Shown: positions 1 to 64,000 of the stretch, piece by piece | Position numbering within the stretch: position 1 is the stretch's first letter | Layout: each line of letters opens with the position of its first letter | Assembly (NCBI GenBank): GCA_964016885.1 | Contig: OZ024751.1 | Coordinates: 620,001 to 684,000 of the forward strand | Length of the DNA stretch: 64,000 bases | Direction of reading: 5' to 3' | From: Eledone cirrhosa | Taxonomy: Eukaryota | The notes under the pieces: model-generated | The model's database searches: none | Told to the model about the DNA's origin: nothing | What the model saw: only the letters and a program-made list of their open reading frames with translations | Position numbers and translations under genes: made by a program

Positions 1-87
1 ATGGGTAGGACGGACTGTCCCGTTGTGAGAAATCTAGGTCGGAGGACCATGTTTTACTCCCACAGAACAGAATTTAGCTTAGTTTCT

Positions 88-210
88 ATGGCTGAATGCC
101 GTTCCTAACGCCAACCACATTTATAGCGTGTACTGGGTGCTTTTTGTCACGACACCTACATGACCACTTTACCGAGTGAACTGGGTGCTTTTTGTCCTGA
201 CACCTACATG
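88..210 (-). repeat. Fragment of a dispersed repeat, two degenerate copies of a GGTG(C/T)C...AAAAAGCACCCAGT unit
   Basis: 'actgggtgctttttgtc...gacacctacatgac' occurs twice (~132 and ~180). Its reverse complement matches the unit repeated four times at 3319-3495. Confidence 0.55.
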
Positions 211-742
211 ACTGTTAATTTTGAAAATAAAGAATTTGGAAGGATTTGTAAAACAACTAACTTTTTCATTACTAAACTAGTGTGTGTGTCTGTGTATGAG
301 TGTGTGAGCAGGACATGAGAAATAAATTCAGCATATAAGTAGAAGACACTTGCTTGTGCTGTGGAATTGAACCAGAAACCATATGGTTGTAAAAGAAACT
401 CCTTAATCACACACCAATACCAGCACCTATGTATGTGTGATGTGCATAATATTACCATCTATGTATATATATATATATATATATATATACCCCATATATA
501 TCCTACCTCCCCAATTGTCCATGCATCTTCCCACCCCACCTAAGTCACTAACCCACACCATAAAGTGGTCATCCTCATTACTAAGATAGTAACTTAATGT
601 AAGTTTCCTATATAAAATTATGTTGGAAGATTTAAATTTAAATTGGAAACCTTTAAAACAGGCGGTTTTATTTAATAAGCCAGAGCCGGTTTGGGCGAGG
701 TAACAAAGGGGTTAAGCTGAAATGTAATTGTAGCTCTGAGAT

Positions 743-882
743 GAGGGAGTCACTCCAGATAGAACTGCTATTGTTCTGAGGGAGTCACTCCAGATAGAAC
801 TGCTATTGTTCTGAGGGAGTCACTCCAGATAGAACTGCTATTGCTCTGAGGGAGTCACTCCAAATAGAACTGCTATTGCTCT
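743..882. repeat. 35-bp tandem repeat, 4 copies (GAGGGAGTCACTCCAGATAGAACTGCTATTGYTCT)
   Basis: Units start at 743, 778, 813 and 848 and are near-identical. Confidence 0.95.
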
Positions 883-3056
883 GAGGGAGATGACAGGTGA
901 TTGGGGATGGGGACAGGAGATTGGGGAAGCTGACAGGTGATTGGGGGAGAGGACAGGTGATTGGGGGAGATGACAGGTGATTGGGGGAGAGGACAGGTGA
1001 TTGGGGGAGATGACAGGTGATTGGGGGAGATGACAGGGGATTGGAGGAGATGTCAGGTGATTGGGGGAGAGGACAGGTGATTGGGGGAGAGGACAGGTGA
1101 TTGGGGGAGAGGACAGGTGATTGGGGGAGAGGACAGGTGATTGGGGGTGATGACAGGTGATTGGAGGAGATGTCAGGTGATTGGGGGAGATGTCAGGTGA
1201 TTGGGGGAGAGGACAGGTGATTGGGGGAGGGGACAGGTGATTGGCGGAGAGGACAGGTGATTGGGGGAGATGTCAGGTGATTGAGGGAGATGACAGGTGA
1301 TTGGGGGAGAGGACAGGTGATTGGGGGAGAGGACAGGTGATTGGGGGAGAGGACAGGTGATTGGGAGAGAGGACAGGTGATTGGGGGAGAGGACAGGTGA
1401 TTGGGGGAGAGGACAGGTGATTGGGGGAGAGGACAGGTGATTGGGGGTGATGACAGGTGATTGGAGGAGATGTCAGGTGATTGGGGGAGAGGACAGGTGA
1501 TTGGGGGAGATGACAGGTGATTGAGGGAGAGGACAGGTGATTGAGGGAGGGGACAAGTGATTGAAGGAGCGGACAGGTGATTGGGGGAGATGACAGGTGA
1601 TTGGGGAGATGTCAGGTGATTGGGGGAGAGGACAGGTGATTGGCGGAGAGGACAGATGATTGAGAGAGTGGACAGGTGATTGGCGGAGAGGACAGGTGAT
1701 TGGGGGAGATGTCAGGTGATTGAGGGAGATGACAGGTGATTGGGGGAGAGGACAGGTGATTGAGGGAGGGGACAAGTGATTGAAGGAGGGGACAGGTGAT
1801 TGGGGGAGATGACAGGTGATTGGGGAGATGTCAGGTGATTCGGGGAGAGGACAGGTGATTGGGGGAGGGGACAGGTGATTGGGGGAGGGGACAGGTGATT
1901 GGGGGTGATGACAGGTGATTGGGGGAGGGGACAGGTGATTGGGGGAGGGGACAGGTGATTGGGGGAGATGACAGGTGATTGAGGGAGATGATAGGTGATT
2001 CGGGGAGAGGACAGGTGATTGAGGGAGGGGACAGGGGATTGGGGGAGGGGACAGGTGATTGGGGGTGATGACAGGTGATTGGGGGAGGGGACAGGTGATT
2101 GGGGGAGATCACAGGTGATTGAGGGAGATGACAGGTGATTCGGGGAGAGGACAGGTGATTGAGGGAGGGGACAGGTGATTGGGGGAGGGGACAGGTGATT
2201 GGGGGTGATGACAGGTGATTGGGGGAGGGGACAGGTGATTGGGGGAGGGGACAGGTGATTGGGGGAGATGACAGGTGATTGAGGGAGGGGACAGGTGATT
2301 GGGGGAGATGACAGGTGATTGAGGGTGATGACAGGTGATTGAGGGAGGGGACAGATGATTGGGGAAGGGGACAGGTGATTGGGGGAGATGACAGGTGATT
2401 GAGGGAGGGGACAGGTGATTGGGGGAGGGGACAGGTGATTGGGGCAGATGACAGGTGATTGAGGGAGGGGACAGGTGATTGAGTGAGATGACAGGTGATT
2501 GAGGGTGATGACAGGTGATTGAGGGAGGGGACAGATGATTGGGGAAGGGGACAGGTGATTGGGGGAGATGACAGGTAATTGAGGGAGGGGACAGGTGATT
2601 GGGGGAGGGGACAGGTGATTGGGGCAGATGACAGGTGATTGAGGGAGGGGACAGGTGATTGGGGGAGATGACAGGTGATTGGGGGTGATGACAGGTGATT
2701 GGGGTAGATGTCAGGTGATTGAGGGAGGGGACAGATGATTGGGGGAGATGACAGGTGATTGGGGGAGGGGACAGGTGATTAGGGGAGATGACAGGTGATT
2801 GAGGGAGATGACAGGTGATTGAGGGAGAGGACAGGTGATTGGAGGAGAGGACAGGTGATTGAGAGAGTGGACAGGTGATTGAGGGAGATGACTGGTGATT
2901 GGGGAAGGGGACAGGTGATTGGGGGAGATTACAGGTGATTGGGGGAGATGACAGATGATTGAAGGAGGGGACAGGTGATTGGGGGAGATGACAGGTGATT
3001 GGGGGAGATGACAGGTGATTGAGGGAGAGGACAGGTGATTGAGGGAGAGGACAGAT
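883..3056. repeat. 20-bp G-rich minisatellite, ~108 copies, consensus GRGGGAGR(T/G)GACAGGTGATT
   Basis: Direct 20-bp periodicity with a near-invariant core ACAGGTGATT and a variable G-run segment. Confidence 0.97.
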
Positions 3057-3318
3057 TTGAAACTAAATATATTCTCCTCTTATTTCAGCAACATAACAAC
3101 ATTGATAAAAAACCATTGATGTCTGTAAGAAAAGAAAATATTGAAATGTCCCTACCTGCTATTACTGTACCTCACAGTCCTGAAGTTGAAATAAAGGTAA
3201 GACAATATGATAGAAATATAGAAATCCAGGTAAAAAAAAAATGTATTTTCTGCATATGTTTGTTCTCTGTTGTTTGGAGATAATAACACAGGTATTGCAC
3301 ATCTCTTCTGGTCATACT

Positions 3319-3495
3319 GGTGCCATGATAAAAACACCCAGTTCCACTCTATAAGGCGGTATTTTTGGTGCCACAACAAAAAAGCACACAGTCTACTCTA
3401 CAACATGGTTGTGTTGGTGCCATGACAAAAAGCATACAGTTTCACCCATGAGGTGGTAGGGCTGGTGCCATGACAAAAAGCACCTAATTTTACCC
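3319..3495 (+). repeat. Degenerate ~48-bp tandem unit (GGTGCCATGACAAAAAGCAC...), 4 copies
   Basis: GGTGCCA at ~3319, 3367, 3416 and 3464, each followed by an A-run and (G)CA(C/T)...; same family as 88-210. Confidence 0.7.
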
Positions 3496-3800
3496 TGGGA
3501 CGCTACAGTCAGCAACTCTTTTGCTCCCACATAATGGATGCTGCAGTATATGTGAAGGACACTGCTTGCATTGCTAAATGGAATAAAATCCTAAAATACT
3601 AGGAAACATCAAACAACTATTTTTTCCAGTTTTTGGCGTTTGAGACGTTTTGGAAGAGCTGAGCCATTGACAGCAAAGTTTTGTCATCACTGGCGGCTCA
3701 CCTTACTGAGGTGTCAGGTGATACCCGTGAAGATACCTGGTTGTTTCAGCACTTTCGCCTTGCCATCACCTGCGGTAATGCTGCGATTGTGTTGACTTGA
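3496..3800 (+). mobile_element. Decayed 3' end of a CRE-like non-LTR retrotransposon (restriction-like endonuclease C-terminus), with stops and frameshifts
   Basis: Manual translation across frameshifts gives WDATVSNSFAP...KILKY*ETSNNYFFQFLAFETF / GRAEPLTAKF / LSSLAAHLTEVSGDTREDTWLFQHFRLAITCGNAAIVLT*. This matches the WDxT...KxxKY...FxPxAxETxG...TGDxRE...QRxSxAxxRGNA pattern of RLE-encoding CRE-type elements. Confidence 0.7.
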
Positions 3801-4544
3801 CTCAAAATATTTCGTTGACCTTTGTCATGTGTGGCCGATTGTCGCACTTTGTGGCAAATTGATGGTTGTATTTGTTTGTTTGTTTTTTCTTTCGCTTTGA
3901 TCATATATTTTTGTGCCTTATATTTGTAAGGTTCCTAGCAATTATTAATTGTATTTATTATGTGTTTATATTTTCATTCTGAAAGAATTATAAACAATTT
4001 GTAATATATATATATATATATATATATATACGTGTGTGTGTGTATGAGTATGTAAGTATATATTTATGTGTATGTATTTCTCTATCTATCTACCTATTTA
4101 CTTACTCTCAGCTCTTGAATAATCGCCCACCCCCGCTTATTAAATTTTACTAATCTATCTATTGTAAGTGATTCATATCGATACAGCAGCTGAAGAATCT
4201 AATAATGACTTTATTTTACATTAAAAAACATTATATATGACAAAAAAAGAACATTACAAAAAATTGCATATTTACAAATGTAGACTATACGATTTCCGAT
4301 TTCCCCCATTTATTCCACCCCACCTCCTGCTTATAAGAATTTAAGCAAATATCCACCATTATTTGGGACCCAAGAGTAGCTACCTACATACATACATTAG
4401 TTCCAGGCTTGTTGGAAAATAAAAATTTAAACACGCATACCCGCATGCGCACAAATCTACATCCATGGACAGAACTTCTCAACTTTGAAATTTACATTGA
4501 AAATAACAACAAAAAATATCTTTGATTTGCAAAAGGTTCATAGG

Positions 4545-4694
4545 TAGGGCCTCCAAGACAAATTTTGCAAGGCGGTATAAGACCCCTTTGGGGTCCGAAG
4601 CAGGCAAAGATTTTTTCTCAAAATGGATGTTGCATGGTTGCTGTGGGGGCCTTCTTAGCTCTTGGGCCCCTGGATCTCACTCTCATAGGTCCTG
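4545..4694. mobile_element. Degenerate hAT-like MITE (~150 bp)
   Basis: GC-rich insert with imperfect ends TAGGGCCT.../...AGGTCCTG. The 8-bp flanks TTCATAGG and TTTGTAGG match at 6 of 8 positions. Confidence 0.45.
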
Positions 4695-4919
4695 TTTGTA
4701 GGTATTCCGTTATTGTGAATGAATTTCTACCTTTTCTTCTTGGTATACTGAACAGATTGGTTATAAAACCTTAATAAAACATCGATGTACAGATACATTT
4801 GAAAGTTAAAAACAAAAAATTAACAAACAAAACTTTCACTGAAGCTATTTTTTTTTTTTCCGCAAGACTGCTAAAATTACATTAGATTCAACAAAGCTGA
4901 AATCTATCTATCTATCTAT

Positions 4920-6005
4920 CTGCGGCATCTCCAGGTATTCCTCACCGACCCCCAACCGGTTTGGGCACCGTTTGTGAGACAAGCTTTCCCACAGCTCGTC
5001 TCGCTGACGGAGCTGCAGTCCTGGGTCAAGAAAAGACCGAAAACGATGGGCACCTGGCACATTGAATGTGCTCAGGCGCTTACAGTCCTCTGGCAAGCGG
5101 GTGCAGCAATCAGTGGAGACTCCACTTTGACATTCTATAGAGGGATTGTACGTTACAAGGGCGACGACGTGCTCGGAGAGACTCTGGGCATCGAAGACGA
5201 TAAGCTCACCAGTCTGTTTGGTAGGACTTTCTGCCCGGGACCTATGGACAACTTCCAGAGGTCTCTGGCCTGGCAGTCCTACCGAGGAGCTCTACCGGTT
5301 CGTGACAAGATCTACAGGCACGGACGCCCCGGCAGGGATCCTTCCAAGAGGACGTGTCCAAGATGCACGCAGGACATTGAAACAGTCCTGCACGCAATTG
5401 TACACTGCCCGGGTGTAACCGACCTGTGGAACTATGCAGAACAACTGCTGTCGCGTATGGGACAAATCCAGTTGACTGCCGAGTCCATAGTAAGGATCAA
5501 ACCGCCAGCCTCTTTCAAAAACGAAAGAGAGGCGGTTTTCCTCTGTACGGTGGCTATGGTGAAAGAAGTTATATGGTGGACGAGGTTGAGAGGACTGAGG
5601 ACAGATGCCTTTCTCTCCGGAAAACAATTGATTCCCTTCTTTAAGTATCACTTTAGAAGGAGAATCAGGGTGGAGAGAGAGGCACTGCACCTCAGTAAAT
5701 TTACTGAAAGGTGGGTGAATGAAGCGAAAATGGCCCGAGTGATTGGGCCTTCTCTGTTTATAAGCCTGTAGGTTGAAGAAGAGAGCAAAAGGAAGAAAGG
5801 AGCACTTGCACAACATACTCCTGGAGTTGAGGGTTGTTCTATCGACGGGGTATTAAACAACCCATTTGTGGCGCCTCCCCCCTATTGGAGATTTCGATTG
5901 TTGTAATTGTTTGTTTTTATATTTTTTACACGACTGTATGTAAAATCCCCGGCATGTCTTTGTATTGTCCCCTTTTCTTGTGCGCCCTTGTGGCTAATAA
6001 ATAAA
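4920..6005 (+). mobile_element. 5'-truncated L1/Tx1-like LINE: ORF2 C-terminus (zf-RVT-type CCHC), 3' UTR and AATAAA
   Basis: Frame open from ~4920 to stop 5771: 'SLAWQSYRGALPVRDK...TCPRCTQDIETVLHAIVHC...LW'. GC content rises abruptly at 4921. AATAAATAAA at 5996-6005. TATCTATC on both sides. Confidence 0.85.
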
Positions 6006-6418
6006 TATATCTATCTCTCTCTATATATATATATAAAAGAGAGATGTTTATTGGTTGAATCACACGAAAACTACACACACACACATCTAAAGAGAGAGAT
6101 AGGTCATTATACAGAGAGAGATACAATTAAGGTGTTAGATATTCAGTGAGAGAGAGTGTCCCACGAAAGTCTAGAAACGGCTTAAACTATAGATCCTTTG
6201 ATCTATAGGAAGGTTTAACAATATTGCATTAGCTATCATAAAGTCAATTTACAGACTTTGTCTTATGATTGTTTTTGTTTTGTTTATGTCTCTCTCACCC
6301 ACACATTAGTCTCACCTCATACTGTAAACCAGACAACACATCCAGTACAGTCGTTTTCTCTTTTACCCATCTTAACTTTCTTCTTCTTCTTCTTCTCACT
6401 TTTTTTTTTAAATTATAG

Positions 6419-6496
6419 ATTTATCTAAAAATCTACCATGACCCTTTAATAACTTTTTTTTTTAAATATAAAATCATGATAGATTTTTAGATAAAT
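6419..6496. repeat. Inverted repeat, 23-bp arms with 1 mismatch
   Basis: ATTTATCTAAAAATCTACCATGA (6419-6441) versus TCATGATAGATTTTTAGATAAAT (6474-6496). Confidence 0.8.
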
Positions 6497-6978
6497 TCAT
6501 AAAAAGAAAAAGAAGGGGGTTTTCTATCTAAATAGTTAAGTTGGCCACTCCGTTTCTTGATATCAGTAAAAAGAAAAATGTACTTTATAAGGTTAACTCC
6601 ATACTATCATCATTCGACAAGTTAGTTGGATAGAGAGACAAGTACAGTGATAAGGAGGAAGGAATATGCGTGTTGCTTTTTCTTAATCGTCATTTGACAG
6701 TGACGTTGTTAAAATGACGAAGTGTAGCTGTCATCTCTCACCGACTGACAGCCTTGATGGTACACGCAGACCCACAGAAATACACAGCTTAGATCGTCTA
6801 GTTACACATATGTCATCTTCTTCCTTCATTAATTACATTTTCTCTAATATAAACAAGCTGCTTTTTTATTTCCTTAATATTTTAATCACCCTCTTTCTGT
6901 CATTCTCGCTGTTTGCTTCGCTACCAAGTTTTACTCATGTATCATCTGACACATGTGCGTCATTATGCGAGCAGTTGA

Positions 6979-7004
6979 TCACGTGACTCTGCTCCTCCAA
7001 TCAG
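6979..7004 (+). promoter_or_regulatory. Candidate promoter motifs: palindromic E-box TCACGTGA and CCAAT box CCAATCAG
   Basis: Both motifs lie within 60 bp upstream of ATG 7039. Motif match only. Confidence 0.3.
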
Positions 7005-7038
7005 ATTTTATAGCTGGATATACGACAATTTGTTGGTC

Positions 7039-8235
7039 ATGTCGGATATAGCTGACTCTTCTACTTCACTACTCACTCAATCCCTTATGAATAACCCCAA
7101 CGCTACCGTTATTGACGGCACAAAAAACGATGAAAATGTTTTGTTAGTTTCTGATAATCCTCCCGAAACGAATTCCATAAGCCTTGACGAATGTAACCAG
7201 CTCGCTGGTTCGAGAAACACTAAACGGGTGACCGCCAGCTCTGTTAGGCTGTTTAGAGCTTTCTTAAGAGAGACCAATAATGGGAATACTGACTTCGAAA
7301 ATTTTAATGAAGAAATCCTTGTCAATCATTTGATAACTTTTTTCAGGCGGGTAAGAAAACCAAATGGTGATCTCTACACCAAAAATGGTCTGCTGTCAAT
7401 TCGTTTTGGATTAAGAAGGCGCTTGTTAGATTTACGTAAAGTTGATATAACTAAACACCCTCGGCTTAATTCAGTTTTCACTGTTCAGATCAATAAACTA
7501 AAACGAGAAGGAAAAGGGGACATAAACCATTATCCCCCTATTAGCCACAACGACATTTTCAAAATTTACAGTTCTGGAGTTTTGTCGCCCGATAATCCAA
7601 AGGGTTTGTTAAGGAAAGTTTTCTTCGAAACTGAAATGTTTTTCAGTCGTCGAAGTAGAGAAAACCTAAGGGATTTGAAAGGAAGTCACTTTAAAATTGA
7701 AACCGACGATCAGGGCAAGAAATATTTGACTACAGATTTTGACCCATCTTTTGGTGGTGGACCAATCAAATGGATTTACGAAACTGGCACGGCCATGTGC
7801 CCAGTGAAAGCTTTTCAGAAGTTTTTGATGAAACGGCATTCTGGTTGTGAGGCTTTGTTTCAACGCCCCGTCGATATAATTCCATTTTTTGAACAGGATC
7901 CTTGGTTTTACTGTTCAGCCCTCGGCCTTAACAAACTTGCCAACATGATGAGAGAAATTTCGGCGGAAGCTTACCTATCCAAGATATATACGAACCATTC
8001 CATAAGAGCTACCTCGAAATCGGTCTTTGATCTTGTTTGGAATGGTCTCTTCTCCCAGAACTCACCGAATACAATAGCGTCTATCCCCAGTAATATTGGA
8101 AGTATTAAAGAAACCACTTCTGTTCCAGCGGACAAAACACGGCAAAAGTCATCAGTTAAAGGAAATAATAAAACTACTATCGATTTGGTATCGAACTTAG
8201 ACATCGAAGAAATTGAAAGGAAGCATGTTCCTGTG
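7039..8235 (+). CDS. Coding exon: DUF3504 / Crypton tyrosine-recombinase-derived domain protein (KCTD1/KIAA1958/ZMYM-like), copy A; probably spliced at 8236
   Basis: Intact ORF (7030-8337, first ATG 7039, in-frame upstream stop at 6976). Motifs: FFRRVRKPNGDLY..SIRFGLRR, LKREGKG, FFSRRSRENLR, CPVKAF, LFQRP, LSKIYTNHSIRAT. Donor GTG|GTGAGT at 8235/8236, phase 0. Confidence 0.85.
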
Positions 8236-8879
8236 GTGAGTTACACCATTCACTACATTAACTCCCATTTTTTAAAACCACACAGACTCCCTCCCTCCTG
8301 CCTCTACCTGTTCGTCTGTGGGACCCTGTTTCTCTAACATTACCTTCCACACTTCAAGTTTCACTTTCCTTAGAGACTCACCTTCCCCAGGCGTCGTAAA
8401 ATGAGTGATGTCACAGATATAATCGTAGGGATGGAGGTTGGAGGGTCAACTGTTTTCCCCCTTTTTTTAATGTTTAATCATGTGTGGAAGAAGGATGAAA
8501 GACTGCGTGAGAGGAGTGATGTGATTGAATGTGGAAGGAAGTAGGGAAAAGGGGAAGACCAAGAACGACATGCTTAAATATGAGGGAGGAGGAAATGAAA
8601 GCCAAAGGGTTAGTTAAAGTTGAATGGGAACAACAGGGTAAAACTGGAGTAGCTTGTCACGGGGCCTGCAAGACTAACACCTCAAAACGCTTCTTGTAAT
8701 TAGAGAAGGCAGGGCAGAACTCATAACCATGTTCAGGGTGTTAGAGGTAAAGAGGGAGGGAAGAAAGTATCCTGAACTGGTCCGAATGATCGTAACAGAG
8801 TGGACTCTTCTAAGACTATCCACGAGACCAGGTGGCTGTGTTAAACTGGCCGATGGCGGATTAAGTTTGTCAAATAAAT

Positions 8880-9290
8880 AGTTCACAGCAGGAATTGAAC
8901 TCAGAACGCCAGACATATCGCCTGACGCTTTACCAATTCCACCAAACTACCACATTGCACTGCTATTTTATTTTATCGACTCTGAAAGAATAAAAAGGCA
9001 TAGTTGACCTAGGCGGAATTTGAACTCAAAACAAACAACTGAAACAAATGATAGCGACATAGATGAAATTTTTTCGGCCACGGCAACGTAATACCCACAA
9101 CGTCTCCCACCCCTATCTCTAGAGAGACCTACCTACACGCAAATTGTAAATAATATATGATAAATAAAATCGTTAATTTATATATAATAAATAATATAAT
9201 TGTTTCTACTTTTGGCACAAGGCCAGCAATTATTCCTGTGTATTACTGGTACTTTATTTTATCGACCCCGTAAGGATGAAAGGCAAAGTT
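8880..9290 (-). mobile_element. Fragments of a tRNA-derived SINE family
   Basis: Matches the reverse complement of the full copy at 59164-59390 (ttgacctaggcggaatttgaactca; ctggtactttattttatcgaccccgtaaggatgaaaggcaaagtt). Confidence 0.75.
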
Positions 9291-9816
9291 ATAATATATA
9301 CTATGTATAAATAAATATTATATATTTTATATTTTACTGTATTTATATATAATATGTATAATTTTATATTTAATATACTTTAATATCATCTCTGCCGCCT
9401 CCTTAGACCTCAGTGCACCACTGGACACTCTCAATCCTTCCGGAGTGGGTGGCATTGAGAAGGTTAGTGTCCACTATCAGAACCTCTGATGTAAAGGGCT
9501 CGCCAGAGTTTGTACTGGAAAGTCTTAGTGTGAACAGTCAGACATTGCAGCTCACAGTTATTGCAGAGTGAGTGGCTTTTATGCCTTTCCCGTAATGAAT
9601 AGCTGTAAGTTATAACGTGTGATGATTTGTCCCGAATGAAAGAGTTCTAGTCCTGTAGAAGCCCTTCTATATTATATATATATATACATACACACCTGCT
9701 CCTTGCTACACACGAACTTTTTACACCTGCAGTTTCCAACTTGTTTTCATGGTACGAAACCCCAAATATTACTGAGATCCAACTTGGCCTCAGCCGGATG
9801 GCTGGAACAGGTTAAA

Positions 9817-9885
<69 letters not shown>

Positions 9886-9892
9886 GAACTCG

Positions 9893-10055
9893 GGTAAAGC
9901 TTTATTTACGTTCTGTAACTTAGCGGTTCAACAAATATTTCAGATAGGCAAAATAAGTAACAGACTTGAAAAAATATATACCAGCGGTCAATATTATCGA
10001 CTAAGAAATCCATTCAAAGAAGATATCCGCGGTCTAATGACTGCAACGAATTAAT
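9893..10055 (+). mobile_element. SINE-like dispersed repeat fragment (second family) after a (TA)n(GA)n tract
   Basis: 'gtaacttagcggttcaacaaa...aaaataagtaacagacttgaaaaa' is the approximate reverse complement of 14205-14260. Confidence 0.55.
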
Positions 10056-10589
10056 GAGTATATACATACACGTACATGCATACACACACAAGTACAACAT
10101 ACACACACATATACATACATACATATATGATGGCTGCAAACTCTGCTAAGAGTATTGCAATCGTTTGTCAGATTATAGAATTTGGTGCACTTTTAGGCTA
10201 CGGCCAGTCACCGAACATACATACAAACACGTCCATCATACATACAAGCATGCATACATATAAGAATACATTCATACCTACATATAAGAATACATACATT
10301 CATACCGACAATAAAATCTTTTGGGGTTATCTCCCATGTCCTGCTTGCTAGATTGGATTAAGCTAACAATGTTTTTTTTTCTCCCTATCACTGGTGTAAT
10401 TTTGATGATCATTTCTCGACTTACCACATCGATTATATTAACATCCTCTTTACTATTAGATTTGCAGGTGGAAGGCGTCCCTAGGTATTTTCTCCGTACC
10501 CCACTGTCACTTTTTTTGTGTCTAAACTGTATAAGATTAGTATACTAGTATGGCATGGTATGGGCCCGCAACTCCTAAAGTAGTAAGGG

Positions 10590-10848
10590 CGCCGTTGTAC
10601 TATACGGCGTTTCTAGTGCAGTTTCAGACTGACAGACAGTAGATTTCTTCCAGAGAAGGATAGATAGATAGATAAGGGGATGAGTAATTAAGAGAGATAA
10701 GGAAGAATGGACCCCAGTACTAGAATAGTATTGATCTCGAAAGGCAAAGTTGACCTCGGTGGAATTTGAGCTCAGAGAGCAGAGAGCCGGAACGAATACC
10801 ACAAAGCATTTAATCCGACGTTCTAACGACTCTGCCAATTCGCCGCCA
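10590..10848 (-). mobile_element. tRNA-derived SINE head with attached body (composite repeat)
   Basis: Reverse strand starts GGCGGCGAATTGGCAGAGTCGTTAG (A box) and includes GAGCTCAAATTCC (B box). Body is homologous to 59780-60062. Confidence 0.75.
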
Positions 10849-11120
10849 GAGTAGTAATAGTGGTGGTGCTGTTAAAATAGGCGTGTGTGCGTGTTTTACA
10901 CGCTGTACACTCTACTGCTGACAACACTTTACTATTTGATTTCCAGGCAGAAGACGTTCCTGGTCCCTGAGTAATTTTCTTCTCCGGTAATACTTTTAAG
11001 AAGAAAATGGTCTTACCATGTCTAAAAGGGTGTGTGAGAGGAGTATATTGTGGCAAGAAGGATGAGGTGACACCCGGCGCCCACTGATGTTGAAATAGCA
11101 CTATGTATACGCTGATGTTT

Positions 11121-11132
11121 ACTGAAGCCACA

Positions 11133-11172
<40 letters not shown>

Positions 11173-11184
11173 TGTGGCTTCAGT
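11121..11184. repeat. Perfect inverted repeat around an (AT)n tract
   Basis: ACTGAAGCCACACC-(AT)n-GGTGTGGCTTCAGT. Confidence 0.9.
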
Positions 11185-11427
11185 GACGGAACTAGCATGG
11201 GTTTCACTGCTAGGATCGGTTGCATCTCAGCGTACTCAATAGGTAATGTTAAATAAACTCCCAGAGTGGACACATAGTTATTCGCTTCAATACAACGCAC
11301 GTAAATGGGTACCTTCAATTATATATATAGTTCGAAATAACTGAAAACAAAAAACAAACAAAAGCAGGAGTAAATGTTACATGGTATTATTAGCTTAACG
11401 CTTGGTGAGAGTGGGGTGCTGGTGGTC

Positions 11428-11460
11428 ACGACATTTCGGACATAATCCCTTCATCAGGGG
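11428..11460 (-). ncRNA. Degenerate minimal hammerhead ribozyme core (Penelope-like)
   Basis: Minus strand reads CUGAUGA-AG-GGA-UUAUG-UCC-GAAA-UG-UC. The stem I 5' side is replaced by poly(C). Confidence 0.45.
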
Positions 11461-11736
11461 GGGGGGGGGGGGGAGAACTCCGAGAAGGAATAAGAAGGGA
11501 AAAACACGAAAGGACGGGAAAAATAGAAATAAAAATAAAATTGAATACAGAATGTATATATATATATTGGTAAACGGAATAGAAAATGCTGACAAATTGT
11601 TCACAGTTGAAAAATAGTTTAATTAGGAATAAAAGAGTATTAGTAATTGTATTGGTTAGTATTCAGTTGTGGTTTTAAGCATTTTCTATTCCGTTTACCA
11701 ATATATAATAACTTGTGTGTTACACCTCTATTCTTT

Positions 11737-11779
<43 letters not shown>

Positions 11780-12487
11780 TTTGTATTCAATTTTATTTAT
11801 TATGGAATACTGTTGGCTTTTTGCTACAATATTTTCTACACCTTTCATTTATATATATATAAAACTCTGCGATTGCTTGCTTGTCTGTAATGTAATACAG
11901 CGAAAAGGGCGCATAATGGGAAAATACTCTGAAAGGAAGCTGCCCCTGAAATGGGAATACAAATAGAATAAAACAGTTTCGCGTAAATCAGAGCACGGGT
12001 TCCGGAGATATGAGGTTTTCTGGGTGCCTTCATAAACAAAAAGAGGGAAAGAGACATTGAGAGAGGGAGAGGAGAAGGAGAATGGAAGAGAGCTGGTGGT
12101 GTTGTGTATATATATATATATGAGTGTGTGTGTATATATATATATGTGTGTGTGTCTATGACCAGCGTATATAGATCACATATATACACACACACATACA
12201 CACTCATATATACATACACACACGTATATATTTCACATTATAAACATGTCTGTGAATATCTTAATTATTTAAAAATCATTTTTAAGTGAACATAATTAAA
12301 AAAAATATATTTCGAAGTGAACGTGAGCGAACGGGTGACGGGTGGTCTAGTATATGTTTATATATACAACCCTATGCACAATATACTCTGCTTGAATCAA
12401 CATGATCAACAGGCAATAGGTGAAACCTAAGATCCTGATCTGATGTCCTACTTATCACACACTGACACACACATATGTATGTGTATA

Positions 12488-12672
12488 TGCATATGTGTCT
12501 ATGCATGTGTGTATATATATATATACATACAGGGTCGGTGGAACTAGGGGCCCGTGACATGGCCCCCAATAATTATATTTTATGCATATGTGTCTATGTA
12601 TGTGTGTTTATATATACATACAGTGTCGGTGGAACTAGGGGCCCGTGGCATGGTCCTCAATAATTATATTTT
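12488..12672 (+). repeat. Tandem duplication (~97 bp) containing a MITE-like end CAG(G/T)GTCGGTGGAACTAGGGGCCCGTG
   Basis: Two near-identical copies, cores at ~12530 and ~12621. Confidence 0.75.
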
Positions 12673-12781
12673 TCACCCTAAACTATCAAAACACATCTAT
12701 TTGTATATGCGCTACAATTTATGGACGTGTTATATTTATTGACTGTCGAAGATTTTTTTTAGATTGTGGTTGATATTTGAT

Positions 12782-12900
12782 AATTGTTTCTACTTTTGGC
12801 ACAAGGCCATCAATTACTCAGTACATTACTGGTACTTTATTTTATCGACCCCGTAAGGATGAAAGGCAAAGTTAACCTCGGCGGGATTTGAACTCAGAAT
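12782..12900 (-). mobile_element. tRNA-derived SINE fragment
   Basis: Nearly identical to 9198-9290, including the same internal deletion relative to 59164-59390. Confidence 0.8.
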
Positions 12901-13274
12901 GGCAAGGACCGTAACTCTATGCGTCAAAGCAAGCTAAACTAATCACTACAACTAAATTGACCAATTCCCGCCCCCTCCTCCAATTCAGAAATGCCTCCAT
13001 CGCCCCTGATTTATATATCACACATATGTATATATATTTGTATGTATACATAGTTACACACAAACATACATCTTGAAACACGTGTATTGGTTATAGTTTC
13101 GTAAGAAAGGGAACAAACATACGTATGTATCCATGTACACACGTGTGTAGTAGTTCGCAGCACTTTTGTGAACCATTTCACCAGATTCTATTTCTCCAAT
13201 AACAATATCACCCAATATACATTATATCTATTCATATTCCTCCAATATATGTCAAAATATATTGATAAATTATG

Positions 13275-13304
<30 letters not shown>

Positions 13305-13306
<2 letters not shown>

Positions 13307-13350
13307 CTGATGGCTTTGTGATAAACAGGCGAAACTCCAGAGTAACTTAG
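13305..13350 (+). ncRNA. Degenerate hammerhead-like motif
   Basis: CUGAUG(G)-CUUUGUGAUAAACAGGC-GAAA-CUC-CA-GAG-UA. The core deviates at A9 and stem I is poor. Confidence 0.35.
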
Positions 13351-13626
13351 ACTCACTATTTAGCCTTAATAAAATGAATATTAAAACTTTACTTCGGTAT
13401 TGAGTACTCTTTTTTCTCAGCCGCCAACCACATAATACTGGGACACAGCATTTGAGACAAACCGTCTAACTACGGATGTAAAGTTGTCCCTCCCCATCTT
13501 CCCTTTTTCTCACTTTTCTAAATTGTTTTCTTGGTATACACACACACACACATGCACCCCTCCCCACACACATATATATATACAATGATATTAAATAAAT
13601 TGAAACTATATTTATAAAACCATATT

Positions 13627-13687
13627 TATTCTATTATATATATTTCAAAGGTACCAAAACTTTGGTACGCCCTCATCAGATAAAATA
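13627..13687 (-). ncRNA. Minimal type I hammerhead ribozyme (Penelope-like)
   Basis: UAUUUUAU-CUGAUGA-GGGC-GUACCAAA-GU-UUUGGUAC-CUUU-GAAA-UAUAUA-UA|AUAGAAUA: 8-bp stem I, 8-bp stem II core and a self-complementary short stem III. Confidence 0.6.
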
Positions 13688-13721
13688 CAAAGTTTGGTTT
13701 ATAAAAATATTGACGTAACCA

Positions 13722-13892
13722 AGTAAAAATACCTTAACGGTTTAAGTTTTTCCTGGGTATATATATATATATATATATACATATGAAAATGTTTAATCCC
13801 GACGGCAGAGCTCAAGCCGTTTTGACGGCTATTTCTGTCCAGAAATAGCCGTCGAAACGGCTTGAGCTTTGTCGTCGGGGTTAAATATTTTC

Positions 13893-13931
<39 letters not shown>

Positions 13932-13965
13932 CAGGAAAAACTTGAACCGCTAAGGTATTTTTACT
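13722..13965. repeat. ~240-bp fold-back (long inverted repeat with a 2-nt centre)
   Basis: Arms of ~116-126 bp, each with an (AT)n tract, centred on CTG-TC-CAG (13835-13842). Confidence 0.95.
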
Positions 13966-14174
13966 ACTCTTCTTCGTCTTCGTCTTCGTCTTCTTCGCCT
14001 TCTTCTAGCAGGGTTAAATATTTTCCTATTACCCACTTTTGAGTACTCTGGTGCGTTATGGTCCATCTGGTTCCTTACCACACCTCCTTCGTTATATATA
14101 TATATATATATATAAAACGAAGGAAGTGTATATATATATATATATATATTGTTCAATGAAGAAAATTTTCTTCA

Positions 14175-14640
14175 AAATGTCCTTGAAGTAGATTGACACT
14201 ACTTATTTTTTCAAATCTGGTACTTATTTTATCGACTTTTTTGTTGAACCGCTAAGTTACGTGTTATAAACAAACAATTAATTTAGACACATGCGCTCAT
14301 CATCATGATCATCGTCTTTACGCCGAACGACTCTTTTTTGAAGCAATATTTTGTAGTCGGATGAACCCATCCTGAGACTAACCCTTTTAGTCACTTCTTA
14401 CGACTCGCAGCCGCACGATTTACGTATTTTAACCGGCTTGACCCCACCTCTCATAGGCCCTGTATATATATATGCAAAAGGCAAACAGAAATAAGAAAGC
14501 AAACTATATACGACGGGCTTCCACACACTTTCTGTTCCAAATTTCACTCGCACAACACCGACCTATCCGAAGCTATCGTGGAACACATTTACTTGGTCAA
14601 GGTGCCACGCAGTGTGACTGAACCCGAAACCAAGTGGTTC
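14175..14640 (-). mobile_element. Fragmented SINE-like element(s)
   Basis: Minus strand has GGTTTCGGGTTCAGTCACACTGCGTGGCACCTTGACCAAGT (B-box-like plus core) ...GAAGCCCGTCG. The 14205-14260 part matches 9915-9975 in reverse complement. Confidence 0.6.
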
Positions 14641-14856
14641 TACAGTATTCATTTCTTTTGATCTGGGACAACGTTTAAAGAATATTGGGGGTGGGCGTTG
14701 GGCGAAGGTACTACAGTCCAATATATTGGTTCAAGAGAGGTAGATAGATCGATTAACGGTTCGTTTCTCACCTTGATCAAGAATCGAACTCAGAACTGGA
14801 AACTGGGACACAATCAGATACACGTGTTTGTCTCCAACACTTGTCCGCACAATCAT

Positions 14857-17800
14857 CCACCACCACCACCACCCTCAACAACACCCACCACCACCCTCAA
14901 CAACAACCGACACCACCACCCTCAACAACAATCAACACCATCACCACCCTCAACAACAACCGACACCACCACCACCCTCAACAACAACCGACACCACCAC
15001 CACCGTCAACCACCACCACCCTCAACAACAACCAACACCACCACCACCCTCAACAACATCAACCACAACCACCACAACCACCACCCTCAACAACAACCGA
15101 CACCACCACCCTCAACAACAACCAACACCACCACCACCACCCTCAACAACAACCAACACCACCACGCTCAACAACAACCAACACCACCACCCTCAACAAC
15201 AACCAACACCACCCTCAACAACAACCAACACAACCAACACCACCCTCAACAACAACTGACACCACCACCCTCAACAACCATCAACACCACCACCACCACC
15301 GTCAACAACAACCAACACCACCACCACCCTCAACAACAACCAACACCACCACCACCACCCTCAACAACAACCAACACCACCACCACCACCCTCAACAACA
15401 ATCGACACCACCACCCTCAACAACAACCAACACCACCACCACCACCCTCAACAACAACCAACACCACCCTCAACAACAACCAACACAACCAACACCACCC
15501 TCAACAACAATCGACACCACCACCCTCAACAACAACCAACACCACCACCACCACCCTCAACAACAACCAACACCACCCTCAACAACAACCAACACCACCA
15601 CCACCACCCTCAACAGCAATCGACACCACCACCCTCAACAACAACCACCAACCTCAACAACAACCGACACCACTGCCACCCTCAACAACAACCGACACCA
15701 CCACCACCATCCTCAACAACAACCGACACCACCACCACCACCCTCAACAACAACCAATACCACCACCACCACCCTGAACAACAAATGACACCACCAGCAC
15801 CCTTAACAACCGACACTACCACCACCACCCTCAACAACAACCAACACCACCCTCAACAACAACCAACACCACCACCACCACCCTCAACAGCAATCGACAC
15901 CACCACCCTCAACAACAACCACCAACCTCAACAACAACCGACACCACTGCCACCCTCAACAACAACCAACACCACCACCACCCTCAACAACAAATGACAC
16001 CACCAGCACCCTTAACAACAACCAACACCACCCTCAACAACAACCGACACCACCACCACCACCCTCAACAACAACCAACACCACCACCACCCTCAACAAC
16101 AAATGACACCACCACCACCCTCAACAACAACCAACACCAACACCCTCAACAACAACCACCACCACCACCACCCTCAACAACAACCAACACCACCACCACC
16201 CTCAACAACAAATGACACCACCACCACCCTCAACAACAACCAACACCAACACCCTCAACAACAACCACCACCACCCTCAACAACAACCAACACCACCACC
16301 ACCCTCAACAAAAACCGACACCACCACCACCCTCAACAACAACCAACACCACCACGCTCAACAACAACCAACACCACCACCCTCAACAACAACCAACACC
16401 ACCCTCAACAACAACCAACACAACCAACACCACCCTCAACAACAACTGACACCACCACCCTCAACAACCATCAACACCACCACCACCACCGTCAACAACA
16501 ACCAACACCACCACCACCCTCAACAACAACCAACACCACCACCACCACCCTCAACAACAACCAACACCACCACCACCACCCTCAACAACAATCGACACCA
16601 CCACCCTCAACAACAACCAACACCACCACCACCACCCTCAACAACAACCAACACCACCCTCAACAACAACCAACACCACCACCACCACCCTCAACAACAA
16701 TCGACACCACCACCCTCAACAACAACCAACACCACCACCACCACCCTCAACAACAACCAACACCACCCTCAACAACAACCAACACCACCACCACCACCCT
16801 CAACAGCAATCGACACCACCACCCTCAACAACAACCACCAACCTCAACAACAACCGACACCACTGCCACCCTCAACAACAACCGACACCACCACCACCAT
16901 CCTCAACAACAACCGACACCACCACCACCACCCTCAACAACAACCAATACCACCACCACCACCCTGAACAACAAATGACACCACCAGCACCCTTAACAAC
17001 CGACACTACCACCACCCTCAACAACAACCAACACCACCACCACCCTCAACAACAAATGACACCACCAGCACCCTTAACAACAACCAACACCACCCTCAAC
17101 AACAACCGACACCACCACCACCACCCTCAACAACAACCAACACCACCACCACCCTCAACAACAAATGACACCACCACCACCCTCAACAACAACCAACACC
17201 AACACCCTCAACAACAACCACCACCACCACCACCCTCAACAACAACCAACACCACCACCACCCTCAACAACAAATGACACCACCACCACCCTCAACAACA
17301 ACCAACACCACCACCCTCAACAACAACCACCACCACCAACACCCTCAACAACAACCACCACCACCACCACCCTCAACAACAACCAACACAACCACCACCC
17401 TCAACAACAACCAACACCACCACCAACACCCTCAACAACAACCACCACCACCACCACCCTCAACAACAACCACCACCACCCTCAACAACAACCAACACCA
17501 CCACCACCCTCAACAACAACCAACACCACCACCACCCTCAACAACAACCAACACCTCCACCACCCTCAACAACAACCAACACCACCACCACCCTCAACAA
17601 AAACCGACACCACCACCACCCTCAACAAAAACCGACACCACCACCACCCTCAACAAAAACCGACACCACCACCACCCTCAACAACAACCAACACCTCCAC
17701 CACCCTCAACAACAACCAACACCTCCACCACCCTCAACAACAACCAACACCACCACCACCCTCAACAACAACCGACACCACCACCACCCTCAACAACAAC

Positions 17801-20800
17801 CGACACCACCACCACCCTCAACAATAACCAACACCACCACCATCACCACTCTCAACAACAACCAACACCACCACCACCCTCAACAACAACCGCCACCGTC
17901 ACCAACACCACCACCCTCAACAACAACCGACACCACCACCACCCTCAACAACAACCGCCACCGTCACCAACACCACCACCCTCAACAACAACCAACGCCA
18001 CCACCACCCTCAGCAACAACCAACACCACCACCACCCTCAACAATAACCAACACCACCACCACCAGCCTCAACAACAACCGACACCACCACCACCCTCAA
18101 CAACAACCAACACCACCACCACCCTCAACAACAACCGACACCACCACCACCCTCAACAACAACCGACACCACCACCACCACCCTCAACAACAACCGACAC
18201 CATCACCACCCTCAACAACAACCAACACCACCACCACCCTCAACAACAACCGACACCAACACCACCACCCTCAACAACAACCAACACCACCACCACCACC
18301 CTCAACAACAACCAACACCACCACCACCCTCAACAACAACCAACACCACCACCACCACCCTCAACAACAACCAACACCACAACCACCTCCCTCAACAACA
18401 ACCAACACCTCCACCACCCTCAACAACAACCAACACCACCACCACCCTCAACAAAAACCGACACCACCACCACCCTCAACAAAAACCGACACCACCACCA
18501 CCCTCAACAAAAACCGACACCACCACCACCCTCAACAACAACCAACACCTCCACCACCCTCAACAACAACCAACACCTCCACCACCCTCAACAACAACCA
18601 ACACCACCACCACCCTCAACAACAACCGACACCACCACCACCCTCAACAACAACCGACACCACCACCACCCTCAACAATAACCAACACCACCACCATCAC
18701 CACTCTCAACAACAACCAACACCACCACCACCCTCAACAACAACCGCCACCGTCACCAACACCACCACCCTCAACAACAACCGACACCACCACCACCCTC
18801 AACAACAACCGCCACCGTCACCAACACCACCACCCTCAACAACAACCAACGCCACCACCACCCTCAGCAACAACCAACACCACCACCACCCTCAACAATA
18901 ACCAACACCACCACCACCAGCCTCAACAACAACCGACACCACCACCACCCTCAACAACAACCAACACCACCACCACCCTCAACAACAACCGACACCACCA
19001 CCACCCTCAACAACAACCGACACCACCACCACCACCCTCAACAACAACCGACACCATCACCACCCTCAACAACAACCAACACCACCACCACCCTCAACAA
19101 CAACCGACAACAACACCACCACCCTCAACAACAACCAACACCACCACCACCACCCTCAACAACAACCAACACCACCACCACCCTCAACAACAACCAACAC
19201 CACCACCACCACCCTCAACAACAACCAACACCACAACCACCTCCCTCAACAACAACCAACACCACCACCACCCTCAACAATAACCAACACCACCACCACC
19301 CTCAACAACAACCAACACCACCACCACCACCCTCAACAACAACCAACACCACCACCACCCTCAACAATAACCAACACCACCACCACCCTCAACAACAACC
19401 AACACCACCACCACCACCCTCAACAACAACCAACACCACCACCACCACCCTCAACAACAACCAACACCACCACCACCACCCTCAACAACAACCAACACCA
19501 CCACCACCACCCTCAACAACAACCAACACCACCACCAGCCTCAACAACAACCAACACCACCACCACCACCCTCAACAACAACCAACACCACCACCACCCT
19601 CAACAACAACCACCACCACCACCACCCTCAACAACAACCAACACCACCACCACCACCCTCAACAACAACGGACACCACCACCACCCTCAACAACAACCAC
19701 CACCACCACCACCCTCAACAACAACCAACACCACCACCACCACCCTCAACAACAACCAACACCACCACCACCACCCTCAACAACAACCAACACCACCACC
19801 ACCACCCTCAACAACAACCAACACCACCACCAGCCTCAACAACAACGGACACCACCACCACCCTCAACAACAACCAACACCACCACCACCACCCTCAACA
19901 ACAACCAACACCACCACCACCAGCCTCAACAACAACGGACACCACCACCACCCTCAACAACAACCACCACCACCACCACCCTCAACAACAACCAACACCA
20001 CCACCACCCTCAACAACAACCAACACAACCACCACCCTCAACAACAACCAACACCACCACCAGCCTCAACAACAACGGACACCACCACCACCCTCAACAA
20101 CAACCAACACCACCACCACCACCCTCAACAACAACCAACACCACCACCACCAGCCTCAACAACAACGGACACCACCACCACCCTCAACAACAACCACCAC
20201 CACCACCACCCTCAACAACAACCAACACCACCACCACCCTCAACAACAACCACCACCACCACCACCCTCAACAACAACCAACACCACCACCACCACCCTC
20301 AACAACAACCAACACCACCACCAGCCTCAACAACAACGGACACCACCACCACCCTCAACAACAACCACCACCACCACCACCCTCAACAACAACCGACACC
20401 ACCACCACCCTCAACAACAACCAACATCACCACCACCCTCAACAACAACCGACACCACCACCACCCTCAACAACAACCGACACCACCACCACCACCCTCA
20501 ACAACAACCGACACCATCACCACCCTCAACAACAACCAACACCACCACCACCCTCAACAACAACCGACACCAACACCACCACCCTCAACAACAACCAACA
20601 CCACCACCACCACCCTCAACAACAACCAACACCACCACCACCACCCTCAACAACAACCAACACCACCACCACCCTCAACAACAACCAACACCACCACCAC
20701 CACCCTCAACAACAACCAACACCACAACCACCTCCCTCAACAACAACCAACACCACCACCACCCTCAACAATAACCAACACCACCACCACCCTCAACAAC

Positions 20801-23800
20801 AACCAACACCACCACCACCACCCTCAACAACAACCAACACCACCACCACCCTCAACAATAACCAACACCACCACCACCCTCAACAACAACCAACACCACC
20901 ACCACCACCCTCAACAACAACCAACACCACCACCACCACCCTCAACAACAACCAACACCACCACCACCACCCTCAACAACAACCAACACCACCACCACCA
21001 CCCTCAACAACAACCAACACCACCACCACCACCCTCAACAACAACCAACACCACCACCACCACCCTCAACAACAACCAACACCACCACCACCACCCTCAA
21101 CAACAACCAACACCACCACCAGCCTCAACAACAACGGACACCACCACCACCCTCAACAACAACCAACATCACCACCACCCTCAACAACAACCAACACCAC
21201 CACCACCACCCTCAACAACAACCAACACCACCACCACCACCCTCAACAACAACCGACACCACCACCACCCTCAACAACAACCACCACCACCACCACCCTC
21301 AACAACAACCAACATCACCACCACCACCACCCTCAACAACAACCAACACCACCACCACCACCCTCAACAACAACCAACACCACCACCACCACCCTCAACA
21401 ACAACCGACACCACCACCACCCTCAACAACAACCGACACCACCACCACCACCCTCAACAACAACCAACACCACCACCACCACCCTCAACAACAACCGACA
21501 CCACCACCACTACCCTCAACAACAACCGACACCACCACCACTACCCTCAACAACAACCAACACCACCACCACCACCCTCAACAACAACCAACACCACCAC
21601 CACCACCCTCAACAACAACCGACACCACCACCACCCTCAACAACAACCGACACCACCACCACCACCCTCAACAACAACCAACACCACCACCACCACCCTC
21701 AACAACAACCAACACCACCACCACCACCCTCAACAACAACCGACACCACCACCACTACCCTCAACAACAACCGACACCACCACCACCCTCAACAACAACC
21801 AACACCACCACCACCACCACCCTCAACAACAACCAACACCACCCCCACCCCCACCCTCAACAACCAACACCACCCCCACCCTCAACAACCAACACCACCA
21901 CCACCCTCAACAACAACCAACACCACCACCACCCTCAACAACAACCAACACAACCCCCACCCTCAACAACAACCAACATCACCACCACCCTCAACAACAA
22001 CCGACACCATCACCACCACCCTCAACAACAACCGACACCACCACCACCCTCAACAACAACCGACACCACCACCACCACCCTCAACAACAACCAACACCAC
22101 CACCACCACCCTTAACAACAACCGACACCATCACCACCACCCTCAACAACAACCTACACCACCCCACCCTCAACAACAACCAACACCACCACCACCCTCA
22201 ACAACAACCAACACCACCACCACCCTCAACAACAACCAACACCACCACCACCCTCAACAACAACCAACACCACCCCCACCCTCAACAACAACCAACACCA
22301 CCACCACCCTCAACAACAACCAACACCACCACCACCCTCAACAACAACCAACACCACCCCCCACCCTCAACAACAACCGACACCATCACCACCACCCTCA
22401 ACAACAACCGACACCACCACCACCCTCAACAACAACCGACACCATCACCACCACCCTCAACAACAACCGACACCACCACCACCCTCAACAACAACCGACA
22501 CCACCACCACCCTCAACAACAACCAACACCACCCCACCCTCAACAACAACCAACACCACCCCACCCTCAACAACAACCAACACCAAAACCACCACCACCC
22601 TCAACAACAACCGACACCATCACCACCCTCAACAACAACCGACACCACCACCACCCTCAACAACAACCGACACCACCACCACCCTCAACAACAACCGACA
22701 CCACCACCACCCTCAACAACAACCGACACCATCACCACCACCCTCAACAACAACCGACACCACCACCACCCTCAACAACAACCGACACCACCACCACCCT
22801 CAACAACAACCAACACCACCCCACCCTCAACAACAAGCAACACCACCCCACCCTCAACAACAACCAACACCAACACCACCACCACCCTCAACAACAACCG
22901 ACACCATCACCACCCTCAACAACAACCGACACCACCACCACCCTCAACAACAACCGACACCACCACCACCCTCAACAACAACCGACACCACCACCACCCT
23001 CAACAACAACCGACACAACCACCACCACCCTCAACAACAACCAACACCACCACCACCACCCTCAACAACAACCGACACCATCACCACCACCCTCAACAAC
23101 AACCGACACCACCACCACCCTCAACAACAACCAACACCACCCCACCCTCAACAACAACCGACACCACCACCACCCTCAACAACAACCAACACTACCCCAC
23201 CCTCAACAACAACCAACACCACCCCACCCTCAACAACAACCAACACCACCACCACCCTCAACAACAACCGACACCACCACCACCCTCAACAACAACCGAC
23301 ACCATCACCACCAGCCTCAACAACAACCAACACCACCACCACCCTCAACAACAACCAACACCAACATCACCCTCAACAACAACCAACACCACCACCACCA
23401 CCCTCAACAACAACCGACACCACCACCACCCTCAACAACAACCAACACCACCACCACCACCCTCAACAACAACCGATACCACCACCACCACCCTCAACAA
23501 CAACCGACACCACCACCACCCTCAACAACCAACGCCACCACCACCCTCAACAACAAGCGACACCACCACCACCCTCAACAACAACCAACACCACCACCAC
23601 CACCCTCAACAACAACCAACACCACCACCACCCTCAACAACAACCGCCACCGTCACCAACACCACCACCCTCAACAACAACCGACACCACCACCACCCTC
23701 AACAACAACCAACGCCACCACCACCCTCAACAACAACCGCCACCGTCACCAACACCACCACCCTCAACAACAACCGACACCACCACCACCCTCAACAACA

Positions 23801-26800
23801 ACCAACGCCACCACCACCCTCAACAACAACCGACACCACCACCACCCTCAACAACAACCAACACCACCACCACCACCCTCAACAACAACCAACGCCACCA
23901 CCACCCTCAACAACAACCGACACCACCACCACCCTCAACAACAACCAACACCACCACCACCACCCTCAACAACAACCAACGCCACCACCACCCTCAACAA
24001 CAACCGACACCACCACCACCCTCAACAACAACCAACACCACCACCACCACCCTCAACAACAACCAACGCCACCACCACCCTCAACAACAACCGACACCGT
24101 CACCAACACCACCACCCTCAACAACAACCGACACCACCACCACCCTCAACAACAACCAACGCCACCACCACCCTCAACAACAACCGACACCACCACCACC
24201 CTCAACAACAACCAACACCACCACCACCACCCTCAACAACAACCGCCACCGTCACCAACACCACCACCCTCAACAACAACCGACACCACCACCACCCTCA
24301 ACAACAACCAACGCCACCACCACCCTCAACAACAACCGACACCACCACCACCCTCAACAACAACCAACACCACCACCACCACCCTCAACAACAACCAACA
24401 CCACCACCACCCTCAACAATAACCAACACCACCACCACCAGCCTCAACAACAACCGACACCACCACCACCCTCAACAACAACCAACACCACCACCACCAC
24501 CCTCAACAATAACCAACACCACCACCACCAGCCTCAACAACAACCGACACCACCACCACCCTCAACAACAACCAACACCACCACCACCCTTAACAACAAC
24601 CGACACCACCACCACCCTCAACAACAACCGACACCACCACCACCACCCTCAACAACAACCGACACCATCACCACCACCCTCAACAACAACCGACACCATC
24701 ACCACCACCCTCAACAACAACCGACACCACCACCACCCTCAACAACAACTGACACCACCACAACCCTCAACAACAACCGACACCACCACCCTCAACAACA
24801 ACCAACACAACCACCACCCTCAACAACAACCAACACCACCACCCTCAACAACAACCAACACAACCACCACCCTCAACAACAACCAACACCACCACCACCA
24901 CCACCCTCAACAACAACCGACACCACCACCCTCAACAACAACCAACACAACCACCACCCTCAACAACAACCAACACCACCACCACCCTCAACAACAACCA
25001 ACACCACCACCACCACCCTCAACAACAACCGACACCACCACCACCCTCAACAACAACCGACACCACTACCACCCTCAACAACAACCAACACCACCACCAC
25101 CCTCAACCACAACCGACACCACTACCACCACCCTCAACCACAACCACCACTACCACCACCCTCAACAACAACCACAACCACCACCCTCAACAACAACCGA
25201 CACGACTACCACCACCCTCAACCCAACCACCACCACCACCACCCTCAACAACAACCACAACCACCACCCTCAACAACAACCAACACAACCACCACCCTCA
25301 ACAACAACCAACACAACCACCACACTCAACAACAACCACACCACCACCACCACCCTCAACAACAACCAACACCAACATCACCACCCTCAACAACAACCAA
25401 CACCAACATCACCACCCTCAACAACAACCGACACCACCACCACCCTCAACAACAACCGACACCACCACCACCCTCAACAACAACCAACACCACCACCACC
25501 ACCACCCTCAACAACAACCGACACCACCACCACCCTCAACAACAACCAACACAACCACCACCCTCAACAACAACCAACACCACCACCACCCTCAACAACA
25601 ACCAACACCACCACCACCACCCTCAACAACAACCGACACCACCACCACCCTCAACAACAACCGACACCACTACCACCCTCAACAACAACCAACACCACCA
25701 CCACCCTCAACAACAACCAACACCACCACCACCACCCTCAACAACAACCGACACCACCACCACCCTCAACAACAACCAACACCACCACCACCCTCAACAA
25801 CAACCGACACCACCACCACCCTCAACAACAACCAACACCACCACCCTCAACAACAACCGACACCACCACCACCACCCTCAACAACAACCAACACCACCAC
25901 CACCCTCAACAACAACCGACACCACCACCACCACCCTCAACAACAACCAACACCACCACCACCACCCTCAACAACAACCAACACCACCACCAGCCTCAAC
26001 AACAACCGACACCACCACCACCCTCAACAACAACCAACACCACCACCACCACCCTCAACAATAACCAACACCACCACCACCAGCCTCAACAACAACCGAC
26101 ACCACCACCACCCTCAACAACAACCAACACCACCACCACCCTTAACAACAACCGACACCACCACCACCCTCAACAACAACCGACACCACCACCACCACCC
26201 TCAACAACAACCGACACCATCACCACCCTCAACAACAACCAACACCACCACCACCCTCAACAACAACCGACACCAACACCACCACCCTCAACAACAACCA
26301 ACACCACCACCACCACCCTCAACAACAGCCAACACCACCACCACCCTCAACAACAACCAACACCACCACCACCACCCTCAACAACAACCAACACCACCAC
26401 CACCACCCTTAACAACAACCAACACCACCACCACCCTCAACAATAACCAACACCACCACCACCATCCTCAACAACAACCGACACCACCACCACCCTCAAC
26501 AACAACCACCACCACCACCACCCTCAACAACAACCGACACCACCACCACCCTCAACAACAACCGACACCACCACCACTACCCTCAACAACAACCGACACC
26601 ACCACCACCACCACCCTCAACAACAACCAACACCACCACCACCACCACACTCAACAACAACCAACACCACCACCACCCCCACCCTCAACAACAACCAACA
26701 CCACCCCCACCCTCAACAACAACCAACACCACCACCACCCTCAACAACAACCAACACCACGACCACCCTCAACAACAACCAACACCACCACCACCCTCAA

Positions 26801-29800
26801 CAACAACCAACACCACCACCACCCCCACCCTCAACAACAACCAACACCACCCCCACCCTCAACAACAACCAACACCACCACCACCCTCAACAACAACCAA
26901 CACCACCACCACCCCCACCCTCAACAACAACCAACACCACCACCACCCTCAACAACAACCAACACCACCACCACCCTCAACAACAACCAACACCACCACC
27001 AACCCCACCCTCAACAACAACCAACACCACCCCCACCCTCAACAACAACCAACACCACCACCACCCTCAACAACAACCAACACCACCCCCACCCTCAACA
27101 ACAACCAACACCACCACCACACTCAACAACAACCAACATCACCACCACCCTCAACAACAACCGACACCACCACCACCCTCAACAACAACCGACACCACCA
27201 CCACCACCCTCAACAACAACCAACACCACCACCACCACCCTCAACAACAACCGACACCATCACCACCACCCTCAACAACAATCGACACCACCACCACCCT
27301 CAACAACAACCAACACCACCCCACCCTCAACAACAACCAACACCACCACCCTCAACAACAACCGACACCATCACCACCACCCTCAACAACAACCGACACC
27401 ACCACCACCCTCAACAACAACCGACACCACCACCACCCTCAACAACAACCAACACCACCACCACCCTCAACAACAACCAACACCAACATCACCACCCTCA
27501 ACAACAACCGACACCACCACCACCCTCAACAACAACCAACACCACCACTACCACCCTCAACAACAACCGACACCACCACCACCACCCTCAACAACAACCG
27601 ACACCACCACCACCCTCAACAACAACCAACACCACCACCACCACCCTCAACAACAACCGACACCACCACCACCACCCTCAACAACAACCGACACCACCAC
27701 CACCCTCAACAACAACCAACACCACCACCACCCTCAACAACAACCAACACCACCACCATCACCTTCAACAACAACCACCACCACCACCACCCTCAACAAC
27801 AACCGACACCACCACCACCACCCTCAACAACAACCGACACCACCACCACCACCCTCAACAACAACCAACACCACCACCACCCTCAACAACAACCAACACC
27901 ACCACCACAACCCTCAACAACAACCGACACCACCACCACCACCCTCAACAACAACCAACACCACCACCACCACCCTCAACAACAACCGACACCACCACAA
28001 CCCTCAACAACAACCGACACCACCACCACCCTCAACAACAACCGACACCATCACCACCACCCTCAACAACAACCGACACCACCACAACCCTCAACAACAA
28101 CCAACACCACCACCACCACCCTCAACAACAACAACCGACACCACCTCAACAACAACCACCACCACCACAACCCTCAACAACAACCGACACCACCACCACC
28201 ACCCTCAACAACAACCAACACCACCACCACCACCCTCAACAACAACCGACACCATCACCACCACCCTCAACAACAACCGACACCACCACCACCCTCAACA
28301 ACAACCGACACCACCACAACCCTCAACAACAACCGACACCATCACCACCACCCTCAACAACAACCGACACCATCACCACCACCCTCAACAACAACCGACA
28401 CCACCACAACCCTCAACAACAACCAACACCACCACCACCACCCTCAACAACAACCGACACCACCACCACCCTCAACAACAACCGACACCACCACAACCCT
28501 CAACAACAACCGACACCACCACCACCCTCAACAACAACCGACACCACCACAACCCTCAACAACAACCAACACCACCACCACCCTCAACAACAACCGACAC
28601 CATCACCACCACCCTCAACAACAACCGACACCATCACCACCACCCTCAACAACAACCGACACCACCACAACCCTCAACAACAACCAACACCACCACCACC
28701 CTCAACAACAACCGACACCATCACCACCACCCTCAACAACAACCGACACCACCACCACCGTCAACAACAACCGACACCACCACAACCCTCAACAACAACC
28801 GACACCATCACCACCACCCTCAACAACAACCGACACCATCACCACCACCCTCAACAACAACCGACACCACCACAACCCTCAACAACAACCAACACCACCA
28901 CCACCACCCTCAACAACAACCGACACCACCACCACCCTCAACAACAACCGACACCACCACAACCCTCAACAACAACCGACACCACCACCACCCTCAACAA
29001 CAACCGACACCACCACAACCCTCAACAACAACCAACACCACCACCACCCTCAACAACAACCGACACCATCACCACCACCCTCAACAACAACCAACACCAC
29101 CACCACCCTCAACAACAACCGACACCATCACCACCACCCTCAACAACAACCGACACCACCACCACCCTCAACAACAACCGACACCACCACAACCCTCAAC
29201 AACAACCAACACCACCACCACCCTCAACAACAACCGACACCATCACCACCACCCTCAACAACAACCGACACCACCACCACCCTCAACAACAACCGACACC
29301 ACCACAACCCTCAACAACAACCGACACCACCACCCTCAACAACAACCAACACAACCACCACCCTCAACAACAACCAACACCACCACCACCACCACCCTCA
29401 ACAACAACCAACACCACCACCCTCAACAACAACCAACACAACCACCACCCTCAACAACAACCAACACCACCACCACCACCACCCTCAACAACAACCGACA
29501 CCACCACCCTCAACAACAACCAACACAACCACCACCCTCAACAACAACCAACACCACCACCACCACCACCCTCAACAACAACCAACACCACCACTACCAC
29601 CCTCAACAACAACCGACACCACCACCACCACCCTCAACAACAACCGACACCACCACCACCCTCAACAACAACCAACACCACCACCACCACCCTCAACAAC
29701 AACCGACACCACCACCACCACCCTCAACAACAACCAACACCACCACCACCACCCTCAACAACAACCAACACCACCACCACCCTCAACAACAACCGACACC

Positions 29801-32800
29801 ACCACCTCCACCCTCAACAACAACCAACACCACCACCATCACCTTCAACAACAACCACCACCACCACCACCCTCAACAACAACCGACACCACCACCACCA
29901 CCCTCAACAACAACCGACACCACCACCACCACCCTCAACAACAACCAACACCACCACCATCACCCTCAACAACAACCACCACCACCACCACCCTCAACAA
30001 CAACCAACACCACCACCACCACCCTCAACAACAACCGACACCATCACCACCACCCTCAACAACAACCGACACCACCACCACCCTCAACAACAACCGACAC
30101 CACCACCACCCTCAACAACAACCGACACCACCACCACCCTCAACAACAACCGACACCATCACCACCACCCTCAACAACAACCGACACCACCACCACCCTC
30201 AACAACAACCGACACCACCACCACCCTCAACAACAACCGACACCATCACCACCACCCTCAACAACAACCGACACCACCACCACCCTCAACAACAACCGAC
30301 ACCACCACAACCCTCAACAAGAAGCAACACCACCACCACCACCCTCAACAACAACCGACACCACCACCACCCTCAACAACAACCGACACCACCACAACCC
30401 TCAACAACAACCACCACCACCACCACCCTCAACAACAACCAACACCACCACCACCACCCTCAACAACAACCGACACCATCACCACCACCCTCAACAACAA
30501 CCGACACCACCACCACCCTCAACAACAACCGACACCACCACAACCCTCAACAACAACCGACACCATCACCACCACCCTCAACAACAACCGACACCATCAC
30601 CACCACCCTCAACAACAACCGACACCACCACCACCCTCAACAACAACCGACACCACCACAACCCTCAACAACAACCGACACCATCACCACTACCCTCAAC
30701 AACAACCGACACCATCACCACCACCCTCAACAACAACCGACACCACCACAACCCTCAACAACAACCAACACCACCACCACCACCCTCAACAACAACCGAC
30801 ACCACCACCACCCTCAACAACAACCGACACCACCACAACCCTCAACAACAACCAACACCACCACCACCCTCAACAACAACCGACACCATCACCACCACCC
30901 TCAACAACAACCGACACCATCACCACCCTCAACAACAACCGACACCACCACCACCCTCAACAACAACCGACACCACCACAACCCTCAACAACAACCAACA
31001 CAACCACCCTCAACAACAACCAACACCACCACCACCCTCAACAACAACCGACACCATCACCACCACCCTCAACAACAACCGACACCACCACCACCCTCAA
31101 CAACAACCGACACCACCACAACCCTCAACAACAACCAACACCACCACCACCCTCAACAACAACCGACACCATCACCACCACCCTCAACAACAACCGACAC
31201 CATCACCACCACCCTCAACAACAACCGACACCACCACCACCCTCAACAACAACTGACACCACCACAACCCTCAACAACAACCGACACCACCACCCTCAAC
31301 AACAACCAACACAACCACCACCCTCAACAACAACCAACACCACCACCCTCAACAACAACCAACACAACCACCACCCTCAACAACAACCAACACCACCACC
31401 ACCACCACCCTCAACAACAACCGACACCACCACCCTCAACAACAACCAACACAACCACCACCCTCAACAACAACCAACACCACCACCACCCTCAACAACA
31501 ACCAACACCACCACCACCACCCTCAACAACAACCGACACCACCACCACCCTCAACAACAACCGACACCACTACCACCCTCAACAACAACCAACACCACCA
31601 CCACCCTCAACCACAACCGACACCACTACCACCACCCTCAACCACAACCACCACTACCACCACCCTCAACAACAACCACAACCACCACCCTCAACAACAA
31701 CCGACACGACTACCACCACCCTCAACCCAACCACCACCACCACCACCCTCAACAACAACCACAACCACCACCCTCAACAACAACCAACACAACCACCACC
31801 CTCAACAACAACCAACACAACCACCACACTCAACAACAACCACACCACCACCACCACCCTCAACAACAACCAACACCAACATCACCACCCTCAACAACAA
31901 CCAACACCAACATCACCACCCTCAACAACAACCGACACCACCACCACCCTCAACAACAACCGACACCACCACCACCCTCAACAACAACCAACACCACCAC
32001 CACCACCACCCTCAACAACAACCGACACCACCACCACCCTCAACAACAACCAACACAACCACCACCCTCAACAACAACCAACACCACCACCACCCTCAAC
32101 AACAACCAACACCACCACCACCACCCTCAACAACAACCGACACCACCACCACCCTCAACAACAACCGACACCACTACCACCCTCAACAACAACCAACACC
32201 ACCACCACCCTCAACAACAACCAACACCACCACCACCACCCTCAACAACAACCGACACCACCACCACCCTCAACAACAACCAACACCACCACCACCCTCA
32301 ACAACAACCGACACCACCACCACCCTCAACAACAACCAACACCACCACCACCACCCTCAACAACAACCGACACCACCACCACCACCCTCAACAACAACCA
32401 ACACCACCACCACCCTCAACAACAACCGACACCACCACCACCACCCTCAACAACAACCAACACCACCACCACCACCCTCAACAACAACCAACACCACCAC
32501 CACCCTCAACAACAACCGACACCACCACCACCCTCAACAACAACCGACACCATCACCACCACCCTCAACAACAACCGACACCACCACCACCCTCAACAAC
32601 AACCGACACCACCACAACCCTCAACAACAACCGACACCATCACCACCACCCTCAACAACAACCGACACCATCACCACCACCCTCAACAACAACCAACACC
32701 ACCACCACCCTCAACAACAACCAACACCACCACCACCACCCTCAACAACAACCGACACCACCACCACCCTCAACAACAACCGACACCACCACAACCCTCA

Positions 32801-35800
32801 ACAACAACCAACACCACCACCACCCTCAACAACAACCGACACCATCACCACCACCCTCAACAACAACCGACACCACCACCACCCTCAACAACAACCGACA
32901 CCACCACAACCCTCAACAACAACCGACACCACCACCCTCAACAACAACCAACACAACCACCACCCTCAACAACAACCAACACCACCACCACCACCACCCT
33001 CAACAACAACCAACACCACCACCCTCAACAACAACCAACACAACCACCACCCTCAACAACAACCAACACCACCACCACCACCACCCTCAACAACAACCGA
33101 CACCACCACCCTCAACAACAACCAACACAACCACCACCCTCAACAACAACCAACACCACCACCACCACCACCCTCAACAACAACCGACACCACCACAACC
33201 CTCAACAACAACCGACACCATCACCACCACCCTCAACAACAACCGACACCATCACCACCACCCTCAACAACAACCGACACCACCACCACCCTCAACAACA
33301 ACCGACACCACCACAACCCTCAACAACAACCGACACCACCACCACCCTCAACAACAACCGACACCATCACCACCACCCTCAACAACAACCGACACCACCA
33401 CCACCCTCAACAACAACCGACACCACCACAACCCTCAACAACAACCGACACCATCACCACCACCCTCAACAACAACCGACACCATCACCACCACCCTCAA
33501 CAACAACCGACACCATCACCACCACCCTCAACAACAACCAACACCACCCCACCCTCAACAACAACCGACACCACCACAACCCTCAACAACAACCAACACC
33601 ACCACCACCACCCTCAACAACAACCGACACCACCACCACCCTCAACAACAACCGACACCACCACAACCCTCAACAACAACCGACACCACCACCACCCTCA
33701 ACAACAACCGACACCATCACCACCACCCTCAACAACAACCGACACCACCACCACCCTCAACAACAACCGACACCACCACAACCCTCAACAACAACCGACA
33801 CCATCACCACCACCCTCAACAACAACCGACACCATCACCACCACCCTCAACAACAACCGACACCATCACCACCACCCTCAACAACAACCAACACCACCCC
33901 ACCCTCAACAACAACCGACACCACCACAACCCTCAACAACAACCAACACCACCACCACCACCCTCAACAACAACCGACACCACCACCACCCTCAACAACA
34001 ACCGACACCACCACAACCCTCAACAACAACCAACACCACCACCACCCTCAACAACAACCGACACCGTCACCACCACCCTCAACAACAACCGACACCATCA
34101 CCACCCTCAACAACAACCGACACCACCACCACCCTCAACAACAACCGACACCACCACAACCCTCAACAACAACCAACACAACCACCCTCAACAACAACCA
34201 ACACCACCACCACCCTCAACAACAACCGACACCATCACCACCACCCTCAACAACAACCGACACCACCACCACCCTCAACAACAACCGACACCACCACAAC
34301 CCTCAACAACAACCAACACCACCACCACCCTCAACAACAACCGACACCATCACCACCACCCTCAACAACAACCGACACCATCACCACCACCCTCAACAAC
34401 AACCGACACCACCACAACCCTCAACAACAACCGACACCACCACAACCCTCAACAACAACCGACACCACCACCCTCAACAACAACCAACACAACCACCACC
34501 CTCAACAACAACCAACACCACCACCCTCAACAACAACCAACACAACCACCACCCTCAACAACAACCAACACCACCACCACCACCACCCTCAACAACAACC
34601 GACACCACCACCCTCAACAACAACCAACACAACCACCACCCTCAACAACAACCAACACCACCACCACCCTCAACAACAACCAACACCACCACCACCACCC
34701 TCAACAACAACCGACACCACCACCACCCTCAACAACAACCGACACCACTACCACCCTCAACAACAACCAACACCACCACCACCCTCAACCACAACCGACA
34801 CCACTACCACCACCCTCAACCACAACCACCACTACCACCACCCTCAACAACAACCACAACCACCACCCTCAACAACAACCGACACGACTACCACCACCCT
34901 CAACCACAACCACCACCACCACCACCCTCAACAACAACCACAACCACCACCCTCAACAACAACCAACACAACCACCACCCTCAACAACAACCAACACAAC
35001 CACCACACTCAACAACAACCACACCACCACCACCACCCTCAACAACAACCAACACCAACATCACCACCCTCAACAACAACCAACACCAATATCACCACCC
35101 TCAACAACAACCGACACCACCACCACCCTCAACAACAACCGACACCACCACCACCCTCAACAACAACCAACACCACCACCACCACCCTCAACAACAACCG
35201 ACACCACCACCACCCTCAACAACAACCAACACAACCACCACCCTCAACAACAACCGACACCACCACCACCACCCTCAACAACAACCAACACCACCACCAC
35301 CACCCTCAACAACAACCGACACCACTACCACCCTCAACAACAACCAACACCACCACCACCCTCAACCACAACCGACACCACTACCACCACCCTCAACAAC
35401 AACCGACACCACCACCACCCTCAACAACAACCGACACCACTACCACCCTCAACAACCACCAACACCACCACCACCCTCAACCACAACCGACACCACTACC
35501 ACCACCCTCAACAACAACCAACACCACCACCACCCTCAACAACAACCGACACCACCACCACCCTCAACAACAACCAACACCACCACCACCACCCTCAACA
35601 ACAACCGACACCATCACCACCCTCAACAACAACCGACACCACCACCACCACCCTCAACAACAACCAACACCACCACCACCCTCAACAACAACCAACACAA
35701 CCACCACCCTCAACAACAACCGACACCACCACCACCACCCTCAACAACAACCAACACCACCACCACCACCCTCAACAACAACCAACACCACCACCACCCT

Positions 35801-38800
35801 CAACAACAACCAACACCGCCACCACCACCCTCAACAACAACCAACACCACCACCACCCTCAACAACAACCAACACAACCAACACCCTCAACAACAACCGA
35901 CACCACCACCACCACCCTCAACAACAACCGACACCACCACCACCCTCAACAACAACCACCACCACCATCACCCTCAACAACAACCAACACCACCACCACC
36001 CTCAACAACAACCAACACCACCACCACCCTCAACAACAACCGACACCACCACAACCCTCAACAACAACCACCACAACCCTCAACAACAACCACCACCACC
36101 ATCACCCTCAACAACAACCACCACCACCACCACCCTCAACAACAACCAACACCACCACCACCACCCTCAACAACAACCAACACCACCACCACCCTCAACA
36201 ACAACCAACACAACCACCACCCTCAACAACAACCGACACCACCACCACCACCCTGAACAACAACCAACACCACCGCCACCCTCAACAACAACCGACACCA
36301 CCACCACCCTCAACAACAACCAACACCACCACCACCCTCAACAACAACCAACACAACCACCACCCTCAACAACAACCGACACCACCACCACCACCCTGAA
36401 CAACAACCAACACCACCGCCACCCTCAACAACAACCGACACCACCACCACCCTCAACAACAACCAACACCACCACCACCCTCAACAACAACCAACACAAC
36501 CATCACCCTCAACAACAACCACCACCACCACCACCCTCAACAACAACCAACACCACCACCACCCTCAACAACAACCAACACCACCACCACCCTCAACAAC
36601 AACCAACACCAACATCACCCTCAACAACAACCGACACCACCACCACCACCCTCAACAACAACCAACACCACCACCACCCTCAACAACAACCGACACCACC
36701 ACCACCCTCAACAACAACCGACACCACCACAACCCTCAACAACAACCAACACCAACATCACCCTCAACAACAACCGACACCACCACCACCACCCTCAACA
36801 ACAACCAACACCACCACCACCCTCAACAACAACCGACACCACCACCACCCTCAACAACAACCGACACCACCACAACCCTCAACAACAACCAACACCAACA
36901 TCACCCTCAACAACAACCGACACCACCACCACCACCCTCAACAACAACCGACACCACCACCACCCTCAACAACAACCGACACCACCACCACCCTCAACAA
37001 CAACCGACACCACCACAACCCTCAACAACAACCACCACCACCACCACCCTCAACAACAACCGACACCACCATCACCCTCAACAACAACCGACACCACCAC
37101 CACCCTCAACAACAACCGACACCACCACCACCCTCAACAACAACCGACACCACCACCACCCTCAACAACAACCGACACCACCACCACCACCCTCAACAAC
37201 AACCGACACCATCACCACCCTCAACAACAACCAACACCACCACCACCCTCAACAACAACCGACACCAACACCACCACCCTCAACAACAACCAACACCACC
37301 ACCACCACCCTCAACAACAACCAACACCACCACCACCACCCTCAACAACAACCAACACCACCACCACCCTCAACAACAACCAACACCACCACCACCACCC
37401 TCAACAACAACCAACACCACAACCACCTCCCTCAACAACAACCAACACCACCACCACCCTCAACAATAACCAACACCACCACCACCCTCAACAACAACCA
37501 ACACCACCACCACCACCCTCAACAACAACCAACACCACCACCACCCTCAACAATAACCAACACCACCACCACCCTCAACAACAACCAACACCACCACCAC
37601 CACCCTCAACAACAACCAACACCACCACCACCACCCTCAACAACAACCAACACCACCACCACCACCCTCAACAACAACCAACACCACCACCACCACCCTC
37701 AACAACAACCAACACCACCACCACCACCCTCAACAACAACCAACACCACCACCACCACCCTCAACAACAACCAACACCACCACCACCACCCTCAACAACA
37801 ACCAACACCACCACCAGCCTCAACAACAACGGACACCACCACCACCCTCAACAACAACCAACATCACCACCACCCTCAACAACAACCAACACCACCACCA
37901 CCACCCTCAACAACAACCAACACCACCACCACCACCCTCAACAACAACCGACACCACCACCACCCTCAACAACAACCACCACCACCACCACCCTCAACAA
38001 CAACCAACATCACCACCACCACCACCCTCAACAACAACCAACACCACCACCACCACCCTCAACAACAACCAACACCACCACCACCACCCTCAACAACAAC
38101 CGACACCACCACCACCCTCAACAACAACCGACACCACCACCACCACCCTCAACAACAACCAACACCACCACCACCACCCTCAACAACAACCGACACCACC
38201 ACCACTACCCTCAACAACAACCGACACCACCACCACTACCCTCAACAACAACCAACACCACCACCACCACCCTCAACAACAACCAACACCACCACCACCA
38301 CCCTCAACAACAACCGACACCACCACCACCCTCAACAACAACCGACACCACCACCACCACCCTCAACAACAACCAACACCACCACCACCACCCTCAACAA
38401 CAACCAACACCACCACCACCACCCTCAACAACAACCGACACCACCACCACTACCCTCAACAACAACCGACACCACCACCACCCTCAACAACAACCAACAC
38501 CACCACCACCACCACCCTCAACAACAACCAACACCACCCCCACCCCCACCCTCAACAACCAACACCACCCCCACCCTCAACAACCAACACCACCACCACC
38601 CTCAACAACAACCAACACCACCACCACCCTCAACAACAACCAACACAACCCCCACCCTCAACAACAACCAACATCACCACCACCCTCAACAACAACCGAC
38701 ACCATCACCACCACCCTCAACAACAACCGACACCACCACCACCCTCAACAACAACCGACACCACCACCACCACCCTCAACAACAACCAACACCACCACCA

Positions 38801-41800
38801 CCACCCTTAACAACAACCGACACCATCACCACCACCCTCAACAACAACCTACACCACCCCACCCTCAACAACAACCAACACCACCACCACCCTCAACAAC
38901 AACCAACACCACCACCACCCTCAACAACAACCAACACCACCACCACCCTCAACAACAACCAACACCACCCCCACCCTCAACAACAACCAACACCACCACC
39001 ACCCTCAACAACAACCAACACCACCACCACCCTCAACAACAACCAACACCACCCCCCACCCTCAACAACAACCGACACCATCACCACCACCCTCAACAAC
39101 AACCGACACCACCACCACCCTCAACAACAACCGACACCATCACCACCACCCTCAACAACAACCGACACCACCACCACCCTCAACAACAACCGACACCACC
39201 ACCACCCTCAACAACAACCAACACCACCCCACCCTCAACAACAACCAACACCACCCCACCCTCAACAACAACCAACACCAAAACCACCACCACCCTCAAC
39301 AACAACCGACACCATCACCACCCTCAACAACAACCGACACCACCACCACCCTCAACAACAACCGACACCACCACCACCCTCAACAACAACCGACACCATC
39401 ACCACCACCCTCAACAACAACCGACACCACCACCCTCAACAACAACCGACACCATCACCACCACCCTCAACAACAACCGACACCACCACCACCCTCAACA
39501 ACAACCGACACCACCACCACCCTCAACAACAACCAACACCACCCCACCCTCAACAACAAGCAACACCACCCCACCCTCAACAACAACCAACACCAACACC
39601 ACCACCACCCTCAACAACAACCGACACCATCACCACCCTCAACAACAACCGACACCACCACCACCCTCAACAACAACCGACACCACCACCACCCTCAACA
39701 ACAACCGACACCACCACCACCCTCAACAACAACCGACACAACCACCACCACCCTCAACAACAACCAACACCACCACCACCACCCTCAACAACAACCGACA
39801 CCATCACCACCACCCTCAACAACAACCGACACCACCACCACCCTCAACAACAACCAACACCACCCCACCCTCAACAACAACCGACACCACCACCACCCTC
39901 AACAACAACCAACACTACCCCACCCTCAACAACAACCAACACCACCCCACCCTCAACAACAACCAACACCACCACCACCCTCAACAACAACCGACACCAC
40001 CACCACCCTCAACAACAACCGACACCATCACCACCAGCCTCAACAACAACCAACACCACCACCACCCTCAACAACAACCAACACCAACATCACCCTCAAC
40101 AACAACCAACACCACCACCACCACCCTCAACAACAACCGACACCACCACCACCCTCAACAACAACCAACACCACCACCACCACCCTCAACAACAACCGAT
40201 ACCACCACCACCACCCTCAACAACAACCGACACCACCACCACCCTCAACAACCAACGCCACCACCACCCTCAACAACAAGCGACACCACCACCACCCTCA
40301 ACAACAACCAACACCACCACCACCACCCTCAACAACAACCAACACCACCACCACCCTCAACAACAACCGCCACCGTCACCAACACCACCACCCTCAACAA
40401 CAACCGACACCACCACCACCCTCAACAACAACCAACGCCACCACCACCCTCAACAACAACCGCCACCGTCACCAACACCACCACCCTCAACAACAACCGA
40501 CACCACCACCACCCTCAACAACAACCAACGCCACCACCACCCTCAACAACAACCGACACCACCACCACCCTCAACAACAACCAACACCACCACCACCACC
40601 CTCAACAACAACCAACGCCACCACCACCCTCAACAACAACCGACACCACCACCACCCTCAACAACAACCAACACCACCACCACCACCCTCAACAACAACC
40701 AACGCCACCACCACCCTCAACAACAACCGACACCACCACCACCCTCAACAACAACCAACACCACCACCACCACCCTCAACAACAACCAACGCCACCACCA
40801 CCCTCAACAACAACCGACACCGTCACCAACACCACCACCCTCAACAACAACCGACACCACCACCACCCTCAACAACAACCAACGCCACCACCACCCTCAA
40901 CAACAACCGACACCACCACCACCCTCAACAACAACCAACACCACCACCACCACCCTCAACAACAACCGCCACCGTCACCAACACCACCACCCTCAACAAC
41001 AACCGACACCACCACCACCCTCAACAACAACCAACGCCACCACCACCCTCAACAACAACCGACACCACCACCACCCTCAACAACAACCAACACCACCACC
41101 ACCACCCTCAACAACAACCAACACCACCACCACCCTCAACAATAACCAACACCACCACCACCAGCCTCAACAACAACCGACACCACCACCACCCTCAACA
41201 ACAACCAACACCACCACCACCACCCTCAACAATAACCAACACCACCACCACCAGCCTCAACAACAACCGACACCACCACCACCCTCAACAACAACCAACA
41301 CCACCACCACCCTTAACAACAACCGACACCACCACCACCCTCAACAACAACCGACACCACCACCACCACCCTCAACAACAACCGACACCATCACCACCAC
41401 CCTCAACAACAACCGACACCATCACCACCACCCTCAACAACAACCGACACCACCACCACCCTCAACAACAACTGACACCACCACAACCCTCAACAACAAC
41501 CGACACCACCACCCTCAACAACAACCAACACAACCACCACCCTCAACAACAACCAACACCACCACCCTCAACAACAACCAACACAACCACCACCCTCAAC
41601 AACAACCAACACCACCACCACCACCACCCTCAACAACAACCGACACCACCACCCTCAACAACAACCAACACAACCACCACCCTCAACAACAACCAACACC
41701 ACCACCACCCTCAACAACAACCAACACCACCACCACCACCCTCAACAACAACCGACACCACCACCACCCTCAACAACAACCGACACCACTACCACCCTCA

Positions 41801-44800
41801 ACAACAACCAACACCACCACCACCCTCAACCACAACCGACACCACTACCACCACCCTCAACCACAACCACCACTACCACCACCCTCAACAACAACCACAA
41901 CCACCACCCTCAACAACAACCGACACGACTACCACCACCCTCAACCCAACCACCACCACCACCACCCTCAACAACAACCACAACCACCACCCTCAACAAC
42001 AACCAACACAACCACCACCCTCAACAACAACCAACACAACCACCACACTCAACAACAACCACACCACCACCACCACCCTCAACAACAACCAACACCAACA
42101 TCACCACCCTCAACAACAACCAACACCAACATCACCACCCTCAACAACAACCGACACCACCACCACCCTCAACAACAACCGACACCACCACCACCCTCAA
42201 CAACAACCAACACCACCACCACCACCACCCTCAACAACAACCGACACCACCACCACCCTCAACAACAACCAACACAACCACCACCCTCAACAACAACCAA
42301 CACCACCACCACCCTCAACAACAACCAACACCACCACCACCACCCTCAACAACAACCGACACCACCACCACCCTCAACAACAACCGACACCACTACCACC
42401 CTCAACAACAACCAACACCACCACCACCCTCAACAACAACCAACACCACCACCACCACCCTCAACAACAACCGACACCACCACCACCCTCAACAACAACC
42501 AACACCACCACCACCCTCAACAACAACCGACACCACCACCACCCTCAACAACAACCAACACCACCACCCTCAACAACAACCGACACCACCACCACCACCC
42601 TCAACAACAACCAACACCACCACCACCCTCAACAACAACCGACACCACCACCACCACCCTCAACAACAACCAACACCACCACCACCACCCTCAACAACAA
42701 CCAACACCACCACCAGCCTCAACAACAACCGACACCACCACCACCCTCAACAACAACCAACACCACCACCACCACCCTCAACAATAACCAACACCACCAC
42801 CACCAGCCTCAACAACAACCGACACCACCACCACCCTCAACAACAACCAACACCACCACCACCCTTAACAACAACCGACACCACCACCACCCTCAACAAC
42901 AACCGACACCACCACCACCACCCTCAACAACAACCGACACCATCACCACCCTCAACAACAACCAACACCACCACCACCCTCAACAACAACCGACACCAAC
43001 ACCACCACCCTCAACAACAACCAACACCACCACCACCACCCTCAACAACAGCCAACACCACCACCACCCTCAACAACAACCAACACCACCACCACCACCC
43101 TCAACAACAACCAACACCACCACCACCACCCTTAACAACAACCAACACCACCACCACCCTCAACAATAACCAACACCACCACCACCATCCTCAACAACAA
43201 CCGACACCACCACCACCCTCAACAACAACCACCACCACCACCACCCTCAACAACAACCGACACCACCACCACCCTCAACAACAACCGACACCACCACCAC
43301 TACCCTCAACAACAACCGACACCACCACCACCACCACCCTCAACAACAACCAACACCACCACCACCACCACACTCAACAACAACCAACACCACCACCACC
43401 CCCACCCTCAACAACAACCAACACCACCCCCACCCTCAACAACAACCAACACCACCACCACCCTCAACAACAACCAACACCACGACCACCCTCAACAACA
43501 ACCAACACCACCACCACCCTCAACAACAACCAACACCACCACCACCCCCACCCTCAACAACAACCAACACCACCCCCACCCTCAACAACAACCAACACCA
43601 CCACCACCCTCAACAACAACCAACACCACCACCACCCCCACCCTCAACAACAACCAACACCACCACCACCCTCAACAACAACCAACACCACCACCACCCT
43701 CAACAACAACCAACACCACCACCAACCCCACCCTCAACAACAACCAACACCACCCCCACCCTCAACAACAACCAACACCACCACCACCCTCAACAACAAC
43801 CAACACCACCCCCACCCTCAACAACAACCAACACCACCACCACACTCAACAACAACCAACATCACCACCACCCTCAACAACAACCGACACCACCACCACC
43901 CTCAACAACAACCGACACCACCACCACCACCCTCAACAACAACCAACACCACCACCACCACCCTCAACAACAACCGACACCATCACCACCACCCTCAACA
44001 ACAATCGACACCACCACCACCCTCAACAACAACCAACACCACCCCACCCTCAACAACAACCAACACCACCACCCTCAACAACAACCGACACCATCACCAC
44101 CACCCTCAACAACAACCGACACCACCACCACCCTCAACAACAACCGACACCACCACCACCCTCAACAACAACCAACACCACCACCACCCTCAACAACAAC
44201 CAACACCAACATCACCACCCTCAACAACAACCGACACCACCACCACCCTCAACAACAACCAACACCACCACTACCACCCTCAACAACAACCGACACCACC
44301 ACCACCACCCTCAACAACAACCGACACCACCACCACCCTCAACAACAACCAACACCACCACCACCACCCTCAACAACAACCGACACCACCACCACCACCC
44401 TCAACAACAACCGACACCACCACCACCCTCAACAACAACCAACACCACCACCACCCTCAACAACAACCAACACCACCACCATCACCTTCAACAACAACCA
44501 CACCACCACCACCACCCTCAACAACAACCGACACCACCACCACCACCCTCAACAACAACCGACACCACCACCACCACCCTCAACAACAACCAACACCACC
44601 ACCACCCTCAACAACAACCAACACCACCACCACAACCCTCAACAACAACCGACACCACCACCACCACCCTCAACAACAACCAACACCACCACCACCACCC
44701 TCAACAACAACCGACACCACCACAACCCTCAACAACAACCGACACCACCACCACCCTCAACAACAACCGACACCATCACCACCACCCTCAACAACAACCG

Positions 44801-47800
44801 ACACCACCACAACCCTCAACAACAACCAACACCACCACCACCACCCTCAACAACAACAACCGACACCACCTCAACAACAACCACCACCACCACCAACCCT
44901 CAACAACAACCGACACCACCACCACCACCCTCAACAACAACCGACACCACCACCACCACCCTCAACAACAACCGACACCATCACCACCACCCTCAACAAC
45001 AACCGACACCACCACCACCCTCAACAACAACCGACACCACCACAACCCTCAACAACAACCGACACCATCACCACCACCCTCAACAACAACCGACACCATC
45101 ACCACCACCCTCAACAACAACCGACACCACCACAACCCTCAACAACAACCGACACCACCACCACCACCCTCAACAACAACCGACACCACCACCACCCTCA
45201 ACAACAACCGACACCACCACACCCTCAACAACAACCGACACCACCACCACCCTCAACAACAACCGACACCACCACAACCCTCAACAACAACCAACACCAC
45301 CACCACCCTCAACAACAACCGACACCATCACCACCACCCTCAACAACAACCGACACCATCACCACCACCCTCAACAACAACCGACACCACCACAACCCTC
45401 AACAACAACCAACACCACCACCACCCTCAACAACAACCGACACCATCACCACCACCCTCAACAACAACCGACACCACCACCACCCGTCAACAACAACCGA
45501 CACCACCACAACCCTCAACAACAACCGACACCATCACCACCACCCTCAACAACAACCGACACCCATCACCACCACCCTCAACAACAACCGACACCACCAC
45601 AACCCTCAACAACAACCAACACCACCACCACCACCCTCAACAACAACCGACACCACCACCACCCTCAACAACAACCGACACCACCACAACCCTCAACAAC
45701 AACCGACACCACCACCACCCTCAACAACAACCGACACCACCACAACCCTCAACAACAACCAACACCACCACCACCCTCAACAACAACCGACACCATCACC
45801 ACCACCCTCAACAACAACCAACACCACCACCACCCTCAACAACAACCGACACCATCACCACCACCCTCAACAACAACCGACACCACCACCACCCTCAACA
45901 ACAACCGACACCACCACAACCCTCAACAACAACCAACACCACCACCACCCTCAACAACAACCGACACCATCACCACCACCCTCAACAACAACCGACACCA
46001 CCACCACCCTCAACAACAACCGACACCACCACAACCCTCAACAACAACCGACACCACCACCCTCAACAACAACCAACACAACCACCACCCTCAACAACAA
46101 CCAACACCACCACCACCACCACCCTCAACAACAACCAACACCACCACCCTCAACAACAACCAACACAACCACCACCCTCAACAACAACCAACACCACCAC
46201 CACCACCACCCTCAACAACAACCGACACCACCACCCTCAACAACAACCAACACAACCACCACCCTCAACAACAACCAACACCACCACCACCACCACCCTC
46301 AACAACAACCAACACCACCACTACCACCCTCAACAACAACCGACACCACCACCACCACCCTCAACAACAACCGACACCACCACCACCCTCAACAACAACC
46401 AACACCACCACCACCACCCTCAACAACAACCGACACCACCACCACCACCCTCAACAACAACCAACACCACCACCACCACCCTCAACAACAACCAACACCA
46501 CCACCACCCTCAACAACAACCGACACCACCACCTCCACCCTCAACAACAACCAACACCACCACCATCACCTTCAACAACAACCACCACCACCACCACCCT
46601 CAACAACAACCGACACCACCACCACCACCCTCAACAACAACCGACACCACCACCACCACCCTCAACAACAACCAACACCACCACCATCACCCTCAACAAC
46701 AACCACCACCACCACCACCCTCAACAACAACCAACACCACCACCACCACCCTCAACAACAACCGACACCATCACCACCACCCTCAACAACAACCGACACC
46801 ACCACCACCCTCAACAACAACCGACACCACCACCACCCTCAACAACAACCGACACCACCACCACCCTCAACAACAACCGACACCATCACCACCACCCTCA
46901 ACAACAACCGACACCACCACCACCCTCAACAACAACCGACACCACCACCACCCTCAACAACAACCGACACCATCACCACCACCCTCAACAACAACCGACA
47001 CCACCACCACCCTCAACAACAACCGACACCACCACAACCCTCAACAAGAAGCAACACCACCACCACCACCCTCAACAACAACCGACACCACCACCACCCT
47101 CAACAACAACCGACACCACCACAACCCTCAACAACAACCACCACCACCACCACCCTCAACAACAACCAACACCACCACCACCACCCTCAACAACAACCGA
47201 CACCATCACCACCACCCTCAACAACAACCGACACCACCACCACCCTCAACAACAACCGACACCACCACAACCCTCAACAACAACCGACACCATCACCACC
47301 ACCCTCAACAACAACCGACACCATCACCACCACCCTCAACAACAACCGACACCACCACCACCCTCAACAACAACCGACACCACCACAACCCTCAACAACA
47401 ACCGACACCATCACCACTACCCTCAACAACAACCGACACCATCACCACCACCCTCAACAACAACCGACACCACCACAACCCTCAACAACAACCAACACCA
47501 CCACCACCACCCTCAACAACAACCGACACCACCACCACCCTCAACAACAACCGACACCACCACAACCCTCAACAACAACCAACACCACCACCACCCTCAA
47601 CAACAACCGACACCATCACCACCACCCTCAACAACAACCGACACCATCACCACCCTCAACAACAACCGACACCACCACCACCCTCAACAACAACCGACAC
47701 CACCACAACCCTCAACAACAACCAACACAACCACCCTCAACAACAACCAACACCACCACCACCCTCAACAACAACCGACACCATCACCACCACCCTCAAC

Positions 47801-50800
47801 AACAACCGACACCACCACCACCCTCAACAACAACCGACACCACCACAACCCTCAACAACAACCAACACCACCACCACCCTCAACAACAACCGACACCATC
47901 ACCACCACCCTCAACAACAACCGACACCATCACCACCACCCTCAACAACAACCGACACCACCACCACCCTCAACAACAACTGACACCACCACAACCCTCA
48001 ACAACAACCGACACCACCACCCTCAACAACAACCAACACAACCACCACCCTCAACAACAACCAACACCACCACCCTCAACAACAACCAACACAACCACCA
48101 CCCTCAACAACAACCAACACCACCACCACCACCACCCTCAACAACAACCGACACCACCACCCTCAACAACAACCAACACAACCACCACCCTCAACAACAA
48201 CCAACACCACCACCACCCTCAACAACAACCAACACCACCACCACCACCCTCAACAACAACCGACACCACCACCACCCTCAACAACAACCGACACCACTAC
48301 CACCCTCAACAACAACCAACACCACCACCACCCTCAACCACAACCGACACCACTACCACCACCCTCAACCACAACCACCACTACCACCACCCTCAACAAC
48401 AACCACAACCACCACCCTCAACAACAACCGACACGACTACCACCACCCTCAACCCAACCACCACCACCACCACCCTCAACAACAACCACAACCACCACCC
48501 TCAACAACAACCAACACAACCACCACCCTCAACAACAACCAACACAACCACCACACTCAACAACAACCACACCACCACCACCACCCTCAACAACAACCAA
48601 CACCAACATCACCACCCTCAACAACAACCAACACCAACATCACCACCCTCAACAACAACCGACACCACCACCACCCTCAACAACAACCGACACCACCACC
48701 ACCCTCAACAACAACCAACACCACCACCACCACCACCCTCAACAACAACCGACACCACCACCACCCTCAACAACAACCAACACAACCACCACCCTCAACA
48801 ACAACCAACACCACCACCACCCTCAACAACAACCAACACCACCACCACCACCCTCAACAACAACCGACACCACCACCACCCTCAACAACAACCGACACCA
48901 CTACCACCCTCAACAACAACCAACACCACCACCACCCTCAACAACAACCAACACCACCACCACCACCCTCAACAACAACCGACACCACCACCACCCTCAA
49001 CAACAACCAACACCACCACCACCCTCAACAACAACCGACACCACCACCACCCTCAACAACAACCAACACCACCACCACCACCCTCAACAACAACCGACAC
49101 CACCACCACCACCCTCAACAACAACCAACACCACCACCACCCTCAACAACAACCGACACCACCACCACCACCCTCAACAACAACCAACACCACCACCACC
49201 ACCCTCAACAACAACCAACACCACCACCACCCTCAACAACAACCGACACCACCACCACCCTCAACAACAACCGACACCATCACCACCACCCTCAACAACA
49301 ACCGACACCACCACCACCCTCAACAACAACCGACACCACCACAACCCTCAACAACAACCGACACCATCACCACCACCCTCAACAACAACCGACACCATCA
49401 CCACCACCCTCAACAACAACCAACACCACCACCACCCTCAACAACAACCAACACCACCACCACCACCCTCAACAACAACCGACACCACCACCACCCTCAA
49501 CAACAACCGACACCACCACAACCCTCAACAACAACCAACACCACCACCACCCTCAACAACAACCGACACCATCACCACCACCCTCAACAACAACCGACAC
49601 CACCACCACCCTCAACAACAACCGACACCACCACAACCCTCAACAACAACCGACACCACCACCCTCAACAACAACCAACACAACCACCACCCTCAACAAC
49701 AACCAACACCACCACCACCACCACCCTCAACAACAACCAACACCACCACCCTCAACAACAACCAACACAACCACCACCCTCAACAACAACCAACACCACC
49801 ACCACCACCACCCTCAACAACAACCGACACCACCACCCTCAACAACAACCAACACAACCACCACCCTCAACAACAACCAACACCACCACCACCACCACCC
49901 TCAACAACAACCGACACCACCACAACCCTCAACAACAACCGACACCATCACCACCACCCTCAACAACAACCGACACCATCACCACCACCCTCAACAACAA
50001 CCGACACCACCACCACCCTCAACAACAACCGACACCACCACAACCCTCAACAACAACCGACACCACCACCACCCTCAACAACAACCGACACCATCACCAC
50101 CACCCTCAACAACAACCGACACCACCACCACCCTCAACAACAACCGACACCACCACCACCCTCAACAACAACCGACACCACCACAACCCTCAACAACAAC
50201 CGACACCATCACCACCACCCTCAACAACAACCGACACCACCACAACCCTCAACAACAACCAACACCACCACCACCACCCTCAACAACAACAACCGACACC
50301 ACCTCAACAACAACCACCACCACCACAACCCTCAACAACAACCGACACCACCACCACCACCCTCAACAACAACCAACACCACCACCACCACCCTCAACAA
50401 CAACCGACACCATCACCACCACCCTCAACAACAACCGACACCACCACCACCCTCAACAACAACCGACACCACCACAACCCTCAACAACAACCGACACCAC
50501 CACAACCCTCAACAACAACCGACACCATCACCACCACCCTCAACAACAACCGACACCATCACCACCACCCTCAACAACAACCGACACCATCACCACCACC
50601 CTCAACAACAACCAACACCACCCCACCCTCAACAACAACCGACACCACCACAACCCTCAACAACAACCAACACCACCACCACCACCCTCAACAACAACCG
50701 ACACCACCACCACCCTCAACAACAACCGACACCACCACAACCCTCAACAACAACCAACACCACCACCACCCTCAACAACAACCGACACCGTCACCACCAC

Positions 50801-53800
50801 CCTCAACAACAACCGACACCATCACCACCCTCAACAACAACCGACACCACCACCACCCTCAACAACAACCGACACCACCACAACCCTCAACAACAACCAA
50901 CACAACCACCCTCAACAACAACCAACACCACCACCACCCTCAACAACAACCGACACCATCACCACCACCCTCAACAACAACCGACACCACCACCACCCTC
51001 AACAACAACCGACACCACCACAACCCTCAACAACAACCAACACCACCACCACCCTCAACAACAACCGACACCATCACCACCACCCTCAACAACAACCGAC
51101 ACCATCACCACCACCCTCAACAACAACCGACACCACCACAACCCTCAACAACAACCGACACCACCACAACCCTCAACAACAACCGACACCACCACCCTCA
51201 ACAACAACCAACACAACCACCACCCTCAACAACAACCAACACCACCACCCTCAACAACAACCAACACAACCACCACCCTCAACAACAACCAACACCACCA
51301 CCACCACCACCCTCAACAACAACCGACACCACCACCCTCAACAACAACCAACACAACCACCACCCTCAACAACAACCAACACCACCACCACCCTCAACAA
51401 CAACCAACACCACCACCACCACCCTCAACAACAACCGACACCACCACCACCCTCAACAACAACCGACACCACTACCACCCTCAACAACAACCAACACCAC
51501 CACCACCCTCAACCACAACCGACACCACTACCACCACCCTCAACCACAACCACCACTACCACCACCCTCAACAACAACCACAACCACCACCCTCAACAAC
51601 AACCGACACGACTACCACCACCCTCAACCACAACCACCACCACCACCACCCTCAACAACAACCACAACCACCACCCTCAACAACAACCAACACAACCACC
51701 ACCCTCAACAACAACCAACACAACCACCACACTCAACAACAACCACACCACCACCACCACCCTCAACAACAACCAACACCAACATCACCACCCTCAACAA
51801 CAACCAACACCAATATCACCACCCTCAACAACAACCGACACCACCACCACCCTCAACAACAACCGACACCACCACCACCCTCAACAACAACCAACACCAC
51901 CACCACCACCCTCAACAACAACCGACACCACCACCACCCTCAACAACAACCAACACAACCACCACCCTCAACAACAACCGACACCACCACCACCACCCTC
52001 AACAACAACCAACACCACCACCACCACCCTCAACAACAACCGACACCACTACCACCCTCAACAACAACCAACACCACCACCACCCTCAACCACAACCGAC
52101 ACCACTACCACCACCCTCAACAACAACCGACACCACCACCACCCTCAACAACAACCGACACCACTACCACCCTCAACAACCACCAACACCACCACCACCC
52201 TCAACCACAACCGACACCACTACCACCACCCTCAACAACAACCAACACCACCACCACCCTCAACAACAACCGACACCACCACCACCCTCAACAACAACCA
52301 ACACCACCACCACCACCCTCAACAACAACCGACACCATCACCACCCTCAACAACAACCGACACCACCACCACCACCCTCAACAACAACCAACACCACCAC
52401 CACCCTCAACAACAACCAACACAACCACCACCCTCAACAACAACCGACACCACCACCACCACCCTCAACAACAACCAACACCACCACCACCACCCTCAAC
52501 AACAACCAACACCACCACCACCCTCAACAACAACCAACACCGCCACCACCACCCTCAACAACAACCAACACCACCACCACCCTCAACAACAACCAACACA
52601 ACCAACACCCTCAACAACAACCGACACCACCACCACCACCCTCAACAACAACCGACACCACCACCACCCTCAACAACAACCACCACCACCATCACCCTCA
52701 ACAACAACCAACACCACCACCACCCTCAACAACAACCAACACCACCACCACCCTCAACAACAACCGACACCACCACAACCCTCAACAACAACCACCACAA
52801 CCCTCAACAACAACCACCACCACCATCACCCTCAACAACAACCACCACCACCACCACCCTCAACAACAACCAACACCACCACCACCACCCTCAACAACAA
52901 CCAACACCACCACCACCCTCAACAACAACCAACACAACCACCACCCTCAACAACAACCGACACCACCACCACCACCCTGAACAACAACCAACACCACCGC
53001 CACCCTCAACAACAACCGACACCACCACCACCCTCAACAACAACCAACACCACCACCACCCTCAACAACAACCAACACAACCACCACCCTCAACAACAAC
53101 CGACACCACCACCACCACCCTGAACAACAACCAACACCACCACCACCACCCTCAACAACAACCAACACCACCACCACCCTCAACAACAACCAACACAACC
53201 ACCACCCTCAACAACAACCGACACCACCACCACCCTCAACAACAACCAACACCACCACCACCCTCAACAACAACCAACACAACCATCACCCTCAACAACA
53301 ACCACCACCACCACCACCCTCAACAACAACCAACACCACCACCACCCTCAACAACAACCAACACCACCACCACCCTCAACAACAACCAACACCAACATCA
53401 CCCTCAACAACAACCGACACCACCACCACCACCCTCAACAACAACCAACACCACCACCACCCTCAACAACAACCGACACCACCACCACCCTCAACAACAA
53501 CCGACACCACCACAACCCTCAACAACAACCAACACCAACATCACCCTCAACAACAACCGACACCACCACCACCACCCTCAACAACAACCAACACCACCAC
53601 CACCCTCAACAACAACCGACACCACCACCACCCTCAACAACAACCGACACCACCACAACCCTCAACAACAACCAACACCAACATCACCCTCAACAACAAC
53701 CGACACCACCACCACCACCCTCAACAACAACCGACACCACCACCACCCTCAACAACAACCGACACCACCACCACCCTCAACAACAACCGACACCACCACA

Positions 53801-54310
53801 ACCCTCAACAACAACCACCACCACCACCACCCTCAACAACAACCGACACCACCATCACCCTCAACAACAACCGACACCACCACCACCCTCAACAACAACC
53901 GACACCACCACCACCCTCAACAACAACCGACACCACCACCACCACCCTCAACAACAACCAACACCAACATCACCCTCAACAACAACCGACACCACCACCA
54001 CCACCCTCAACAACAACCGACACCACCACCACCCTCAACAACAACCGACACCACCACCACCCTCAACAACAACCGACACCACCACAACCCTCAACAACAA
54101 CCACCACCACCACCACCCTCAACAACAACCGACACCACCATCACCCTCAACAACAACCGACACCACCACCACACTCAACAACAACCGACACCACCACCAT
54201 CACCCTCAACAACAACAAACGCCACCACCACCCTCAACAACAACCACCACCACCACCATCACCCTCAACAACAACCGCCACCACCACCACCCTCAACAAC
54301 AACCAACAAC
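14857..54310. repeat. ~39.5-kb satellite, unit TCAACAACAACC(A/G)A(CAC)nCC of 28+/-3n bp (roughly 1,350 units), with higher-order duplications
   Basis: Continuous periodicity with measured units of 28 and 31 bp. The + strand is almost only C and A. It decays into simple CAC/TAC/CAT repeats up to ~54575. Confidence 0.98.
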
Positions 54311-55019
54311 ATCGCCACCACGGCGCCAACCACTTCACCGCTACTACTACCACCCCTACCACTACCATCTCTCTATTTATGTTAGAAATTGTTAACATTA
54401 TTGTTATTGTTTGTTATACACCATTGCCACTACGCCACCACCTCCATAACTACCACCACGGTCACCATTTCCATAACTACCACCACAACTATCATCTCCT
54501 TCACTACTACCACCGCCACCATCGACATTATTATCAATACCATCCCCCCCCCCCCCCACCACCACCACCATCACTAAGTCTGCTGTCGTACAGTAACAAG
54601 GCAGCTGGCGTTGAAGGTTATATTATTATTCTTACTATATTTCATCTAAAAGGAGATCTGATGCTATCTTGACTTTCACCAAACTCTCTCAGTCTGCAAC
54701 TCTTCTTATATTCTTAACAATGTGACGGCTTTTTCTCTTCTTTTGTCGCTTGGTTTTGTTGTTGTGGTTGTTAACAACAGACCTCCACCACCACCAACCG
54801 TGTTATCACCAGTACTACCATTACTAATGTTACAACTGTTACTAACAAAAACGTAAAAATAGTGATAATAGTAATAATAATAATAATAGTAGTAATGGAG
54901 GTGGTAACTGTGGTGCATTGTAACTTTTTAATTGTTTTTTAACAAAGCACTAGGTATTCACCCTTCGCCATGAAACTATACCCGAATGCTATGGTGTATG
55001 TATGTATATATCTTTACTA

Positions 55020-55022
<3 letters not shown>

Positions 55023-55106
<84 letters not shown>

Positions 55107-55115
55107 TACATACAT
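55023..55115. repeat. Compound microsatellite (TC)n(TA)n(CA)n
   Basis: Direct reading. One of many dinucleotide tracts in the window. Confidence 0.9.
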
Positions 55116-56441
55116 ACTAGCAGTTGAGACAGCAAGAGCTCAGTCGCCGGGTCCCCGACTCTCTGTAATATATATCTATTGTTTCACTTCTCTCTCTCTG
55201 TATATATATCACTGTAATATCTATCAGCTATACATTGGGTAACCAACATGTAATGAGTATGAATCAGTTTTCTCCTGTTCTATAAAATGGAGTGTTGTAT
55301 TTGATGTTAGATGGTAGAGAAATAAATAAATAAAGCTTTTCGTGAATAGAAAGAGTAAGAGAAGTAATACAATAGGAAAGTGAGTTGTGTGTGTTTGAGA
55401 GAAACAGTGTTGTGTTTGTGAGAGAGAGACAAAGAGAAAGTTGTGTGTGTGTTTGAGAGAGAGAGAGACAGAGTTGTTTGTGAGTGAGAGAGAGAAAGAC
55501 ACAGAGTTGTGTGTGTGTGTGAGAGCGAGATAGAGTTGTTTTTGTTTGAGAGAGAGAGTTGTGTGTGAAGTGAAGTAGCTTTGCTTGTGTTGGTAGTTAG
55601 GCAGGCAGCTGTCTACTGCTGCTTGTGTTCTACTTAATATGAAAACCAAACCAACCAACCAACCATTACACCAGCCAACCAACCAGTCAGCCTGGCTGTT
55701 GTTTGTTGTTGTTTACAGTTAAAACTGCTTGTCGATATAACAACCCTGTTGTTAGGCTTACTCTCAGAGAGTGGCGGCAGTCAGTTAGTTGTGTTGGTGG
55801 CCAGCTAGCTATATACCAGTCAGTACACATCGATTTACTGCACAGTCTGACCTAAATATATACATACACACATATATAATATATATACACACATATATAC
55901 AGCACATACACCATGATAGAACAACTATAAACAACGCACAGCAGAAACACAAGCTCGAGAAGGTTCGACAACGTTGGCGGCGGTGAACGCAGTAATATAG
56001 ATTTTGTCAAGTTGTGGATTTTTGGTTAGAATTTTCTCAGCGCCCAGCTTTAGCATAACATAGCTTAGCTTAGCTTAGATTTCTCTCCCCTCAACACAAA
56101 CCAAATCAAGTGAAATTTGTGTCTATATCTCTGACACAACCACAACAGCTGCCATACGAACAAGTTTTATGGTAGCAGTCGGTTCAAACATTTTTTTCTC
56201 TCTCATTTTCTTATTTACACAACAGACTTGCTTAAATTCACAATTAATATATTACATCAAAACCAGTCGAAAGTCTTGATGTTGCATCGTTTCGCCCTTG
56301 GGGCAAATTCTATTTCACAACTCGACACAACAAGGTGAATTTATTTAGAAACTATTAAATCGGATTAACAATTCGTGTTGCCAACGTGGCTGACACACAA
56401 CTACAGAGAAGCTTTGTGTAGAGTGCCTTTGTTGTGACATC

Positions 56442-56453
56442 CAAAATGGCCGA
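56442..56453 (+). promoter_or_regulatory. YY1-type motif / strong Kozak context overlapping the start codon (CAAAATGGCCGA)
   Basis: Matches the AANATGGC consensus at ATG 56446. Motif match only. Confidence 0.35.
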
Positions 56454-57657
56454 CCCTCCGTTTGTTGGAGACATTACTACATCTTCTGTAGACGGTGGCT
56501 TGTACCTCACAACAGCTTTGAACAACGAAGAAATCGAAGGTTTACTAACAAGAGACTCCAAATCCAGTCAACAGGCCGAAAAATATGCAGTGTTGAAATT
56601 CCGCCACTATCTGACCAAGCGAGGTGAACCGTTATCTTTAGAAAATTTGTCCTACCATGTAACCAGTGGTGACATGCCTGCTAAGGAACGACTTTTAACC
56701 TATTTGACCACCTTCTTCAACGATCTCAGACGAACTGATGGCAGTAAATATAAATTCAATGCCCTGAGAAGCATTCGTTACGCATTGAATCGCTTCACTT
56801 TGAAGTTTGGAGTTGATTTTCTCAACGATGCTTATCTGAAAAAACCATTAAACGATGCATGGATGGCGTTGGGCGAATGCCTGAAGCTGGAAGGTAAAGC
56901 TGATGTACAACATCATGATATTTTATCGTTGGAAGAAGTTAAAAAAGCCTATGCCTGGTGTAACCATAATCTTTCCGATCCCGATCGACTTCAGAAGAGA
57001 GTTTTCATGGATATTTACCTCTACTTTGGACGTCAGTGCCGGCAGAATTTACCACACCTGACTAAAGATAATTTCGGCATGGATGTCGATGTTAACAACC
57101 AACGTTATGTTTACTTTATCGATAAAGGCGGCGACCCAACCCGTAAAGGTAATGCTCAGTTAGTGATGAAAGAACGCGTAGGGTTTGCTAACTGTCCCGT
57201 TAAGATGTTCCTAAAATATGTTTCCAAGTTAGATCCACACTACCCGAGGTTCTTCTGCCACCAAAAGCTAAACGTCGACCCGCTCTACCACACGGTTTGG
57301 TACACAAAACAACCGATGGGCGAGAAGAGAATGGCAGAGTTTATGAAATCCATCTCGAACGACGCCGGTTTGTCTAAAGTTTACACGAACCATTGCTTGC
57401 GTTCCACACTGCTCTACCTAATGGAAGAAGGTGGGTTGGAAGCTAAGGACGTCAGTCGACTGACCTGTAGTCAAGCACCTCATGAAGGGCCCATAGCCGA
57501 AGTCCTATCAGCAGCAGCACTACCACCACTACTACCACAACAACCATCATCATCAGCACAACGTCCCTTACATACCCAACATGCCACTTCCTCCACCACC
57601 AACACATGGTCCTCTCACTCTGTCACTTCACTTCACAGTCGGAATAAATCGTCTCAG
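56446..57657 (+). CDS. Coding exon: DUF3504 / Crypton tyrosine-recombinase-derived domain protein, copy B; probably spliced at 57658
   Basis: Intact ORF (56434-57669, ATG 56446). Motifs: FFNDLRRTDGSKY..SIRYALNR, LKLEGKA, YFGRQCRQNL, CPVKMF, WYTKQPMG, LSKVYTNHCLRST. Perfect donor CAG|GTAAGT at 57657/57658, phase 0, three codons before the stop. Confidence 0.87.
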
Positions 57658-58069
57658 GTAAGTCGCTAACAACACATTTACCCTCACCTTCCACTATCAC
57701 TTGCTTCTTCTTTAAGCCACCCCGACAACCTTGTATGTCACTGCACACACACACTATGATATATGTATGTTGTATATCACCCATATATGGAGCCTCTATT
57801 TTCTCTAAATAAAGGAAGGTAACTCTAACATCAATTTCACAAGTCAGGCACATTTCTAGTAAATTCTTAACACCTAATACCTATGTAGTGGTACCCTGGC
57901 ATCGTTGATTCGATTCAATGTCAAGCTTGACTGAACAGATCTGTGGCTAAGGGTGTTTCCTGCTGTATCCAACCCGTCTTTTATTTTTTACGGTTGATGT
58001 GATTTGATTCGACGGAAATTTGGCTGCTATTTCTAGCAGCTCCTCTTCCCAAGCTGGTTCGAGTTTTCT

Positions 58070-58740
58070 GTGATACTTTGATAAGCTACTATCGTGTCAT
58101 ACCCTGTTGTTTTTACTGCAGTACCCTGATAGTACGCCGATATATTTACTGTGATACCCATCTATGTCATGTGTGGTACACTGTTGTATTTGCTCTGATA
58201 TCCCAGGTTATTTATTGTGATCTGTTGTATCTTGTCTGGTACCCAGTTATCTACTGCGATACCCTGGCTGTAGTACCCCGATATATCTTCTGCGGGACCC
58301 TCATATCTCAGCTGTAGTACCCCGATATATCAACTGTGATACCCTGATATATCAGCTGTGGTACCTCGATTTATTTATTGATACCTTGCTGTACCTTGTC
58401 TGGTACCCGGATTTATTTATTGTGGTATCCTGATATATCATCTGTTGTATCTTCTCTGATATCCCGAGTTATTTATTTCTTTGATATCTCGAGTTATTTA
58501 TTGTGATCTGTTGTATCTTGTCTGGTACGCCGATTTATCTACTATGGTACTCCGATATATCAGCTGTGGTACCTTCATATATCAGCTGTGGTACTCCGAT
58601 ATATCAGCTGTGGTACTCCGATATATCAGCTGTGGTACCTTGATATATCAGCTGTGGTACTCCGATATATCAGCTGTGGTACCCTGATATATCAGCTGAG
58701 GTACCCTGATATATTTACTGTGGTTCCCCGATTTATCTAT
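58070..58740. repeat. 22-bp minisatellite GATATATCAGCTGTGGTAC(TCC/CCT), degenerate at the left and homogeneous at 58554-58710
   Basis: About seven clean units preceded by decayed copies. Confidence 0.9.
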
Positions 58741-59163
58741 ATTTTATCTGTTTTCTATTACTTAAACATACCTGGTTACCGTAGTTTTAGTGATACACCC
58801 TATATTATAGTTTGTATTCTTACCTCTGTATTCTCTAGCACACACACCCCTGAAGTATACCCCTCCTCCCAAAGTAGGCCTATACTACTCAGGTAGTTGT
58901 GGTTTGTTGGTCAGGATACCTATCAATCAATCCACAAAATGAAACCACCAACTGAACTTGTTATTCCGATGATTAAATATATCTCTTCCTGGGTCACTTT
59001 TACGACACACATTTCTCTATATATTTATTTTAAAGACTTTACATAAAGGGATACATAATTTGGATTAGGGGTAAAGAAAATTCGATCTTGGTAGTGTTTG
59101 TGAGTTAAAAGAGTTAAGGAAAGTTTCTTGTAAGTTTTGTAAAACAAATTATTATTGTTGAAG

Positions 59164-59390
59164 GGCGGTGAATAGGCAGTATCGGTAGAGCGTCAGACAC
59201 CATGCTATGCAGCATAGAGTTACAGCCCTTTACGTTCTGAGTGCAAATCCACCGAGGTTAGCTTTGCCTTTCATCCTTACGGTGTCGATAAAGTAAAGTA
59301 CCAGTAACGCACTGGGTCGATTTAATCGACTTTCCCCTTCCCCTTCAAATTGCTGACCTTGTGCCTAAAGTAGAAACAATTGTTATTATT
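59164..59390 (+). mobile_element. Near full-length tRNA-derived SINE
   Basis: A box (AGGCAGTATCGG), B box (GAGTGCAAATCC), body GCCTTTCATCC...GTCGATAAAGTAAAGTACCAG, tail CCTTGTGCCTAAAGTAGAAACAATT plus TTA repeats. Several homologous copies occur in the window. Confidence 0.85.
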
Positions 59391-59394
59391 GTTG

Positions 59395-59730
59395 GTTTGT
59401 AAGAATCGTTAGAACATCGGACAAATGCTTTTTGGCAGTTAGCTAACGACTCTATACATTCTGTGTTCAAATCCAGCTGAAGTCAGCTTTACTGGGGTCG
59501 ATTAAATAAAGTATCAGTAAAGTACTGTGGCCTTGTGCCTGTTAGAAACAACTACTTTTTGGCAGAATCGGTAGGGCGTCAGACAAAAGGCTCTTTACAT
59601 TATGAGTTCAAATCCCGCCGGTGTCAACGTTGCCTTTCATCCTTCCGCGGTCGATAAAATAAAGTACCAGTTAAGAACTGGGGTTTATATAATCGATTGT
59701 TTCCTGTCACTAAATATTTGACCCAGTGCC
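59395..59730 (+). mobile_element. Two further head-to-tail degenerate copies of the same SINE
   Basis: AGAATCGTTAG...GTTCAAATCC (59402-59473) and TGGCAGAATCGGTAG...GAGTTCAAATCC (59560-59614). Confidence 0.8.
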
Positions 59731-59779
59731 TACCTTTTTTTTTTTTTTACCTCGAACTCCTGGTAGGGTCGTAGGGTCA

Positions 59780-60062
59780 CCGTAGTAACATATGGCGTTT
59801 CGCGGGCATTTTGAAACCTAGCGGAGCCCTCTTTAGGTCTGAACAGTCTATTTCTTCCAGAGAAAATAAGAGAAAGAGAGAGGGAGAGTGCGATATAAAG
59901 GTAGTGAAAAAGAGATATAGAGGAAGAATCGACCCAGTACTTGACTGGTACTTTTTTTTCATCAACCTCGAAAAAACAAAAAGAAAAGTTGACCTCGGCA
60001 GTATTTGAACTGAGAGAGTCGGAACGAGTACAACCTTCTAATGACTGCCAATTCACTGCCTC
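59780..60062 (-). mobile_element. Composite SINE-headed repeat homologous to 10590-10848
   Basis: Shared blocks: ccgt.gta..ata.ggcgtttc, acagt..atttcttccagagaa, gacc(c)cagtact, aaagttgacctcgg, gact(ct)gccaattc.c.gcc. Confidence 0.75.
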
Positions 60063-60570
60063 TAATAATGTTTACTATGCATTTTAAGATTTCTAGTTTT
60101 TATTTTTCTACACGTGTGCTTCTACCCATACAGATTTAGTTTCCTAATGAAATTTCTTAAGGCATATGTTTTTCAAATATTGGATCTTGCAGAAATATGT
60201 TTTCCAGGGTAGCATTAAGGAAGGAAAACGTATTTCTGCAAAATTTCTTTTAAAAAAAAAATGCATTATTCAAGTAGGTTACGAGGAAACTGTTATTTTG
60301 TGTTGTTGTTGGTGGTGGCATTAAACTGTAAATTGTATCTATATACGTGTGTGTATGTTTACCTTTGTCAGTGCCCGAGTCCCTTAACATAGCGGTTCGA
60401 AAACCGGTAAGTTTTCTAGGCTGTCTCCGTTGATGTTTTTAAAAACCAGAATTAGTTGTTTAGTTTACATATTGAGACTCCAACCCATCTTATTTATTAT
60501 ATAACGTGGGATTTCTAGTAATATACTTTTTTTTTTTGTCAATGTATAATGTTTTGTTAATGTTTAAAGA

Positions 60571-60650
60571 AAATTAATTGTCGCAGAAAGATATTAATTG
60601 TCGCAGAAAGATATTAATTGTCGCAGAAAGAAAATTAATTGTCGCCGGAG
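60571..60650. repeat. 20-bp tandem repeat x4 (ATATTAATTGTCGCAGAAAG)
   Basis: Direct reading. Confidence 0.9.
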
Positions 60651-60733
60651 ATAGATATTAGCAAAATTTGATAAGGAGGTGGGATTTGGAATAAGAGTGG
60701 ATGGGTGGAAAAAAATCTGAAAACTTAGAGACC

Positions 60734-60889
60734 CAGAGTGGGATTTACGTATAAGCTAAACAATCTATAGCTTAGGGCCCCCACACAAAAAACAGCGACA
60801 ATTTGTCGCTGACATAGGACATCTGAACATATAAAGGGCCCCATTATCTCAAATAGCTTAGGGCCTCATCAAATCGAAATCCGGCCCTG
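60734..60889. mobile_element. 156-bp hAT-type MITE with a perfect 8-bp TSD
   Basis: TSD TAGAGACC at 60726-60733 and 60890-60897. Imperfect TIRs CAGAGTGGGATTT / AAATCCGGCCCTG. Internal direct repeat ATAGCTTAGGGCC x2. Confidence 0.85.
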
Positions 60890-61359
60890 TAGAGACCCGA
60901 GAGTACCTCTCATGAGCTTCTAAATGGTTACACGACTTGCTAGAAATAGCAACCCAGCTGCCCTCAAAATCGTATCCATACATCGAAAAAATAGCGAAAA
61001 AAACAGAAAAGAAAAGGGGGAGGTTAGGTCTAGAACGCCCTTCAATTTAGCGCCATGTGTTAGTTATTGTTTGTTGTTGGAAAAAATGTGTATTGTGTGT
61101 GTTGTTGTTATTGTTGGTGGAGGCGGTGGTGATGTGTGTATAGTGTGGTGGTTGTATTATATGTTGGTGGTGGTGGTTGTATTGTATGTTGTTGGTGGTG
61201 GTATAGTGTGGTGGACGTGGTGGTATAGAACGTGTTTTATTATTGGCTATATATATATTTTTTTTAAATAATAAAGAAAGCATTACTGGGAGGATATATG
61301 TTATTATTTTAATGGGTGTTGATTGTATGACAGTAGTTTGTAGCATGTGCTGTGTTGCT

Positions 61360-64000
61360 TATATATTATTGGGAGGCTGTATACTGTATATTGGGAGGTT
61401 GTGTATCTACTGTATATTGGGAGGTTGTATGTCTACTGTATATTGGGAGGTTGTATGTCTACAGTATATTGGGAGGTTGTATGTCTACAGTATATTGGGA
61501 GGTTGTATGTCTACAGTATATTGGGAGGTTGTGTGTCTACTGTATATTGGGAGGTTGTGTGTCTACTGTATATTGGGAGGTTGTATGTCTACTGTATATT
61601 GGGAGGTTGTATGTCTACAGTATATTGGGAGGTTGTGTGTCTACTGTATATTGGGAGGTTGTGTGTCTACTGTATATTGGGAGGTTGTATGTCTACTGTA
61701 TATTGGGAGGTTGTGTGTCTACTGTATATTGGGAGGTTGTATGTCTATTGTATATTGGGAGGTTGTGTGTCTACTGTATATTGGGAGGTTGTATGTCTAC
61801 TGTATATTGGGAGGTTGTATGTATACTGTATATTGGGAGGTTGTGTGTCTACTGTATATTGGGAGGTTGTATGTCTACTGTATATTGGGAGGTTGTATGT
61901 CTATTGTATATTGGGAGGTTGTGTGTCTACTGTATATTGGGAGGTTGTATGTCTACTGTATATTGGGAGGTTGTGTGTCTACAGTATATTGGGAGGTTGT
62001 GTGTCTACAGTATATTGGGAGGTTGTATGTCTATTGTATATTGGGAGGTTGTGTGTCTACTGTATATTGGGAGGTTGTGTGTCTACTGTATATTGGGAGG
62101 TTGTGTGTCTACTGTATATTGGGAGGTTGTGTGTCTACTGTATATTGGGAGGTTGTGTGTCTACTGTATATTGGGAGGTTGTGTGTCTACTGTATATTGG
62201 GAGGTTGTGTGTCTACTGTATATTGGGAGGTTGTGTGTCTACTGTATATTGGGAGGTTGTATGTCTACTGTATATTGGGAGGTTGTGTGTCTACTGTATA
62301 TTGGGAGGTTGTATGTCTATTGTATATTGGGAGGTTGTGTGTCTACTGTATATTGGGAGGTTGTATGTCTACTGTATATTGGGAGGTTGTATGTATACTG
62401 TATATTGGGAGGTTGTGTGTCTACTGTATATTGGGAGGTTGTGTGTCTACTGTATATTGGGAGGTTGTATGTCTACTGTATATTGGGAGGTTGTATGTCT
62501 ATTGTATATTGGGAGGTTGTGTGTCTACTGTATATTGGGAGGTTGTATGTCTACTGTATATTGGGAGGTTGTGTGTCTACAGTATATTGGGAGGTTGTGT
62601 GTCTACAGTATATTGGGAGGTTGTATGTCTATTGTATATTGGGAGGTTGTGTGTATACTGTATATTGGGAGGTTGTGTGTCTACTGTATATTGGGAGGTT
62701 GTGTGTCTACTGTATATTGGGAGGTTGTGTGTCTACTGTATATTGGGAGGTTGTGTGTCTACTGTATATTGGGAGGTTGTATGTCTACTGTATATTGGGA
62801 GGTTGTATGTCTACAGTATATTGGGAGGTTGTATGTCTACAGTATATTGGGAGGTTGTCTGTCTACTGTATATTGGGAGGTTGTGTGTCTACTGTATATT
62901 GGGAGGTTGTATGTCTACAGTATATTGGGAGGTTGTATGTCTACAGTATATTGGGAGGTTGTATGTCTACAGTATATTGGGAGGTTGTATGTCTACTGTA
63001 TATTGGGAGGTTGTGTGTCTACTGTATATTGGGAGGTTGTATGTCTACTGTATATTGGGAGGTTGTGTGTCTACAGTATATTGGGAGGTTGTGTGTCTAC
63101 TGTATATTGGGAGGTTGTGTGTCTACTGTATATTGGGAGGTTGTGTGTCTACTGTATATTGGGAGGTTGTATGTCTACTGTATATTGGGAGGTTGTGTGT
63201 CTACAGTATATTGGGAGGTTGTGTGTCTACTGTATATTGGGAGGTTGTGTGTCTACTGTATATTGGGAGGTTGTATGTCTACAGTATATTGGGGGGTTGT
63301 GTGTCTACTGTATATTGGGAGGTTGTGTGTCTACTGTATATTGGGAGGTTGTATGTCTACAGTATATTGGGGGGTTGTGTGTCTACTGTATATTGGGAGG
63401 TTGTATGTCTACAGTATATTGGGAGGTTGTATGTCTACTGTATATTGGGAGGTTGTATGTCTACAGTATATTGGGAGGTTGTGTGTCTACTGTATATTGG
63501 GAGGTTGTATGTCTACAGTATATTAGGAGGTTGTGTGTCTACAGTATATTGGGAGGTTGTATGTCTACAGTATATTGGGAGGTTGTATGTCTACTGTATA
63601 TTGGGAGGTTGTATGTCTACAGTATATTGGGAGGTTGTGTGTCTACTGTATATTGGGAGGTTGTATGTCTACAGTATATTAGGAGGTTGTGTGTCTACTG
63701 TATATTGGGAGGTTGTATGTCTACTGTATATTGGGAGGTTGTATGTCTACTGTATATTAGGAGGTTGTATGTCTACTGTATATTGGGAGGTTGTATGTCT
63801 ACAGTATATTGGGAGGTTGTATGTCTACTGTATATTGGGAGGTTGTATGTCTACTGTATATTAGGAGGTTGTATGTCTACTGTATATTGGGAGGTTGTAT
63901 GTCTACTGTATATTGGGAGGTTGTATGTCTACAGTATATTGGGAGGTTGTGTGTCTACTGTATATTGGGAGGTTGTATGTCTACTGTATATTAGGAGGTT
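61360..64000. repeat. 26-bp minisatellite TATATTGGGAGGTTGT(A/G)TGTCTAC(T/A)G, ~100 copies, runs off the window end
   Basis: 26-bp periodicity (GGG at 61445, 61471, ...) with two dimorphic positions. Confidence 0.98.

Follow-up and report, generated by a model that had tools for sequence, protein, structure and literature searches.

Two diverged DUF3504 exons as probable alternative first exons of a BTB gene in Eledone cirrhosa

Head exons A and B

The window analysed here is a 64,000-nucleotide stretch of Eledone cirrhosa DNA (assembly GCA_964016885.1, contig OZ024751.1, positions 620,001 to 684,000), and it carries two variable, intronless head exons on the plus strand. Head exon A (7039..8235) holds a DUF3504/Crypton domain and a linker, and is defined by its stop-free ORF, its likeness to Octopus isoform X1 and its fold; the ORF begins at the ATG at 7039 and its genomic stop ends at 8337. 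Head exon B (56446..57657), defined by its ORF and its likeness to Octopus isoform X2, holds a DUF3504/Crypton domain and an S/T/P-rich linker; its ATG lies at 56446 and its genomic stop ends at 57669. The first-pass annotation had described two same-strand, intronless, stop-free and diverged ORFs, and this is what is found: A and B share 28% identity across 327 aligned residues (E 3e-32). It had also given each an S/T/P-rich linker, which is true of B but not of A, where the linker is only mildly S/T-rich.

Both ORF tails contain a phase-0 donor, as had been proposed: GTG/GTGAGT in A (intron from 8236) and CAG/GTAAGT in B (intron from 57658). Each is the top-scoring donor within its tail, and a search of the B ORF for GT[AG]AG found none besides the donor at 57658. 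Conservation of A and B between species ends at the donor, and the read-through tails diverge. The cores are 81-97% identical to those of relatives. The A core is 91% identical to the head of Octopus isoform X1, and the B core is 96-97% identical to the head of isoform X2 and 84% identical to relatives P0003/P0036, whose frames go on with V (a GT codon) at the B donor position. In a quick tree with long branches, B pairs with a head from a different chromosome and not with A (SH-aLRT 100); by this sequence comparison, A and B are not mutual nearest paralogues.

The distance of 49 kb between A and B stands, but about 40 kb of it is one CAA/CAC-rich satellite (14800..54400, unstranded, roughly 14.8-54.4 kb) outside the coding structure. 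A scan of single-copy, complex ORFs of at least 70 aa detected no Pfam-bearing coding exon in the interval, in agreement with the earlier reading. Sequence contigs were also aligned on window positions 6300-9300. Contigs X2 and X3 are both continuous over 6410-9147, and the matches listed for contig X4 include pieces at 7041-7539 and 7541-8156; no joint or loose end at 8235 is among the matches listed, a comparison that is uninformative for splicing.

Constant exons and splicing in Octopus models

The constant exons were expected beyond the 64 kb, and sequence matches place them there, 18-77 kb past the window end on the same contig: a Q/E-rich repeat, the BTB and a tail (G000 C11:702317-702618, 706313-706454 and 760030-761088). 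The constant acceptor at C11:702317 is phase 0 and lies 24.7 kb downstream of B. The BTB exon matches PF00651 in Pfam and no other family. It is thus of the ZBTB/KLHL type; the KCTD1/15-type BTB suggested earlier did not hold up, and a KCTD1/KCTD15 orthologue is rejected, since T1-type PF02214 is not matched.

Junction evidence comes from RefSeq/GenBank models of relatives. The orthologous gene is LOC115220336 in O. sinensis and O. vulgaris and LOC106879774 in O. bimaculoides. Isoform X1 reads ...ERKH(A/V)PV / EENNCELY, which is the A donor joined to the shared acceptor and then the BTB; isoform X2 reads ...RNKKSSQ / EENNCELY, the B donor joined to the same acceptor and then the BTB. A and B are separate isoforms in three annotations (O. 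bimaculoides, O. sinensis and O. vulgaris), although the O. vulgaris models may not be independent because they carry transferred O. sinensis names. The proposal that both heads are first exons spliced to shared constant exons is therefore upheld in the Octopus models, at the predicted donors and on one acceptor. In Eledone, sequence makes it likely that A and B join the acceptor at C11:702317.

Other isoforms of the orthologous gene have a FLYWCH head or, in the case of O. sinensis, a CENP-B-like one, so that Crypton/DUF3504 is not the sole head type of the array; the CENP-B-like head was not found in the C11 stretch searched. A phase-0/0 intermediate exon (3089..3196, plus strand) resembles the ...ENIEMLS.P...HEV.E.K segment common to Octopus isoforms X3-X7. 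It likely bridges a FLYWCH head located before the window (C11:597218) to the constant exons. A second copy (C11:593789-593902) lies behind a FLYWCH head at C11:590936. The C11 stretch searched yielded no match to the first half of the intermediate exon of Octopus.

Upstream DNA and start sites

Motif and CpG analysis identified promoter-like motifs before A (6980..7004, plus strand), namely an E-box CACGTG at 6980-6985 and CCAATCAG at 6997-7004, which may act as a promoter; a YY1-like CAAAATGGCCG overlaps the B ATG. In the 300 nt upstream of 40 heads, CpG observed/expected is 1.07; random DNA gives 0.49 and the DNA preceding true acceptors 0.20. Of the 40 heads, 16 have YY1/CRE/E-box motifs upstream (versus 194/1500). 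Acceptor scores there show no significant excess over random DNA (p 0.054, 0.13) and fall far short of those of true acceptors. A published supplement lists cDNA models of O. bimaculoides, among them seven UTR-bearing isoforms, five of the C4 gene and two of the A/B gene. All seven have different 5' ends, three of which match, by eye, Eledone DNA directly upstream of the same head. Separate promoters are favoured because the upstream DNA is CpG-rich and acceptor-poor and the cDNA models begin in DNA upstream of their own head; each head would then have its own promoter. An apparent shared leader, MKNVINEDD..., in two isoforms was considered and rejected: in one of them V (a GT codon) follows, as would be expected if one first exon contained an internal donor.

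The BTB family across the genome

The genome contains a family of about 20 such BTB loci. Fourteen were examined, C7 and C23b over 20 kb only. A same-strand head lies upstream in 13 of the 14 and at least two heads in 8; no head was seen at C4:286067249, and one weak head-like match sits on the opposite strand. Each of the eight DUF3504 ORFs in the A/B clade has a family BTB downstream of it in the same orientation. As a strand control, head-type Pfam families (E<=0.001) match 23 of 146 plus-strand ORFs versus 0 of 141 minus-strand ORFs. Among 41 heads, 29 have a phase-0 best donor, against 35% of control ORFs (p 5e-6), and the other 12 do not; in 10 of the 41 the donor scores below 1. In the C4b cluster eight of nine best donors are phase 1, and both checkable acceptors there are also phase 1.

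At C4, at least 20 candidate heads precede the BTB (THAP, CENP-B, Psq and DUF3504). Isoform numbers of the O. bimaculoides orthologue of this locus reach X36, and the 21 isoforms examined share their last 450 aa while carrying 17 different heads, plus two headless forms. Several distal O. bimaculoides heads were not mapped within the C4 stretch searched and may lie further upstream. The head families, as defined by Pfam, are unrelated (THAP, CENP-B/Tc5 HTH, Brinker, Psq, FLYWCH, DUF3504, STPR and CG-1), and in the full-length models examined the variable part precedes a C-terminal BTB. PDB matches of the C4 paralogue BTB are IVNS1ABP, ZBTB18, Miz1/BCL6, KLHL3 and SPOP.

Contigs of 1.8-4.6 kb, which are likely transcript assemblies, encode different heads on one body (P0129 with THAP and P0257 with a FLYWCH-like head; also P0276/P0277 and P0069/P0103), and P0067, P0088 and P0132 contain DUF3504 and BTB within a single ORF. 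The top named matches of the family profile, among ten looked up, come from Octopus, Argonauta and Sepia; a Lymnaea match reaches 72 bits and has a Pfam match to BTB only.

DUF3504 assignment, fold and catalytic residues

The Crypton/DUF3504 identity given in the first-pass annotation is carried also by the paralogues and by the fold of A, and not solely by the Pfam scores of A and B, both of which are below the PF12012 cut-off of 29.7 bits (A 24.7 bits, E 3e-5; B 27.6 bits, E 4e-6). Paralogues at C4, C10, C21 and C23 score above it. The modelled head was A alone (pLDDT 75.5). Top Foldseek matches of the model are QRICH1 9hjt (E 9e-6) and Cre; VIA gives Z 13.4 to Cre (rmsd 7.1, 260 aligned) and Z 13.1 to QRICH1 (rmsd 16.5, 242 aligned). 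A is thus predicted to be a tyrosine-recombinase fold, with a core-binding and a catalytic domain.

The R-H-R-Y tetrad motif positions, including GH..S...Y, were placed by alignment rather than structural overlay. The HxxR motif is present in A and B. At the aligned position of R-x-x-E, A has R and B has Q, and the GH..S...Y-type segment expected to hold the catalytic Tyr was not found after HxxR in either alignment. An active Crypton is rejected on two grounds. The tetrad is incomplete in A and B by alignment, and near-identical copies are absent: each exon has one 100% genome match, and the next is at most 41% among the best candidates scored. The multi-copy mobile Crypton raised earlier as the contrary outcome is accordingly not what the genome holds; A and B are single-copy.

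Proposed mechanism and alternative explanations

A and B are very probably two of several alternative first exons of one gene, each presumably with its own promoter and spliced to shared coiled-coil and BTB exons, the splicing being known from models of other Octopus species. The Eledone genome itself displays the heads, the phase-matched donors and acceptors, the constant exons and the one-strand order. Transcription would start at each head's own promoter, and splicing would lead directly to the constant exons, bypassing every downstream head, so that one likely dimerising BTB body would receive interchangeable transposon-derived heads. The heads probably bind DNA or chromatin, and BTB dimers may pair different heads; the transcription-factor role is proposed from domains only. 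As to origin, a transposon may have inserted in sense orientation upstream of the BTB body and been retained as a new head. Such a head could persist where the insert supplied a promoter and an ATG as well as an in-phase donor to remove or inactivate the catalytic part. Repeated over about 20 paralogous BTB loci, such capture could have built an expandable transcription-factor repertoire in coleoid cephalopods.

The same proteins are predicted, with a different choice mechanism, if one upstream promoter and a non-coding leader exon serve all heads, the heads being mutually exclusive internal exons (Dscam1-like) or trans-spliced (mod(mdg4)-like). Acceptor-like AG sites (scores 6-7.5) upstream of 6 of 40 heads, a pyrimidine tract with a CAG some 220 nt before the B ATG, and headless isoforms with short alternative N-termini (P0015, P0017 and P0076) are compatible with this, and RefSeq 5' ends, which are not cap-mapped, leave room for a short shared leader. 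We nevertheless regard a common leader as improbable: head acceptors do not significantly outscore random DNA while CpG and promoter motifs are enriched, and the distinct 5' ends of the published cDNA models continue each head's own upstream DNA. The heads also lie almost all on the BTB strand, which makes trans-splicing unneeded, yet possible.

A single mRNA running A-B-BTB, and hence a two-headed protein instead of exclusive heads, is very improbable. The Argonauta model GAB1605052 does contain A, B and BTB within one 1387-aa protein, and phase-0 symmetry would permit an A-B join; the three Octopus annotations, however, keep A and B as separate isoforms, and no strong acceptor lies within 150 nt of the B ATG (score -3.4). 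Other family models, e.g. a Sepia one, also appear to fuse neighbouring units, which suggests gene-prediction merging. On the least probable reading, hardly to be credited, A and B are domesticated single-exon Crypton genes in their own right, or else inert remnants of transposons, and their position before a BTB gene is due to chance. This reading could draw on the in-frame stop soon after each donor and on P0026, P0029 and P0031, stored as stand-alone proteins in some databases. Against it stand the end of conservation at the donor with tails that vary between species, the consistent same-strand placement of the clade's DUF3504 ORFs before a family BTB, and the joined proteins in gene models and short contigs.

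Comparison with known systems and significance

In Drosophila, lola encodes a BTB factor with many isoforms in a layout akin to mod(mdg4). In mod(mdg4), at least 31 isoforms share a common 5' BTB exon, and most variable regions contain FLYWCH (PMC4667647). The octopus genes are similar in that one BTB body comes in many isoforms that differ in their small DNA-binding-type domains, FLYWCH included. They differ in that the variable part is 5'/N-terminal and the constant BTB C-terminal, a mirror image; in that the heads lie on one strand, are likely promoter-chosen and stem from many unrelated domain families; and in that the layout is repeated over about 20 loci.

Clustered protocadherins, UGT1 and chelicerate sDscam have tandem large first exons with their own promoters and common constant exons (PMC7811963). 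The protocadherin/UGT1-like architecture suggested earlier applies to the tandem, same-strand exons and the shared constant set (order and phases here, junctions from Octopus models). It does not extend to the heads, which are non-homologous captures where those systems have tandem paralogues of one domain, nor to the nested intermediate exons of the octopus array.

A DUF3504 exon upstream of a BTB gene gives the DUF3504-BTB isoform b of vertebrate KCTD1, and KIAA1958 a/b alternates between two intronless DUF3504 exons that share about 26% identity (PMC3212892). The octopus gene recalls both in its domesticated-Crypton exon before a BTB and its alternative intronless DUF3504 exons. KCTD1, however, has one head on a KCTD-type BTB; the octopus DUF3504-BTB fusion is likely independent, because its BTB matches PF00651 and ZBTB/KLHL structures. 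The relevant sections of that paper describe no multi-family head array for KCTD1/KIAA1958 (PMC3212892).

A literature search found no description of a swappable-head BTB architecture. In the supplement of a published survey of transposon-derived factors, 11 rows of LOC106877732 and 2 rows of LOC106879774 are the same proteins; they are entered there as separate transposon-derived factors, and the BTB is treated as part of a transposon. Neither its main text nor its supplements use the word 'isoform' (0 occurrences), its available text describes no variable-exon architecture, and DUF3504 is not among the six families of its summary table.

What appears new is a BTB array with swappable heads from unrelated domain families, similar to mod(mdg4)/lola in mirror image and arranged in the manner of protocadherin/UGT1. 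If this is correct, the mod(mdg4)/lola strategy would have arisen here independently in mirror-image form; the cluster of variable first exons would be assembled from unrelated transposon domains, not from tandem duplicates, and would offer a repeated natural experiment in transposase capture. A large cephalopod transcription-factor repertoire would be hidden from gene counts, since a few 'uncharacterized' loci carry dozens of factors under the label of isoforms. A bolder and rather doubtful extension is that this coleoid 'transposon-head trap' is still active, with about 20 BTB loci capturing DNA-binding modules of unrelated DNA transposons as promoter-bearing first exons, at least 100 isoforms, combinatorial BTB dimers and promoter choice that varies between cells, serving as a protocadherin-like identity code or in KRAB-zinc-finger-like transposon control. 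The latter variant would turn each transposon's own binding domain against that transposon. The specific donors, acceptors and candidate promoters given here make isoform-resolved tests feasible in octopus and squid brains.

Gene structure and isoforms

The locus in the window is read with high confidence as a variable-first-exon BTB architecture. Head A (ATG at window 7039, last exon base 8235, genomic stop ending at 8337; + strand) closes on the phase-0 donor GTG/GTGAGT, and head B (ATG 56446, last exon base 57657, genomic stop ending at 57669; +) on the phase-0 donor CAG/GTAAGT, as the first-pass annotation described these stop-free ORFs. The shared exons that it placed past 64 kb are found as three same-strand exons on contig C11, at 702317-761088, the window itself spanning C11:620001-684000. 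Constant exon 1 (C11:702317-702618, +) has a phase-0 acceptor and a Q/E-rich repeat; exons 2 (C11:706313-706454, +) and 3 (C11:760030-761088, +) together encode a PF00651 BTB domain and tail. The suggested KCTD1/15-type BTB was not borne out, and the locus is no KCTD1 orthologue.

A search with the last constant exon returns models of a single Octopus gene: LOC106879774 in O. bimaculoides, and LOC115220336 in both O. sinensis and O. vulgaris. Names were transferred to the models of O. vulgaris, which are possibly not independent of the others. In these gene models, isoform X1 starts with A (junction ...ERKH(A/V)PV to EENNCELY) and X2 with B (...RNKKSSQ to EENNCELY), so both donors join exactly the same acceptor, as predicted. 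Octopus X1 and X2 keep the two heads apart, whereas one Argonauta model combines A, B and BTB, an arrangement that the first-pass annotation had set against its own reading.

Other isoforms have as their first exon one of three distinct FLYWCH heads or, in O. sinensis, a head weakly similar to CENP-B, and run through one extra common exon before the constant exons; a likely intermediate exon of this kind is present twice in Eledone, at C11:593789 and at window 3089-3196. Further heads lie upstream in Eledone (C11:590936 and C11:597218, both +) and are of FLYWCH type. Another FLYWCH head, at C11:580396-580608 (~580.4 kb), matches O. bimaculoides X5, has an internal stop and lacks the orthologous start; it is likely decaying. 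This broken head, with one not found relative to O. sinensis, hints at head turnover.

Nature and origin of heads A and B

Both heads match Pfam DUF3504 weakly, under the Pfam cut-off. An alignment-based structure model of A (pLDDT 75.5) has QRICH1 and Cre recombinase as its best structural matches, confirming at model level a predicted tyrosine-recombinase fold. At what we take to be the catalytic motif positions, HxxR is retained in both A and B, the catalytic-Tyr segment is seen in neither, and the first Arg is also missing from B. Loss of catalytic residues is described for animal DUF3504 (PMC13465315).

Were these multi-copy mobile Cryptons, copies should abound; A and B each occur once in the 3.0-Gb genome, with next matches at ≤41% identity, and their core sequences share 81-97% identity with orthologues from other cephalopods and relatives. 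The pair is indeed strongly diverged (28% identity across 327 residues). A quick tree with long branches groups B with a C4 head (SH-aLRT 100) and leaves A apart, so that the two are not a local duplicate pair; separate acquisition of the heads, or their transfer from one locus to another, is thus likely. At window 7076, one low-depth contig of one sequencing run has C>T relative to the assembly (allele, error or editing).

A family of BTB loci

The array is larger than first seen: it is one of a cephalopod family with heads from unrelated transposon-type domains. Searches with the BTB half-exon gave ~20 paralogous loci. At least one head-type ORF lies upstream on the BTB strand at 13 of 14 loci examined, and at least two at 8 of 14; DUF3504 ORFs of the head clade are upstream of a family BTB in 8/8 cases. 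The locus at C4:234.67-234.78 Mb has at least 20 heads (THAP, CENP-B/Tc5 HTH, Psq, three DUF3504, a small Cys/His domain). Isoform numbering of its O. bimaculoides orthologue, LOC106877732, reaches X36, and 21 isoforms compared share an identical last 450 aa behind 17 different heads, two forms being headless. Other family loci add Brinker, Mos1-HTH, CG-1 and STPR domains. Among the heads scanned, the only transposase catalytic domain was a DDE domain in one model (P0115).

Proteins from 1.8-4.6 kb contigs, independent of RefSeq, either combine a single body with different heads or have DUF3504 and BTB together in a single ORF. Spliced transcripts are the likely source of these contigs, since in the Eledone genome 16 kb separates the corresponding C21 head from its BTB. 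Some of the proteins cluster with Sepia proteins, which suggests a head-BTB layout older than the octopod-decapod split.

Head-type matches also follow strand and phase. With multi-copy ORFs removed beforehand and five already-identified plus-strand ORFs excluded, they make up 23/146 plus-strand versus 0/141 minus-strand filtered ORFs in the first two regions. The phase test used the 41 heads left from 47 profile hits once two weak hits, a broken head, two second exons and an unrelated gene had been removed: the top-scoring donor has phase 0 in 29/41, versus 35% of control ORFs (p 5e-6), with donor scores below 1 in 10/41. The C4b cluster contributes 8 of the 11 phase-1 heads, and both checkable acceptors there are phase 1.

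Six further family BTB loci lie at C4:297.95-298.33 Mb, C4:312.38 Mb and C11:35.33 Mb; two on C4 score identically, maybe a recent or assembly duplication. C4:234796662-234796856, located 12 kb past the first C4 body on its downstream side, is a partial copy of a constant BTB exon (92% identical). Two ORFs run antisense to the BTB genes: an intronless one with a GSKIP domain within C4b (L067:4896-5360, -) and one with a C2H2 zinc finger within the C23 array (L048:6385-6885, -).

Separate promoters or cassettes

Heads could be cassettes spliced in from an upstream start, or each could have its own promoter; the latter is likely. CpG retention is a sign of unmethylated promoters in molluscs. Over the 300 nt 5' of 40 heads with an ATG, CpG o/e has a median of 1.07; the values are 0.49 for 1500 random windows and 0.20 for the DNA ahead of 19 constant or intermediate exons, one of which was positioned 6 nt away from its acceptor. 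A YY1, CRE or E-box motif is present upstream of 16/40 heads, against 194/1500 random windows (p 3e-5). The best acceptor scores before heads show no significant excess over random and fall far under true acceptors. The PMC10027918 supplement lists O. bimaculoides cDNA models; in the rows compared (8/11 for LOC106877732, 2/2 for LOC106879774), the seven UTR-bearing isoforms (five and two, respectively) all differ at their 5' ends. By eye, the 5' ends of two C11 FLYWCH heads and one C4 THAP head follow Eledone DNA just upstream of the ATG. CpG content, motifs, lack of acceptor excess and distinct 5' ends together favour separate promoters.

Proposed mechanism

Promoter choice would pick the head, whose donor would be spliced onto the constant acceptor; heads would be mutually exclusive because downstream heads are without acceptors. 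The BTB would likely dimerise isoforms and recruit cofactors: from sequence and PDB matches, the family BTB appears to have an N-terminal extension, a feature tied to dimerising transcription-factor BTBs (PMC11426971). DUF3504 heads may be disarmed recombinases that still bind DNA, or may serve as cofactors on DNA like QRICH1, a DNA-associated cofactor in the Zincore structure by its PDB title. Head-BTB proteins probably have a transcription or chromatin role.

Relation to known systems

Variable BTB factors have a precedent in the lola layout. Each ingredient of the Eledone array has precedent. In mod(mdg4) the BTB is constant and 5' and the FLYWCH variable and 3' (PMC4667647); the Eledone locus works in reverse order and is not a member of that family. 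Variable first exons are described for protocadherins (PMC7811963), UGT1 (PMC3325998) and sDscam (PMC9258826); of the earlier clustered-protocadherin/UGT1 comparison the layout stands, but the heads come from unrelated domains and the locus is no family member. KCTD1b and KIAA1958 a/b are domesticated-Crypton precedents (PMC3212892).

Individual isoforms are already in RefSeq, and PMC10027918 catalogues BTB proteins of Octopus with THAP, CENPB, Psq or FLYWCH domains as separate factors, among them those of LOC106877732 and LOC106879774; its text and supplements have no occurrence of the word "isoform". BTB-transposon domain fusions are noted in PMC12062965, its main text naming neither octopus nor molluscs. 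Literature searches, LOC numbers included, found no description of the head-array architecture; most subscription journals and bioRxiv supplements lie outside their coverage, and this is no proof of absence.

Surrounding repeats and other DUF3504 genes

Between A and B, ~40 kb is a single CAA/CAC-rich satellite (window 14800-54400), with an internal, near-exact repeat spaced at ~16.7 kb (200-mers at 21000/37695, 23000/39723 and 30000/46727) and a 6.5 kb sub-repeat; the repetition could be genuine or could stem from a duplication made in assembly. Two more long minisatellite arrays (window 800-3080 and 61200-64000; G-rich on +, T/G-rich unit) contain spurious long ORFs. Between intermediate exon and head A, a 298-codon ORF matching zf-RVT (window 4875-5771, +) is likely the 3' end of a LINE-type element. 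Upstream of the array, C11:569.3-578.2 kb (-) holds Helitron remnants (PIF1, Helitron_like_N) and an 839-codon LTR-retroelement pol ORF.

A separate intronless 617-codon DUF3504 ORF (C11:4119732-4121585, +), over the Pfam cut-off and far from the head clade, has no family BTB match nearby; it is possibly KIAA1958-like. The highest Pfam score belongs to a DUF3504 gene with introns (C26:10478621-10483598, +), likely the WOC/ZMYM orthologue, a label we infer.
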